A stretch of 64,000 bases of DNA from an uncultured Aliarcobacter sp. (GCA_963664305.2 CAXXLV010000001.1:864001-928000), one strand, 5' to 3'. Shown: positions 1 through 64,000, counted from the stretch's first letter. Numbers and translations are program-made. Notes: generated by a model from the letters alone, not told the origin.

Positions 1-399
1 AATGCTATTTCATTTGGTGGTGGAGTTGTATCTGCTGCAACAAATACTAGTGATATGCAAATTTCTTTAGTAGCACCAGCTGCAGTTGGTACTGTAAAAA
101 GAGTACCTGGAATATTTGTAGATTTTTCTAAAGGTGGTTTATCTTCAAATGCTGCATTTTTAGAATCACAAATAGCAAGTGATTTAGCTGCTGTAGCTTA
201 CATAGATAGAACAGCAACAAGTGCTACAGCAAAAAGTGGAGTAATTAGTTCAACAGGTTCATCTATTGAACAACGAACACCTGCTATTGGTACTGTAGAT
301 GCTGATGGGAAGCCTGTTGATCCTACAGCTGCTCAATTAGGTGATGGAATGTTCATTCTTTATTTTAAAGATTTTGGTTCAGACGAAGTAGTTCAATAA
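1..399 (+). CDS. 5'-truncated Ala/Gly/Ser/Thr-rich protein, probable major pilin of the downstream type IV filament operon (C-terminal part only)
   Basis: Frame 1 is open from base 1 (NAISFGGGVVSAATNTSDMQ...), so ATG 55 is internal. Codons favour GCT/GGT/ACT as in the housekeeping genes here. Followed by a strong hairpin and then pilus assembly genes. The diagnostic prepilin N-terminus lies outside the window. Confidence 0.5.
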   Translation, partial: NAISFGGGVVSAATNTSDMQISLVAPAAVGTVKRVPGIFVDFSKGGLSSNAAFLESQIASDLAAVAYIDRTATSATAKSGVISSTGSSIEQRTPAIGTVDADGKPVDPTAAQLGDGMFILYFKDFGSDEVVQ

Positions 400-430
400 T
401 ATTTAGGCTTTTGCCTAAATATTATATTTT
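396..430 (+). terminator. Hairpin terminator/attenuator after the putative pilin gene
   Basis: Perfect 13-bp stem ATAATATTTAGGC-TTTT-GCCTAAATATTAT (396-425) followed by ATTTT. Confidence 0.75.
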
Positions 431-501
431 AAAAAACAAAACCTAAGTGCTAAGTATTAGCATTTACTTTTTGTTTTACTCTTAAAAAAGGTTTTTTTCT
501 A

Positions 502-1236
502 ATGTTGGGAAATATATGGCTATCATCGGCACTTATTGTTACAGCTATATTTTCTGCAGGTGCTATGTATAAATCTTATAGTGATATTCAAGAAGCAAAA
601 CAAATCCAAGAACATTATGAAATAATCTCTGAAATCAAAACTTTATTAGCCAAGCAATACAATAAAAATCCAGATGAAATAACACGTGATGATATTATTG
701 CCAATTTACCAAAAGGTGAAAACTGGGGAAAAGTTCTTCTTCTTGATAGAAATAAAGATAGCAATCTTTCTAATAAAGAGTTAGTAAATGAAACTGGAAA
801 TTTTGAGATAAGTGAAGATGAAAAGTTAAAATTACTTGCACTAAAAGCAAAACTAAAAGATGTTATTGATGTAACTTCAATTGAACCAGTTGATAAAAAA
901 TATACTTTTGAAGTTGGGAAAGTTGAGAAAAATAGAGTATTAAATGATATTGATATTGAAGAAAATTTAACAAAAGCAATACATTTTTTGGCAGATGAAA
1001 TCTTATATAATACAAGTTCAAATAAAGAAACTACATTGAATGCAATTTTAGATGAGTTTACCCCTTATGATAAGCTTTATTTTGATTTTTTAAATAATGG
1101 CGAAACTTCGATTAGCGAACAAACGTTAAAAGATAGGAAAAAAGCTTATTTTAAATCAAGAATAAAAGATAGACTTTATAAAAATGAGAATGCACTTGAA
1201 ACAAGACTTTATAAAGAGTTGAAAGATATATTATGA
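502..1236 (+). CDS. Membrane-anchored protein, possible minor pilin-like subunit
   Basis: N-terminal MLG-NIWLSSALIVTAIFSAGAM hydrophobic segment followed by an amphipathic helix; first gene after the putative pilin; no canonical Glu5. Confidence 0.4.
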   Translation: MLGNIWLSSALIVTAIFSAGAMYKSYSDIQEAKQIQEHYEIISEIKTLLAKQYNKNPDEITRDDIIANLPKGENWGKVLLLDRNKDSNLSNKELVNETGNFEISEDEKLKLLALKAKLKDVIDVTSIEPVDKKYTFEVGKVEKNRVLNDIDIEENLTKAIHFLADEILYNTSSNKETTLNAILDEFTPYDKLYFDFLNNGETSISEQTLKDRKKAYFKSRIKDRLYKNENALETRLYKELKDIL

Positions 1237-1958
1237 AGAAAATTTTATTTATTTTATTTTTATTGATTAACTCATCTTTTGCTTTAGATTTAACTAATTT
1301 TGAAGATAGACAAAGTGCTCTTCAAGATGTAAAAACAATCATCTTATATGAAGAATCAATAGCAAAAGCTTATGAAGAGTATATTTTAACAAACTACAAG
1401 TTTCCAACTCTTGCTGAAATAAAAACATTGATAGGGAATTTAACTTTAGTAAATAATGTAAATTCAAATATAGCTTTGAGTAGTACATTGACAAAAATCT
1501 CTTATGGTTTAAATAGTGATTTAAAAGCTGATACTTCAATAAAAGCTTTATATGAAAGTAATACATATAGAAAAAGAACTTATGTTAGGAATGATGAGGT
1601 AAACTTTATTTTAGAAGATGAATTTGCGAAACATTTATATGATTTAATCAAACAAAATGGTGGCGCAATTCAAGATTGTCCAACGACAGCATTTACAACA
1701 GCTGTAAATTGTAAAGAGAATAATCATATTTATATTAAATTGACAAAAAAACTTGATGGTTTAGAAGTTGTTCCAAATACATATTTGATAGCATATCATG
1801 TTGATAATTTTAAAAATGGACCGATAATTATTACAAACGATACTTCAAAACATATTACTGAAAATGCTTTCGATTCTATACCAAAAGGTGCTTTGTTATA
1901 TGACATTGACGGTGTAAAATATGTAAAAACTTTAGATGGAATAGAGATTTTAAAATGA
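1233..1958 (+). CDS. Exported protein with pilin-like N-terminal module (paralog 1)
   Basis: Sec signal MKKILFILFLLINSSFA; shared motif EESIAKAYEEYILTNYKFPT; ATGA overlap with upstream gene. Confidence 0.55.
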   Translation: MKKILFILFLLINSSFALDLTNFEDRQSALQDVKTIILYEESIAKAYEEYILTNYKFPTLAEIKTLIGNLTLVNNVNSNIALSSTLTKISYGLNSDLKADTSIKALYESNTYRKRTYVRNDEVNFILEDEFAKHLYDLIKQNGGAIQDCPTTAFTTAVNCKENNHIYIKLTKKLDGLEVVPNTYLIAYHVDNFKNGPIIITNDTSKHITENAFDSIPKGALLYDIDGVKYVKTLDGIEILK

Positions 1959-2719
1959 TTAGACAATTTATACTTTTGATTACAATTTTAATATCATCTT
2001 TTTCACAAGATACATTAACAGCTCAAAAACAAAATACTTTATATATTCAAGATTTGATTCAAATAGAAGAGAATATCGCAAAAAATTTTGAAAAATATAT
2101 TTTAACTGAATATAAAATTCCAACAATAACAGATTTAATAGATGATAACTATTTAGGAAGTAATTTTTCTGTACTAAATAGAATGGGTGAAAATATTGAT
2201 TTTAAAGATAGTTCAAAATTACAACTAAAATATGCAATTACAAAAGATGAATATAGAAAAACAAGAGATGAAAATCTAGGAATTGAAAATTTTTTAGTTC
2301 AACTTTACAATAGAGATTTATACAGAGATTATACGACAGTTTTTAGTGATGATACTGATGTAAATAATATGTACGTTGAGTTTGAGCTAAAATCCGATGA
2401 AGCAAAAAATATATTTGATTTATTAAAAAATGGAAATAGTATTGCAAAAACTTGTGTTGCATCACTAAAAAGTACTTATTGCAACAATAATGATAGAACA
2501 ATTAGATGGTATAACGCTAGTTCAAATTGGATTGAATATGATAAAAAAGATTTTAATAAAGGGAATATAACAGTTAGTAGTGAAAGTATTTTAACTTCAG
2601 AAACAACAAAACTTTCAAATTTAAAAGTTGGTAGTTATATCTATATAAAAGATAAAACAAAAAATGTAAAAATGATAGATGATTCTTCTGGAAATTTACA
2701 AATTCTAAAGGTGGATTAA
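1955..2719 (+). CDS. Exported protein with pilin-like N-terminal module (paralog 2)
   Basis: Sec signal MIRQFILLITILISSFS; motif EENIAKNFEKYILTEYKIPT; Cys pair; ATGA overlap. Confidence 0.55.
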   Translation: MIRQFILLITILISSFSQDTLTAQKQNTLYIQDLIQIEENIAKNFEKYILTEYKIPTITDLIDDNYLGSNFSVLNRMGENIDFKDSSKLQLKYAITKDEYRKTRDENLGIENFLVQLYNRDLYRDYTTVFSDDTDVNNMYVEFELKSDEAKNIFDLLKNGNSIAKTCVASLKSTYCNNNDRTIRWYNASSNWIEYDKKDFNKGNITVSSESILTSETTKLSNLKVGSYIYIKDKTKNVKMIDDSSGNLQILKVD

Positions 2720-5641
2720 ATCAAAACTCTAATTTTTATAATCATATTTTTTAATTTTGTTTTTGCGTCAAGTGAAAATATATCATTGATGAATAATGTA
2801 AAATCTCTTATTCAAAAAGAGGAATATATATCATTAGCATTAAATAAATATATTTTACAAACAGGAAAAATTCCTAAAAAAAGTGATGATACAATAGATT
2901 GGGATAAATTAGAAGTTAAAGACTATTTAGGAACAAATTTTAATAAAACAAATCCTCTTACTTCAAAAGATATTGTAATAACTTTTGATGATAAAAATAG
3001 TGCATTTATTAAAGGTGCTATCGAAAAAGAGACAGATTATAATGAAGAGTATAATTATCTATATAATTTTTATACGAATAAAGTATTTAGAGTAAATACA
3101 ATTCCTCCAAAAAATATTTCTAAAACAGAGTTGGTAAAAGGTTCCCTTGTTTTATATAACTCTTTACAAAAAGAGATAGTTTCTGTTTTAACAAAAGGAG
3201 ATAATTCTATATTTTTACCTTCTCAAAGTTGTAATTCAGGACAATATTTTTATGAACTAAAAAATGAAAAATTAATCTACAAATATTGTAAAACAGCAAG
3301 CAATTCTATAGAAGTTTATCAAAAGGCACCAGTTTATTTAGATAATTTAGATGATTTAGCATATATAAAAGTGGGAATAGGTGAAAAAGCTTATGTAAAA
3401 GATGGAAATTCTTGGTATGAGTATTATTATGAAGGAAATAATACATGGATACCATCAGGAACAGGAAGAACAACAGGGCAAGTAAATGATGAAATAAGTA
3501 TAGGAGATAGAATTTTATCTTATATTCCTGATGCAAAAGATTTGCTTTTAAGACGTGATGGTGGCTGTATGTTAGCAAATGGTGATATTTTTTGTTGGGG
3601 AAATAATCAATATAAAAAAGCAGGAATACAAAGTTATGGGCAATTAGATAAAACTTTATCTCCTGATTATGTTAATACACCTGTAATGTTAAAAGTTCAA
3701 ATAGAAGATATTAATACAGGAACAGAAACATTAGATTTAATAAATAAAAAATGGTACAACAATCCATATAGAATAAAATTTGAAAAAATGGCAATGAATA
3801 GTAGTAATGTTTGTGCTATTTCACCTTTATTTAATTATTTTGATAAAGTTCAAAAAAAGTTTGGTGGAGATTTATATTGTAATGGACAAATTTCACAAAT
3901 GTATTTTGAAAATATTAGTTCAACTGTAAGTGAAACTTCTATTTTAAGTAAAAATAAATTTTTTGGATGGGGAAAAAGTGATCAGACTGATGATAGTCCT
4001 AAAACTATCAAAATATCTGATGATGGAGGACCAGTTATAGAAGATGGTTCAGGTAATGAATTAATGATTACAAGAGATGAAATCTATTTAACAGATATTG
4101 TAATGGTTGAAGATACAATTGCTGTTTTATCTGATGAAGGAAAAATTTATACAATAGGAAGAAACTATAAAGGTGGATTAGGTATAGGAAGTAGTGATAA
4201 ATTTATTGTTCAGTTAACTCCAGAAGAAGTAAAAAGTAATGGAGCAATATTTAAAAAAATATTTGCATTAAGAGATACTGCGATGTTTGGTGCAATAGAT
4301 AGTAATAACTATTTTTATATTTGGGGTGAAAGACCTAATGGTACAGTTTATTATGAGCCAACACTTGTTAGTAGTTCTTTAAAATTTAATCCAGATGGAA
4401 TTTTTACAAATAGTAAAGATTTTCTTTTAAAGGGAGTTGATAATAACTTTTATAGAACAGTTGGAAATAAAGAACTAAGTCTTGTAAGTGAAATTCCAAG
4501 TAGTGCAGTTAGTGCATCAATCTATGATAATAATTCTCAAGAATTATATGTATATGTAAATGATAGTATGCAGTTATTTGGAAGTAGTGATTTTTTAACT
4601 TGTAAAACAACTACAGCAACAAACTGTACAACAACAGATAATAAAATTTTTACAACTGCTTTGGATGAGTTAAATACTTTTTCAAATAATTTTAATGGAA
4701 AAGATTATGCAAATTTTTCAAATATTTCAATTTATCAATTAGACACTGTTAAATATGAAATTTTTGAAGATTTTGAAGATGGAAAATCAACAGGATGGGA
4801 TGGAAGTTCAGTAAATAAAAGTTCTGGAAAAATTAGGGTAACTTCTGTAAGTGATGATGGTACAGATGAAATACCTGTAACAAAATTTTTAGGTAGTTTT
4901 AATATTGAAGAGGTTGAATATGGAAGTCAACCTCCAATAAATTATACAAATAAACCTTCTTATATAGAAAAAACATTCTCTATAGGGACAAGTTATGCAA
5001 ACAATGAAGTTGAATTGGAATTTGACTTTTATGAGATTGATACTTGGGATTTTGAAAGATTTACTGTAACTTTAAATGATGTAGTTTTTGTTGAAGATGA
5101 TTTTATACATGATAACCATCCTTATCTTTCTGATATAAATGATACTGGAGAATCATTACAAAAAGTTGGTTCTTCAGGAAGTTACAATAACGATAATGAT
5201 GAAAAATATCATTATAAAATAAAAACAAAATTAGATTCTTCTGGAAAATTAAAAGTTAGATTTAGTACAAGAGGTTTAAAAAGTACGGATTATGGTTATA
5301 ATGGTTGGTCTTTCGCTCAATCAAGAGGTGATGAATCATGGGGAATAGATAATGTACATGTGAAAGTAAAAGAGACAAGTAAAACTTTTGTATGTGCAAT
5401 GACAGGAATAGGTAGCCAGTCTCAAATGTATTGTTGGGGAAATGTTGGACGAAGTATACCAATTTTAAGCACATCTTTATATGATGTAAGTAAAATAAAT
5501 ACTATAAATAAGTTATTTATTTCTCAAGAAAGTGATAAGACTTCTCAAATGGCTTTTGATAATTTTAATAACAATGGGAATTTATTTCTAAAATATCCAA
5601 CTTATATCGGGGGATTCGATTATGCATTTTATTTTAAATAA
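2720..5641 (+). CDS. Large exported adhesin-like protein: pilin-like module, RCC1-like beta-propeller, inserted lectin-like domain (paralog 3); probable ATC start at 2720
   Basis: Repeats GDIFCWGNN, GDLYCNG, GKIYTIGRNYKGGLGIG, YFYIWGE, QMYCWGN; motif EEYISLALNKYILQTGKIP; an in-frame signal peptide is encoded at 2720-2767, upstream of the ORF-track start 2786. Confidence 0.65.
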   Translation: MKTLIFIIIFFNFVFASSENISLMNNVKSLIQKEEYISLALNKYILQTGKIPKKSDDTIDWDKLEVKDYLGTNFNKTNPLTSKDIVITFDDKNSAFIKGAIEKETDYNEEYNYLYNFYTNKVFRVNTIPPKNISKTELVKGSLVLYNSLQKEIVSVLTKGDNSIFLPSQSCNSGQYFYELKNEKLIYKYCKTASNSIEVYQKAPVYLDNLDDLAYIKVGIGEKAYVKDGNSWYEYYYEGNNTWIPSGTGRTTGQVNDEISIGDRILSYIPDAKDLLLRRDGGCMLANGDIFCWGNNQYKKAGIQSYGQLDKTLSPDYVNTPVMLKVQIEDINTGTETLDLINKKWYNNPYRIKFEKMAMNSSNVCAISPLFNYFDKVQKKFGGDLYCNGQISQMYFENISSTVSETSILSKNKFFGWGKSDQTDDSPKTIKISDDGGPVIEDGSGNELMITRDEIYLTDIVMVEDTIAVLSDEGKIYTIGRNYKGGLGIGSSDKFIVQLTPEEVKSNGAIFKKIFALRDTAMFGAIDSNNYFYIWGERPNGTVYYEPTLVSSSLKFNPDGIFTNSKDFLLKGVDNNFYRTVGNKELSLVSEIPSSAVSASIYDNNSQELYVYVNDSMQLFGSSDFLTCKTTTATNCTTTDNKIFTTALDELNTFSNNFNGKDYANFSNISIYQLDTVKYEIFEDFEDGKSTGWDGSSVNKSSGKIRVTSVSDDGTDEIPVTKFLGSFNIEEVEYGSQPPINYTNKPSYIEKTFSIGTSYANNEVELEFDFYEIDTWDFERFTVTLNDVVFVEDDFIHDNHPYLSDINDTGESLQKVGSSGSYNNDNDEKYHYKIKTKLDSSGKLKVRFSTRGLKSTDYGYNGWSFAQSRGDESWGIDNVHVKVKETSKTFVCAMTGIGSQSQMYCWGNVGRSIPILSTSLYDVSKINTINKLFISQESDKTSQMAFDNFNNNGNLFLKYPTYIGGFDYAFYFK

Positions 5642-5649
5642 GGAATTAT

Positions 5650-7311
5650 ATGTTGAAAGATTTTAAAAATTTATGGTTTTTAGGAACGCTTTTTTTACTA
5701 CTAGGTGGTTGTAGCTCAAAAGATTATCATGAAGAGATGCTTGAGAATACAAAATCTTCTTTAGATAAAGAAAATTACAATGCGATAAAAAAATCATATT
5801 CCGATTCCTTAGTTGATGAAAAAGTAAAAGATAAAGAGTTCATAAGTATTTTAGAAGATAAATCTTTAAGTGATATTTTAAAAGAGATGGAGATTTTAGA
5901 TGGTAATTTTTACTATTTAAAAAGTAGTGATGTTTTAATACCAAAAAGTAGAATTAAAATACATAATATTACAGAGTTAAATCAGTATTTAAATGCTGTT
6001 TTAGATAAAGAATTATTTATTAAGAAAAATGGTTCAATTTATCTTGTAAAACTTTTAAGTACTAGTGAAACAAAAAAACAATCAATAGAACATATTCCTT
6101 TTAAATTAGATGGTCAAATATCAGTTGAAGAGTTAATCAAACTAATTACAACAGAATCAGGCTATGAAGTAAATATTGGAAATTATATAGATAATAAAGA
6201 TGATTTCCAAAATAGTATTATTAGTATTAGTTCAAAAGATTTAAAAGATGCATTAAATTCTTTAGGTCATGCAAAAGATGTATATGTTGACATAGATTAT
6301 GATAAAGAAGTTATAAATATAACAAGATATAAAGATACAGTTATAGAATTAAATATTCCTTTATTAGATATCAAATCTACAAGTCAAACAACTAATCAAG
6401 AATCAACTGGAGAGAGCAAAGTAGAAAACAATTCTCAAATTGTTTTATATGATGAACTTGACAAAATGTTAAAAAATATAATCTCAACAGATAAAATTTC
6501 AACTTATCATATAGATAAAGCTAGTGGATTGATATTTCTAAAATCAACAAAATCAATAGAAAATGCAGTAAGAACTGTAGCAAAAGCTTATGAATCAACA
6601 TTCTCAAAAGAAGCAGTTATTGAGTTTGAAAGAATTGAAATACTTTTAAATAAAAATAGACAATATGGAATTGGAAGTATTTCAGATGATAGACAAACAA
6701 ATGCAGGAACAGGAGTTATAAGAGGAATTGGAGCTGATGGAGCACTTAATTTTACAAGTGATAATGTAACTAGACTTTTAAAAGTTGCAGCAACTGCAAA
6801 CAATGAAATTGGAAAAATATTAAACTACAGTAAAAATATGATTGTTCTAAAAAACAATATTCCAACTGTTCAATCAATCACTGAAAATACAGATTATGTT
6901 GAAAAAATTGAAACTACAATTGATGCAGATACAAATACAAGAACTTCTGATGTTACAGTAAATACTTTGAAAGAAGGAACTTCAATAACAGCAATGGCAA
7001 AAATATCAAGAGATAAAATTTTCTTGAATATCTTACCATCAATTAAAAAATTAATTGAGTTTGGAGAAGTAAGTATTGATGGAACAACTATTAAATTACC
7101 TCAGTACAATGACCAAAGTTATAACATTTCTAGAGAAGTAAGCTTAGGTGAAACTGCAATAGTTGGTTCAATTATTGTTCATGATGATACAAAAAATTAT
7201 CAAGGAGTTTTACCGGTGGAAGGATTTGCAATTGGTGGAACAGATTCAAAATCTTATGTAAGAAGAGAGATTGTTTACGTAGTTACTCTTAGAAATATTA
7301 AAGGCTTTTAA
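5650..7311 (+). CDS. Lipoprotein secretin (BfpB/PilN/TcpC/MshL-like outer membrane channel)
   Basis: Lipobox LLLGG-C at residue 21; 553 aa; C-terminal secretin-like region (LKNNIPTVQSITENTDYVEK, EGTSITAMAKI, IKLPQ, VSLGETAIVGS, RREIVYVVT); AGGA RBS. Confidence 0.8.
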   Translation: MLKDFKNLWFLGTLFLLLGGCSSKDYHEEMLENTKSSLDKENYNAIKKSYSDSLVDEKVKDKEFISILEDKSLSDILKEMEILDGNFYYLKSSDVLIPKSRIKIHNITELNQYLNAVLDKELFIKKNGSIYLVKLLSTSETKKQSIEHIPFKLDGQISVEELIKLITTESGYEVNIGNYIDNKDDFQNSIISISSKDLKDALNSLGHAKDVYVDIDYDKEVINITRYKDTVIELNIPLLDIKSTSQTTNQESTGESKVENNSQIVLYDELDKMLKNIISTDKISTYHIDKASGLIFLKSTKSIENAVRTVAKAYESTFSKEAVIEFERIEILLNKNRQYGIGSISDDRQTNAGTGVIRGIGADGALNFTSDNVTRLLKVAATANNEIGKILNYSKNMIVLKNNIPTVQSITENTDYVEKIETTIDADTNTRTSDVTVNTLKEGTSITAMAKISRDKIFLNILPSIKKLIEFGEVSIDGTTIKLPQYNDQSYNISREVSLGETAIVGSIIVHDDTKNYQGVLPVEGFAIGGTDSKSYVRREIVYVVTLRNIKGF

Positions 7312-7313
7312 TA

Positions 7314-8330
7314 ATGAGTATGTTTGCTGATCCATATGAACAATTTTTGCTTGATTATCTTGTTACAAAATTAGAAAATGGTTCTAATACAAGAAGAGCA
7401 TTATTGTTATATAGTGAACAAATTACAAGAGAAACAAATTTCAAAAAAAGATTAATGGCTGCCATTAAAGATATGGAAATAGGAAAACATAAACTTGAAG
7501 CTATTTTACATAAACATAAATTTTTGAATAGTTTTCAATTTAGTTTGGTTGTAAATAGTACAAATACCTTAGATGGATTAAAGCTTGTTTTATCTTTTAA
7601 AAAAGCAAATTCAAATCTGATGTTAAAGATGATAAATCCTATTTTTGTTCCTTTATCTATTATCATTGGTACTTTTTATGGTTTGATTTTATATCTTGAT
7701 ATGTTACAAAAAGATTTAGTTCAATTAAGAAAGTTAAATCCTGATGTGGAACAATTTTTAGGAATACCAAAATATTTTACTTATGATGTGGCTTACATAG
7801 GATTAGGAGTTTCTATATTTGTTACGGCATTTATATTTTTTGGATATTTGTATACTGAAAAGTATAAACCAGCATGGTTATATAAAGTATTTAAAACTCA
7901 AGCGTTTTCTGATGGAAGATTTATGTTTAGGATTTTAAATGGTATGTTAAGTGCTGGTATCTCTTTTCATAAAACTTCATTGATTTTATCAAAAGATTAT
8001 TTTAAAGAGGGGCTTCGACCATTTTTTAAAGAGTTGGCAGAGATGATAAATAAAAATAGAAAACTATTTATTATGTTTGAAAAATACAATTTTCCTGCAA
8101 TCATAACAGCCGATATAAAATTGTCAGAGTTAAGTAAAACAAGTTTTTCAGAAGTTACAAAAGCTTTATATCAAACATGTGACACAATGTATGAAAAAAA
8201 CATAAATTATATGGTTTTACAATGGAAGTTTATGTTTTGGATGATTGCAATGTTGGTTACTGTAATAATAGGTTCAGATGTTATTAACTTGGTAATTAGT
8301 ACTTTTACATTTAAAACTTTATATCAATAG
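7314..8330 (+). CDS. Type IV filament inner-membrane platform protein (PilC/GspF family)
   Basis: Three hydrophobic segments and two GspF-like cytoplasmic repeats (LVTKLENG; LNGMLSAGISF); lies between secretin and ATPase. Confidence 0.7.
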   Translation: MSMFADPYEQFLLDYLVTKLENGSNTRRALLLYSEQITRETNFKKRLMAAIKDMEIGKHKLEAILHKHKFLNSFQFSLVVNSTNTLDGLKLVLSFKKANSNLMLKMINPIFVPLSIIIGTFYGLILYLDMLQKDLVQLRKLNPDVEQFLGIPKYFTYDVAYIGLGVSIFVTAFIFFGYLYTEKYKPAWLYKVFKTQAFSDGRFMFRILNGMLSAGISFHKTSLILSKDYFKEGLRPFFKELAEMINKNRKLFIMFEKYNFPAIITADIKLSELSKTSFSEVTKALYQTCDTMYEKNINYMVLQWKFMFWMIAMLVTVIIGSDVINLVISTFTFKTLYQ

Positions 8331-8341
8331 AAGATGAAATT

Positions 8342-10033
8342 ATGATAAAGAAAATAGTAACAACTTTAAAGAATACTCCTAAATTTCCTTTTATGAAAAG
8401 TGAAAAAAAGAAGAAATCTCAGAAAAAAGTGAAAAAAGCAGAGTTTGATTTTAAAGATTTTTTTGAAAAACAAAAGAAGTCAATTTATGATTTTATAGGT
8501 AAAAGTGACGACCCAGATACTCATTTATCAAATATAATCGAAGATATGATTAAAGAGAAATTCCATTTAAAAGGTGGATATGGAGATTTAATCGCAAATG
8601 AAGAAAAATATGAACAATTTGTAAGAACTTTAGGTTATGAATATTATGCAACTTACAATGAATTATCAAAATATTATCAAGATACTTCATTTCAACTTGA
8701 TGAAAAAAAACTTGAATTTTGTACAACAATGTATATTATTACATTAGAAGATAAAAAGAATAAAAATAAAGTTTTAGGTATTAGAGATGTTGTAAATCTT
8801 GATTTTGAAATTTTAAGTAAATTCTATTTTACAAAAATAGTAGTTTTAGGTGAGGGCGTTTTATCTTCAGTTTTTGGGGAAGATAGAGAGATTATTTTTA
8901 GTTCAAATAGTGATACAGAAAATGATGAAGAGATAAATAAATATTTTGACAAAATGATGGGACAAGCTATTTTACTTGGAGCATCTGATATCCATATTCA
9001 AAAAACAAGTAGATATGCTTCTTTATGGTTTAGAATTGATGGTATAAAAGTTGATATGGGAACAATGCCAATTACTATTGCAAAAACATTAAAAAGAAGA
9101 CTTGTAACTATGGCTGACCAAGAGGATTCAGATTATGAATCAATTAATGGGGTTATAAATTATGAATATGGAAAGAAAAATATTAAATTCAGACTTGGTC
9201 TTATAAATTCAAAATTAAACTTTTCATTAGTTATGAGGATGATTGGTGGACGTGGAGTTGTTTCTCATAATTTAAGAGGGTTAAACTATCCACAAGAAAC
9301 AGTTGATATCCTTTCAAATTTAACAAAATATGCAAATGGAATGATATTAATTACCGGACAAGTTGGAAGTGGTAAAACACACTTGATGTATGCTTTATTA
9401 CAACAACTTGCAAAACAACAACAATATGTAATTACAATTGAAGATCCAGTTGAATATGTGGATGAATCTTTCTTCCAAATTGATTTATCTGAGTTTGCAA
9501 GTGCAAGTGAGGAGTTTAAGTATGGTTACCCAGAAGCCGTTGTTGATATCCTAAGACAAGATTCAAATATCATCTTAATTGGGGAAACAAGAGAACCACA
9601 AACGGCATCACAACTTGTAAATGCATCTAACTTAGGTCAGTTAGTTTTCTCAACAATGCACACAAACTCAGCCCCAGCAACTGTTTCAAGGATGACAAGT
9701 TCTCTTGGAATAAATGAAGGGGATATTATCGATAACTTAAGAGGTATTGTATCTCAAAGATTAGTTCGAAAATTATGTAAATTTTGTAAAGAACCTGATG
9801 GAGAAGGTGGATATAAAAAAGTTGGTTGTGATGAATGTAACCATACAGGGTTTAAAGATAGGGTACCAATCGCTGAGGTTGTAAGATTTAAACTTGGACA
9901 TGGTGGTGATTTTGAAAATCCAGCAGAATATATGACGGTTGAAAAAGCTTCAATGGCACAATACAAAGAAGGGTTAATAACAAAAGAAGATGCAATTGCA
10001 ATTATCAGAGGGGAAGAAGTATGGTACGATTAG
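8342..10033 (+). CDS. Type IV filament assembly ATPase (PilB/GspE family)
   Basis: GASDIHI, RIDG, Walker A GQVGSGKT, Asp box TIEDPVEY, Walker B LRQDSNIILIGETR, His box STMHTN, SQRLVRKLC with CxxC...CxxC zinc motif. Confidence 0.93.
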   Translation: MIKKIVTTLKNTPKFPFMKSEKKKKSQKKVKKAEFDFKDFFEKQKKSIYDFIGKSDDPDTHLSNIIEDMIKEKFHLKGGYGDLIANEEKYEQFVRTLGYEYYATYNELSKYYQDTSFQLDEKKLEFCTTMYIITLEDKKNKNKVLGIRDVVNLDFEILSKFYFTKIVVLGEGVLSSVFGEDREIIFSSNSDTENDEEINKYFDKMMGQAILLGASDIHIQKTSRYASLWFRIDGIKVDMGTMPITIAKTLKRRLVTMADQEDSDYESINGVINYEYGKKNIKFRLGLINSKLNFSLVMRMIGGRGVVSHNLRGLNYPQETVDILSNLTKYANGMILITGQVGSGKTHLMYALLQQLAKQQQYVITIEDPVEYVDESFFQIDLSEFASASEEFKYGYPEAVVDILRQDSNIILIGETREPQTASQLVNASNLGQLVFSTMHTNSAPATVSRMTSSLGINEGDIIDNLRGIVSQRLVRKLCKFCKEPDGEGGYKKVGCDECNHTGFKDRVPIAEVVRFKLGHGGDFENPAEYMTVEKASMAQYKEGLITKEDAIAIIRGEEVWYD

Positions 10034-10770
10034 TAATTACTGATTTTGCAACAAAAGAGGATAGTGAATTTTTCTATATAAATGATGAATTTGATGTTTC
10101 TCAAAATATGTTTACATATCATTCCTTTAAAAAATATAGTGTATATCTATCAAAATATACAAATGATGAAATTTATTCATTAAATTTATTATCAAAAAGA
10201 TATTTAGGAAGAAATCAATTTTTAATCCATATTGCTGATGGAGAGTATGTAATTTTATTTAATCATAAAACAGTATATTCTGCAAAAATAAATCAAAACT
10301 TTATTACAGATGACATGATTAAATCAATTTTGATTACAAAACATATAGCAATGCTTTCAAGTGGTGGAGCAATTGAAAATATTTATTATGTAATTAACTC
10401 AAAATATAAGTGTGCAATTGAGAATATTTTAAAACAAAATACAAAAAATGAGAAACAAGAAGTAGTAGCTAAATCTTTAGGAGAAATTGAAGAATTAGTT
10501 AAACCTTTAAAAGAGTTAGATACAGCAAAATCTCATACAACAAAACTAACTTATATGTCATTACTATTAGGGGTAAGTTGTTGGGTAATGTTTTCAGGAT
10601 TAAAAACATTTACTGATAAAGTTTTTTATACTGAACCTTTAGAAAATTTACATAGAGAGTTAAAAATTGAGACTCAACTAGCAAAACGTCAAGAAAAATT
10701 ATTGGGTGAAAGTCAAAATAAATATAAAGAATTAGTTGATTGTATAACTCCAACTAAGGTAGTGAAATGA
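10021..10770 (+). CDS. Probable pilus alignment protein (cytoplasmic domain, TM helix, coiled coil; GspL/BfpC-like topology)
   Basis: Single TM near C-terminus then a coiled coil; overlaps the ATPase stop; assignment by topology and context only. Confidence 0.45.
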   Translation: MVRLVITDFATKEDSEFFYINDEFDVSQNMFTYHSFKKYSVYLSKYTNDEIYSLNLLSKRYLGRNQFLIHIADGEYVILFNHKTVYSAKINQNFITDDMIKSILITKHIAMLSSGGAIENIYYVINSKYKCAIENILKQNTKNEKQEVVAKSLGEIEELVKPLKELDTAKSHTTKLTYMSLLLGVSCWVMFSGLKTFTDKVFYTEPLENLHRELKIETQLAKRQEKLLGESQNKYKELVDCITPTKVVK

Positions 10771-11258
10771 TTAGTATAAGCAATAAAGTAATAAAAAATG
10801 GAAGTAAATTAATTATTTCAACTTTAGTAATTTATTCAATAGTTTATGTTGGATTTAGAGCTTTAAACTATTATAAAACATATTATGAAAAAGAAAAACT
10901 TACAAATGAACTTCAAATAAAAAGAGATGAAACAATATCATTAAAAACTAGAGCTAATGAAGCAAAGAAAAAAATTGAAGATTTAGAAAAAAGTTATATC
11001 TCAAAAGAAGAAATTGAAACAAAAGTAAAAGATATCTTTTCAAGAATGTCTTTACTTGATTATCAATTAGATTTTGTAGATTCAAAAAAAATGTGTATAG
11101 ATAGATATATAATCATAACTAGAGTACATACTCAAAGTGAAAATGGACTAAAAGCAGCAGAAGGTATTTTATCATATCTAGGAGAAATTAAAAAAAGTGA
11201 TATGGATGAATCTTTATATTTTGTAAATTATATTTCAAAACCTAGGGAAATAAAATGA
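10767..11258 (+). CDS. Probable pilus alignment protein (PilN/PilO/GspM-like topology)
   Basis: N-terminal TM, coiled coil, small alpha/beta C-domain; ATGA coupling. Confidence 0.45.
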   Translation: MISISNKVIKNGSKLIISTLVIYSIVYVGFRALNYYKTYYEKEKLTNELQIKRDETISLKTRANEAKKKIEDLEKSYISKEEIETKVKDIFSRMSLLDYQLDFVDSKKMCIDRYIIITRVHTQSENGLKAAEGILSYLGEIKKSDMDESLYFVNYISKPREIK

Positions 11259-13456
11259 AAGTTTGTATGAAAGCTTTTTTCCTTTTTTTCCTTTCTATAA
11301 ATTATTTATTCGCAGATAATTATATAGATTCTTTAACTCTTACAAAAATAAAAAAACTTGTACAAAAAGAAGAAGAGATAGCTTTTGCATATAAAAAATA
11401 TCTTTTAGAAAAGGGAACAACTCCTACAACTATTGATACTTTAAAAGAGCAAAATTATTTACCAAAGGGATTTGATTTTATAAATCCTTTTGGTAAAGTA
11501 ATTACTTTAAAAAATGATGAATATGTAATAAATGGTTTTTCAACTATGGATAATGTTTTAAAATCAAATTTATATGATTACTATTATTCAAGTAAGTACA
11601 GAACTTATACTAAAGCTCCGTTAAGTACAAATGAAACTGATGTAGGAATTATTTTATCAACAAAAGAAAAATTCATTTTTAATAATAAAAGTAAAATTAC
11701 AACTACAAAAGCAGATGCAAAAGCAAAATATTATTTAGATTCAAATGGGGTTTTACATTGGTATGATGTAAATGGGAATTATAAATACTCTTTTGATAAA
11801 GATTTACTTCTTGATGAAAATGTAACGTTATTAAATGAAGATGGGACAGTAAATAGTACATATAAAGAGTTAGTAAAAGATGTGTCTTTTGCAGGAATGA
11901 CTGTTTTACATAAAAATACTACTTCAAGTACAGCTGATGAATATATTATGATTGGTTCATCAAGTGCAGTAAAAGTAAAACAAACAACAAGAGATATAGG
12001 AAAAACAGTTATTCAATTTACTAGACGTGCTGGTGGAATGATTGTAAATGGAGATATTTATACTTGGGGAAATATAGCTAATAGAATTGTAGGTATAGAT
12101 ATAGATAATAATAAATATACAAAAGAAAATGGTAGTTTAGGTTCATATTATCCAGTTATTACAGGATTAGTTAGAGCAAGAGCTAAAACATATGATACAA
12201 ATATAGACAATCAAAACTACTTTTCTTCACCCTTAAGACCAAAATTTGTTGATTTTTTTAGTACAGTTTTTCATAGTACTTGTGGAATTTCAATAAAAGG
12301 AGAATTATATTGTGGAGGACTTGCAAGTGCATATCAAAAAGGTTTTTTATATTCTAATGTAGATCCATCGAGTCCAAGTGTTGAAATGTTGTATAAAAGT
12401 AAAGATTTTGATGGTACAGTTAATAAAAAAGCAACTAAAATATTTGCGAATGATGGATTTTGGTTAATTTTTGGAAATACTGATACAGATAATAATGGAA
12501 ATTATAAAAATGGTAAAATTTATAGATGGGGTGGCACAAACTATGGATTTGGAGGAACAGGAAATAGAACTTATTCAACTACAAGAATATCAGAATTAGA
12601 TATAACAGATAATAATGTAAAAGTATTATTTAAAGACTTAACATATCTTCTTACTCTTGGACATAGGAAAATAGCAGCATTATCTAATCAAGGAGATATT
12701 TATATTTGGGGAGTAGATACATATAATTCAAATTCTTTTGATTGTACAATTAAATGGGAAAATATTAATTATGATTTATGTGTACCAACTAAAATTATAA
12801 TTTCGAATTCAACAATGAATTCTTCAATAAAATTTGAATCAATTCAAGGTGGATTAGACTCTTTTATTGCAAAAAGTGAAGATGGAATATATTATAAAAT
12901 TTCTCACCCAATTAATAAAAAAATACAAGTGATACCTATAGATAGTACAATAAAAAATTATGAAGAATATAAATTAGAAGATGATGTAGAACTTTTATCA
13001 GTTGATTTTTCTAAAAAAGTTTCAGAAATAGGAACAACAACTGCAAGTAATGGAATAGTTTGGATAAATAGTAAAAATGAATTAAAAGGTGATTATTATA
13101 CAGATGAAAATAAAAATGATCCAGTATTTAAAGATTCTATAAAAAAAATAAAATGGAAAAAAATAAAAGTTATACAAGATGATAATGGTATGTGTGGAAT
13201 TGATATAAATGATCAAATGTATTGTTGGGGAATGATGTCTTTTTATGGTCAAGATATGAGAGATACATTTATGTTACCAGTATTTAATACAAATTTATAT
13301 GATTCTAATAAGGATTTTTTAGTTGTTGAGGGAGGTAATTCAAATCTTACAAACATGACATCTGATGATTGGACAACTAGTGATTCAAAAAAACCATTTT
13401 TTATGAAGTATCCTACATATATAGGTGGATTTAATTATGAGTTTATATTTAAATAA
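11255..13456 (+). CDS. Large exported adhesin-like protein: pilin-like module plus RCC1-like beta-propeller (paralog 4)
   Basis: Signal MKAFFLFFLSINYLFA; motif EEEIAFAYKKYLLEKGTTPT; repeats GDIYTWGN, GELYCGG, GKIYRWGG, GDIYIWGV, DQMYCWGM; C-terminal KYPTYIGGFNYEFIFK. Confidence 0.65.
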   Translation: MKVCMKAFFLFFLSINYLFADNYIDSLTLTKIKKLVQKEEEIAFAYKKYLLEKGTTPTTIDTLKEQNYLPKGFDFINPFGKVITLKNDEYVINGFSTMDNVLKSNLYDYYYSSKYRTYTKAPLSTNETDVGIILSTKEKFIFNNKSKITTTKADAKAKYYLDSNGVLHWYDVNGNYKYSFDKDLLLDENVTLLNEDGTVNSTYKELVKDVSFAGMTVLHKNTTSSTADEYIMIGSSSAVKVKQTTRDIGKTVIQFTRRAGGMIVNGDIYTWGNIANRIVGIDIDNNKYTKENGSLGSYYPVITGLVRARAKTYDTNIDNQNYFSSPLRPKFVDFFSTVFHSTCGISIKGELYCGGLASAYQKGFLYSNVDPSSPSVEMLYKSKDFDGTVNKKATKIFANDGFWLIFGNTDTDNNGNYKNGKIYRWGGTNYGFGGTGNRTYSTTRISELDITDNNVKVLFKDLTYLLTLGHRKIAALSNQGDIYIWGVDTYNSNSFDCTIKWENINYDLCVPTKIIISNSTMNSSIKFESIQGGLDSFIAKSEDGIYYKISHPINKKIQVIPIDSTIKNYEEYKLEDDVELLSVDFSKKVSEIGTTTASNGIVWINSKNELKGDYYTDENKNDPVFKDSIKKIKWKKIKVIQDDNGMCGIDINDQMYCWGMMSFYGQDMRDTFMLPVFNTNLYDSNKDFLVVEGGNSNLTNMTSDDWTTSDSKKPFFMKYPTYIGGFNYEFIFK

Positions 13457-13472
13457 AATTAAAAGGGAAAAA

Positions 13473-14444
13473 ATGAAGAGAATAAGTATGATTTTATTGG
13501 GGTTTCTTACTGCAATTAATCTTTATGCAGAAGATCAAAATATACAAAATATGGATAAATTAGATGCTTTAGATCAGCAATCTAAAGAGTTCTTTAAAGC
13601 AATTACTGGATTAGAGAAAGATTATTTAGAGGAACAAGTAAATGCAATAAAAAATAAAAAAGTAGAGCAAATTTCAAATCCAAATATGCCAAATCAACCA
13701 CAAATGATTATAAAAGAAGAACCAAAATTATCACAAGAAGATTATGAAAAAAATGTATTTACTCATCAAAATGAAATGGCAAGATTAACTACAGATTTTA
13801 CTAGAACAAAAAAATTAAAAGATTTAAAAATAAAAAGTATGTACTCTTTTAATGGGAAAGATTATGTAGTACTAGAATTAAATGATGAAACAGCAGTAAA
13901 TAAACAAAATGGTTTAACAAAAACTGAGTTAAGTGCAAATATAGAAGGAAGATATGTTGAGGGTGATAATATCTTAGGACATAAAATCATTGATATTAAT
14001 ACAAGAACAAAAAGTGTTGAACTATATAAAAAACTTGATGAAGAGTATGGTTATACAATCTATTTAAGCAATTATGGTATTTCTGTTAGTGATTTAAAAA
14101 AGATAGAACAAAAAGAAGAAGCTAAAAAAGAAGATAAAAATAGTGTAAAAAAAGCATTTGAACAAGTTAAAACTGAACAAAAAAATGTAAGTGAAAAAAA
14201 CTCTTCTTGTTATATAGTTAATAAACAAAATTTAAATGTAAGAAATAGTACAAATTCAGACGCTAGAATTTTAAGAATTTTAAAACTTGATGATAAATTC
14301 ACTATAAAAGAAAAAAACAATGATTGGCTTCAAATAGATACTATTTATAAAAAAGTTTCAGGTGATGTAATGAATGTATCAAATGAAAATAACTGGGTTC
14401 AATTAGTAGAAGGAAATGTAAGTCTAAGTGATAATTGTAAATAG
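13473..14444 (+). CDS. Periplasmic PilP-like protein with C-terminal SH3b-like domain
   Basis: ATG 13473 follows AAGGG RBS and begins signal MKRISMILLGFLTAINLYA; central beta-rich domain; C-terminal LNVRNSTNSDARILRILK...WLQI...WV SH3b pattern. Confidence 0.5.
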   Translation: MKRISMILLGFLTAINLYAEDQNIQNMDKLDALDQQSKEFFKAITGLEKDYLEEQVNAIKNKKVEQISNPNMPNQPQMIIKEEPKLSQEDYEKNVFTHQNEMARLTTDFTRTKKLKDLKIKSMYSFNGKDYVVLELNDETAVNKQNGLTKTELSANIEGRYVEGDNILGHKIIDINTRTKSVELYKKLDEEYGYTIYLSNYGISVSDLKKIEQKEEAKKEDKNSVKKAFEQVKTEQKNVSEKNSSCYIVNKQNLNVRNSTNSDARILRILKLDDKFTIKEKNNDWLQIDTIYKKVSGDVMNVSNENNWVQLVEGNVSLSDNCK

Positions 14445-14453
14445 GAAAGTAAA

Positions 14454-15524
14454 TTGGAAAATCTAAGAGATTATAAATCAGAAATTTTTGTAAATATTGA
14501 AAGAATTTCAAATGAAGTTCTCATATTAAAAAGTAAATATAATAAATTTTTTAATATAGAAGAGATATTTTCTAGTGAAAATGGTGGAAAAACAAGATTA
14601 AATAGACAAATATTTAATGAAAATCATGAGAATATCCAATCTTCAATTTTAGAGATAAGTTTATCTTTAGATGAAATTACAGGTCTAATAAAAGAGCAAA
14701 TGAGAATTGTTTTAAATAATAACAATCAATTTGAAAAAGCAGAATTAAATACATTGATTTTTGATGATAAAAATTTTTTAGAAATATTATCTTTAGATTT
14801 AGACACTCATGGCATAAAAGGTGAAGCTAAAAATAGATGTTTAAATGAGATAAAAGATTTAATCAATTTAAAAAATAAGGTGTTTAATCTACGATATTTT
14901 ATAGATATGTTTGATACTTCAATTTTTGATAAATATATAAATAGATTAGGAGTTGAAGATTTAATCAATAGTACAATTATTTTTGAAACTATAGACTCTT
15001 ACGCTTTACAGTTTGAAGAGTTGAAAAAATTTGCAGAACAATTAGCTACATTAAGTGTTGAAAATATAAAAGTTACAAATCTGAATAGTTTTAACACTTT
15101 ATTAGAATTACATAAAAGAAGAGTTGATAACTATATGTATGCAGGTATAAAATATAAAATATTTATTGAATACAATAGTGAAATAAATATAGTTAAGCCT
15201 GTTAATTTAAATATGGCATATTTAGAAAATATTTTATCTGCATTAATAGAACAATCATCAATGGATGTTGTAAAAAAAGAGTTAAAAAAAGGAAAAATAC
15301 AAAAGCAAATAGATGTAAATATTTCGCTAAATAAAAATATATTTCAAATGAGTGTAAAAAACAATGGTTTTGAAGTTAGAAATATTCACAATTTATTTTT
15401 ATCAGATATTGATAATAAAAATATTTTAGAAGCAAAAAATTTAGCTAGTTTTATAAATGCAAAACTTGATATTTCAAGTATTGACAATGAAGGTATGCAG
15501 TATACAGTAACTCTTAAAGTTTAA
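14454..15524 (+). CDS. Cytoplasmic protein with degenerate HATPase_c-like C-terminal domain
   Basis: TTG start after AGGA; C-terminus LENILSALIEQS...MSVKNNG...AKLDISS...GMQYTVTL resembles a histidine kinase ATPase fold lacking N and G2 boxes. Confidence 0.45.
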   Translation: MENLRDYKSEIFVNIERISNEVLILKSKYNKFFNIEEIFSSENGGKTRLNRQIFNENHENIQSSILEISLSLDEITGLIKEQMRIVLNNNNQFEKAELNTLIFDDKNFLEILSLDLDTHGIKGEAKNRCLNEIKDLINLKNKVFNLRYFIDMFDTSIFDKYINRLGVEDLINSTIIFETIDSYALQFEELKKFAEQLATLSVENIKVTNLNSFNTLLELHKRRVDNYMYAGIKYKIFIEYNSEINIVKPVNLNMAYLENILSALIEQSSMDVVKKELKKGKIQKQIDVNISLNKNIFQMSVKNNGFEVRNIHNLFLSDIDNKNILEAKNLASFINAKLDISSIDNEGMQYTVTLKV

Positions 15525-15549
15525 AACTAAAGGTAAAAAACCTTTAGTT
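15525..15549. terminator. Bidirectional terminator at the end of the pilus operon and purT
   Basis: AACTAAAGGT-AAAAA-ACCTTTAGTT 10-bp stem between convergent genes. Confidence 0.7.
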
Positions 15550-16713
15550 ATCTTTGAAATTTCCAATAATCTCTTTTGCTTTTTGTAAAGCTTTATCACT
15601 ACTATCTTTATCAAATGTAAGTGCCACAGCCATTCTTCTTCCCACATGACTTTGCGGTTTTCCAAATACTCTAATAATTGAATCTTTTGTAAATGAAGAA
15701 TCAAATATATCAATTTGTGGATTAAATGTATCTCCACTTGCTTTGTAAGCAGCACTTGCACCTGCTCCATAAGTTATAAAATCAACTGGTAAACCTAAAA
15801 CTGCTCTTACATGAAGTGCAAATTCACTAGCACTTTGAGTAATCATAGTAACCATTCCAGTATCATGTGGTCTTGGACTTACTTCTGAAAAATAAACATC
15901 GTCACCTTTTACAAAAAGTTCAACACCAAAAATACCTCTTCCACCAAGACCATCAGTAATTGTTTTTGCAATTTCTTGTGATTTTTTAACTGCAATTTCA
16001 CTCATATTCATTGGTTGCCAAGAGAAGATATAATCTCCATCTTTTTGAATATGTCCAATTGGTTCACAAAATACTGTATCTTTTCCATTTCTAACAGTTA
16101 ACATAGTAATTTCATAATCAAAAGTGATAAATTCTTCAACGATTAATTCGCTTGCATCACCTCTTGCTTCTTTTGCCATTTCCCAAGATTTTTCTAAATC
16201 AGCTTCACTTCTTGCAACACTTTGACCATGACCAGAAGAACTCATTACAGGTTTGATAACACAAGGGAATCCAATAACACCAGCAGCTTCTTTTAAAGCT
16301 TCAAATGTAGTAACAAATTTATATTTACTTGTTGGTAATTTTAATTGTTCAGCAGCAAATTCTCTAATGTTTTTTCTGTTCATTGTTTTGTTAACAGCAT
16401 CAGCATTTGGAATTACATGAAATCCTTCTTTTTCAGCTTCAAATAAAGCTTGAATATTGATAGCTTCAACTTCAGGTAGAATATATGTAGGTTTTTCTCT
16501 TCTTATAATATCAAGAAGTTCATTTTTATTTTTCATATTAATTGTATATGATTTATTTGCTACAAGTTGTGCAGGAGCATTATTGTAGCTATCAACAGCA
16601 ATTGTTTCTATACCTAATCTTTGAGCTTCAATTACAACTTCTTTTCCTAATTCTCCACTTCCAAGAAGCATAATCTTAATAGAGTCAGATTTTAAAGGTG
16701 CTGGAAATTTCAT
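15544..16713 (-). CDS. purT: Formate-dependent phosphoribosylglycinamide formyltransferase
   Basis: [36 protein letters not shown] motifs. Confidence 0.96.
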
Positions 16714-16721
16714 TTTTATCC

Positions 16722-17480
16722 TTATGATTGATAGAATCTTCTATCAAAGTTTTGTAAATTGTTAACGACAATTATATCTTTTAATATTTTTAAATAATCT
16801 TGTGCAATACCTGAATAATTTAACATTGTTTGTGAAAGTGCTAAGCCTTCAGGATGTTTTTGTCTATTTCTTTGTTCATATCTTTGTTCTTGAAAACTTT
16901 TATAAGCCAAATTTCTATTTAGATTTAACATATAAACACTAACTGATTCTTTTAGATTTTTAAATACTCTAACGAAATGAGATGAACCTTCTTTTCTCTC
17001 TTTTGGAATTAATCCCATTTTAGAGTTGTATGTCCAGTGACCAAAAATGTTATTAGCTTCTTTAAAAAATCTACTTTTACCCCAACCACTCTCAATTGCA
17101 GCTTGTGCAAGAGCTAAAGATGGAGGGATAATGTCAACTTTTTTTAGATAGTCTTCCAAAGAATAGATATTCTCAACTTTATACTTCTCTTTTATTTTAA
17201 GAAGTCTGATAAATGTGTCAGAATCATAATCTATATCCAAAATATTTGATGTTAAAACATTTCTGATAAATTCTCTTTCACCTTTTATCACTTCATTTTC
17301 TTCCATAATTAATGTATATAAATGTTCAAAAAAATACTCTTTTGCTTTTGTTATATCATTAATTTCATAATACTCTTTAGGTAAACCTTTTGCTAAACAG
17401 TGAGTTTGTACAGTTCCAACTAAACAAACAGCTAGCAGAAGTTTCTTTGAGTTATTGATTAAAAATTTTAATAAATACAT
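16722..17480 (-). CDS. Bax-like glucosaminidase domain protein
   Basis: [21 protein letters not shown]...NNIFG motif; N-terminal hydrophobic segment. Confidence 0.85.
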
Positions 17481-17491
17481 AGGCCTCTTTA

Positions 17492-18232
17492 TTAAATATT
17501 AGTTATAAAAACTTTTTTGACGGCACCTTTAAAATAAATGATACCATCCTTAATTGAAAGAGTTAATTGTTCTCCACTTTTTGGATAAACAAAAGCTTTT
17601 TCTTTTACTAAATTCAAATTAAAAGCTCTTAAAAAACATGCAGCCATTCCTGTACCACATGCCAAAGTTTCTCCTTCAACACCACGTTCGTATGTTCTAA
17701 CTTTTATAAATCCGTCTTCTATTTTTGCGAAATTTACATTTGCATTATGTTTATATCTCATTTTTGCGGATAAATTGTGATCATATAAATTTAGATCATC
17801 AACTATAGTTACTAAATGAGGAACACCAGTATCAACAAGATACCAAGTTAATCCCTCTTCTTGAAACTCTTCTTTTACAACTATTGGTGCAGTAAGTTGC
17901 GTTTCAACTATATCATTTTCGATAGTTGATTTTATTAATCCGGCACCAGTTAAGAATTTTGTTTCATTTGAAGTAATTAATCCATTTGTAAACGCGTAAT
18001 GTGCACAGGCTCTAGTTGCATTCCCACACATAGCAGCATCACTTCCATCACTATTATAAAATAGCCATTTGAAGTCTGCTTCATTTGTTGGAACCAAAAC
18101 TACAAAACCATCAGCACCGATTCCTTCAGTTCGATTACATAATTTTATTGCATCTTCTGAATAATCTTTTTCAACAAAAGAGTGACATATGATAAAATCA
18201 TTTCCACTCGCACTATATTTTGTGTATGTCAT
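17492..18232 (-). CDS. dapF: Diaminopimelate epimerase
   Basis: GNDF, NSDGSDAAMCGNATR, ERGVEGETLACGTG. Confidence 0.96.
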   Translation of the reverse strand: MTYTKYSASGNDFIICHSFVEKDYSEDAIKLCNRTEGIGADGFVVLVPTNEADFKWLFYNSDGSDAAMCGNATRACAHYAFTNGLITSNETKFLTGAGLIKSTIENDIVETQLTAPIVVKEEFQEEGLTWYLVDTGVPHLVTIVDDLNLYDHNLSAKMRYKHNANVNFAKIEDGFIKVRTYERGVEGETLACGTGMAACFLRAFNLNLVKEKAFVYPKSGEQLTLSIKDGIIYFKGAVKKVFITNI

Positions 18233-18819
18233 ATAATTTCTCCGATGATTCTTTCTACTTCATCTTGTAAATGTTTTAAATCTTTTGAATTATCAATTAC
18301 CATATCAGCAAGATTTTTTTTCTCTTCAATATCCATTTGATTAGAAATTTTTAATTTTGCTTCATTCTCATCAATATTATCTCTTTTCATAAGTCTTTGA
18401 ATTTGTAACTCTTTTGGAGTATAAATAACTAAAGATTTAGGAATTGGATAATGCATTTTTTCAAAGAATAGTGGAATATCTACAAAATACGGTTTATTTT
18501 GTTCTTCAAAGACTTTTGATTCTTTAATTATCTCTTCTTTAATTAAAGGGTGAAGTAGAGCTTCAAGTTTTAACTTGTTTTCTTCATTTGAAAAAATGAT
18601 TTTTCCAAGTTCTTTTCTTAAAACTTTTCCATTTTCCACATACTGTTTTCCAAACATTTCAATAATCTTATCAGAGTTCTCATCCAATAGCTTATGAGCT
18701 ATTTTATCAGCATCAATAGTTAGAAAACCATGAAGCTTAAATAGGTTGCAAACAGTACTTTTTCCAGTTGAAATTCCGCCTGTTAAAGCGATAGCGTTTT
18801 TAAATAAATCATTACTCAT
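18229..18819 (-). CDS. coaE: Dephospho-CoA kinase
   Basis: LTGGISTGKSTV, IDADKIAH, LHPLI, DIPLFFE. Confidence 0.95.
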   Translation of the reverse strand: MSNDLFKNAIALTGGISTGKSTVCNLFKLHGFLTIDADKIAHKLLDENSDKIIEMFGKQYVENGKVLRKELGKIIFSNEENKLKLEALLHPLIKEEIIKESKVFEEQNKPYFVDIPLFFEKMHYPIPKSLVIYTPKELQIQRLMKRDNIDENEAKLKISNQMDIEEKKNLADMVIDNSKDLKHLQDEVERIIGEII

Positions 18820-18869
18820 AGTAATATTTTACTATAAAAATGATTTATTTTTATTAAATAGGAGAATTT

Positions 18870-19418
18870 TTATCTTTTAGCGATACCAGTAAGTGCTCTA
18901 AATTCGGCAGCTGGGAATACAAATGAAGCATTGTGTATTTCTGCAGAATAGTAATCTAAATCATCAAGTAAATCAGCTCTTTGTAGATTTAAATCAGCAG
19001 TTGGATGATATCTTTTTGATGCAATAATTGAAGTATTATGTCCAAATCTAAATGGCATAGCAATCCAGAATTTTGACCCAACTAATTTTAAATCTGCTAA
19101 TAATTGTTCTTCATCTTTTGAAAATGCTTTTGTTGCAAAACAAATTAATCCATCATCATTTAAAATTCTTTCAATATTTGCAAGTAATAATTCATCGATT
19201 TTAACATCAGTTAAAATTATTACATCAACGTTTTTTTCGTTTTTAGAAGTTAAAAAAGATGTGTCTCCAAATTCAATTTTTGAAGTTTTATTATGTTTAG
19301 AAGCTTCTGATTTTAAATCTTCATCAACAGTTCCAATTATTAGAACATTTGCGGCTTCTTTATGAGTACATAATGGCACATGTACCATCATTTCATTAAA
19401 TGCGTAATTATCTTTCAT
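18870..19418 (-). CDS. Short spermidine synthase-like protein
   Basis: EMMVHVPLCTH...VLIIG and YYSAEIHNASFVFP resemble SpeE termini; GGGDG motif absent. Confidence 0.7.
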   Translation of the reverse strand: MKDNYAFNEMMVHVPLCTHKEAANVLIIGTVDEDLKSEASKHNKTSKIEFGDTSFLTSKNEKNVDVIILTDVKIDELLLANIERILNDDGLICFATKAFSKDEEQLLADLKLVGSKFWIAMPFRFGHNTSIIASKRYHPTADLNLQRADLLDDLDYYSAEIHNASFVFPAAEFRALTGIAKR

Positions 19419-19517
19419 TATATATAGTCCTTAATATTTATAAACATTTTGCTATAATACCAAAAAATTTTTAAAGTATTCGTAGATTAGAAAATTGAAT
19501 ATAAAAAAAGGTGAATA

Positions 19518-20513
19518 ATGGCAACAGTTAGTTACAAAGATGCAGGTGTTGATATTGATGCAGGAAATCAATTTGTAGAAAATATTAAACCATACGTTAA
19601 ATCAACAGTAATTCCAGGAGTTTTAGGTGGAATTGGTTCTTTTGCAGGAGCATTCGAGTTACCAAGTGGATATAAAAAACCTGTATTACTTTCAGGAACT
19701 GATGGTGTTGGTACAAAATTAAAATTAGCAATTGATTCTAAAAAATTTGATACAGTTGGTATTGACTTAGTTGCAATGTGTACAAATGATTTATTATGTA
19801 ATTTTGGAGAACCATTATTTTTCCTAGATTATTATGCAACTGCAAAACTTGAAGTTGAAGAAGCAACTCAAGTTGTAAAAGGAATTGCAGAGGGTTGTAT
19901 TAGAAGTGAGTGTGCATTAGTTGGTGGTGAAACTGCTGAAATGCCAGGAATGTATAAAGAAGGTGATTTCGATTTAGCTGGTTTCTGTGTTGGAATAGCT
20001 GAAAAAGATGAATTAAATAGAATTGATAAAATTGCAGTTGGAGATACTTTAATTGCATTACCAAGTTCTGGAGTTCACTCAAATGGTTTTTCATTAGTTA
20101 GAAAACTTTTATTAGAAAAATTAGGAATGTCTTTAGAAGATGATTTCCAAGGAAAACCACTTAAAGATGTTTTACTTGAACCAACTAGAATTTATGTAAA
20201 AGAGTTCAAAGCTAATAAAGATAAAATCAATGCTTTAGCACACATCACTGGTGGTGGAATTACTGAAAACTTACCAAGAGTTTTACCAGATAATTTTAAA
20301 GCAGTTGTTGATAGAAGTAAAATCAAAGTTTTACCAATTTTTGAATTTATGGGTAAACATGTAGAACTTGAAGAGATGTATAGAACATTTAACATGGGTG
20401 TAGGAATGGTTTTAGTTGTAAATCCTTCAAATGTTGATGCAATCTTAGCAAACACTGATGGATATGTTATTGGACATATTGCTGAGGGTGCAAAAGGTGT
20501 AGAGTTTATCTAA
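19518..20513 (+). CDS. purM: Phosphoribosylformylglycinamidine cyclo-ligase
   Basis: YKDAGVDID, DGVGTK, GGETAEMPG, HSNGFSL, HITGGG. Confidence 0.97.
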   Translation: MATVSYKDAGVDIDAGNQFVENIKPYVKSTVIPGVLGGIGSFAGAFELPSGYKKPVLLSGTDGVGTKLKLAIDSKKFDTVGIDLVAMCTNDLLCNFGEPLFFLDYYATAKLEVEEATQVVKGIAEGCIRSECALVGGETAEMPGMYKEGDFDLAGFCVGIAEKDELNRIDKIAVGDTLIALPSSGVHSNGFSLVRKLLLEKLGMSLEDDFQGKPLKDVLLEPTRIYVKEFKANKDKINALAHITGGGITENLPRVLPDNFKAVVDRSKIKVLPIFEFMGKHVELEEMYRTFNMGVGMVLVVNPSNVDAILANTDGYVIGHIAEGAKGVEFI

Positions 20514-20537
20514 TTCTTAGATAAATTCCATTTTTTT

Positions 20538-20569
20538 AAAAGGCAAGTATTTTTTACTTGCCTTTTTTT
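20538..20569. terminator. Bidirectional terminator between purM and gap-like gene
   Basis: AAAAGGCAAGTA-TTTTT-TACTTGCCTTTT 12-bp stem with T run. Confidence 0.8.
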
Positions 20570-21585
20570 ATTTCTTCATAATATTTTAAAATCTCAACAA
20601 CTTTTGAAGCATAACCCCATTCATTGTCATACCAAAGTAGTAGTTTAATCATATTGTTCTTTACTTCTAAATATCTAAAATCAACTATGGTTGTATATTT
20701 TTCCTTTTTAAAATCACTTGAAACTAAAGGTTCAATATTATTTAGAATTATTGGAAATTGTTGATTTTTTTCATACTCTTTAAAAAGTTCTATAATCTCA
20801 TTTTTTGTTGAACTTTTTTTTGTAAATAAAGTTACATTTATAGCACCAACTGTATCTGTTGGAACTCTCAAAGAGTTTGATGAGATAAGGTCTTGATTGA
20901 ATTTTTCTAAAACATAAGAACATGCCTTTATAGTAGTTGTTTTATTTGGAATAATATTTTGAGTTGAAGACCTTCCAAATTCAAAATTACAATCAACTTC
21001 TCTAGTTGGGCTTCCAACAAAACTTCCATCTAAAACTCTTTGATGATTTAAAAGAGGGTGAATAGTAACTATATCTCCACATAAAATCTTTTTATTTTCA
21101 TCTATTAGTTTTAAAGCTGGAAGTAGGGCAGTTGCATTACATGAACTTGTAGAGATGATTTTATGAATAGTTGGATTTAGTTTCTCTTCATTTGCTCCCA
21201 AAATCACATTTATATCTGCATTTTTGTTTGGGTGAGTTAAAAAAATAGCACTAACAGGAAGACTTTTTAGAAGATTTATATCCTCTTTTTTTCCACTAGA
21301 ATCAATAATAATATCTATATTTGTTAAATCAAGTTTATCTAGGGAATTAAAATTTGTGATTTTTATTTTTGAGTTTTTATTTTTTATATAGTTATTTTCA
21401 ACTATTTCAAATTTATTTTCAAGTTTTCCATAAGTTGAATCATAGTTTATAGAATAAACTATATTTTCAATATATGGATTTATTTCATTTATAATAACTA
21501 TTTCAAAATCTTTATAATCTAGTAACTGTTTTAAAACAGCCTTACCAATTCTTCCTGCACCATTTAAAAGTACTTTTATTGCCAT
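20554..21585 (-). CDS. Divergent GAPDH/Epd-family aldehyde dehydrogenase
   Basis: NGAGRIG, YDSTYG, SSCNATAL, LRVPT, WYDNEWGYA. Confidence 0.85.
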   Translation of the reverse strand: MAIKVLLNGAGRIGKAVLKQLLDYKDFEIVIINEINPYIENIVYSINYDSTYGKLENKFEIVENNYIKNKNSKIKITNFNSLDKLDLTNIDIIIDSSGKKEDINLLKSLPVSAIFLTHPNKNADINVILGANEEKLNPTIHKIISTSSCNATALLPALKLIDENKKILCGDIVTIHPLLNHQRVLDGSFVGSPTREVDCNFEFGRSSTQNIIPNKTTTIKACSYVLEKFNQDLISSNSLRVPTDTVGAINVTLFTKKSSTKNEIIELFKEYEKNQQFPIILNNIEPLVSSDFKKEKYTTIVDFRYLEVKNNMIKLLLWYDNEWGYASKVVEILKYYEEIKKGK

Positions 21586-21641
21586 AACTTAACCTATACA
21601 AATTTTATAATTGGTAGTATAGTTTAATTTTATTTATATAA

Positions 21642-22340
21642 TTATTTTCTTTCCATTTCTATGAATAAAATATGACTCTTTGTAAGAGGTTTAACTGTTA
21701 ATTTATCAACGTCAACTATTTCCATTGCATCACCATTTTCTAAAGTGATACCATTTATATTTGAACTTCCTTCAATTTGTACAAAGTATACTTGTCTATT
21801 TTCTTTTATTTCAAAATCAAAATCTTTATCAAATTCACTTACATAAATATTTATATCTTGATAGATTTTTATATCACTATCACCATCTTGTGATGATACA
21901 ATTTTTAACAACTTATTAGCTCTTTCATTTTCTTCATATTTCTTTGAACCATAAAGTCTTGGCAGACCAGCTTTGGGAGGAATAATCCAAATCTGTAAAA
22001 GTCTTAAATCATCACTATTATGAAGATTATGTTCACTATGATAAATGCCATCACCAGCACTTAAATATTGAACTTCTCCTCTTTTTAGAGTTTCACTATT
22101 TCCCATAGAATCTTTGTGAGTAATCTCTCCATTTACAACATAAGAGATTATTTCCATATTTGAATGTGGATGTGTATCAAATCCTGACATAGGATGCACA
22201 ATATCATCATTTAAAACTCGCAAAACTCCAAAGTTTATATTATTTGGATTTCTATACTCTGCAAAACTAAAATGAAAACGACTCTCTAACCAACCAAGAT
22301 TAGATGTTCCCATATTTCCTTTTGGTAATTTTTTTAACAT
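21642..22340 (-). CDS. Pirin family protein (YhhW-like)
   Basis: HFSFAEY, GVLRVLNDD, HPHSNMEIISY, AGDGIYHSE, LQIWI. Confidence 0.93.
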   Translation of the reverse strand: MLKKLPKGNMGTSNLGWLESRFHFSFAEYRNPNNINFGVLRVLNDDIVHPMSGFDTHPHSNMEIISYVVNGEITHKDSMGNSETLKRGEVQYLSAGDGIYHSEHNLHNSDDLRLLQIWIIPPKAGLPRLYGSKKYEENERANKLLKIVSSQDGDSDIKIYQDINIYVSEFDKDFDFEIKENRQVYFVQIEGSSNINGITLENGDAMEIVDVDKLTVKPLTKSHILFIEMERK

Positions 22341-22343
22341 AAT

Positions 22344-22847
22344 TTACTCCTTTACTAAGGTTTCAAATTGTGAAAGAATTCTCTCTAAACTATCAACATT
22401 ACATTTTTTTTCATAAGTTGTAATAATTTCTCTTGGCATTACAACTGCACCAAGTCTTGTAAATTGGCTTCTTAATGCATTTAATAAATCTTGTCCATTA
22501 CTTCCTGAATGAGTTGCAAGTTGAATTTTTTTCAAAGTAAATAATTTTCTAAAATTATCTCCAATTCTTGAAACCCATGCTATCATATTTACAAGTACAG
22601 GAGGAACACTAAAATTATATTCAGGTGAAACAAAAATATAAGCAGTTGCATTTTCCATCTCATTCGCTAAATCTAAAGCAATTTGAGGAATACCATCATG
22701 TTGTTCTTTAAAAGTATCATACATTGGTAGATTTAACTCTACCAAATTTATTATTTTCGAATTTATATTTTTATTATCTAATTTATCTTTTATTATATTT
22801 GCAAGATTTACATTTTCATTTAAACTTGCTACAAAAATTAATATCAT
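22344..22847 (-). CDS. NAD(P)H-dependent FMN reductase family protein
   Basis: SPEYNFSVPPVLVNMIAW motif, flavodoxin-like size. Confidence 0.88.
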   Translation of the reverse strand: MILIFVASLNENVNLANIIKDKLDNKNINSKIINLVELNLPMYDTFKEQHDGIPQIALDLANEMENATAYIFVSPEYNFSVPPVLVNMIAWVSRIGDNFRKLFTLKKIQLATHSGSNGQDLLNALRSQFTRLGAVVMPREIITTYEKKCNVDSLERILSQFETLVKE

Positions 22848-22859
22848 TTTTAACTCCTT

Positions 22860-23624
22860 TTATTTATCAAAAATGAAGCTTTCCATTGAAATATTTGAAT
22901 ATTGCATTTCACTATTTATTGATTTTCCTTTTTTATCTATAGCATTACCAAAAGCTATAAATAAAGGTAAAAAATGTTCGCTTGATGGATGGTTTTTTCG
23001 GAAATTTATATCTGATGTAATATTTAATAAACCATTTTTATCACTATTTTCTATAATATATTTAATTTTTTCATTAAAATCTTTTGCATAACTTTTAGGA
23101 GTAAGGCTATAACTCATATCTCCAAGATTGTGAGTAACACCACCACTACAAATAATCATTGCGTCATCTTTAAAAACTTTTAATTTTTCACCTAAATTCA
23201 TTAGTTCAGATGGACTATATGAATAAGGAATACTTAGTTGAAGAACAGGAATGTCTAACTTTTCATATAATAAAGCTAGAACATTCCATACTCCATGATC
23301 ATAACTTTTTCTGCTCTCATCGATAGATATATTTATATTCTCTTTTTTTAAAGTTTCGATGAGGTTGGAAGTTAAATCTTTATCACTATTTATTTCATAA
23401 ACAACTTTATATAATTCATCTTCAAAGCCATAAAAATCGTACATAATTTTATTTGCTTCAGGGCTAATAATTTTTAATTCATTTGTAACATAATGTGCAG
23501 AAACAATTATTATATATTTAGGAATAGATAAACTTTTTCCTAGTTTTTGAAAATTCCTTTTTGATTTAGAGTCACTTAAAATTATATTTGGTGCTCCGTG
23601 TGAAATAAATAGTGTTGGATACAT
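22860..23624 (-). CDS. LigB/DODA-type extradiol ring-cleavage dioxygenase (YgiD-like)
   Basis: PTLFISHGAP, SAH, YDFYGF, DHGVW, GGVTHNL, HPSSEHFLPL. Confidence 0.92.
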   Translation of the reverse strand: MYPTLFISHGAPNIILSDSKSKRNFQKLGKSLSIPKYIIIVSAHYVTNELKIISPEANKIMYDFYGFEDELYKVVYEINSDKDLTSNLIETLKKENINISIDESRKSYDHGVWNVLALLYEKLDIPVLQLSIPYSYSPSELMNLGEKLKVFKDDAMIICSGGVTHNLGDMSYSLTPKSYAKDFNEKIKYIIENSDKNGLLNITSDINFRKNHPSSEHFLPLFIAFGNAIDKKGKSINSEMQYSNISMESFIFDK

Positions 23625-23635
23625 TTTTCCCTCAA

Positions 23636-23839
23636 TTATTTTTCATGTGAACCATCACAGAATGGTGCATTTGCTGTTTTTTTACAGCCACATAAATGAT
23701 ACTCTTTAGTTTCACTTACAGTAAAAACTTTTGGTGTAAATTCAGTTCCTTTGTGTGAACCATTACAGAAAACTCCATCTGTACCTTTACCACATGTACA
23801 GTAGTAATATTCTTTGTTTGCTTCTAATAAAGTTGCCAT
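23636..23839 (-). CDS. CDGSH iron-sulfur domain protein (two tandem motifs)
   Basis: CTCGK...FCNGSH and CGCKKT...PFCDGSH. Confidence 0.92.
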   Translation of the reverse strand: MATLLEANKEYYYCTCGKGTDGVFCNGSHKGTEFTPKVFTVSETKEYHLCGCKKTANAPFCDGSHEK

Positions 23840-23864
23840 TTTTTATCCTTTAAATTTTAGCTAA

Positions 23865-24431
23865 TTACTTAGCTAAAATTCCTTCAATTTCTACATCTAA
23901 TTTAACAGTTTCATCAACTAACATTCCACCAGTTTCTAAAACTTTATTCCATTTTAAACCAAAATCAGTTCTATTGATTTTTCCTGATAATGCTAAAGCA
24001 ACTCTTGTATTTCCCCATGGATCAATCGCAGTTCCATTATTTTCTAAATCAAGTTTAACATCTTTAGTTACACCTTTGATAGTTAATTTTCCATAAGCTG
24101 CATCTTTTTCAACTTTATCTAATTTAAAAGTTAGTTTTGGGAAGTTTGCTTCATCAAAAAAATCTGCAGATTTTAAGTGACCATCTCTTTTTTCATCTTC
24201 AGTATTGATTGAAGCAACAGTTACATCACCAACTAAACTTTTTAATGTTTTTGTTTTTTCATCATATTCAAACGAACCATTGAATGTATCAAATTTTCCA
24301 GATACATTTGAAATCATTAAGTGTTTAATTTTAAACCCAACATTTGAATGACTCGCGTCAACATTATAAGTTCCTGCAAAAAGAGCACTTGAAGCGATAA
24401 CTGAAGCTAATCCTAATTTTAAAAATTTCAT
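23865..24431 (-). CDS. YceI family periplasmic polyisoprenoid-binding protein
   Basis: Signal peptide; HSNVGFKIKH, RDGHLKSADFFD, GKLTIKGVTK, INRTDFG. Confidence 0.93.
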   Translation of the reverse strand: MKFLKLGLASVIASSALFAGTYNVDASHSNVGFKIKHLMISNVSGKFDTFNGSFEYDEKTKTLKSLVGDVTVASINTEDEKRDGHLKSADFFDEANFPKLTFKLDKVEKDAAYGKLTIKGVTKDVKLDLENNGTAIDPWGNTRVALALSGKINRTDFGLKWNKVLETGGMLVDETVKLDVEIEGILAK

Positions 24432-24455
24432 TTTTTATTCCTTATTTTTATTATT

Positions 24456-24473
24456 TTATATTACTAATTAGTA
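24456..24473. promoter_or_regulatory. Putative MarR operator upstream of yceI-like gene
   Basis: TTATATTACTAATTAGTA, identical to 24966-24983; contains palindrome TACTAATTAGTA. Confidence 0.7.
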
Positions 24474-24493
24474 CTTTTAAAGCAAAAAAATAT

Positions 24494-24952
24494 TTAATTT
24501 GCTTTGTAAACCTTATTCAATAAATCATATAAAGTATCCAATTCTTCATCACTTAAAACTTCTAATGCTTTATGTAAATTTTTTGCGTGATTTGGAAAAA
24601 CTTCTTCAATAATATCTCTACCTTTTTGTGTAATTGATAAAATTGATGCTCTATTATCATTTGGGTCTTTTATTGATGTAATCCATTCATCTCTTTTTAA
24701 ATTTTTTACAACAACAGTGATATTCCCTGGTGTGCTCATTGTTAATTTTGTGATTGAACCAATATTTAAATCACCTAAATGATATAAAACTTCTAATACT
24801 TTAAATTGATTAAACGTTAGATTATGTTTCGATAAATAATTAACAGTTAAATTTGTGATTTTTAAACTTGCTTTTTCTAATCTAACAACAGTTTTCATAG
24901 ATTTATCAGTTCTTGAACCATATGATTTTAAAGTTTTATTATTCATTGACAT
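24494..24952 (-). CDS. MarR family transcriptional regulator
   Basis: LTFNQFKVLEVLYH...GNITVVVKNL...DPNDNR...ITQKG winged helix pattern. Confidence 0.92.
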   Translation of the reverse strand: MSMNNKTLKSYGSRTDKSMKTVVRLEKASLKITNLTVNYLSKHNLTFNQFKVLEVLYHLGDLNIGSITKLTMSTPGNITVVVKNLKRDEWITSIKDPNDNRASILSITQKGRDIIEEVFPNHAKNLHKALEVLSDEELDTLYDLLNKVYKAN

Positions 24953-24964
24953 ACTCCTTGTGAA

Positions 24965-24993
24965 ATTATATTACTAATTAGTAATAATGTCAA
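24965..24993 (-). promoter_or_regulatory. Consensus sigma70 promoter of marR with 18-bp palindromic operator
   Basis: Minus strand TTGACA (24993-24988), 17 bp spacer, TATAAT (24970-24965); perfect palindrome TATTACTAATTAGTAATA at 24969-24986. Confidence 0.85.
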
Positions 24994-25010
24994 GAGTAAA
25001 TTAAAAAAAT

Positions 25011-25634
25011 TTATGATTTTTTTGCTGTTGACATTAGAAATGCCGCAAATATAAGGAATAAGCCAGTAATTCTATTTTGAATTTTTAAAGCTTTTACATC
25101 TTTTAATAGAAATTTTAATTTTGATGCCATTGAAGAATATCCAATCATAACAAAAATATCTACTAAACTTAATGTTAAACTAATAATTAAAAATTGAAAT
25201 AAAATTGATTCATTAGGATTCAAAAATTGAGGGATAAATGCAACTAAAAAAACAGTAGCTTTTATATTTGTAAGATTAATTAATGTTGCACTTAGTAATA
25301 CTTTTTTTGGATTATAAGAGTTTATTTTTTCTTCATTATTTATAACTTCAACTTTTTTAAAAAAAGCATTTAATCCTAAATACAAAAGATAACAAACACC
25401 AATCCATTTTATAATATTAAAAAGTAAAATTGATTTAGCAATTAATGAACCAAGACCGATAATTACAATTAACATTTGAATTATATATCCAAATTGTAAT
25501 CCAAGTATTGCCCAAAGTGATTTTTTTAAACCATAATTAATTCCATAATTCATAGAAAGTACTGCTCCAGCTCCTGGTGAAACAGAAATAGCAATTGCAG
25601 CTAAAAAGAGAGTTAACCAAATCTCAAAACTCAT
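25011..25634 (-). CDS. LysE/RhtB family amino acid exporter
   Basis: SPGAG, KWIGVCYLLYLG, FIPQF; about six TM segments. Confidence 0.9.
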   Translation of the reverse strand: MSFEIWLTLFLAAIAISVSPGAGAVLSMNYGINYGLKKSLWAILGLQFGYIIQMLIVIIGLGSLIAKSILLFNIIKWIGVCYLLYLGLNAFFKKVEVINNEEKINSYNPKKVLLSATLINLTNIKATVFLVAFIPQFLNPNESILFQFLIISLTLSLVDIFVMIGYSSMASKLKFLLKDVKALKIQNRITGLFLIFAAFLMSTAKKS

Positions 25635-25754
25635 AAAATATGTCCTAATTTTTTGAAATTATACAACATGAAACTTACTTAACCGATTAATAAACTATAT
25701 TTAGATAAAATGTTTCGTTTTGCTATAAAAGAATGAAAATATAAGGATAATGAA

Positions 25755-26861
25755 ATGCTATTAACACCAGGTCCAACTCCTGTACCAGAATTTGTTAGAA
25801 AAGCAATGTCAGATGTTACTATACATCATAGAACTGAAGAGTTTGAAGCAATTTTTAAAAATACTAGAGAATTATTATTAGAATTATACGGAATGCCTGA
25901 AGTTGTAATGTTAGCTTCAAGTGGAACAGGTGCAATGGAGGCTTGTGTTACAAATTTAACACATAAAAAAGCACTTACTGTTAATTCTGGAAAATTTGGT
26001 GAGAGATTCGGAAAAATTTGTGCTGCTTTTGGTATTGAATATACTGAAATTAAAAATGAATGGAATACTCCTGTATCAGTAGATGCTGTTGTTGAAGCTG
26101 TAAAAGCTGATTCATCAATTGATGCTGTATTCATTCAAATTTGTGAAAGTGCTGGAGGTTTAAGACACCCAGTTGAGCAAATTGCTGCAGAAGTTAAAAA
26201 AATCAATAAAGATATTATGATTATTGCTGATGGAATTACAGCTATTGGTGTTGAAAAAATTGATACAACAAATCTTGATGCAGTTGTAACAGGAAGCCAA
26301 AAAGCTTTAATGTTACCTCCTGGTCTTGCAATGATTGGATTCTCAAATGCAGCTGTTGCAAAAATTGAGTCAAAACCAAGAGGTTATTATTTTAATCTTG
26401 CAATTGAAATCAAAAAACAAAGAACAAATACAACTGCTTGGACAGCTGCAACAACTTTAATCATTGGATTAGGTGCAATTTTAGAAAAATTAAAAGCTGA
26501 TGGATTTGAAAACTTATATGCTAAAACAGCTTTAAGAGCAAAAGCTACAAGAGAAGCTTTAAAAGCAATTGGTTTTGAAATATATCCAAAAACTCCAGCA
26601 GATGCAATGACAACAGCTTATACAGAACAATCAAGTGCAATTAGAAAAATATTAAAAAATAAATATAATGTAAATATTGCAGGTGGTCAAGATCATTTAG
26701 CTGGTAAAATCTTTAGAATTAATCACATGGGATTAGTAGAAGATTATGAAGCTTCATGGGCTGTAAATGCAGTTGAATTAGCACTTGATGATTTAGGTAT
26801 TAGAACATTTGATGGAACAGCAAATAAAGTTTTTGCATCAAATATGTTTAAAGGAAATTAA
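25755..26861 (+). CDS. Class V PLP aminotransferase (alanine-glyoxylate/phosphoserine aminotransferase-like)
   Basis: LTPGPTPVP, SSGTGAMEA, GSQKALMLPPGL, FRINHMG. Confidence 0.9.
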   Translation: MLLTPGPTPVPEFVRKAMSDVTIHHRTEEFEAIFKNTRELLLELYGMPEVVMLASSGTGAMEACVTNLTHKKALTVNSGKFGERFGKICAAFGIEYTEIKNEWNTPVSVDAVVEAVKADSSIDAVFIQICESAGGLRHPVEQIAAEVKKINKDIMIIADGITAIGVEKIDTTNLDAVVTGSQKALMLPPGLAMIGFSNAAVAKIESKPRGYYFNLAIEIKKQRTNTTAWTAATTLIIGLGAILEKLKADGFENLYAKTALRAKATREALKAIGFEIYPKTPADAMTTAYTEQSSAIRKILKNKYNVNIAGGQDHLAGKIFRINHMGLVEDYEASWAVNAVELALDDLGIRTFDGTANKVFASNMFKGN

Positions 26862-26866
26862 TAAGA

Positions 26867-28965
<2,099 letters not shown>

Positions 28966-28970
28966 AAAAT

Positions 28971-29522
28971 ATGAGGTTAAAATTACATCATACGCCATAT
29001 GTCTCAAGAAGAATAACTAGAGATTTAGCTAATTGTGAATTTGTAGAAATAAGAAAAGATAAAAATGCTATTGAAGCAGAAGTAGAAAGAATACTTGATG
29101 CTGATATTGAAAAAGAGTTTGCATTAGATGAAAAAGTTCAAGAGATTTTAGAAGCACAAGAAGAAGAGATTGAGTATTTAAATGCTGATAGAAGACAACT
29201 TTTCTGGATGACAAAAAAGAGATTGGCAAATGATTATGGAGTTATTTTAAATAATGAAGATAGATTTTCTGATATTGCACATAAAATATTAGATTATCTA
29301 TGGGAAGAAGATTTTATACACTATACATGCTCAGACAATCAAGTAAAAAATGTAATTTTTAGCTCATTAGATGATTTTATAAAAGGTTTTGAAAAAGCTG
29401 ATAGTGAAGTATTAACAAAACTGAAAAATTACAAAAGAAAACTTATCCCTGGAACTGAGGATTATGATTTAGTTTATCATAGACTATATGAAGAGGAATT
29501 AATAAAAAGAGGATTAATATAA
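28971..29522 (+). CDS. DUF507 family protein
   Basis: C-terminal YKRKLIPGTEDYDLVYHRLYEEE pattern; position upstream of carA. Confidence 0.75.
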   Translation: MRLKLHHTPYVSRRITRDLANCEFVEIRKDKNAIEAEVERILDADIEKEFALDEKVQEILEAQEEEIEYLNADRRQLFWMTKKRLANDYGVILNNEDRFSDIAHKILDYLWEEDFIHYTCSDNQVKNVIFSSLDDFIKGFEKADSEVLTKLKNYKRKLIPGTEDYDLVYHRLYEEELIKRGLI

Positions 29523-30641
29523 ATGCAAAATGTATGGATATATTTAGAAAATGGGACTTTTTTAGAGGCAAAATCTTTTGGTGCAACAGGAACAGCTGTT
29601 GGAGAAATTGTTTTTAATACTTCATTAACTGGTTATCAAGAAATTATCTCAGATCCATCTTATGCAGGACAATTTATTACTTTTACAATGCCAGAAATTG
29701 GTAATGTTGGAGTAAATGCAGATGATATGGAGAGCAAAACTTGTCACTGTAAAGGAGTATTAGTTAGAAATTATCATAATGATTACTCAAATTATAGAGC
29801 ACAAAATGATTTAGATTCTTTATTAAAAGAGCATGGTGTTTTAGGAATTTGTGAAATAGATACAAGATATTTAACTAAAATGATTAGAGATGAGGGAGCT
29901 ATGATGATGATAGCTTCAACTGAAATTTCTGATAAAGAAGAGTTAGCAAAACAATTAAAAGCAAGTCCTAGAATTGAAGATATAAATTATATTGAACAAG
30001 TATCAACAAAAGAGAGTTATATTCACAAAAGTGGAGCATGGAATCATGCAATTAAAGCTTATGATAAAGCTGTGATGAGTGATAAAAAAGTTGTTGTAAT
30101 TGATTTTGGTGTAAAAAGAAATATATTAAATGAATTAGTTCAAGCTGGTCTTGAAGTTGAAGTTGTACCTTCAACTTTTAAAGGTGAAGATTTAATAGCT
30201 AGATTTGAAGCTAAAGAGATTGGTGGAGTATTCTTATCAAATGGACCAGGTGACCCACTTACTTTAACTGCTGAGAAAAAAGAAGTACAAAAACTTATCA
30301 ATGCAAATATTCCAATGTTTGCTATTTGTTTAGGTCATCAAATGCTTTCTATTGCTCATGGATATGATACATATAAATTGAAGTTTGGTCAACATGGTGG
30401 TAACCATCCAGTTGCAAATAATGGTGTAGTTGAAATTACAGCTCAAAATCATAATTATAATGTACCTGATAATATTATTGAAATAGCAGATATTACACAT
30501 ATTAACTTATTTGATAATACTATTGAAGGTGTTAAATATAAAAATAAAGAGATTTTTTCAGTTCAGCATCACCCAGAAGCAAGTCCTGGACCACATGAAT
30601 CAAAATATATCTTCAAACAATTTGCAGAGATAGTGAAGTAA
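29523..30641 (+). CDS. carA: Carbamoyl-phosphate synthase small subunit
   Basis: GEIVFNTSLTGYQE, LSNGPGDP, ICLGHQ, HPEASPGPH. Confidence 0.97.
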   Translation: MQNVWIYLENGTFLEAKSFGATGTAVGEIVFNTSLTGYQEIISDPSYAGQFITFTMPEIGNVGVNADDMESKTCHCKGVLVRNYHNDYSNYRAQNDLDSLLKEHGVLGICEIDTRYLTKMIRDEGAMMMIASTEISDKEELAKQLKASPRIEDINYIEQVSTKESYIHKSGAWNHAIKAYDKAVMSDKKVVVIDFGVKRNILNELVQAGLEVEVVPSTFKGEDLIARFEAKEIGGVFLSNGPGDPLTLTAEKKEVQKLINANIPMFAICLGHQMLSIAHGYDTYKLKFGQHGGNHPVANNGVVEITAQNHNYNVPDNIIEIADITHINLFDNTIEGVKYKNKEIFSVQHHPEASPGPHESKYIFKQFAEIVK

Positions 30642-30654
30642 TTCACTATCTTTT
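30628..30654 (+). terminator. Terminator after carA
   Basis: AGATAGTGAA-GTAA-TTCACTATCT followed by TTT. Confidence 0.65.
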
Positions 30655-30672
30655 AGTAATTAAGATTTTAAA

Positions 30673-31155
30673 TTAGTTAGGAAGTAAAAACTTAGCAATC
30701 ACTTGATAAGTTCCAGCAGTTGCAATTCCAGCAGCTATTCCTGCAACTATATCATCACCCATAACACCTAATCCACCTTTTACATCTCTGTCAATTTTAC
30801 CTATAATTGAAGGCTTCCAAATATCAAAAAGTCTAAAAAATATAAAAGCTAAAGGTGCCATATAAATAAGATTTTCACTGTTAATTCCACAAATAGCTAA
30901 AGCAATCCACATTCCAGCTAATTCATCAATAACTATTTCACTATTATCATGAATACCAGACTCTTTTTCATAAGCATCAATTTGTTTAATAGCAATTACA
31001 GTTACAAGTAAAGATAATAAAAATAGAGTTGAAGGATGTAAAATCTCTAATAGAAAAAGTCCTAAAATCAAAGATACAAATGAACCAACAGTTCCAGGAG
31101 CTTTTGGGCTTAATCCACTAAAACCAACTGTTAAAAAAAATCTTCTAAAGTTCAT
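30673..31155 (-). CDS. pgpA: Phosphatidylglycerophosphatase A
   Basis: PKAPGTVGS, IVIDELAG, FRLFDIWKP, GVMGDD. Confidence 0.95.
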   Translation of the reverse strand: MNFRRFFLTVGFSGLSPKAPGTVGSFVSLILGLFLLEILHPSTLFLLSLLVTVIAIKQIDAYEKESGIHDNSEIVIDELAGMWIALAICGINSENLIYMAPLAFIFFRLFDIWKPSIIGKIDRDVKGGLGVMGDDIVAGIAAGIATAGTYQVIAKFLLPN

Positions 31156-31166
31156 AAAGTATCCTT

Positions 31167-32069
31167 TTATTTTTTCTTTTCAATATCAAGTTTTTTTCTT
31201 TTTTCCCAAAGAGATTTTCTTGAAATACCAAGTTTTTTTGAAAGTTCAGTATCAGGATATTTCCCTTGATAAGAAATAACCATCATTTTAACGTAATCAT
31301 TTATCGTCATAATATTTGAATTACCTAATAGAACTTTTTCATTATTAAATTCAATTTTTCTATAAGGGAAATCTTCTTCTTGTTCTAGTGTTGAGATAAT
31401 ACAATTTTTTTCTTCAATTAATTTTACTAATTGCTCTTTAACATTTTTCTTTAAAGTATGATAATCAGTTAAATAAATGATAGTTTTTCCTTGAACAGCA
31501 TTAATTTGTTTTTGCCATGAAGATGAAGTTAAAGATATAAAACAAATTGGTAAATCCATTTTTCTTGCTAATTCAAAAACAAGTTTATCTGCACATTTTT
31601 GAGAATTTGTTTCTATTAATGTTGGGAATGATGGTGGAAGTAAAATTTCACTCGTATCAATATCTGACATTGTAAAATTAAAATAATCTCTTAACGTTTG
31701 TAATTCCCTTCTAATACTTCTACATTCTTTGTAGTGATAAATCTTTCTTACTAATTCATCCATAATAAATGGTTTCATAATATAATCTTTAGCACCATCT
31801 TTAATAGGATTAGTTACTGTTTCATCAGAAATATATGAAACAAGTAAAAGAATTATTGAATTTTCACTATAACGTTTGATGATGTTTTTACATAAACTAG
31901 ATGGAAGAGATGTAGAAAGAAGGATAGTATCATAATCTTTTGTTAGATTATCAATATTAGGTGATTCAATATAATCACAACTATGTCCATCATCAAGTAA
32001 TCTTGAAACAACTTTTTGTGCTAGATAGATTTCATTTTCGATAATTAATATATTCATTTTTGTTTCCAA
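31167..32069 (-). CDS. Atypical response regulator (HP1021/Cj1608-like) with C-terminal Fis-type HTH
   Basis: Receiver fold with Ser at the phosphoacceptor position (DTILLSTSL), KPF; LGISRKSLWEK; directly downstream of ispDF. Confidence 0.8.
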   Translation of the reverse strand: METKMNILIIENEIYLAQKVVSRLLDDGHSCDYIESPNIDNLTKDYDTILLSTSLPSSLCKNIIKRYSENSIILLLVSYISDETVTNPIKDGAKDYIMKPFIMDELVRKIYHYKECRSIRRELQTLRDYFNFTMSDIDTSEILLPPSFPTLIETNSQKCADKLVFELARKMDLPICFISLTSSSWQKQINAVQGKTIIYLTDYHTLKKNVKEQLVKLIEEKNCIISTLEQEEDFPYRKIEFNNEKVLLGNSNIMTINDYVKMMVISYQGKYPDTELSKKLGISRKSLWEKRKKLDIEKKK

Positions 32070-33178
32070 TTATAATATTTCAATGTAGCAATACTTTGTA
32101 CAGCAACTCCTTCAGCTCTACCAATAAATCCAAGCTTTTCCGCAGTTGTAGCTTTGATATTAATAAACTGTTTTTCAAGACCTAAAAGTTTTGCCATTGA
32201 ATTTTTTATATCATTTTTAAAAGGATTGATTTTTGGTTTTTGTGCAATAATGGTTAAATCAATATTTACTATCTCATAACCAACATTATTTACAAAAGTT
32301 ACAATCTCTTCTAATAAAATTTTTGAATCAATTCCTTTATATTTTTCATCAGTATCAGGAAAAAATTCACCAATATCTCCAGCTCCACATGCTCCTAATA
32401 ATGCATCTATAACTGAATGTATTAAAACATCACCATCACTATGAGCTTTAAAACCATAATCATAAGGAAGTTTTATACCTCCTAGATACATATCTTTATT
32501 ATCTTCAAATGCATGAATATCAAAACCAGTTCCAGTAAAAAAATTTGCAGATGGTTCTTTTAGACATGGTAAGTCTTCTAACTCATCACCTAAAGTTAAT
32601 TTTTTACTATCACTACTACCTTGAACATATTTAATAGTTCCATTAATGCTTTTTATAGCAGAACTTTCATCAGTAAATTCAATCTTAGTATTTAGTGCAG
32701 TTTTTAATATTTGAGTATTTGAAAGTTGAGGAGTTTGGATTAGTTTTACATTGTCTCTGTTGATAGTATTGTTTTCATAAATAACTGTATCTGTAACATT
32801 CAAAATTGGTACAATGCAGTCAGCGTTTTCTTTTTCTAATAAAAGAGCATCAATTACACTTTTAGGGATACAAGCCCTTGCAACATCACTAATCATCACA
32901 TATTTTGTTTTTACAAATTCTAAGCAATTTAAAATTGATTGTTGTCTCGTATCTCCACCTTTGACTAAAATAAAGTCGTCAGTGAAATTTTTCATGTAAT
33001 TTAATTCTTTTTCACTTGATGCAACAATTACTTTATCAAACGATGAATAAGTTTTAAGTCTTTTTGTAACATTTAGCCATAAAGGTTCATCTTTGATTCT
33101 TAGCCATTGTTTTTTTGTTTTGTGTTCAAATCTCGAAGAATTACCAGCACAAAGAACTATCAATGTAACATCAAACAA
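32054..33178 (-). CDS. ispDF: Bifunctional IspD/IspF
   Basis: AGNSSRF, GGDTRQQS, QTPQ; GFDIH, HSDGDV, GDIGEFFPD, KATTAEKLGFIGR. Confidence 0.96.
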   Translation of the reverse strand: MFDVTLIVLCAGNSSRFEHKTKKQWLRIKDEPLWLNVTKRLKTYSSFDKVIVASSEKELNYMKNFTDDFILVKGGDTRQQSILNCLEFVKTKYVMISDVARACIPKSVIDALLLEKENADCIVPILNVTDTVIYENNTINRDNVKLIQTPQLSNTQILKTALNTKIEFTDESSAIKSINGTIKYVQGSSDSKKLTLGDELEDLPCLKEPSANFFTGTGFDIHAFEDNKDMYLGGIKLPYDYGFKAHSDGDVLIHSVIDALLGACGAGDIGEFFPDTDEKYKGIDSKILLEEIVTFVNNVGYEIVNIDLTIIAQKPKINPFKNDIKNSMAKLLGLEKQFINIKATTAEKLGFIGRAEGVAVQSIATLKYYNWKQK

Positions 33179-33226
33179 TAAAAACTCCTTTGAGTAAAAA
33201 AGTTACAAATTATAGTATATAGTTAC

Positions 33227-34057
33227 TTAGCTTTTGTTAAGACTTGTTTTAATAACTTCCTTAATCACATTTATTGAGTTTACAAAATGTTCAACATCAA
33301 AATTATATTCAACAACTTTTTCTAAAGCTTTTTCAATATTTCTTTCACTTAATGGATATCTAATATCACATAAAATTTTAATGATATGTAAGATTTGAGC
33401 TTTTTGTCTAAATGATTCTGGGCAATTTTCTATATCTTCTGCAAATGCAATAGGGAAAATAATATTATGACTTAAATTCCAATGTTTAAAAATATTTGCA
33501 GTAATTCTTGCACATGTAAATCCAGTAAATTTTTCTTCACATAAACTAGTATCTTTTGTATCTTCTAACTCTTTTAAAAATTCTTCAGTCTTTTTTTCAT
33601 TTTGAATTACTTGTGAAATTACAAATTTACCAACTTCTTGTAAAAATGCAGGAAGTAAAAGTTCATTTTTTAAATCAAAATTTATATTAGCAACCCAAGT
33701 ATTAATAATGTTACTAGCAAGAGAACTTGTAAAAATAAAATCATCAGTTGTAACTGCATATGCTAAAAGATTTGATTTTACAGCTTGTGAGATTGAAGAA
33801 CCAATAGCAACAGAAATTACAAATTTTATTCCTAAAAGATTAATCGCTCTACTTAATGTATCAACTTTACTTCTAAAACCAAACATACTTGAATTTGCAA
33901 TTTTTAATATATTTGCAACAATTAATGGATCTTTCCCAAGTATCTCAACTAACTTTTCACTATCTGTACTATCTTGTTTTCTAAAGTTATCCAATTCAAT
34001 TATATTTGCTGGTAAAGGAGGTAAAGAGGTAATTTCTTTTAATATTTTCTTTTTCAT
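33227..34057 (-). CDS. HDOD domain protein
   Basis: LPPLP, DPLIVANILKIANS, AINLLG, HWNL. Confidence 0.9.
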   Translation of the reverse strand: MKKKILKEITSLPPLPANIIELDNFRKQDSTDSEKLVEILGKDPLIVANILKIANSSMFGFRSKVDTLSRAINLLGIKFVISVAIGSSISQAVKSNLLAYAVTTDDFIFTSSLASNIINTWVANINFDLKNELLLPAFLQEVGKFVISQVIQNEKKTEEFLKELEDTKDTSLCEEKFTGFTCARITANIFKHWNLSHNIIFPIAFAEDIENCPESFRQKAQILHIIKILCDIRYPLSERNIEKALEKVVEYNFDVEHFVNSINVIKEVIKTSLNKS

Positions 34058-34071
34058 ATATGTCCTATATT

Positions 34072-36060
34072 TTAAAAAGTTAAATCATCGTCATCTAAAA
34101 GATAAGAGGTTAAATCTTTTTGATTAAAATGCTTAAAAATTTTGCTTATTTCATCTTTTATAAATTTTTTATTATGCTCTAAAATTTTATGAAAACTATA
34201 TTCATGAATTTTTGGGAATAAAAAATGAATTAAATATTTGTGATCGATTTTGATTACATATTTCTCAAATTCATAATCATAAGAATCATTATGTGTTACT
34301 TCAGTAATATGAACTTTTGATAAATTGTAAAATACTTTTGTTGATAAAAATTCTGTTAAGATTTTTATTGTATCTTCAATATCTAAAGAGTGGTTTTTTA
34401 CTTTTTTATTTATAAATTCAATTTCTTGATATAGTTCAAAATCTTTTATAATAAAGAAATCATTTAAAAAATTTGTTCTTACATAGTAATCTGAGAAATT
34501 AAAGTTTTTTAACAATAAAGTATTTATTTTTTTATAGTTTACTTCTAAAATATCAAAACCATTCAATAAAATAAATAGAGCATATAAATCTTTTGCTTTA
34601 TCTACTTTTTCTTGATGAGTTGAAAAAATCAATGAAATATTTAAGAAAATTTTTGAACAAATTGATACAAGATGGAAATCAAATGTGTTTTGAAGAACAT
34701 AATCAGAAATTTTTTCTAAAATTGTATTTAATTCATCATCAAATTTTGAGTTTTTAAATTTATTGATAAATAAATCAAAAATAGCTAATTTAAAAAATTC
34801 ATGATAATCATTTTTTACAACTGCAGAATTAATCAAAATTTGTGTGATATGACTATATTTAAAATCTTTGATATCTGATGCAAAAAAAAGAATTCTATAA
34901 ATAGTTTCTAAATTTTTATTATCAAAATTTTTATCAGAAAATATGAAATCTTCTACAATAGCATGATAATCCAATTTTCTCTCAAAACTTAGATTTGAAT
35001 TGTAATTGTAAAGAAGTGAACTAAGAAGAGTTTTTTCAAGTTCATTGATATTATTGGGAATATTTATTTCATCATCAATAGAAAATCTTCTAAAATAAAC
35101 TTTTAAAATCTTTTGAAAATAGGGATTATCTATAATACGTGGAGAGTTTGGTAAATCTCTTAATTTTTTTAGTAATTTAAGTAATAGAATAGAAGAATAG
35201 TTTTTAAATATTAAAAACTCTGAATTTTCAAAAATATCATCTTCATATCCAAAATTATTGTTTTTAGAAAGTATAAATCCATCTTCTTGTTTTTCTAAAC
35301 ATAAAAGATATTTCTCAAAGCTTTTATCTAAATCATCAAAATCAACAACAATTTCATCTAAATGAGAAAAGTAGTATAAATATTTTCCTTGAAGATTATT
35401 GATTTTACACAGATTTTCATTATCTAAAGGTATAGTAAATTTTACTATATTTATTGTTTCTGTCATTAATTCAATTATTTGATTAATTTTCTTTTTTTTG
35501 ATTAAATCAATAGAATTAATAGTGCAAAGTTGAATTAATGTTTTTAATAAAATAATATATAGGTCAAAAGTGAGTAGAAACAACTCTTTTTTATCAAAAA
35601 AAATTCTTTGTAAATGATTTTCGTAAAATCTAAAAACCTTTTCAATTGCATTTAAATCATATTCATTGTTTGAATTTAATATTGACTCATGCGAACCAAT
35701 GGTTGAAACATGGGCTAAAATGTTAATATCTTTAATAAAATGTATATTGTCATCTTTTATTAATTGTTTTAGTTTTTTTTCTAAAAATTGATTAATTTGT
35801 TGTTTAAAAAAAATATTATTTAAAAAAAGATTTTCTATATCAGTAGGTAGATTTTCTTTTCTTTTATGTAGTTCTAACATATAGTTGATTATGTATAAAT
35901 AATTTTTTTCTGTGGAACTGATTAATTGGTTTTCATTTTCAAGAATATTGTATTTTTCGGCAATATACATGATTTCATCAATATATTTTTGTTGAGATAA
36001 TTCGTTTTGAGTGTATATTGAGAAGTTTGGAGAATTATTTATTTGTTCATCATTTGACAT
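34072..36060 (-). CDS. Hypothetical protein, 662 aa, helical and extremely AT-rich
   Basis: Long uninterrupted ORF with GGAGG RBS; no recognisable motif. Confidence 0.75.
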   Translation of the reverse strand: MSNDEQINNSPNFSIYTQNELSQQKYIDEIMYIAEKYNILENENQLISSTEKNYLYIINYMLELHKRKENLPTDIENLFLNNIFFKQQINQFLEKKLKQLIKDDNIHFIKDINILAHVSTIGSHESILNSNNEYDLNAIEKVFRFYENHLQRIFFDKKELFLLTFDLYIILLKTLIQLCTINSIDLIKKKKINQIIELMTETINIVKFTIPLDNENLCKINNLQGKYLYYFSHLDEIVVDFDDLDKSFEKYLLCLEKQEDGFILSKNNNFGYEDDIFENSEFLIFKNYSSILLLKLLKKLRDLPNSPRIIDNPYFQKILKVYFRRFSIDDEINIPNNINELEKTLLSSLLYNYNSNLSFERKLDYHAIVEDFIFSDKNFDNKNLETIYRILFFASDIKDFKYSHITQILINSAVVKNDYHEFFKLAIFDLFINKFKNSKFDDELNTILEKISDYVLQNTFDFHLVSICSKIFLNISLIFSTHQEKVDKAKDLYALFILLNGFDILEVNYKKINTLLLKNFNFSDYYVRTNFLNDFFIIKDFELYQEIEFINKKVKNHSLDIEDTIKILTEFLSTKVFYNLSKVHITEVTHNDSYDYEFEKYVIKIDHKYLIHFLFPKIHEYSFHKILEHNKKFIKDEISKIFKHFNQKDLTSYLLDDDDLTF

Positions 36061-36203
36061 TACATAACCTCCAATGAAAATTTTATTATTTATTATATAG
36101 AAAAGAAACTTATATGAATAATAATTTGAAAAAATCTAAACACATTAAGCTTATATAAACATATTTGGCTATAATCTACTTACAATTTAAATAAATATTA
36201 TAG

Positions 36204-37565
<1,362 letters not shown>

Positions 37566-37630
37566 TTAAGATAAAAATTATCCTATTTAAAATATAATGT
37601 CAGACTATTAAATATTATAAGGAATATTAT

Positions 37631-38815
37631 ATGGCTAATGTAGAAACAATTAAAAAAGAATTAGAAAATATTAAATATCCAGGCTTTGCAAAATCAATTG
37701 TAGAGTTTGGATTTGTAAAAGATATTCAATTAGATGGAAATAACTCAATTATTACTTTAGATATTACTTCAACTGCACCAGAAGTTGAAGCACAATTAAG
37801 AAAAGAAATTACAGCTTCAATGTCATCAATTGGAATAAATGTAACTCTTAATTTTAATAAACCTAAAGAACAAGCACAACAAAGTAATAGTGTAAGTGGT
37901 AAAAATATTGCTCCACAAATTAAAAAAGTTGTAATGGTTAGTTCTGGAAAAGGTGGAGTTGGTAAATCAACTACAACTGTAAACTTAGCTGTTGCAGCTG
38001 CAATGCAAGGTAAAAGAGTTGGTATTTTAGATGCTGATATTTATGGTCCAAATATTCCAAGAATGATGGGATTAAATGGAAAAGAAGTTGAAATTGTTGG
38101 AGATAAAGCAAAACCTTTAAATGCATATGGAGTTGATGTAATGTCAATGGGTATGCTTATGGAAGAAGGGCAAGCTCTTATTTGGAGAGGTGCTATGATT
38201 ATGAAAGCAATCCAACAACTTTTAAGAGATATATTATGGGAAGAGTTAGATATTTTATTTATTGATATGCCTCCAGGAACTGGTGATGCTCAATTAACTT
38301 TAGCTCAAAGTGTACCTGTAAGTGCTGGAATTAATGTTACAACTCCTCAACACGTTGCCCTAGATGATTCAAGAAGGTCTTTAGATATGTTTAAAAAACT
38401 TCACATTCCAGTTGCTGGAATTGTTGAAAATATGAGTGGATTTATTTGTCCTTCATGTAAAACTGAATCTGATATTTTTGGAATGGGAACTTGTGAAGAG
38501 TTAGCAAAACAATATAACACTCAAGTATTAGGAAATCTTCCAATTGAACCAGCTATTAGAGAAGGTGGGGATAGTGGAAAACCAGTAGTTTATTTCAATC
38601 CAGAATCTGTATCTGCAAAAAGATATATGATAGCTGCTGATAAACTAATTCAATTCTTAGCAAATGTTGATGATAAGATTGATAACTCTGCAATTCAGCC
38701 TATTATGCCTGCAGGTGTAAGTGCTTGTTCAACAGAAGGACAAAAAATAAAAGCTGAGCACGAAGCAGCCAAAAAATCAGCTGGAAGTTGTGGTACAGGA
38801 TGTGGTTGCCACTAA
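37631..38815 (+). CDS. mrp: Mrp/ApbC (NBP35 family) Fe-S cluster carrier ATPase
   Basis: SGKGGVGKST, DADIYGP, WRG, DMPPGTGD, ENMS..CPSC. Confidence 0.95.
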   Translation: MANVETIKKELENIKYPGFAKSIVEFGFVKDIQLDGNNSIITLDITSTAPEVEAQLRKEITASMSSIGINVTLNFNKPKEQAQQSNSVSGKNIAPQIKKVVMVSSGKGGVGKSTTTVNLAVAAAMQGKRVGILDADIYGPNIPRMMGLNGKEVEIVGDKAKPLNAYGVDVMSMGMLMEEGQALIWRGAMIMKAIQQLLRDILWEELDILFIDMPPGTGDAQLTLAQSVPVSAGINVTTPQHVALDDSRRSLDMFKKLHIPVAGIVENMSGFICPSCKTESDIFGMGTCEELAKQYNTQVLGNLPIEPAIREGGDSGKPVVYFNPESVSAKRYMIAADKLIQFLANVDDKIDNSAIQPIMPAGVSACSTEGQKIKAEHEAAKKSAGSCGTGCGCH

Positions 38816-38821
38816 TTAAAT

Positions 38822-38847
38822 AAAAAAAGAGTATTTACTCTTTTTTT
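38822..38847. terminator. Bidirectional terminator
   Basis: AAAAAAAGAGTA-TT-TACTCTTTTTTT between convergent genes. Confidence 0.7.
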
Positions 38848-39103
38848 ATCCACATTTATAATATTCTTCAAATAATTCTTCAACTTTTTCAGTTACTAGT
38901 TTTTCATGCCAATTATGTCTTTTTGCAAATACTTTAATTTCAGATTCCCTTTGTTCTTCTGAACAGAAAAAATATAATTTTTTAACAAATGGTTTGGGTA
39001 CAGATATTACAATCTTTTGAAAAAAGCTCTCTTTACATTCGGCTGAACAAAAAACCTTTGAAATAGGTATTTTTTTAGAGCAGTATTGACAATTATTTGT
39101 CAT
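38846..39103 (-). CDS. Small zinc-ribbon protein (DUF2116-like)
   Basis: CQYCSKKIP...FCSAEC; AAGGAG RBS. Confidence 0.75.
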   Translation of the reverse strand: MTNNCQYCSKKIPISKVFCSAECKESFFQKIVISVPKPFVKKLYFFCSEEQRESEIKVFAKRHNWHEKLVTEKVEELFEEYYKCG

Positions 39104-39131
39104 AATAACTCCTTTTTTAATTTAATTTTTA

Positions 39132-39172
39132 ATTATAACAAGTGAGAATTAAATGCAACTTACTTGCATTTA
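39132..39172 (-). promoter_or_regulatory. Extended -10 promoter with TGCAA-N5-TTGCA palindromic box
   Basis: Minus strand TGCAAGTAAGTTGCA, 16 nt, TATAAT preceded by TGT; arms extend to TAAATGCAA/TTGCATTTA. Confidence 0.65.
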
Positions 39173-39185
39173 TATTGATAAAAAA

Positions 39186-39869
39186 TCAAGAATCTTTTCT
39201 TGAATTTTTTTCTTCTATTCCTGAAATTCCAAATCTTCTTGCTAATTCTTGTTTAACTCTATCAGGACTAATGTTTTTACTTGCAAGTGCCACTAAAACA
39301 TGATAAGTTATATCAGCAGCTTCATAAATAATCTCTTCCGTATTATCATCTTTTATTGCAAAAGTAAATTCACCAGCTTCTTCAACAATTTTCTTTAACA
39401 TAGAATTTTGTTTACCTTTTAGAAGTTTTGCTGTATATGATTTTGTTGGATCATCATTTTTTCTTTCACAAATAGTGTGATATAAGGTATCAATAACACC
39501 GTAAGCAGCAGTTGTATTAATCTCAACATCACTTATAGTTTCATTTGTATTAAGATTTGTGAAAAAACAAGATTTTCTTCCTGTATGACATGCAACACCC
39601 TCTTGATTAACTTTTAAAAGTAAAGTGTCATTATCACAATCTACAAGAATTTCTACAATTTCTTGAAGATGATTTGAACTTTCACCTTTTTTCCAAATTC
39701 TTTGTTTACTTCTACTAAAGTAGTGTGCATAATTTGTTTTTATAGTTAATTCTAAAGCTTCTTTATTCATATAAGCAAGCATTAGAACTTCATTAGTAGT
39801 TGCATCTTGAGTAATTACAGGAATTAAATTATCCATTTTTTCCCAGTCTATTTTATCTAGTTGTTCCAT
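39186..39869 (-). CDS. hisIE: Bifunctional phosphoribosyl-AMP cyclohydrolase / phosphoribosyl-ATP pyrophosphatase
   Basis: [45 protein letters not shown]; start placed at ATG 39869 after AAAGG. Confidence 0.95.
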
Positions 39870-39882
39870 TATATATTTACCT

Positions 39883-40143
39883 TTAGAATTTTGTACCAAT
39901 ATCTATTTTAATTCCTTCAATGGTCATCAATTCTTTATTTATATCAATATTTATTCCAAAATCATAGTTTGATTTGATTTCATAATCTTTGTTTTCTTTA
40001 TATTTGTTTATTTCTTCATACTTTAAATTTTCATCATATTTAATTTCTGGTTTAACTTTTAAAATAGATTCAATATTTTCTGCATATAAAAAATCAACAA
40101 ATATAAAAAAGATAGTTGAAATTATTATAAATTTTTTTTTCAT
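39883..40143 (-). CDS. Small exported hypothetical protein
   Basis: Signal-like N-terminus; C-terminal alternating strands ending in Phe. Confidence 0.55.
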
Positions 40144-40149
40144 TGTATT

Positions 40150-40171
40150 AAGAAGCAGAAAACTGCTTCTT
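40150..40171 (-). terminator. Hairpin after SPFH gene
   Basis: AAGAAGCAG-AAAA-CTGCTTCTT. Confidence 0.6.
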
Positions 40172-40175
40172 TAGA

Positions 40176-41246
40176 TTATTGATTTACTGATGTATCTCTT
40201 GTTTTATCTTTAGAATCTATCCAAATATTTGGAGTTGATCCACCAGGAGTTAAGAAAATTTTAGCATCTTTGTTTTCTCTAAGTGCTTCGTTGAATTTTC
40301 CTTGAACTTCAATTTGTTGCATTTGTAAAAGAGTAGGTGTTAAAGATAATGCAATCTCTTTATTTGCAGCAGCTTGTGCTTTTGCTTCAATAGTTACAGC
40401 ATCTGCTCTACCTTGCGCTTCAATTCTTTTTGCTTCAGCTTCTCCATTTGCAAGAGCTGCTCTTTTTTCAGCTTCTTGTTTTGCTCTTAAAACTTCGTAT
40501 CTAACTCTTTCAGATTCTTGATTTGCAATTTGAACTCTTTCAATTTGCTCTTTAATTTTTGCTGGAAGAACAATTTCTCTTAATTGAACTGATTCAATTG
40601 AAACTGGTTTCCCTTCAAGTGATTCAATTTGTGATCTAATTCCATTTTCAATCATAGTAGCAATTTCATTTCTTTTTGTTGGTAACTCTTCTGCATTAAA
40701 TCCACCAACAACATTTCTCACAATATTTCTTACCACTGGATTTACAATTTTATCTTCCCATGCTGATCCCCAAGTTGCAATAGTAGCTGGTGCACCAGAT
40801 GCTGTTAATCTATATTGAACAGTAAGTTCAATAGATACAGGTAAACCTCTTGCATCTAAAATATTAATTGCAGGATTACTTCTAATACTTTGGTCAAATC
40901 CAGTACTTGTTTCAACAGTAGCAAAGTTCATAAGTCTAACTTTTGTATCAACTACTGTAACTTTTTGGTATCCAGGAATAATAAAGTGAAAACCTGGATT
41001 TAATGGTTGATCATCATATTTTCCTAATGTTTGTTTGATTCCTACATTACCTGACTCAATTGTCATAAATGGTTTGAATACAAATAAAGCTCCAATGATA
41101 ATAATAACTACATATATCATTCCTGCTTTTTTACCAAAATTTTTGAAAAATTCTGGTGTTTCAAAAGGCGGTTGATAATTTCCTCCACCATTTGAATTTC
41201 CATTATTTTGTTGTCTGTTTTTAAAATAGTCGTTGTCTATCGGCAT
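40176..41246 (-). CDS. SPFH/prohibitin (band 7) family membrane protein
   Basis: N-terminal TM, PGFHFIIP, SPFH domain, AE-rich coiled coil. Confidence 0.92.
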   Translation of the reverse strand: MPIDNDYFKNRQQNNGNSNGGGNYQPPFETPEFFKNFGKKAGMIYVVIIIIGALFVFKPFMTIESGNVGIKQTLGKYDDQPLNPGFHFIIPGYQKVTVVDTKVRLMNFATVETSTGFDQSIRSNPAINILDARGLPVSIELTVQYRLTASGAPATIATWGSAWEDKIVNPVVRNIVRNVVGGFNAEELPTKRNEIATMIENGIRSQIESLEGKPVSIESVQLREIVLPAKIKEQIERVQIANQESERVRYEVLRAKQEAEKRAALANGEAEAKRIEAQGRADAVTIEAKAQAAANKEIALSLTPTLLQMQQIEVQGKFNEALRENKDAKIFLTPGGSTPNIWIDSKDKTRDTSVNQ

Positions 41247-41292
41247 TTTTTTCCTTATTTAAAAATATAAAATTATTTAATAATAGTTAAGA

Positions 41293-42213
41293 TTAGTTAA
41301 CGTATGTTAAATACTTTAAATATTTTTCATTTTTTCCAGCAACTACGTCAAAATATGCAGATTGAATTTTTTCAGTAATTGGTCCTCTTGAACCACAACC
41401 AATAATTCTTGCATCAACATCTCTAATTGGTGTAATTTCAGCAGCAGTTCCTGTGAAGAATGCTTCATCAGCTATATAAACTTCTTCTCTACTAATTCTT
41501 CTTCTAACTACTTCAATTCCCATATCAGCAGCTAATTCGATAACTGTTGCTTGAGTGATTGATTCTAGTGAATTATCATTTGGAGGAGTAATTAATTTCC
41601 CATCTCTAACGATAAAGAAACAAGCTCCACTAGCTTCAGCAATATAACCTTGGTCATCTCTTAATAATGCTTCATCATATCCAGCTTCAACAGCTTCATA
41701 TTTTGCCATTTGAGAGTTAAGATAATTTGCTACAGCTTTTGCTTTACCCATTCCAGAAGTATTTGGAGTTCTTGTAAAAGATGAAATTTTAACTCTAACA
41801 CCTTTTTTTAATCCTTCTTCTCCTAAATAAGCTCCCCATTCCCATGCAGCACAAGAAACTTTTACAGGTGCTTCTTTATGGTATAATCCCATTACACCGT
41901 AACCTAAGTAAACTAATGGTCTTATATAAGCACCTTCAAATAATTCATTTTTTTGTAATAATTCAACTTGTGCTTTATTTAATTCTTCTAAAGAAAAAGG
42001 AACATTCATTAATGTCATTTTTGAAGAATTTATTAATCTTTGAGTATGTTCATTAAGTTTGAAAATTGCACATCTTCCATCAACAGTTTTATATGCTTTA
42101 GTACCTTCAATTGCACCATTTCCATAGTGAAGCGTATGACTTAAAACATGCACGTTTGCATCATGCCAGTTTACAAATTGTCCATCCATCCATATATATT
42201 TTGCTTCAGTCAT
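41293..42213 (-). CDS. ilvE: Branched-chain amino acid aminotransferase
   Basis: LHYG..EG.KAY, YIRP, AK..ANY, EAFFTGTAAEITP. Confidence 0.96.
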   Translation of the reverse strand: MTEAKYIWMDGQFVNWHDANVHVLSHTLHYGNGAIEGTKAYKTVDGRCAIFKLNEHTQRLINSSKMTLMNVPFSLEELNKAQVELLQKNELFEGAYIRPLVYLGYGVMGLYHKEAPVKVSCAAWEWGAYLGEEGLKKGVRVKISSFTRTPNTSGMGKAKAVANYLNSQMAKYEAVEAGYDEALLRDDQGYIAEASGACFFIVRDGKLITPPNDNSLESITQATVIELAADMGIEVVRRRISREEVYIADEAFFTGTAAEITPIRDVDARIIGCGSRGPITEKIQSAYFDVVAGKNEKYLKYLTYVN

Positions 42214-42350
42214 TTGATAAATTCCTAATGATTAATTTTTTTAGCTAATATTTTATCCAAGAATATTAAAAATAACTCTTAAATGATTTTTTTATGTTAT
42301 TTAAGAGTATTAAATGTAAGATTATGAAAAGAGAATTTATAGGCAAAATC

Positions 42351-42953
42351 ATGATAAAAAATATTTTTATTTTTATAACTGTTTCATTTTTTATAACTGG
42401 ATGTTCAACAAATCAACTTGTAATTCCTACAGAAAAGAAAATGGAAAGAGAAAAAGTATCAAATGAACTTCTAGGTGAGATTAGTTATATACTATTTTTA
42501 CTAAAACAAAAAGATTTGGAGACAATTAATTCTCAATTAATTAATCCAAGATATGGTGTTTATGAAATTTATAAAAATGAAAATACTAATAGAGTAACAT
42601 TTAAACACTCTTTAAAAATCGAAGAGATTAGTAATCATATTGATTCTTTTGATGTAAAAGAAGAACTGATTACTTTTGATTGTAGTCCACAAAATGATGC
42701 ATTTTATGGTTGGAGTAAAGAAGGCGTTTTTTTAACTACTGATATTAAGCCTTATTTATCACAAATGATGACAGAAATAAATAAAATTCTACCAAATAGA
42801 TATAAAGAAGATGAGTTAAAAAGAGTAGAACAAATTGAAAAAACTAGCTATGAATTAATAGTAACTTACAACAATATATTTTATTTAACAAAAATAGATA
42901 ATAGATGGTATATAACTCTTATTGATGGAGTTAAAACGGATTGTAGTCAGTAA
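42351..42953 (+). CDS. Hypothetical lipoprotein
   Basis: From ATG 42351: MIKNIFIFITVSFFITG-C lipobox. Confidence 0.7.
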   Translation: MIKNIFIFITVSFFITGCSTNQLVIPTEKKMEREKVSNELLGEISYILFLLKQKDLETINSQLINPRYGVYEIYKNENTNRVTFKHSLKIEEISNHIDSFDVKEELITFDCSPQNDAFYGWSKEGVFLTTDIKPYLSQMMTEINKILPNRYKEDELKRVEQIEKTSYELIVTYNNIFYLTKIDNRWYITLIDGVKTDCSQ

Positions 42954-42954
42954 T

Positions 42955-42991
42955 TGCAACTAAGTTGCACATAAGATTACTCTGTTATAAT
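42955..42991 (+). promoter_or_regulatory. ribA promoter: TGCAAC-N3-GTTGCA box plus extended -10
   Basis: TGCAACTAAGTTGCA (42955-42969), 16 nt, TATAAT (42986-42991) preceded by TGT. Confidence 0.65.
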
Positions 42992-43014
42992 TGATTGAAA
43001 AAAGAGAATTAAAA

Positions 43015-43590
43015 ATGAATATAATGCAATCAAATATAGCAAAATTACCAACAAAATTTGGGAAATTCCAAGTAAAAGCATACAAAGATGGAGTTCAAGA
43101 ACATCTAGCAATAATGAGTCAGAATTTTGAAACTTTAGAAATTCCATATGTAAGAATTCATTCAGAATGTTTAACTGGAGATACATTAGGAAGTCTAAAA
43201 TGTGATTGTCAAAATCAACTTGATTTATCACTAAAATTTATAGCACAAAATGGTGGATTAGTAATTTATCATAGACAAGAAGGTAGAAACATAGGTCTTG
43301 TTAATAAAATTAATGCTTATGCTTTACAAGATTTAGGAAGAAATACTATTGAAGCAAATCTTGAATTAGGTTTTAAAGAGGATGAAAGAGACTATTCAAT
43401 AGTTGGATATGTACTAAAAGATTTAGGAATAAAAAGATTAAAATTAATAACAAATAATCCTAAAAAGATAGAATATATTGAATCTTTAGGTGTAGAAATA
43501 AAAGAGAGAATACCTGCAATAATAAAAGCAAATAAATATAATGAAGGTTATCTATCTACAAAAAAAAATAAAATGGGGCATTTGCTTTAA
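43015..43590 (+). CDS. ribA: GTP cyclohydrolase II
   Basis: LPTKFG, VRIHSECLTGD..GSLKCDC, QEGRNIGL, TNNPKK; start at ATG 43015, downstream of the -10 box. Confidence 0.96.
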   Translation: MNIMQSNIAKLPTKFGKFQVKAYKDGVQEHLAIMSQNFETLEIPYVRIHSECLTGDTLGSLKCDCQNQLDLSLKFIAQNGGLVIYHRQEGRNIGLVNKINAYALQDLGRNTIEANLELGFKEDERDYSIVGYVLKDLGIKRLKLITNNPKKIEYIESLGVEIKERIPAIIKANKYNEGYLSTKKNKMGHLL

Positions 43591-43611
43591 TCTAAAAAAG
43601 GATAAAAAGAT

Positions 43612-44211
43612 ATGAGTCAACAAGAATTTTGGAATGGAAAATTTTCAAAAGATGAATTTTTTTATGGACTTAATCCAAATAAATTTTTAGCTTCACAAAT
43701 AGAATATTTTAATAATCATAAAAAAATATTGTGTTTAGGTGAGGGAGAAGGAAGAAACGCAATATTTTTTGCAAAAGAGGGTTTTTCTGTAAGTGCAATT
43801 GATGCATCAGATGTTGGATTAGAAAAATTAAATAAAAGAGCAAAAGAAGAAAAACTTGATATAAAAACTATTTGTATGGATTTGAATTTTTGGGAAATAA
43901 ATGAAAAATATGACGTAATCATGGCCTCATATTTACACATGTTTAAAAATGAAAGAGAAGAGTTATTTGAAAAAATAGAAAAATCATTAAATAGTGGTGG
44001 TTACTTTGTGGGTGAATTTTTTTCAACAAAACAATTAGAGTTTAATAGTGGTGGTCCAAAAGATTTAGATTTACTTTATACTATTGAAGATTTTATGAAA
44101 TATTTTAGTTTATGTGAAAAAAATATTACAGAAGAAATTGTAATTTTAGATGAAGGAAAAGGCCATCAAGGTGAGGCTTGTGTTATAAGAGTTAAAATTA
44201 AAAAGATTTAA
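43612..44211 (+). CDS. Class I SAM-dependent methyltransferase (TehB-like)
   Basis: LCLGEGEGRNA, GGPKD, EGKGHQG. Confidence 0.88.
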   Translation: MSQQEFWNGKFSKDEFFYGLNPNKFLASQIEYFNNHKKILCLGEGEGRNAIFFAKEGFSVSAIDASDVGLEKLNKRAKEEKLDIKTICMDLNFWEINEKYDVIMASYLHMFKNEREELFEKIEKSLNSGGYFVGEFFSTKQLEFNSGGPKDLDLLYTIEDFMKYFSLCEKNITEEIVILDEGKGHQGEACVIRVKIKKI

Positions 44212-44292
44212 TTTAACATCTTTTAACCACTCTTTAAATATACTATCTAATAAATATTATCAAAAACAATTATAATTAATAAAAGAGAATTA

Positions 44293-47200
44293 ATGAAAGA
44301 ATTAATAGAAGATTTAATTAGTAAAAAAGTACTAATTATCGATGGAGCGATGGGAACACAGCTTCAAATTGCAGAAATAAAAGATGAGGAATGGATTTTT
44401 GAAGAACAAAATCTAGAAGGTTGTAATGAACTTTTAAATCTTACTGCGCCACATATATTAGAAACTATTCATGATAACTATGCAAAAGCTGGTGCTGATT
44501 TAATTTGTACAAATACTTTTGGTTCTATGCCTTGGGTTTTAGATGAATATAATATCGGACATATGTCTTATGAGTTATCGAAGCTAGGTGCAAGTTTAGT
44601 AAAAAAATCTTGTGAAAAATATAGCACACCTGAAAAACCTAGATTTGCTGTAGCATCAATTGGACCTGGAACAAAACTTCCATCACTTGGTCATATAAAA
44701 TATGATGAGATGTATGAAGGTTATAAAATCATGGCTAAAGGTTTAGTTGATGGTGGAACTGATATCTTTTTACTTGAAACATGCCAAGATCCGCTTCAAA
44801 TAAAAGCAGCACTTCATGCACTAAATGATGTGGCACCACAAATTCCAATTATGGTTTCTGTTACTATTGAGTTAAGTGGTACTATGCTTATTGGAACAGA
44901 TGCAATGACAATTGCAGCTATTATGGCACCATTTAATATTTTATCTTTAGGATTTAATTGTGGAACTGGACCTGTTCAAGTACATAAACATATTAAAACA
45001 TTAAGCCAAGTTTGTAAGTTTCCAATTTCAGTACACTCAAATGCAGGACTTCCTCAAAATAGAGGCGGAAAAACTTATTATCCAATGCAACCAGAAGAGT
45101 TTACAGCACATCAAAAAGAGTTTTTAAAAATAAATGGAGTTTCATTTTTAGGTGGTTGTTGTGGTACAACACCTGAACATATTGAAGCTTTGGCAAAAGC
45201 AGTTGAAAATGAAGTTCCATTAAAACCTTGTGGATTTTTAAAAGCTTCATTAGCAAGTTTATTTAATACAGTTCCTTTAAAACAAGAGCCAGCACCACTT
45301 TTAATTGGTGAGAGAAGTAATGCAACTGGAAGTAAGGCTTTTAGAGAATTATTAAAAGAGAATGATTATGAAGGTACATTAAGTGTTGGTCAACAGCAAG
45401 TAAGAGCTGGTGCTCACGTAATTGATGTTTCTGTTGGATTTGCAGGTCGAGATGAAAGAAAAGATATGGATGAGGTTGTTTCCCTTTATTCACAAAAAAT
45501 TTCACTTCCTTTAATGCCAGATTCAACTCAAATTTTAGCACTTGAGGCAGCACTTAAACAAATTGGTGGAAGATGTATCATCAACTCTGTAAATCTTGAA
45601 GATGGAGAAGAGAAGTTTGATGCTGTTTGTAAATTAGCTAAAAAATTTGGTGCAGCACTTGTTTGTCTTGTAATTGATGAAATTGGAATGGCAAAATCGG
45701 TTGAGAGAAAACTAGAAGTTGCTGAGAGAATTTATGACTTATGTGTAAATAGACATGGCTTTGACCCTGCTGATTTAGTATTTGATATGCTTACATTTAC
45801 TATTGGTTCAGGTGATGATGAGTACAGAAATGCAGGTATTGATACACTTGAAGCTATACGTGAGTTCCAAATCAGACATCCAGAAGTTGGTACTACTTTA
45901 GGTTTATCAAATATCTCTTTTGGACTTGCAACAAATGCTAGAATTTATTTAAATTCTATCTATCTTGACCATTGTGTAAAAGCTGGATTAACATCTGCTA
46001 TTGTAAATGTAAAACATATTTTACCTCTAAATAAAATTAGTGATGAAGACAGAAAAGCTTGTGATGATTTAATTTTCAATAACCAAGAAAATGGTGACCC
46101 TTTATTTAAATTTATTGAACATTTTTCAAATGTTGGAGCACAAGAAGAACAAAGTGATGAAGAATATCAAAAACTAGAACCTATTGAAAAAGTAAAAAAA
46201 CTATTACTTGATGGAGATAAAGATAGATTATTACCACTTGTTGAAGAGTTAAGACATACAGTTCAACCAGAAATTATCGTAAATGAGTGGTTGATTGATG
46301 GTATGAAAATTATTGGAGAGTTATTTGGTAGTGGGCAAATGCAGTTACCATTTGTTCTTCAAAGTGCAGAAACTATGAAGGCAACTGTTGATGCACTTAA
46401 TCCATATTTACCAAAACAAGAGAAAGCCAGTGAAACAACGCTAATTTTGGGAACTGTAAAAGGTGATGTTCATGATGTTGGTAAAAACTTAGTTGATATT
46501 ATACTTTCAAACAATGGATTTAAAGTTGTAAATATTGGTATAAAAGCTGGTTTAGATACTTTTGTTGAAAAACTTCAAGAACATAATGCTCATGCAATTG
46601 GAATGAGTGGATTACTTGTTAAATCAACAGCCGTTATGAAAGAAAATCTTGAAGAGTTACAAAAAATGGGAATTAAAGTTCCTGTACTTTTAGGTGGAGC
46701 AGCACTTACTAAAAACTTTATTGATGAGTATTGCAGACCTTATTATGATGGACCAATTTTTTATTGTAGAGATGCGTTTGATGGTGTTGTTTCTATGCAA
46801 AGAATTGAAAAAGGTGATGAAAATAATACTGCACTTGCTGCTGATTTAATTCAAATCCATGATACAAGTGATAGAGTTGAAGAAGAAGTTGTAGAAATTC
46901 CACCTTATGAAGAAATACCAATGCCAGAACGTGGAAAATTTGTATTCCCTCCAATTTGGGATAGAATCACAAAAACTGGAAAAAAACTAGATAAAGAGTT
47001 GATTTTCAAATGGATAAATCACAGGGTTTTATTTAGACAAAGATGGGGATATAAAAGAGGTAAACAAGACTCTGAAACTTTCTTAAAATATGAAAAAGAA
47101 GTGGTTGAGCCAACTTATGAAGCTTTAAAAGCTGAATTAGTTGACAAAGATATTTTTGACCCAATTGCAATTTATGCTTATTATCCTTGTATTTCACATG

Positions 47201-47769
47201 ATAATAAACTTTATATTTTTGATAGAAAATATTTATTTAATACACTTGAAGAGTCTAAAAATGTACCACCATTAAGTGAAGCGATAAAAGTTTTAGAGTT
47301 CCCAAGACAAAAAAGAAAACCATTTAGATGTATTGCAGATTTCTTTGCAAATGATAGACTTGATGTGGTTGCCTTTACACTTGCAAGTGCTGGGCTTAAA
47401 ATCTCTGATTATGAAAGAAGTTTATACGATAAAGGTGAATTTACAAAATATTATCAAGTTCACGGACTTGGAGTGGAACTTGCTGAAGCATTAGCAGAAG
47501 TTTTACATAAGCAAATAAGACTTGATTTGGATATTGTACCAAAAGAGGGACATACTTTAAATGATGTTCAAATGAAACAATATGTAGGTTGTAGATACTC
47601 TCCAGGATATGCAGCTTGTCCAGATTTAGCTATGAATAGAGATATTTTTGATTTATTAAATCCAGAAGAGTTTGGAATAGAATTATCTGAAACATTCCAA
47701 ATGCATCCAGAACAAACAACTTGTGCAATAGTTGTAACTAACCCAGAAGCAAATTACTACAATATCTAA
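44293..47769 (+). CDS. metH: Cobalamin-dependent methionine synthase
   Basis: DGAMGT, GGCCGT, IGERSN, GDVHDVGKN B12 motif, RYSPGYAACP. Confidence 0.97.
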   Translation: MKELIEDLISKKVLIIDGAMGTQLQIAEIKDEEWIFEEQNLEGCNELLNLTAPHILETIHDNYAKAGADLICTNTFGSMPWVLDEYNIGHMSYELSKLGASLVKKSCEKYSTPEKPRFAVASIGPGTKLPSLGHIKYDEMYEGYKIMAKGLVDGGTDIFLLETCQDPLQIKAALHALNDVAPQIPIMVSVTIELSGTMLIGTDAMTIAAIMAPFNILSLGFNCGTGPVQVHKHIKTLSQVCKFPISVHSNAGLPQNRGGKTYYPMQPEEFTAHQKEFLKINGVSFLGGCCGTTPEHIEALAKAVENEVPLKPCGFLKASLASLFNTVPLKQEPAPLLIGERSNATGSKAFRELLKENDYEGTLSVGQQQVRAGAHVIDVSVGFAGRDERKDMDEVVSLYSQKISLPLMPDSTQILALEAALKQIGGRCIINSVNLEDGEEKFDAVCKLAKKFGAALVCLVIDEIGMAKSVERKLEVAERIYDLCVNRHGFDPADLVFDMLTFTIGSGDDEYRNAGIDTLEAIREFQIRHPEVGTTLGLSNISFGLATNARIYLNSIYLDHCVKAGLTSAIVNVKHILPLNKISDEDRKACDDLIFNNQENGDPLFKFIEHFSNVGAQEEQSDEEYQKLEPIEKVKKLLLDGDKDRLLPLVEELRHTVQPEIIVNEWLIDGMKIIGELFGSGQMQLPFVLQSAETMKATVDALNPYLPKQEKASETTLILGTVKGDVHDVGKNLVDIILSNNGFKVVNIGIKAGLDTFVEKLQEHNAHAIGMSGLLVKSTAVMKENLEELQKMGIKVPVLLGGAALTKNFIDEYCRPYYDGPIFYCRDAFDGVVSMQRIEKGDENNTALAADLIQIHDTSDRVEEEVVEIPPYEEIPMPERGKFVFPPIWDRITKTGKKLDKELIFKWINHRVLFRQRWGYKRGKQDSETFLKYEKEVVEPTYEALKAELVDKDIFDPIAIYAYYPCISHDNKLYIFDRKYLFNTLEESKNVPPLSEAIKVLEFPRQKRKPFRCIADFFANDRLDVVAFTLASAGLKISDYERSLYDKGEFTKYYQVHGLGVELAEALAEVLHKQIRLDLDIVPKEGHTLNDVQMKQYVGCRYSPGYAACPDLAMNRDIFDLLNPEEFGIELSETFQMHPEQTTCAIVVTNPEANYYNI

Positions 47770-47787
47770 GAGTTTTTTCTCTTAGAT
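47764..47787 (+). terminator. Hairpin after metH
   Basis: ATCTAAGAG-TTTTTT-CTCTTAGAT. Confidence 0.55.
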
Positions 47788-47819
47788 TATTTATTATATC
47801 AATCAATTAGGAATTAAAA

Positions 47820-48686
47820 TTGTCAAATAGTGCAAAAGGATTACTCCTTACATCTTTAGGTGTATTTATAATGAGTTTAGAATCATTATTTATAAAATTT
47901 ACAAACATATCATCTTTTCTTTTTTCATTTTATATTGGAATATTTATGTTCGCTTCAATGGCTTCAACATTTTTATTTAAAGATTTTGATTATTTAAAAA
48001 AGGCTTTGAAAACATCTTTTCCATTTTTATTAATTTGTTCAACTTTTATGGCTGTATCAAATATATTTTTTATAACAGCAGTAAAAACAACAACAGTTGC
48101 AAATGTAGTAATCATATTTAGTACATCAGCACTTTTTTCTGCGTTAATTGGATATTTAGTTTATAAAGAAAAAGTAAATAAAAATATCTATTATGCCTCT
48201 TTTTTTATGTTTATTGGATTATTTATAATATTTAATGATAAGTTAGAAATAGGAAGTGTAGAAGGTAATATTTTTGCTTTATTATGTACTTTACTTTTTT
48301 CTGTTTCTTTTGTTTTATTATCAAAATATAAAGATATGAATAGAGTAGTTTTAACTGCATTTAGTGGAGCAATTTTAAGTATTATTGCATTTTTCTTTTG
48401 TGATGAATTAGCAATTGATTTTAAAACTTTAGTAATTGTTATGGTAATGGGATTATTAATAAGTCCAATTTCAAGAGTATTATTAGGAACAGGTGCAAAA
48501 TATATAAATGCTAGTGAAGTATCACTTTTAATGCTAATAGAAACAATAATGGCACCAATTTGGGTTTGGATATTTTTAGATGAGGTTCCAAGTTCTTATA
48601 CTTTTATAGGTGGTTCTATAATTGTAATTACACTTATAATAAACTCTTTATACACTTTAAAAAGAGAAAATAAACTTCCTAATTAG
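47820..48686 (+). CDS. DMT/EamA family transporter
   Basis: About ten TM helices in two EamA repeats; TTG start after AGGA. Confidence 0.88.
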   Translation: MSNSAKGLLLTSLGVFIMSLESLFIKFTNISSFLFSFYIGIFMFASMASTFLFKDFDYLKKALKTSFPFLLICSTFMAVSNIFFITAVKTTTVANVVIIFSTSALFSALIGYLVYKEKVNKNIYYASFFMFIGLFIIFNDKLEIGSVEGNIFALLCTLLFSVSFVLLSKYKDMNRVVLTAFSGAILSIIAFFFCDELAIDFKTLVIVMVMGLLISPISRVLLGTGAKYINASEVSLLMLIETIMAPIWVWIFLDEVPSSYTFIGGSIIVITLIINSLYTLKRENKLPN

Positions 48687-48696
48687 GAAGTTTATT
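48669..48696. repeat. 28-bp perfect palindrome spanning overlapping convergent stop codons; probable bidirectional terminator
   Basis: AATAAACTTCCTAATTAGGAAGTTTATT equals its reverse complement. Confidence 0.85.
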
Positions 48697-49122
48697 ACAT
48701 TTTGTACATTTAGCATCAAGGCTATATTTACCAGCACCTATAAACATAATAGAAACTGCAACTAAAAGATAAATCAAAGGAAGTTCAATAACTGGACCAC
48801 CAGTTTTTCCTAATGTAAAAATATCTGCACTATGAGCTAAAAATATTGCAAAAACCATAGTTAAAGCAAAAAACAAAGATGAAATTCTCGTAAATAAACC
48901 AAAAATTATAAAAATTGGGAAAACAATCTCTCCAAAATAAACACCATATGCTATAAATTCAGGAAGTCCAGCTTGTGTAACTAAAAATTTTATTCCATCT
49001 ATTCCATTAAAAAGTTTTGCAAATCCATGAAATAACATCAATCCAGCGATACTTAATCTTAAAATTAATTTACCAATATCTTCGTTTAAAGAACAAGCTA
49101 ATTTATTCTCACAACTCGTCAT
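48679..49122 (-). CDS. DoxX family membrane protein
   Basis: LILR...HGFAKL, GLFTR, GAGKYSLD. Confidence 0.92.
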   Translation of the reverse strand: MTSCENKLACSLNEDIGKLILRLSIAGLMLFHGFAKLFNGIDGIKFLVTQAGLPEFIAYGVYFGEIVFPIFIIFGLFTRISSLFFALTMVFAIFLAHSADIFTLGKTGGPVIELPLIYLLVAVSIMFIGAGKYSLDAKCTKCNKLPN

Positions 49123-49219
49123 AATAATTCCTTTTATTTTTAATTTTTGGAGTTATATCTTTTTAATATTAAGTAACTGTTTAGTATGATGAGTAATAAT
49201 ATTCTAAAAAGGGTTTCAC

Positions 49220-50353
49220 ATGACATATACATATTTTAATCCAACAGTTATAGAGTTTGGCGAAGGAAAAATAAAATCAATAACTAAATATATTGATAAA
49301 AATTTAAAAGTATTAGTTGTTTATGGTGGAGGAAGTATCAAAAAAAATGGAGTTTATGAACAAGTTTCAAAAGCTTTAGAAGGTTATACTTGGTTTGAAT
49401 TTGGTGGAGTAGAACCAAATCCATCTGTTGAAACTTTAAATAAAGCAGTTGCTTTAATCAAAGAAAAAAATATAGATTTTGTTTTAGCTGTTGGTGGTGG
49501 TTCAGTTATTGATGGAAGTAAATATTTAGTTGCTAGTGCTCTTTATGATGGAGATGGTTGGGATTTCTTAGAAGGAAAAACTATAGAAAAAGCTTTACCT
49601 TTAGGTGCAATTTTGACAATACCTGCAACAGGAAGTGAATCAAATGGAACAGCAGTTATTTCAAAAAAATCAACAAATGAAAAAAGATATTTTGGTTCAT
49701 CTATAACTTATCCAAAATTTGCAGTTTTAGACCCAACAATTATGAGTAGTTTAGATGATAGATTATTGGCAAATGGCTTAGTTGATGCTTTTGTTCATAC
49801 ATGTGAACAATATCTAACTTATCCAAACACATCTCTTTTACATGATGGATACGCACATACAATTTTAAGAGGTTTACATAATTTATCATTAAATTGGAAA
49901 GATAGAAAAACTCTTGTTTGGCAAGAAAATTTAATGCTTTTAGCAAATCAAGCTTTAAATGGTTTTATAGGTTCTGGTGTTCCTCAAGATTGGGCAACAC
50001 ATATGATTGGTCATGAAATAACAGCATTTTATGGACTTGACCATGGACGAAGTTTAGCTGTTGTTCAACCACATCTTTTAAGGGTTATGATGGAAGATAA
50101 AAAAGATAAACTAACTCTTATGGGAAAAGAAGTTTTTGATATGCCACATAATTATGAAATGGTAGTTGAAGCAATAGAATATATGTATAAAAGTATAGGT
50201 GTTTCAACAAAATTAAAAGATTATGATGTTGATGATAAAGTTATTGAAAATATAACAGGTGCATTAAAAAAACATGGTATGACAGCTATCGGAGAAAGAG
50301 GAAATATTACTTTAGAAAAAGTAGAAAGAATTCTTAAAATGTCTTTGAATTAA
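49220..50353 (+). CDS. Iron-containing alcohol dehydrogenase (YqhD/BdhA-like)
   Basis: GGGSIKKNG, GGGSVIDG, PATGSESN, DWATHMIGHE, LDHG. Confidence 0.93.
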   Translation: MTYTYFNPTVIEFGEGKIKSITKYIDKNLKVLVVYGGGSIKKNGVYEQVSKALEGYTWFEFGGVEPNPSVETLNKAVALIKEKNIDFVLAVGGGSVIDGSKYLVASALYDGDGWDFLEGKTIEKALPLGAILTIPATGSESNGTAVISKKSTNEKRYFGSSITYPKFAVLDPTIMSSLDDRLLANGLVDAFVHTCEQYLTYPNTSLLHDGYAHTILRGLHNLSLNWKDRKTLVWQENLMLLANQALNGFIGSGVPQDWATHMIGHEITAFYGLDHGRSLAVVQPHLLRVMMEDKKDKLTLMGKEVFDMPHNYEMVVEAIEYMYKSIGVSTKLKDYDVDDKVIENITGALKKHGMTAIGERGNITLEKVERILKMSLN

Positions 50354-50380
50354 TTTAAAGTAGCAATTGCTACTTTAAAT
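50353..50380. repeat. 28-bp perfect palindrome between convergent genes; probable bidirectional terminator
   Basis: ATTTAAAGTAGCAATTGCTACTTTAAAT equals its reverse complement. Confidence 0.85.
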
Positions 50381-50966
50381 GATTTTGTAAAACTACATCA
50401 TGATATCTATTTAGTAATAATAAAGCTAAAATAGAACCAAATAAAGCCCATGCCATATCACTTTGCGTATCCCATAAATAACCTTGAGTTCCTAAAAAAT
50501 CATTTGCTGCTTCATTTGTAGCAATTGCAACCCACCATTCAACTAATTCATAAAATGCAGAAAGAGCTAAACAAAAACATACAATAAAAAAGTTTCTCCA
50601 AGCATTTATACTAATGATATTGTTTCTAATGATAATTTCCCTTGCAATCATAGCTGGAACAAATCCTTGAACAAGATGTCCCACTTTATCATAATCATTT
50701 CTATCTTGATTAAATAGTTCTTTTATATAGTCAAAAAAAGGTACTTCAGCATAAGTGTAGTGACCACCAATCATTAATATAATTGCATGAATTAAAATCA
50801 GAAAATATACTAGATTTGTAAACTTGAATTTTTTATAAGTCAAAATAAGAATAATTAGACCAATAATTGCTGGAAATACTTCTAAAAACCAAGTGAATAA
50901 ATCTTTTGGATTAATTACAGACCAAATAAAAACAATAAAAAAAATTAAAAGATAAGATTTAATCAT
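50370..50966 (-). CDS. DUF2238 (YjdF-like) membrane protein
   Basis: GGHYTYAEVP, RNDYDKVGH, YELVEWW, FLGTQG..WDTQSDM. Confidence 0.9.
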   Translation of the reverse strand: MIKSYLLIFFIVFIWSVINPKDLFTWFLEVFPAIIGLIILILTYKKFKFTNLVYFLILIHAIILMIGGHYTYAEVPFFDYIKELFNQDRNDYDKVGHLVQGFVPAMIAREIIIRNNIISINAWRNFFIVCFCLALSAFYELVEWWVAIATNEAANDFLGTQGYLWDTQSDMAWALFGSILALLLLNRYHDVVLQNHLK

Positions 50967-53509
50967 GAGTTTTCTCCCACAGGCAATGAAATAGTAAATT
51001 CAGCACCTAAATACTCATTATTGTGATAAATAAAAGTTTTATTTGAAACAGTTAACATTCCTTTTAAATGTTTTTCAACTAAAAGTTTACTCATATAAAG
51101 ACCAATTCCAGTACCTTTAAATTTGTGTTTAGTAGTAAAATAAGGTTCAAATATTTTATCAATAATATCTTCATTTATACCATTTGCATTATCTTGTATT
51201 TTTATATTAAAATAGCCATTTTCTTTTATAACATTGATTATTAGAAGATTATCATCTCTTCCTTTTTCTTTTAATGCATCTTTAGCATTAACAAAAATAT
51301 TCATAAGAACTTGTATTAGTTCATTTTCTAAAGATAAAATATTCACATCATCAATATTTTTAATCACAGTAATTTTATGTGAATTAAGTGTAGGTGAAAC
51401 TAAATCAACAGCTTTATTTATAACATTTGATATATTTATTTGAGTTAAGATTTTTTCTTTACTAAAGAAATTTCTAAAATCATCTATTGTATTTGAAAGA
51501 TATTGAGTCGATTGTTTTATATGTTCAACCGATTTAAAAAATTCTTCATCATCTAAAGTATGATATTTCTTTTTAAGTTCCATTCCTGTAGCACAAACAC
51601 TAATAGTTGATAAAGGTTGTCTCCATTGATGAGCAATATTTTCAAGCATTTCTCCCATCGAAGCCATTCTTGATTGTTGTATTAAAATTCTATTTTTCTC
51701 TTCGTTTTTTTCAATTTCTAAACGTACTTTATCTAATAATCTTTTATTTAATTTTTTTAATAAATATTGTCTATAAATCAAAAAAAGAACTAAAATTAGA
51801 ATAATTATAGATACTAAAAGTGTATAGTTTAACTCTTTTGAATAACTTATTGAAATCCACTTATTTAAAATTTCTTGTCTTTTTGTTGATGAAATATCTT
51901 CTATTGCTTTATTTAAAATAGTGTTTAAAATTGGTTCATCATTTCTTGATGCAATTGCTAAATCCAATGTTTCATCGAATTTTCCTGTGATTTTTAATTG
52001 ACCAATATAATGATTTTGTATTTCATAACCAACAGTCACTAAACTACCAATAAAACCAAAAACTTCACCTTTTTCAACTTTTTTCAAACCTTCATTTACG
52101 TCAAGAACATCAATAAAATTTATGTTTGGAAATTTGATTCTTAAAATTTCTGCATAAGCATAATTTTTTACAATTGCTAATTTTTCATTTTTTACTTGAT
52201 TGATATTGTCAATAAAAGGTGTATTTATATTTGAAGCAAGAACAACTGGAATATTTAAAAATGGTTTTGTGAAATTTAGATATTTTTGTCTATCAGGTGT
52301 TGTCATTACAAGTGAAAAAATATCACACTCTCTTTTTTTACCTTTTTCAATACTTTCACTCCAAGTTTTTGTAGGAACTAAAACTATAGGTGTTTTTATT
52401 TTATTTTCGATAATTTTTATATAATCAGCTGCAATTCCAATATGTTTATCATTTTCAATTTTTTCAAATGGCATCCAATTTGGATCAACACACATGGTTA
52501 TTTTTTCTTTTTTTTCTAAATAACTTTTTTCATCTTTTGTTAATAAAATATCATCTTCTAAAGGGTTTGTATACAACAAATCATCTACGTTGATTTCATT
52601 GTTAATCAATCCCATTATTCTATAAGTGTTTATTATTAGGTTTATTTTTTCTTGAGTGATTGTTCCAATTCTGCCATTTTTATCATAAACAAGCTTTTTC
52701 ATCTCATTTGCTTCAAATAATAGACTTTCTAAACTTTTGTTTTGAGGATTGTATTTTGTATAAATAAGATTTACAGCTTCATCAAGATTTTCAAAGGCAT
52801 ATTCCCATCCTTTTATAGTTGCATTATAAAAGTTTTTTACTATTTTTGGATTTTTGTTTGCAAACTCTTTTGTTGTAAAAATAATTTCTTCATAGAAATC
52901 AAAACCGTAATCTTTTGGATTAAATATTGTAGTTTCATAACCTTTTTCTTTTAATATAAAAGGTTCATTTGTAGTATATCCTAACATTACATCAGCTTTT
53001 TTATTTATTAAATCATCAACATTAAAAGAGTGCTCAACTATTTTTATATTTGATAATTCAACACCTTTGCTAGAAAGCATTGATTTAAAAGTAGCAAATC
53101 TTTGTTGCTCTTTTGATATCATTAAAGTTTTATTTTTGATATCTTCTAAATATTGTAATTTTGAATCTTTTAAAGCAAGAAGAATAAGAGGAGATGATTG
53201 AAAAATTGAACCTAGTAAAACTATATCTTTTCCATTTGATTTATCAATAATCAATGAACTAGAATTTGTACCAAAATCAGCTCTTTTATTTATAACTTCA
53301 TCTATAACATTTATTGAAGGATTGAATTTTTTTATCTCAACATCTAAACCAACATCTCTATAGAAACCTTTTTCTTTTGCTATATAAAAACCTGCAAATT
53401 GAAATTGGTCAAGCCACATAAGTTGAATAGATGTTTTTTGTAAAGTAGAAGCTTTCAAAAAAGAAGAAAAACTTAGTAATAATAGAATTATAGTAATTAC
53501 TCTTTTTAT
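50963..53509 (-). CDS. Sensor histidine kinase with NMT1/THI5-type and family-3 solute-binding periplasmic domains; probable ATA start at 53509
   Basis: QFQFAGFYIAKEKGFY; DPNWMPFE; TM; IAHQWRQPL, NAKDA, FEPYFTTK, GTGIGL; in-frame signal peptide upstream of the ORF-track TTG at 53458. Confidence 0.9.
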   Translation of the reverse strand: MKRVITIILLLLSFSSFLKASTLQKTSIQLMWLDQFQFAGFYIAKEKGFYRDVGLDVEIKKFNPSINVIDEVINKRADFGTNSSSLIIDKSNGKDIVLLGSIFQSSPLILLALKDSKLQYLEDIKNKTLMISKEQQRFATFKSMLSSKGVELSNIKIVEHSFNVDDLINKKADVMLGYTTNEPFILKEKGYETTIFNPKDYGFDFYEEIIFTTKEFANKNPKIVKNFYNATIKGWEYAFENLDEAVNLIYTKYNPQNKSLESLLFEANEMKKLVYDKNGRIGTITQEKINLIINTYRIMGLINNEINVDDLLYTNPLEDDILLTKDEKSYLEKKEKITMCVDPNWMPFEKIENDKHIGIAADYIKIIENKIKTPIVLVPTKTWSESIEKGKKRECDIFSLVMTTPDRQKYLNFTKPFLNIPVVLASNINTPFIDNINQVKNEKLAIVKNYAYAEILRIKFPNINFIDVLDVNEGLKKVEKGEVFGFIGSLVTVGYEIQNHYIGQLKITGKFDETLDLAIASRNDEPILNTILNKAIEDISSTKRQEILNKWISISYSKELNYTLLVSIIILILVLFLIYRQYLLKKLNKRLLDKVRLEIEKNEEKNRILIQQSRMASMGEMLENIAHQWRQPLSTISVCATGMELKKKYHTLDDEEFFKSVEHIKQSTQYLSNTIDDFRNFFSKEKILTQINISNVINKAVDLVSPTLNSHKITVIKNIDDVNILSLENELIQVLMNIFVNAKDALKEKGRDDNLLIINVIKENGYFNIKIQDNANGINEDIIDKIFEPYFTTKHKFKGTGIGLYMSKLLVEKHLKGMLTVSNKTFIYHNNEYLGAEFTISLPVGENS

Positions 53510-53591
53510 TGGATAGCCTTTTTTACAAATTTTAACGCAATATTATAACAAAGTAAGATAAAATAATACATTACTAAAATTAGGAAAATAG

Positions 53592-54089
53592 ATGTCTAAA
53601 GAAAAGTCAATTAAAAATAAAATTTTAGAGTATATCTATACAGTTTCTAAGCAACCAATTTTATTAAAAGATTTGTTAGTTGCAAATAGACAGTATAATG
53701 AAGGAATGCATGTTGACCCTGCAAAATTAGGATTTAGATTAAATCTTATGCGAGCTTATATGGTTTATATAGGAATTGTTTTAGCTATATTAGTACCAGT
53801 TTCTTTTTTAACTCATAAGCCATTAGCAAAAATTGATCCGCATATTTCAATTTTAGGAGCAATGGCAATTACTGCTGCAATTTTTATAGGATTTAATTTT
53901 TTCAGAGATAAGATGAGAGATATTATGACTAAAGAATTAATCATAAAATCTTGGAAGTTACATTTTCCATTTTTTTCTTATGAAGATTATTCTATTAAAA
54001 TTGATGTTATTTTTGATGATTCGATAAAAGATGAGATTTCAAAAAGAGATTTAGAAAAGTATATATTAGATAAACTAACTACTCTTTAG
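53592..54089 (+). CDS. Hypothetical membrane protein (two TM)
   Basis: ORF with AGGA RBS, two hydrophobic helices. Confidence 0.7.
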   Translation: MSKEKSIKNKILEYIYTVSKQPILLKDLLVANRQYNEGMHVDPAKLGFRLNLMRAYMVYIGIVLAILVPVSFLTHKPLAKIDPHISILGAMAITAAIFIGFNFFRDKMRDIMTKELIIKSWKLHFPFFSYEDYSIKIDVIFDDSIKDEISKRDLEKYILDKLTTL

Positions 54090-54099
54090 TAGATAGTTT
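54072..54099. terminator. Imperfect hairpin between convergent genes
   Basis: AAACTAACTACT-CTTT-AGTAGATAGTTT, one mismatch. Confidence 0.45.
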
Positions 54100-54910
54100 A
54101 TTTTTTTTCTAAAATTGTATTTAAAGCTAGTTTTGTATTTTCCCATCTATTTTGAGCATTTAACATAACAAGTAAAATATCTTTTTTATCTTTTTTAGCT
54201 CTTGCAATTAAACAAGGTCCAGCTTGATTTGTATATCCAGTTTTTACACCAATTACATATTTATCTCTATCTAACATTTTATTACTTGTATGAACTCTGT
54301 ATAATCTTTTTGTGTTAACTGCTGTAAAAGCATAAGAGTTCTTTTTTACAATAGCGTTAAAAGTTGAATTTTTGATTGCGTATTCTGTAAGTTTTAATAA
54401 ATCATTTGCAGTTGTTTTATGGTTTTTAGAATCAAATCCACAAGGATTTTCAAAATTTGTACTTGCCATTCCAAGTTTTTTTGCTCTCCAGTTCATCATA
54501 CCAACAAATTTTTGTTTATCACCATTTCCAAGGTAAATCGCAATGGCAGTTGCTGCATCATTTGCAGATTTTATAAGTGCAGCGTGAACTAAATCTTTTA
54601 AATAAAATTTTTCACCAACTTTAAAATTTAAAATTGTTGGTTCTACTTTTTTCATCTCTGCTGTAATAGTTACAACATTATTCATTTTTCCACTTTCAAT
54701 TGCAAGAATTGCTGTCATGATTTTAGTAAGACTTGCTGGTCTAACTGCTTGATTTGCATCTTTTTGAAAAATTGTTTTTTTACTGTTTAAGTCTTTTACA
54801 ATTATAGAGTCTAAATCTTTTTCGATTTTTTGAAATACCTTTGTATCATTATAAGAAAAAGCCATTGATGGAATAAAAAGAATAAGAAAAAGAGAAAGAA
54901 TAAACTTCAT
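54098..54910 (-). CDS. D-alanyl-D-alanine carboxypeptidase (peptidase S11)
   Basis: PASLTKIMT (SxxK), SANDAA (SxN), KTGYT; signal peptide from ATG 54910. Confidence 0.92.
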   Translation of the reverse strand: MKFILSLFLILFIPSMAFSYNDTKVFQKIEKDLDSIIVKDLNSKKTIFQKDANQAVRPASLTKIMTAILAIESGKMNNVVTITAEMKKVEPTILNFKVGEKFYLKDLVHAALIKSANDAATAIAIYLGNGDKQKFVGMMNWRAKKLGMASTNFENPCGFDSKNHKTTANDLLKLTEYAIKNSTFNAIVKKNSYAFTAVNTKRLYRVHTSNKMLDRDKYVIGVKTGYTNQAGPCLIARAKKDKKDILLVMLNAQNRWENTKLALNTILEKK

Positions 54911-55003
54911 TAATACACCTGTTTTAAGAATTTGATTTTGAAAAGAAAAAATTTTCAATAAAATTATATTCAAATTTGCCTTTCTTTTCATAAAAGAAAT
55001 TGA

Positions 55004-55753
55004 TTATTTATCATGTAATGCGAAAGCTTTTGTATTTCTTTGTTTTTTTAGTTCCATATCTATAAATTCACCAATTAAATCTTGTTTTTTATTTGTTGCA
55101 AGAGTTATTTTTCTTTTAACTGGACGATGTTCATATATTAAAAAATTTGCTTCATACATAGAAAGTCTAATTGGTGTTGCTATTGCATAAGAACTCATGA
55201 TAAAACTATCTTTACAAAGTTTGTAAATATCATCAAAATACTCTTTTGTCCAAAGTTCAAAGTTTACATCACTAGAAAAGGCATCTTGGTAAACAATGTC
55301 AAAAGAGTTTGGTTTTAAATTTTTTATATAATCTCTTGCATCTCCTATAAAAACTTCTATTTTGATTTTTTCATCTTCATATTTAGAAGTTTGTGAAATA
55401 GAATCTATAATATGTTTTATATTTTCAAACTCTTTTGGAAAAGGAAAATCTTTTAAAGATTTAATCAAATTCCCATCAAGTTCAGGTGAATAAAAATTTA
55501 GTTTTATATCAAGATTATTTTTCAAACAATAATAAATTGTAGAAAAAGTGTTATATCCAATCCCAAAACAAATATCTAAAATAGTTAGCTCTTTTTTGTT
55601 TTGATGAAATGTAAAAGTAGGGATTATATGTTTTGTTAAAGCTTCATTTATAGCACCATCATCAGGATTGTGATAGTGTTGGTTATAAAATTGTGAAAAA
55701 AGTGTATTTGAACCATCTTTTGTAGAAACTATTGAGTTTATATTATCTTGCAA
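55004..55753 (-). CDS. tRNA mnm5s2U34 methyltransferase (MnmC methyltransferase domain only)
   Basis: TKDGSNTL, HYH..GA, DICFGIGYN, GDAR, QDAFS...ELW. Confidence 0.85.
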   Translation of the reverse strand: MQDNINSIVSTKDGSNTLFSQFYNQHYHNPDDGAINEALTKHIIPTFTFHQNKKELTILDICFGIGYNTFSTIYYCLKNNLDIKLNFYSPELDGNLIKSLKDFPFPKEFENIKHIIDSISQTSKYEDEKIKIEVFIGDARDYIKNLKPNSFDIVYQDAFSSDVNFELWTKEYFDDIYKLCKDSFIMSSYAIATPIRLSMYEANFLIYEHRPVKRKITLATNKKQDLIGEFIDMELKKQRNTKAFALHDK

Positions 55754-55768
55754 GATTAATTTTCCAAC

Positions 55769-56212
55769 TTATAAACCATTGTCCCAATGGTGCATTTTTT
55801 TTGCAGTAAAAATATAAACATCATCAAAAAGGTCAATACAATTTGGTGCTTGAAATCCTATATTTTCTAATAAATCTAAAATCTCATATCTATTGTCATT
55901 TGATATTTTTTCAAGGATGATTATATTTCCAGAATTTTCTAAAGCTTTATACATAAGTTTTAAAATCTCTTCTTGATTTTTACAATATGAAATAATATCA
56001 CCTAAGATTATGTATTCAAACTCTCTTGCTGTTGCTTTTAGTTTGGCACTTGAATCATCTAAAAAAGGAATATATTTTATATGTCCTTGATTTTTTTCTT
56101 TGATTTCTTCTAATGTAGAATCAACCAAACCTAAAGAGTTATCTATATGTAAAATAGCTATATTTGTATAATCGCTAAATAACTCTTTAAAAAGATTTAG
56201 TTTTTCTTGCAC
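55769..56212 (-). CDS. Hypothetical protein with degenerate methyltransferase-like fold
   Basis: FEYIIL, MYKALENSGNIIILE, IFTAKK resemble class I MTase C-terminal strands; no glycine-rich motif I. Confidence 0.5.
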   Translation of the reverse strand: MQEKLNLFKELFSDYTNIAILHIDNSLGLVDSTLEEIKEKNQGHIKYIPFLDDSSAKLKATAREFEYIILGDIISYCKNQEEILKLMYKALENSGNIIILEKISNDNRYEILDLLENIGFQAPNCIDLFDDVYIFTAKKMHHWDNGL

Positions 56213-56215
56213 TTT

Positions 56216-56731
56216 TTAGTTTCCTAAAGATTTTAGTTTATCTTCAGATAAATATAATTTTTCGTTTGACATAACACCAATATCTGCTTTTAAAATATCT
56301 CTTGCAATATCTTTTGCTTCATCAAGTGAGTGCATTGCACATGTTCCACATTGAAAAATATTTAATTCTGGAATATCATTTTGTTTTTCAACTTTTAAAA
56401 CATCTTCCATAGCTTTTTTCCAAGCAACGGCAACTTCTTGTTCACTTGGAGTTCCAATTAAACTCATATAAAAACCAGTTCTACAACCCATAGGAGAAAC
56501 ATCGATGATTTCAACTTTGTCAGAGTTTAGATGATTTCTAATAAAACCAGCAAAAAGATGCTCTAATGTGTGAATACCTTTTTCACTCATCATTGATTCA
56601 TTTGGTACACAAAATCTTAAATCAAAAACTGTGATATTGTCACCTTTTGGAGTTTGCATTGTTTTTGCAACTCTAACAGCAGGTGCAGGCATAATCGTAT
56701 GGTCAACTCTAAAACTATCTAATAATGGCAT
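56216..56731 (-). CDS. luxS: S-ribosylhomocysteine lyase (AI-2 synthase)
   Basis: [28 protein letters not shown]. Confidence 0.98.
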
Positions 56732-56839
56732 AATAATTTCCTTTTATATTGTATAAATCTAATAAATATTTTTTAAATAAGTGTTGATTGTATCAAAAGT
56801 TTTATGAATAGGTGATAAGAAATAATTTAAGAAAATTGT

Positions 56840-57517
56840 CTATATAGATTTTAGTTCTAGTTTATATCCCATTCCTGAATAGTTTTTTATGATGTTTTTA
56901 TTTGTCTTTTTTCTCAAATCTCTTATCAAAGATTTCAGTGCAGCATTTGTACATTCATTATTCCAAATGTGATACTTTAATTCTTCGTAAGTTATTACTC
57001 TTCCTTGGTTTTGAATGAGTAGATTCATTAGTAAACTCTCTTTTTTATTTAAAACAAAAGATTCATTGTTTTTTATGATACTTTGAGTTTGAAAGTTAAA
57101 AAAGATATTGTTTAGTAATTTGAAATTACTATAGATTCTTCTTTCTATGATTTCCATACATTTATTTAAAGCTTGAAGTAAAATTTCATTGTCAAATGGT
57201 TTTGTGATATATTTTGTAATATAAAGTTCTAATAATTCTGTTAGAAACTGATTGTTTTTGTTGTTTGATAAAACAACAAATGCAGTTTTTATATCATCTT
57301 TTCTAATCTCAATTAAAAAATCGATAATATCTCTATTTTCAAAATCACTTTCTATTATGATTAAACAAGGAGATTGTTTTAGGTATTGTTGTTTAGCTTC
57401 AATTATTGTTGAACTACTTGTAACTTTATTTACAGTGTTACAAAGAAAAGAAAAAAGTTCCTCATCTTTGTTTTGATTATCCATGATATAAAGTACAGAT
57501 AAATCACTTAATTCCAT
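56840..57517 (-). CDS. OmpR-family response regulator, atypical receiver
   Basis: Receiver with KPF and winged helix (LNKKE, IRDLRKK, GMGYKL); Glu at the expected Asp site. Confidence 0.85.
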   Translation of the reverse strand: MELSDLSVLYIMDNQNKDEELFSFLCNTVNKVTSSSTIIEAKQQYLKQSPCLIIIESDFENRDIIDFLIEIRKDDIKTAFVVLSNNKNNQFLTELLELYITKYITKPFDNEILLQALNKCMEIIERRIYSNFKLLNNIFFNFQTQSIIKNNESFVLNKKESLLMNLLIQNQGRVITYEELKYHIWNNECTNAALKSLIRDLRKKTNKNIIKNYSGMGYKLELKSI

Positions 57518-57525
57518 TTATTACC

Positions 57526-58086
57526 CTATATTAATTTTAAAATCTCATCAGTAGTTTCAACTTTTGCATAGGCAAATTGAAGTGCTGCCATTGATACAGC
57601 ATGGGAAATTGACGCATCAATTTTCATACCATTAAATTCTATATCACTTGTTGCACATGCATCATGGGCAACAAAACAGTTATATCCAAAATCACTAGCT
57701 GCTCTTGTAACCGCAGTAACACACATATAAGACATCGCTCCAACTATAATAACATTTGTAATATTAGAATCATCCAATATCTCTTTTAGCTTAGTATCTT
57801 TAAATGAATTTACACTATGTTTTAAAACTTGTGATTCATTTTCTTTTGGAGTTAGTGAATCATGAATTTTTGCACCTTGTGAGTTTGGAGCAAAAAATGG
57901 AGGATTTTCTGTATTAAATTCATGTTTTACATGAATTATTTTCATGTCTTTTTCTCTAAATTTGTTTAATAATTTTAAGGCATTAAAAGCAGCTTCTTCT
58001 GTATTTTTTAATTTCCATTTAGCATTTTCAAAGCTTTCAAAGTAGTCATTTTGTAAATCAATCAATAGTAATGCCGTATTTTCCAT
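57526..58086 (-). CDS. Isochorismatase / cysteine hydrolase family protein
   Basis: ALLLIDLQNDYF, KHSVNSF, MCV..TRAA.DFGY, DACAT. Confidence 0.92.
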   Translation of the reverse strand: MENTALLLIDLQNDYFESFENAKWKLKNTEEAAFNALKLLNKFREKDMKIIHVKHEFNTENPPFFAPNSQGAKIHDSLTPKENESQVLKHSVNSFKDTKLKEILDDSNITNVIIVGAMSYMCVTAVTRAASDFGYNCFVAHDACATSDIEFNGMKIDASISHAVSMAALQFAYAKVETTDEILKLI

Positions 58087-58158
58087 AATATTTTCCTTCT
58101 TTTAATTTATTGGAAAGTATATAAATTTATTGAAGGAAAAAAGAGGGATTAAAATAAA

Positions 58159-58554
58159 TTAGATGGTTGATTTATAATTTTCAAGTAGTTTTCTTAGGTG
58201 CTTTGTGGCTTGAATTTTTTGATAATATGTAAAAATTACAATAAAAATAATTCCAATTCCATAGGTAAAAGGAATAGCAAGTATTAATAAAATGGCTAAA
58301 ATAAGTGTATCGTGAAGTTCTGCATTTATTAAAACTTGAGATGATTTATCTTTTTTGTTTGTTGAAATTGTGATATTTAGGTTGTATCTTAAATATGTAT
58401 TTATATTGCATTTTGGTATAGATAAACTCTCTTTTTCTATTTTTGTTTCATACTCTTTGTCTTTTAGAAACTGCTTTTTTACGAACTCAAATAAAGATTT
58501 GTTTCCTTCTTTTAGATTTATCTCTTCTTGAAACTCTACATCAAACATACCCAT
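58159..58554 (-). CDS. Hypothetical membrane protein
   Basis: C-terminal hydrophobic hairpin; AAGG RBS. Confidence 0.6.
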   Translation of the reverse strand: MGMFDVEFQEEINLKEGNKSLFEFVKKQFLKDKEYETKIEKESLSIPKCNINTYLRYNLNITISTNKKDKSSQVLINAELHDTLILAILLILAIPFTYGIGIIFIVIFTYYQKIQATKHLRKLLENYKSTI

Positions 58555-58651
58555 AAATAGCCTTTTTTATTTTGAGTATAACAAAAAAATGAAAATGAAT
58601 AAGATGTTATTTGTATATAAAATAATCTATTGTATAAAAAAGTAAAGAAAG

Positions 58652-58678
58652 CTAGATTTGATATAAAATCAAATCTAG
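58652..58678 (-). terminator. Hairpin downstream of DUF1439-like gene
   Basis: CTAGATTTGAT-ATAAA-ATCAAATCTAG 11-bp stem. Confidence 0.65.
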
Positions 58679-58690
58679 GCTATCCAATTT

Positions 58691-59233
58691 CTAAAGACCA
58701 AAAGTTACCAAAAGTTCTGAATCTTCTATTTTTACATCTTTTACAAAAGAGCCTTTGAAAGATAATTTATCAATTTTATAAACTGGAATTGTGTTGAAAA
58801 TATTATCAACGATTGGTTTTGTATTTGCTACAACATTATCTAAAATAGTTTTATCAATATTTAGATTTGTCATTTTTAACTCATCTAATTCTATATCTTT
58901 TAGGTAAATTGCTGATTTTTCTTTATCAAAATATGGTATTCCACTAAAAGTTAGAGTTCCATTTGAGTTTGGTATAAAAATAGCAGAGATATTTAGATTT
59001 ATATTTGCACTTAGTCTATTTGTTCCATCTTTTATAAATAGATGAGGTTTTTGAAGTTCCATATTTGCAACTACAAAATCTTGTCTTATTGGAAACTCTT
59101 GTGAAAAGTTGTTTAGTTCACTCTCTTGAACTTTTAAAGTCAATCCATCACCATCAAATTTTTTTATACATCCTACAAAAAATAGAAGAGAAAATAAAAC
59201 CAATAATACTTGAAGCTTTTTTTGAAGATACAT
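58691..59233 (-). CDS. DUF1439 (YceB-like) lipoprotein
   Basis: Lipobox FFVG-C; PYFDKEKSAIYL and PVYK patterns. Confidence 0.7.
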   Translation of the reverse strand: MYLQKKLQVLLVLFSLLFFVGCIKKFDGDGLTLKVQESELNNFSQEFPIRQDFVVANMELQKPHLFIKDGTNRLSANINLNISAIFIPNSNGTLTFSGIPYFDKEKSAIYLKDIELDELKMTNLNIDKTILDNVVANTKPIVDNIFNTIPVYKIDKLSFKGSFVKDVKIEDSELLVTFGL

Positions 59234-59300
59234 TTTTTACCTTTTATTTAAAATTGTGAAATTTTACAAAGATAAATAAAAAGTTAGCTTTGATATGAAC

Positions 59301-59657
59301 TTAGTTCATACCAAGATTTTTTCTAACCATTGCTTTATATGCTTTCATATCATCTCTAATCATTGTTGGAATAATCTCTTCTTTACAAGCATGAACGATA
59401 TTTGCAAATTCTGGTTTTGAATAAATTGTATTTCTATCTCTTGCTAGGATTATTAGTTGATTTACATCATCATCTAAAGATATATCACTTCTATCGCAGA
59501 TTGCGTCATAAACATTGAAAAAAACTTCTCTATCGTGTGAACTCATTTGACAACTATCATCTAACATTTTAAGAGCTAGTTTTGAAGCATATTCTATTTG
59601 TATTGGTTCAAAATTAAAAGTTGTTGCCCACTCATAAGCTTTTTTAAAATAATCCAT
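59301..59657 (-). CDS. Hypothetical protein
   Basis: 118-aa ORF with AAGGAG RBS, 10 bp after upstream gene. Confidence 0.7.
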   Translation of the reverse strand: MDYFKKAYEWATTFNFEPIQIEYASKLALKMLDDSCQMSSHDREVFFNVYDAICDRSDISLDDDVNQLIILARDRNTIYSKPEFANIVHACKEEIIPTMIRDDMKAYKAMVRKNLGMN

Positions 59658-59667
59658 TTTTTCTCCT

Positions 59668-60231
59668 TTAGTCCATATATGGTATATCTAAGTTTGCATC
59701 TCTATCACTTGCAGTAAAATCAAAGTCACTATTAATTGGAAGTTTTAAAAGATTTTTTTCCAAAACTTTGATTTGTAATTTGTGGTAGTTGTTTGTATTT
59801 ATATTTCTTTCTATTTCATTTTTATAAAAACTAAGAATTATTGAGTGAATTTGTTCTTGTTTCTCTAGTAATTCAGCCAAAAATGAGTTTAGTTTTGAAA
59901 TATCAAAATCAGAAATTTTTGGTAATTTTCTTATGAGATTTCTAACAAACTGTTTTTGATGATAACCTTCACTCATAGTCAAAAGTTTTGAAGCAGCATA
60001 CATATCAGCTTCATTTCCTGAATAATTATATGAATATCTAAAGTGGTCACAAACAATCTCTATATATTTTGGATAGTGTTTTAAAACAAAAACTAACTCT
60101 TTCAAATCTCCATCAATTAAAACTTGAAATAGAGTTGCTGTTCGTTTTTCTATTTTATCCCAGTGATTGCCTTGTTCTTTAAATTCACCAAGAAAGCGTT
60201 CATAGTTTTCTAATTTTTCTTTTTCATTCAT
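59668..60231 (-). CDS. Hypothetical protein
   Basis: 187-aa ORF; TATAAT on minus strand at about 60251-60256. Confidence 0.7.
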   Translation of the reverse strand: MNEKEKLENYERFLGEFKEQGNHWDKIEKRTATLFQVLIDGDLKELVFVLKHYPKYIEIVCDHFRYSYNYSGNEADMYAASKLLTMSEGYHQKQFVRNLIRKLPKISDFDISKLNSFLAELLEKQEQIHSIILSFYKNEIERNINTNNYHKLQIKVLEKNLLKLPINSDFDFTASDRDANLDIPYMD

Positions 60232-60337
60232 AAATTTTTAATATGCAAGTATTATACCTTTGTAAACTATTTGACATAGGGCAAACTTTGGGATAAAATC
60301 TAAACTTAAATAATTTTTGAAAGGATAAATTGTTGTT

Positions 60338-61450
60338 ATGTTAGATGATTATTTTAAGATAGAAGATTTAGACAACAACACTTTAGAACTTTTTTTATTC
60401 AATTCTTGGAATAAAACAAATTTAACACAAATAATTCAAAAATTAGAAAAACTAACTATAAATAAAGAATCAAAAATATCTGTAGATTTCAAAGATTTAA
60501 TAGATTGTGATAGCTCAGCCATAATCTATCTAATCTCATTTTTAAAAAACTTTCAAAAAGAGAATATAACTTTTAAGAATTTTGATAAATATGAAAAGAT
60601 TTATACTTTTTATGAAAAACATTATCAAGATGAAGCTTTTGAAGAAAAAGATGAGAATAAATTTTTTGAAAATGTCGGTAAAAAAGCTTATGAATTGTAT
60701 CTTTCAACAATTCATTTTCTAACTTTTGTTGGAAAAGTTTTTTATTTTTTACTATATTCACTTTTAAATCCAAAAAAAATTAGATTTAAAGCGATGTTAA
60801 AATATATGGATACATCAGCTGTAAATGCACTTTTAATAGTTGCAGTTACCTCATTTTTAGTGGGTGTGGTAATCGCTTATCAAGGTAGTGTACAACTTGA
60901 AAAATTTGGTGCAAATATATTTATCGTTGAGATGATTAGTATAACTATGTTTAGGGAAATTGCTCCACTTGTAACTGCTATTGTAATAGCCGGGCGAAGT
61001 GCTAGTGCATATACAGCAGAAATTGGAGCTATGAAAATAACAGAAGAGATAGATGCTATGAGAACTATGAACTTTGAGCCGACACTTTTTTTAACGCTTC
61101 CTAGAATTTTAGCTTTATCTATTTCTTTGCCTTTATTGGTTTTTTTTGCTGATGTAATTGGTATTTTGGGAGGAATGGTTATAGCTTATACTAGTTTAGA
61201 TGTTTCATTCGTAGAGTTTATAACTAGACTTGGAAATGAAGTTCCAGTAAAACATTTTATTATGGGAGTCTTTAAAGCTATATTTTTTGGATTTGCAATT
61301 GCAATTATTGGATGTTATCGAGGATTTCAAGTGCAAAACAATACAACAAGTATAGGAAAATATACAACAATAAGTGTTGTAAATTCTATTTTTGTTGTGA
61401 TTTTAATAGATGCTGTTTTCTCTGTAATTTTTACAGAAATGGGAATATAA
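60338..61450 (+). CDS. mlaE: MlaE family ABC permease with N-terminal STAS-like domain
   Basis: REIAPLVTAIVIAGRSASAYTAEIGAMKITEEIDA. Confidence 0.92.
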   Translation: MLDDYFKIEDLDNNTLELFLFNSWNKTNLTQIIQKLEKLTINKESKISVDFKDLIDCDSSAIIYLISFLKNFQKENITFKNFDKYEKIYTFYEKHYQDEAFEEKDENKFFENVGKKAYELYLSTIHFLTFVGKVFYFLLYSLLNPKKIRFKAMLKYMDTSAVNALLIVAVTSFLVGVVIAYQGSVQLEKFGANIFIVEMISITMFREIAPLVTAIVIAGRSASAYTAEIGAMKITEEIDAMRTMNFEPTLFLTLPRILALSISLPLLVFFADVIGILGGMVIAYTSLDVSFVEFITRLGNEVPVKHFIMGVFKAIFFGFAIAIIGCYRGFQVQNNTTSIGKYTTISVVNSIFVVILIDAVFSVIFTEMGI

Positions 61451-62188
61451 ATGAAAATCATAAAAGTAGAAAATTTAACTACCGCTTTTGGAGATAATCT
61501 TGTACATAATAATATTTCATTTGATGTAAACGAAGGTGAAATATTTGGTGTATTAGGTGGAAGTGGTTCTGGAAAAAGTGTATTGGTAAAACAGATTGTA
61601 ATGTTAAATCAAATCCAAAAAGGAACGATAAAAATATTTGATAGGGATATTTCAAAACTATCTTTACAAGAGATTCAAGAATTAAAACTTCAATACTCAT
61701 ATCTTTTCCAATTTGGGGCTTTATACTCTTTTTTAAATGTGATTGAAAATATTTCTGTAATGTTAAAAGAGTATACAAATTTACCAAGGGATTTGATAGA
61801 AAAGATTGCCTATACAAACTTAGATATAGTTGGACTTCCAAAAAGTACAGCAAAACTCTATCCAAGTGAGCTTAGTGGTGGAATGAAAAAAAGAGTAGCA
61901 CTTGCAAGAAGTTTAGCAATGCAACCAAAAATCTTATTTTTAGATGAACCTACAAGCGGGTTAGACCCAGCAAGTACACAAAAAATAAATGAACTTTTGC
62001 TTTATTTAAAAAATAGTTTAAATATTACTATAGTAATAATAACCCATGATTTAGAGACTATTAAAACTGTACTTGATAGATTTATTATAATCAAAAAAGA
62101 TATAATCTTTGATGGAAATATAGATGAAGCACTAAAATCACAAGATGAATTTATCAAAGATTTCTTATCAAATAAAAAGGCTACATAA
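61451..62188 (+). CDS. mlaF: MlaF-like ABC ATPase
   Basis: GGSGSGKS, LSGGMKKRVALAR, DEPTSGLDP. Confidence 0.92.
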   Translation: MKIIKVENLTTAFGDNLVHNNISFDVNEGEIFGVLGGSGSGKSVLVKQIVMLNQIQKGTIKIFDRDISKLSLQEIQELKLQYSYLFQFGALYSFLNVIENISVMLKEYTNLPRDLIEKIAYTNLDIVGLPKSTAKLYPSELSGGMKKRVALARSLAMQPKILFLDEPTSGLDPASTQKINELLLYLKNSLNITIVIITHDLETIKTVLDRFIIIKKDIIFDGNIDEALKSQDEFIKDFLSNKKAT

Positions 62189-63108
62189 TGGATACAAAAA
62201 TTAATTTTTTTAAAATAGGAGTATTTATAAGTGCTCTATTTATTTTTCTTGTTATGGCTATTTTTTGGTTAGGGAAATATGGTTTAGAAGATAAAAAGTA
62301 TGATGAATACTCAATCTTTTTTATGGAATCAGTTTCAGGACTAAATGTAGGTTCAGCTATAAAATATATGGGATTTCAAGTTGGAAATGTAAGTGAGATA
62401 AAAATAAATCCTAAAAATTCAGAAGAGATACAAATAGATATTCAAATCCAAAAAGGAACACCAATCAAAGAAGACAATTATGCAATATTAGGAAATGTTG
62501 GTATAACTGGATTAAAATATATTGAGTTAAAAGGTGGAAGCAATGATTCAAAACTTTTAGCTGCAAATGAAAAAGGAATAAAAGTAATTAAATCAAAAAC
62601 TTCAGCTCTTACAACTTTTGTTGATTCAACAGAAGATATCACAAAAGAAGTAATGATACTTTTAACACAAATGAAAAAAGTTTTAAATGATGAGAATATC
62701 TCAACTTTTTCATCACTTTTAAATAAAAGTGAAAAGAGTATGACAAATATTGAAGAGATAAGTTCATATTTAGTTGAAAATCAAAAGAAGTTTGATGAGG
62801 TTATGAAAGGAATTACTGAGTTTTCAAAAAAAGGTGGAACTTCTTTTGATACGATGAAAAATACTGCAAATGACTTTAGTAAATTATCAAAAGAGTTGCA
62901 ACGAGAAATTAACAATGGAAATTATAATTTAAAAGAGATAACTCAAGATAGTTTTGATAATTTAAATAGTGTTTTAAAAAGTTTAGAAAATAGTTTACTT
63001 CAAATGCAAGATTTAATAAATAGTATAAATGAAAGTCCAAGTGATTTAATACTAAAACAAAAAAGCATAAAATATGGACCAGGGGAAGAAGATGACAAAA
63101 CAAAGTAA
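62188..63108 (+). CDS. mlaD: MCE/MlaD family protein
   Basis: N-terminal TM; SVSGLNVGSAIKYMG..VG; GITGLKYIEL; helical C-terminus. Confidence 0.9.
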   Translation: MDTKINFFKIGVFISALFIFLVMAIFWLGKYGLEDKKYDEYSIFFMESVSGLNVGSAIKYMGFQVGNVSEIKINPKNSEEIQIDIQIQKGTPIKEDNYAILGNVGITGLKYIELKGGSNDSKLLAANEKGIKVIKSKTSALTTFVDSTEDITKEVMILLTQMKKVLNDENISTFSSLLNKSEKSMTNIEEISSYLVENQKKFDEVMKGITEFSKKGGTSFDTMKNTANDFSKLSKELQREINNGNYNLKEITQDSFDNLNSVLKSLENSLLQMQDLINSINESPSDLILKQKSIKYGPGEEDDKTK

Positions 63109-63679
63109 TAGGATTTTAATTTTTATATTTTTGATTATATTTACTGGATGTGATTTAAAACAAAATAGTATAGACATAAATCATTATTCAATAGATTTTA
63201 AATCAAAAGAGATAGTTAAAAAAACAAAACTGGAATCAATTTTTATTGAAGAACCCAATGTAAATAAAAGTTTTAATCTTACATCTATTTTCTATAACAC
63301 AAAACCATATTTATTTGAAGAATATGCAAAAAATAGATGGATAAATGTACCTAGTAATATGATTTATAATCAGTTATTAGACTCTTTTAATTCAAGTAAA
63401 CTTTTTACAAATGTAATCTCTAAAGATTCTAAATTAGAACATAAATACAATTTAAAAACAGATATTATAAAACTTTATCATAGTTTTGAAAATGACAAAT
63501 CTTATGCAATTTTAAAAATCAAATTTGATTTAATTGAAGATAAAAAAGTTATAAAATCATACAGTTATGACAAAAAAGTTTTATGTAAAACAAATGATGC
63601 TTATGGATTTGTAGAGGCTTTAAATAAAAGTTTTGAAGAAGTTGTAAATTATTTACTAAACAACTTCTCTCTTATCTAA
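63092..63679 (+). CDS. ABC-type transport auxiliary lipoprotein (PqiC-like)
   Basis: Lipobox IFTG-C; YAKNRW..P motif; follows MCE gene. Confidence 0.8.
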   Translation: MTKQSNRILIFIFLIIFTGCDLKQNSIDINHYSIDFKSKEIVKKTKLESIFIEEPNVNKSFNLTSIFYNTKPYLFEEYAKNRWINVPSNMIYNQLLDSFNSSKLFTNVISKDSKLEHKYNLKTDIIKLYHSFENDKSYAILKIKFDLIEDKKVIKSYSYDKKVLCKTNDAYGFVEALNKSFEEVVNYLLNNFSLI

Positions 63680-64000
63680 TCTTTTTGCAATCATTGGAGC
63701 AATATTCATAACTATTAAAAGTCTTACAATATGATGTAAGGTGATAAAAGGAAGATTTGCTCCTACTAATATAGCAATTAAGTTTATCTCAGATTGACCT
63801 CCTGGTCCATATGCTAATAAAATAGAAAGAATAGGGAAGTCAAAAAGATTATATGTAATAGAGATAAATACTGCACATAAAATCACTAAAATTATAAAAT
63901 GTCCTAAAGTTGAAAATAGGGTTTTTGCAATAGTTTGAAGACTTACTCCTTTAAAAGTAAATCCAATAATTGTTCCGAATACAACTTGAATAAATTTTAA
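63656..64000 (-). CDS. AbrB-family membrane protein (aidB regulator / putative ammonia monooxygenase family), 5' end beyond the window
   Basis: LAYGPGGQSEINLIA...HHIVRLL motif; hydrophobic; frame continues to the window edge. Confidence 0.8.
   Translation of the reverse strand, partial: LKFIQVVFGTIIGFTFKGVSLQTIAKTLFSTLGHFIILVILCAVFISITYNLFDFPILSILLAYGPGGQSEINLIAILVGANLPFITLHHIVRLLIVMNIAPMIAKRLDKREVV

Follow-up and report, generated by a model that had tools for sequence, protein, structure and literature searches.

A chromosomal operon for a probable undescribed type IV filament subtype with leaderless pilin-like subunits in Arcobacteraceae

Does this operon encode one of the known type IV filament (T4F) machines, or one that has so far escaped description? 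The window, by which we mean the whole 64,000-nucleotide stretch that was analyzed, had been described in an initial annotation as carrying 13 co-oriented genes for a divergent T4F system whose secretin is a lipoprotein and whose accessory genes fall outside the described layouts. On the + strand, positions 1-15524 contain 13 ORFs that are 100 aa or longer, the first of them truncated by the window edge. The 5' end of the cluster, correctly placed outside the window, was retrieved; the cluster starts about 930 bp upstream, which adds one gene and brings the T4F cluster to 14 co-oriented genes. Four junctions are ATGA overlaps, as had been noted (at 1233, 1955, 10767 and 11255), one further junction is a 13-nt overlap, and the remaining gaps measure at most 16 nt, with the sole exception of the 102 nt between g02 and g03. 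The features are as follows.

g01, C1:863071-863619, wholly upstream of the window: second pilin-like gene, 182 aa
g02, G000:C1:863701-864399, with its 3' part at 1..399 of the window, + strand: probable major pilin, 232 aa
g03, 502..1236, + strand: candidate minor pilin-like subunit, 244 aa; leaderless N-terminal membrane anchor, then a helix of the g04/g05 type
g04, 1233..1958, + strand: 241 aa; Sec signal peptide, then a conserved N-terminal helix module
g05, 1955..2719, + strand: 254 aa; Sec signal peptide, then a conserved helix module
g06, 2720..5641, + strand: large RCC1-like repeat protein; RCC1 Pfam match and blade motifs
g07, 5650..7311, + strand: lipoprotein secretin of the BfpB/PilN/MshL kind, 553 aa; lipobox; BfpB, PilN and MshL matches
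g08, 7314..8330, + strand: inner-membrane platform, divergent GspF/PilC by its AF2 fold and the PF00482 matches of some orthologues
g09, 8342..10033, + strand: assembly ATPase of the GspE/PilB family; T2SSE match
g10, 10021..10770, + strand: 249 aa; a cytoplasmic domain joined by a single membrane helix to a short coiled tail
g11, 10767..11258, + strand: 163 aa; N-terminal membrane helix, then a coiled coil
g12, 11255..13456, + strand: second RCC1-like protein, 733 aa; signal peptide and the N-terminal module of g04/g05/g06
g13, 13473..14444, + strand: signal peptide, low-complexity linker and a weak C-terminal SH3_3 match
g14, 14454..15524, + strand: 356 aa; cytoplasmic, family not detected
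Inverted repeat, 15525..15549 (arms 15525-15534 and 15540-15549, 5-nt loop), no strand: between the convergent stops of g14 and purT

The locus is chromosomal and lies between tRNA-Arg and purT; a small integrated island adjoins it and ends before g01, where 19 bp of the tRNA end are repeated. The closing repeat had been called a bidirectional terminator. The perfect 10-bp inverted repeat between convergent stops is present, but it contains only 2 G-C pairs and a terminator scan returned 0 sites; it is possibly a weak bidirectional terminator. In public records most genes of the cluster are named "hypothetical protein" or "membrane protein," the exception being some platform orthologues recorded as type II secretion system F family or GspF-domain proteins. 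As for expression of the cluster, the only basis is a set of RNA-library contigs, and such libraries may include DNA.

To ask what kind of machine this is, we began with its three core parts, all of which proved to be as annotated. The ATPase g09 matches Pfam T2SSE (8.2e-66), and its sequence shows both Walker A and a CxxC...CxxC motif; in the PDB it is closest to GspE/EpsE (159 bits) and PilB (139 bits), with BfpD at 69.7 bits. In a small ATPase tree with few references (none from MSHA, TCP or Com) and long branches, the g09 clade falls outside the E. coli T2SS/T4aP and the T4bP references and does not group with PilQ or BfpD. The secretin g07 has a lipobox (L-G-G-C) whose Cys21 is invariant in 17/17 orthologues; its profile matches BfpB (4.7e-13) and R64-type PilN (probability 87.5 over 383 columns), and it was not detected by the Pfam Secretin model PF00263. 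The platform g08 had no Pfam match of its own, though some orthologues carry PF00482, and its AF2 model (pLDDT 84.8) matched PilC (3jc8_Ca, E 3.7e-4) and the cytoplasmic domain of EpsF (TM 0.75, rmsd 2.2), with a Foldseek probability of 1.00 against the cytoplasmic domains of EpsF, OutF, TcpE and PilC. As modeled, g08 is a divergent GspF/PilC platform. None of the NCBIfam equivalog cut-offs for T4aP, T2SS, MSHA, T4bP PilN or Com was reached. The cluster encodes no PilT and no prepilin peptidase, again as described, and the genome holds only 3 T2SSE-family genes, none of them a retraction ATPase or PilT.

The fibre subunits set the system apart. None of the proteins g01, g02 and g03 is encoded with a leader peptide; their first residues are those of the hydrophobic alpha1 helix. 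Specifically, g01 and g02 begin directly with this helix, with no leader, no Gly/Ala at position -1 and no Glu5 (g02 starts Met-Pro-Gln-Leu-Ile-Ala), and the start retrieved from upstream of the window shows no class III signal whatsoever. The g02 start codon is followed by CCN (ATG-CCN) and preceded by a purine-rich ribosome site in 16/16 loci, each of which also has an in-frame stop at most 25 codons upstream. Searches with TIGR02532 and N_methyl gave no match to g02 at E values up to 10, and g03 matched no family in Pfam, NCBIfam or TIGR02532/N_methyl searches. Across 1.84 billion representatives, 34/40 matches to the g02 family had profile position 1 at protein residue 1, and the other 6/40 were C-terminal pieces. 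To our knowledge, a leader peptide is present in all known type IV pilins. Subunits without one therefore possibly define a pilus class with no need for a prepilin peptidase; A24 prepilin peptidases are encoded elsewhere in this genome and in 181/184 genomes of the family, so absence from the cluster is no proof of peptidase independence.

We built an AF2 model of g02 from a 61-sequence alignment (pLDDT 89.7), in which residues 2-54 form one continuous helix. An all-against-48,161-chain structure search returned TcpA as the best match (model 2-225 against chain 1-199, 160 aa) at Z 7.3, a value in the search tool's own "middling" range, followed by CofA (Z 7.2) and C. difficile PilA1 (Z 5.9); of the best 50 rows, 28 were type IV pilins or pseudopilins, and Foldseek gave E 0.088. 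On this model, g02 has the type IV pilin ("lollipop") fold, of the T4b kind. It is improbable, in our estimate, that g01 and g02 are instead not filament subunits at all, their N-termini being unusual Sec signals that are cleaved (in g02, for example, after Phe-Gly-Gly) and any true subunit being a different protein or encoded elsewhere. Such a reading would account for the missing class III signal and Glu5, for the lack in g01/g02 of a positively charged N-region that fixes topology, for the small-residue motif after the hydrophobic stretch of g02 and for a dip in model confidence to 76 at residues 21-30. However, the hydrophobic N-terminal segment of g02 shows 93% identity among the 61 sequences, compared with 48% for the head and 31-35% for the true Sec signal peptides of g04 and g05, and residue 2-3 of the continuous helix aligns to mature residue 1 of TcpA and CofA. 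Moreover, we found no other pilin candidate in the cluster (ORFs, Pfam, NCBIfam), and minimal clusters retain precisely g01 and g02 adjoining the secretin, platform and ATPase. Two Cys residues close to the C-terminus of g01 are invariant.

A second group of proteins carries Sec signals. Four paralogous Sec-exported pilin-like proteins had been proposed; g04 and g05 are indeed paralogous (25.6% identity, E 8e-12), and the module at their N-termini is found again in g06 and g12. However, g03 is held by a membrane anchor instead of being cleaved as a Sec substrate, and the first ORF encodes a pilin. By sequence, the predicted Sec-exported set with a common N-terminal helix module is thus g04, g05, g06 and g12. 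Two Cys residues are invariant in g04. With a canonical start codon, the longest g06 ORF runs from TTG 2786 (951 aa); translation probably starts at ATC 2720, immediately after the g05 stop, and with this start g06 gains a signal peptide. Of the two RCC1 propellers that had been named, g06 passes the Pfam cut-offs (RCC1, 25.9 vs 21.7 bits; RCC1_2, 25.6 vs 22 bits) and matches the RCC1-like domain of HERC2 (2.8e-4), while g12 stays sub-threshold (RCC1-like domain, 3.9e-8, 33.4 vs 150 bits). The two proteins are related, have a C-terminal motif in common and contain 6 (g06) and 5 (g12) blade-type motifs. All four exported proteins are probably carried on the fibre or exported by it.

Export raises the question of whether the machine is chiefly a type II-like secretion device, in which a short periplasmic g02/g01 fibre would expel g04, g05, g06 and g12 through the secretin and no long pilus would form. 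We regard this as unlikely, and it is compatible with the filament reading rather than exclusive of it. The ATPase is closest to GspE/EpsE, the common N-terminal module behind the Sec signals could serve as an export signal, the genome lacks a retraction ATPase among its T2SSE-family genes, and in T4b pili TcpF and CofJ are reported to be exported by means of a signal at their N-terminus (PMC10120004). Against it, g07 belongs with the lipoprotein secretins of T4b pili and MSHA and not with GspD, the g02 head is large and T4b pilin-like in the model, and searches of Pfam and NCBIfam detected no GspC, GspL, GspM or pseudopilin families. Furthermore, identity to the nearest species is 61% for g01 and 51% for g02, compared with 96-99% for g03, g07, g08 and g09, and the g02 family comprises 490 clusters at 90% identity; hypervariable g01/g02 beside a conserved machine agrees with exposure at the surface and not with a pseudopilus in the periplasm.

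The remaining genes mostly lie outside known families. We propose g10 as a candidate assembly protein of the GspL/BfpC/PilM-N type (no family in Pfam or NCBIfam, no profile match) and g11 as a candidate of the GspM/PilO type (no family in Pfam or NCBIfam). For g13, we set the start at the ATG that matches orthologues, the ORF lister having chosen GTG 13425. No family in Pfam or NCBIfam exceeded its cut-off; the SH3 match that had been noted is present at sub-threshold level (SH3_3, 1.4e-4, 22.4 vs 27 bits), and the "PilP-like" label, based on position only, was unsupported. Minimal clusters encode a short g13 without the SH3 part and are missing g14, which full clusters keep. The name "pseudo-kinase" for g14 was not confirmed: we found no kinase or GHKL family in 13 orthologues and no PDB profile match, which leaves a by-eye resemblance.

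We determined the distribution of the cluster by its secretin and found it in 42/184 Arcobacteraceae genomes and 11/22 genera, with the full 14-gene set in 12/16 fetched loci; so far, the subtype is confined to Arcobacteraceae. Sister systems occur in another Arcobacteraceae genus (L027), on a Caminibacter pacificus plasmid (NZ_CP040940.1) and at locus L045, with homologous secretin (24-25% identity), platform (25%) and ATPase (30%); L027 and L045 also encode Sec-signal-plus-helix proteins of like kind. They are likewise undescribed, being mostly unnamed or "hypothetical" in public records. By contrast, pilins of L027 and L044 are ordinary prepilins, with a leader peptide ahead of the customary Glu5-bearing hydrophobic helix (the L027 pilin matches TIGR02532), and two of the sister systems are on a plasmid or beside conjugation-type genes: the Caminibacter system adjoins a VirB4-like ATPase and a lytic transglycosylase, and L045 adjoins VirB8/9/10-like genes, a transglycosylase and ssb (identities read by eye). 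These neighbors, together with the alignment of g07 to R64-type PilN, could point to a domesticated mating or aggregation pilus from a mobile element, like the R64 thin pilus, with a role in cell-to-cell contact (recipient capture, co-aggregation) rather than surface or host attachment. We give this little credence, since the Arcobacter locus is chromosomal with the adjoining island stopping before g01, ORF and Pfam analysis found no conjugation genes within the cluster, and g09 does not group with PilQ or BfpD. The protein-language-model neighbors of g05 and g10 were PilV (PilV/Shufflon_N, Atlas lead 0.88) and PilO (PAP_PilO, only 0.81); both relationships were without hhalign support, and neither assignment was adopted.

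DNA uptake is common among type IV filaments, and Arcobacteraceae are related to naturally transformable Campylobacterota. Even so, a competence pilus is very improbable here: the genome has a separate, far more canonical GspE and GspF pair (T2SSE, 3.3e-109; T2SSF, 8.8e-31), which we take to resemble the Campylobacter Cts competence genes, only 42/184 family genomes carry the cluster and two giant propeller proteins are atypical of competence pili.

Taken together, we consider it likely that this chromosomal operon is a self-contained T4F machine of an undescribed subtype, whose leaderless pilins form a surface fibre. The g01, g02 and g03 subunits would insert N-in/C-out and be processed without a prepilin peptidase, with loss of no more than the initiator Met, so that mature g02 would begin with its invariant Pro2. 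The ATPase g09 and platform g08 would then polymerize them into a surface fibre that exits through g07, with g10, g11 and g13 forming an envelope-spanning assembly subcomplex. In the periplasm, g04, g05, g06 and g12 may be captured via their common helix module and then be shown on the fibre or released, in the manner described for TcpF and CofJ of T4b pili (PMC10120004), conferring binding specificity (adhesion or aggregation) on the pilus. Since the genome has no PilT, the fibre would be non-retractile or retract without a dedicated motor. A role in adhesion or biofilm formation is consistent with this scheme. If true, this would be a pilus class independent of prepilin peptidase.

Finally, we compared the cluster with known systems. 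Type IVb pili (BFP of EPEC, TCP of V. cholerae, CFA/III of ETEC and the R64 thin pilus) resemble it in their single-operon genes, their lipoprotein secretin, their large major pilin (the modeled g02 fold being nearest TcpA and CofA), the lack of a PilMNOP or PilT set and operon-encoded Sec-exported proteins with a common N-terminal segment, comparable to TcpF and CofJ (PMC10120004). They differ in that T4b pilins have long leaders and a dedicated peptidase (BfpP in the bfp operon), whereas the Arcobacter cluster has neither, nor a lytic transglycosylase, retraction ATPase or class III minor pilins, and g09 scores 69.7 bits to BfpD against 159 to GspE and is separated in the tree from BfpD and PilQ. 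Type II secretion systems likewise combine ATPase, platform and secretin, with GspE/EpsE the nearest solved relatives of g09, and have Sec-exported proteins encoded alongside the machine; they differ in the GspE equivalog score of g09 (196.9 vs a cut-off of 630), in a secretin that PF00263 leaves undetected here, in GspC, GspL, GspM and GspG-K pseudopilins, none of which was found with Pfam or NCBIfam, and in the large, hypervariable Arcobacter fibre subunit. The MSHA pilus (MshL secretin, MshE ATPase) provides the best NCBIfam match of g07 (MshL model, 7.6e-12), albeit at 44.8 bits against a cut-off of 250.2, and by its NCBIfam and PDB matches g09 belongs to the GspE/PilB/MshE-like branch rather than the T4b branch; the ATPase tree held no MSHA reference. 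MSHA operons also include large accessory proteins. However, g09 has no T2SSE_N (MshE N-terminal) domain at E values up to 0.1, we found no MshM- or MshN-like proteins, and the Arcobacter pilins have no class III signal. PilY1 is a large Sec-exported non-pilin with a beta-propeller, encoded adjoining pilin-like genes. With such tip adhesins of type IVa pili (PilY1/PilC), g06 and g12 share large size, Sec export and propeller-type blades. Their blades are of the RCC1 type, they have no sequence relation to PilY1/PilC and gave no PilY1/Neisseria_PilC family match, and they may attach to the fibre.

The cluster comprises 14 co-oriented genes, here g01 to g14, since g01 (182 aa) was found in the fetched upstream DNA in front of g02 (232 aa), whose open reading frame is interrupted by the window edge and starts 300 bp upstream of it. 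The initial annotation had counted 13 co-oriented genes, many of them coupled by ATGA overlaps, with a 5′ end outside the window. This describes the window correctly: 13 open reading frames follow one another there with four ATGA overlaps, one 13-nt overlap, and remaining gaps of at most 16 nt, apart from 102 nt after the first gene (g02). The genome (G000) totals 2.78 Mb in two contigs (C1 and C2), and exact-sequence look-ups matched the window proteins to Arcobacter records, with A. ellisii, A. defluvii, and A. venerupis as near relatives. The placed features are listed here, L002 being the fetched locus DNA that spans the region upstream of the window:

Window 1-15524, + strand: 13 open reading frames of at least 100 aa, from g02 (cut by the window edge) to g14.
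Window 2717-2790, + strand: probable start region of g06, its signal peptide in frame right after the TAA stop of g05, with ATC as first codon.
G000:C1:854740-862628 (L002 2740-10628): small element of 7.8 kb inserted at tRNA-Arg(TCG), upstream of the cluster.
L002 ~11655-11670: G-run motif (four G-runs within ~14 nt), ~35-45 nt upstream of the g02 start.
G000:C1:473764-483128: Tad-type cluster with A24 peptidase, CpaE-like, TadA, TadB, TadC, and RcpA-type secretin genes.
G000:C2:50500-53100: canonical GspE and GspF pair.

The tRNA-Arg element lies between direct repeats of 19 bp that match the 3′ end of the tRNA, and because the copy nearer the cluster closes the element ~440 bp before g01, the pilus cluster lies outside it. 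Its genes encode a tyrosine integrase, an HTH_17 excisionase-like protein, an FtsK/SpoIIIE protein, a Phage_GPA-type rolling-circle Rep, and an 821-aa TIR-domain protein; the TIR-domain gene may be a defence gene carried by this small integrative element. Downstream of the cluster, a convergent gene was read as purT by eye. A promoter scan found 114 sites against a shuffle mean of 115.4, no better than chance, and a terminator scan found 0 sites.

The proposal of a divergent type IV filament (T4F) system with a lipoprotein secretin was borne out, as the cluster encodes a complete machine of ATPase, platform, and secretin. By its match to Pfam T2SSE (E = 8.2e-66, 222.6 bits, cut-off 24.9), g09 is an extension ATPase of the GspE/PilB family. 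Its best solved relatives in the PDB were GspE/EpsE (159 bits), PilB (139), PilF (118), PilT (93), and BfpD (70), and it scored below every NCBIfam equivalog cut-off (TfpB, 197.9 against 850; GspE TIGR02533, 196.9 against 630.25; PilB TIGR02538, 192.9 against 675.65). Two motifs legible in its sequence we take to be a Walker A box and CxxC...CxxC. The platform, g08, itself matched no Pfam or NCBIfam model, and its profile recovered PilC (2whn) alone from the PDB, at E = 0.052; several of the 104 members of its family carry PF00482 or the NCBI name “type II secretion system F family.” In hhalign, the g08 profile gave probabilities of 1.4 against the genome's own canonical GspF, 5.8 against R64-type PilR, and 61.9 over 67 columns against BfpE. 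These leads found no support, and it was the fold search that decided the platform identity: an AF2 model (42 sequences, pLDDT 84.8) is all-helical, matched the PilC chain of the M. xanthus machine (3jc8_Ca) at E = 3.7e-4, and matched the cytoplasmic domains of EpsF, OutF, TcpE, and PilC with probability 1.00 (EpsF, TM 0.75, rmsd 2.2 Å). Through this predicted fold and its family members, g08 is identified as a GspF/PilC platform. For g07, Pfam Secretin (PF00263) gave no match and two NCBIfam models matched weakly (MshL, 7.6e-12; PilN, 4.1e-5). Its 17-sequence profile matched the solved BfpB secretin over residues 242-505 (4.7e-13), hhalign aligned it with R64-type PilN over 383 columns (probability 87.5), and the lipobox Cys21 is invariant; on these profile matches, g07 is the secretin of this T4F superfamily machine.

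The subunits that this machine would handle begin in an unusual way. Both pilin-like proteins, g01 and g02, start with Met followed immediately by ~20 hydrophobic residues, and g03, a membrane-anchored minor-pilin-like candidate with an N-terminal anchor that looks uncleaved, likewise starts at its hydrophobic helix. The initial annotation had advised retrieving the upstream start and looking for a class III signal; judged from the sequences, that signal and its leader are absent from g01, g02, and g03. In 16/16 loci the g02 start is ATG-CCN after a purine-rich ribosome-binding site, and in 16/16 an in-frame stop lies no more than 25 codons upstream, so a hidden g02 leader is impossible. The prepilin cleavage/methylation models TIGR02532 and N_methyl, tried at E up to 10, gave no match. 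Only 40 relatives of g02 turned up when its profile was run against 1.84 billion representatives; profile position 1 was protein residue 1 in 34 of them, the other 6 were C-terminal fragments, and none carried a leader.

A main rival reading takes this hydrophobic N-terminus of g02 as a cleaved signal. The first 45 residues of g02 are almost invariant and the remainder highly variable (mean pairwise identity among 61 sequences of 93% for residues 1-22, 85% for residues 23-48, and 48% for the head), whereas in both g04 and g05 conservation is lowest in the Sec signal peptide (31-35% identity). An AF2 model of g02 built from 61 sequences (pLDDT 89.7) has a single helix (residues 2-54) and an alpha/beta head. 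The top Foldseek rows for this model were CofA, C. difficile PilA1, and CofB, all weak (best E = 0.088), and a search of 48,161 chains by a method independent of Foldseek ranked TcpA (Z 7.3), CofA (Z 7.2), and C. difficile PilA1 (Z 5.9) highest, with type IV pilins or pseudopilins in 28 of the 50 rows listed. The TcpA alignment spans 160 residues, pairing model 2-225 with chain 1-199; by this alignment to the chain starts of TcpA and CofA, g02 begins where mature T4b pilins begin. The model thus displays a T4b-like type IV pilin “lollipop” fold, with Z-scores that are middling. A relation of the pilin profile to R64-type PilS found no support in hhalign (probability 1.1). In g01, two Cys near the C-terminus are invariant, a common trait of pilins.

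In its statements on the class III signal, PMC10191384 defines prepilins by a hydrophilic leader in front of the hydrophobic helix, the last leader residue being Gly or Ala without exception, requires a prepilin peptidase to process this signal prior to assembly, and treats signal and dedicated peptidase as defining and ancestral in every T4F. As the definition is worded there, a leaderless system does not fit it; the locus, as read from its sequence, is without the class III signal, the defining feature of type IV pilins. No prepilin peptidase lies within the cluster and no PilT either, as had been noted from the window. Two A24 genes occur elsewhere in the genome, the short one inside the Tad-type cluster and the other in the region of C1:553012, and since A24 is found in 181/184 genomes of the family, carriers of the cluster or not, its presence is uninformative on whether the cluster needs a peptidase. 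The genome has only three T2SSE-family genes (open frames of 472, 572, and 534 aa), and the two other than g09 lie beside GspF or inside the Tad cluster.

We propose that the cluster encodes a new T4P subtype that has dispensed entirely with both the class III signal and the prepilin-peptidase step, a reading that we believe and doubt in about equal measure. The pilins would be translated directly in their “mature” form. Removal of Met would leave the invariant Pro2 of g02 as N-terminus, its natural secondary amine replacing N-methyl-Phe. A GspE/GspF-type motor would extract the leaderless pilins from the membrane and polymerise them, and g02 would form a surface pilus without peptidase processing. 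Sec-exported proteins, two RCC1 propellers among them, would dock on the fibre or exit via it through a common N-terminal helix. The cluster may serve adhesion or aggregation; a machine for DNA uptake is among the main rivals.

The Sec-exported set had been described as four paralogous pilin-like proteins. It consists of g04, g05, g06, and g12, each with a typical Sec signal peptide followed by a common conserved helix module that is rich in Glu, Ile, Ala, and Tyr and ends in a Pro-Thr turn; g04 and g05 are indeed paralogues (25.6% identity, E = 8e-12), and the first open reading frame of the window, g02, is the pilin. An Atlas assignment of g05 to PilV/Shufflon_N (0.88) was rejected, as hhalign gave a probability of 0.2 and neither Pfam on 24 members nor a PDB profile search supported it. 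Conservation of the ATC arrangement at the g06 signal peptide in 5 genomes makes 2720 the probable start of g06, and other species have ATG at this site; the ATC would be either a non-canonical start or a case of termination-reinitiation coupling. Of the twin RCC1 propellers that had been reported, g06 is the firmer, scoring above the Pfam gathering cut-offs of RCC1 (25.9 vs 21.7) and RCC1_2 (25.6 vs 22) and matching the HERC2 RCC1-like domain at 2.8e-4, with six blade motifs; g12 has five and a sub-threshold WD40_RLD match only (33.4 vs 150). In both, the last motif lies at the extreme C-terminus, and they have a C-terminal motif in common (35% identity over 93 aa). The account given of T4b export in PMC10120004 has TcpF and CofJ carrying export signals for T4b pili, and by analogy the helix module may dock g04, g05, g06, and g12 on the fibre or direct their export. 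A device for secretion only is a main rival that is compatible with the leaderless pilus proposed here.

Four genes remain without a family. The g10 product has a cytoplasmic domain and a single membrane helix, g11 a membrane helix and a coiled coil, and g13 a signal peptide and a weak SH3_3 match; no family was detectable for any of the three, and from topology and position they may form an assembly subcomplex. The SH3 domain of what the initial annotation called a PilP-like protein is thereby retained for g13 in weak form, and the PilP family gave no match. A reading of g10 as PilO (Atlas 0.81) found no support from hhalign against R64-type PilO or BfpC, nor from the PDB profile search. The suggestion that g14 is a pseudo-kinase was abandoned: no GHKL/HATPase_c-type family was found in 13 orthologues at E up to 5, and no PDB relative by profile.

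The secretin was present in 42/184 genomes of the family, 21/43 genomes of the same genus, and 11/22 genera. By platform profile, the cluster occurred in 12/401 sampled genomes of the phylum, and outside the family only distant sister systems were found. The whole gene set is conserved across genera, with all 14 genes in 12/16 fetched loci, and two genomes carry a minimal form with only g01, g02, secretin, platform, ATPase, g10, g11, and a short g13, which we take as the core of the system. One species of the genus has its platform gene in two pieces ~1.3 kb apart (G015:C1:755286-757618), pointing to an insertion and to decay of the cluster. Compared with the nearest species, g03, g07, g08, and g09 were 96-99% identical, g01 61%, and g02 51%; at 90% identity the g02 family breaks up into 490 clusters, and single species carry many alleles. 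This sequence variability fits surface-exposed subunits that may be under diversifying selection or allele exchange. Silent pilin cassettes that could serve antigenic variation were not seen: with all cluster proteins as tblastn queries, the complete genome yielded no further copy of g01 or g02.

The G-run motif upstream of g02 lies just downstream of a TATAAT-like box in a genome of 27% G+C and is conserved in several relatives; it might be a 5′-UTR element or a G-quadruplex-like signal, the loose pattern being found 306 times when both genome strands are counted. A separate promoter in front of g02 is suggested. Cover of g01 and g02 came from contigs of two metatranscriptome runs and of two further runs carrying the label RNA-Seq. 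A 682-nt contig from a compost metatranscriptome corresponds to L002 11703-12384, almost exactly the g02 open reading frame, with 16 differences; a wastewater metatranscriptome also yielded contigs covering the g01/g02 region. Several of these contigs match g02 along its conserved 5′ part and diverge thereafter. Contigs cannot prove transcription, since the libraries may contain DNA, so this cover is a weak hint of g01/g02 expression only, and the absence of cover at the 3′ end of g03 and at g04 carries no information.

Two sister systems have leader-bearing pilins. At L027, a locus from another Arcobacteraceae genus with homologues of the secretin (24% identity), platform (25%), and ATPase (30%), two pilins have hydrophilic leaders that end in Gly, followed by a Glu5 helix, and match TIGR02532; at L044, which corresponds to a locus on a Caminibacter pacificus plasmid (NZ_CP040940.1), the leader ends in Ala. 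The plasmid locus adjoins a VirB4-like ATPase and a lytic transglycosylase, and a further locus, L045 (G309:C10), adjoins genes read as VirB8/9/10-like; taken together, the conjugation-type neighbours of the two are VirB4-, VirB8-, VirB9-, and VirB10-like genes, a lytic transglycosylase, and ssb. Because distant sister systems adjoin such genes, there are hints that the pilus lineage began as a mating pilus of Campylobacterota mobile elements. A main rival, and one that the proposed leaderless subtype can accommodate, is a pilus for mating or aggregation that derives from mobile elements.

The ATPase tree that the initial annotation had recommended placed the leaderless Arcobacter ATPases in one clade (97/97), which includes that of L026, the most divergent leaderless member, and groups weakly with L045 (81/69). 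This clade lies outside E. coli GspE, HofB, and the genome's own GspE-like gene (98/95), and outside BfpD and PilQ (90/88). With 18 rows, long branches, and MSHA, TCP, and Com references missing, the tree supports no more than this: among the few references included, the clade nests within none.

Why pilins need their leader, N-methylation, and Glu5 is an old question, for which this leaderless system is a natural test: motor, platform, secretin, and pilin fold are kept without leader and Glu5, and a prepilin-bearing sister system exists in the same family for comparison. If the proposed reading is true, type IV filaments can assemble without leader cleavage and without Glu5. The system also raises questions on the purpose of the leader, the topology of leaderless subunits, and the priming of such a fibre. 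The cluster also adds a candidate surface organelle, with hypervariable subunits and large propeller proteins, to the Arcobacteraceae, which include animal- and human-associated species. In public records some platform orthologues bear a type II secretion system F or GspF-domain name, and the cluster genes otherwise go by “membrane protein” or “hypothetical protein”; literature searches on Arcobacter pili and secretins and on leaderless pilins turned up no description of the cluster.

Compared with the named T4F subtypes, the cluster fails membership of every one tested, and the claim that its layout and accessory set lie outside the T4aP, T4bP, MSHA, and T2SS types holds, with no subtype equivalog cut-off reached. 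The first reading of the locus was largely right, and its interpretation is supported and sharpened. Unlike a T4aP, the cluster has no PilM, PilN, PilO, or PilP family match, g09 falls below the PilB equivalog (192.9 vs 675.65), and none of the genome's three T2SSE-family genes was read as a PilT-like retraction ATPase. It differs from a T2SS in the GspE equivalog score (196.9 vs 630.25) and in the absence of matches to GspD, GspC, GspL, GspM, and GspG-K pseudopilin models. MSHA is set apart by the g07 score for the MshL model TIGR02519 (44.8 bits vs a cut-off of 250.2) and by g09, which showed no T2SSE_N, the MshE N-terminal family, among 25 of 28 families listed at E up to 0.1. With T4b pili the cluster shares a lipoprotein secretin of the BfpB/PilN/TcpC kind and genes in a single cluster, but the T4b major pilin has a long leader, g02 has none, and g09 is not of the BfpD/TcpT/PilQ branch (BfpD 69.7 bits vs GspE 159; 24.6% identity to R64-type PilQ). 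The cluster is therefore nearest to T4b pili in its secretin and pilin fold, and nearest to GspE/PilB in its motor.
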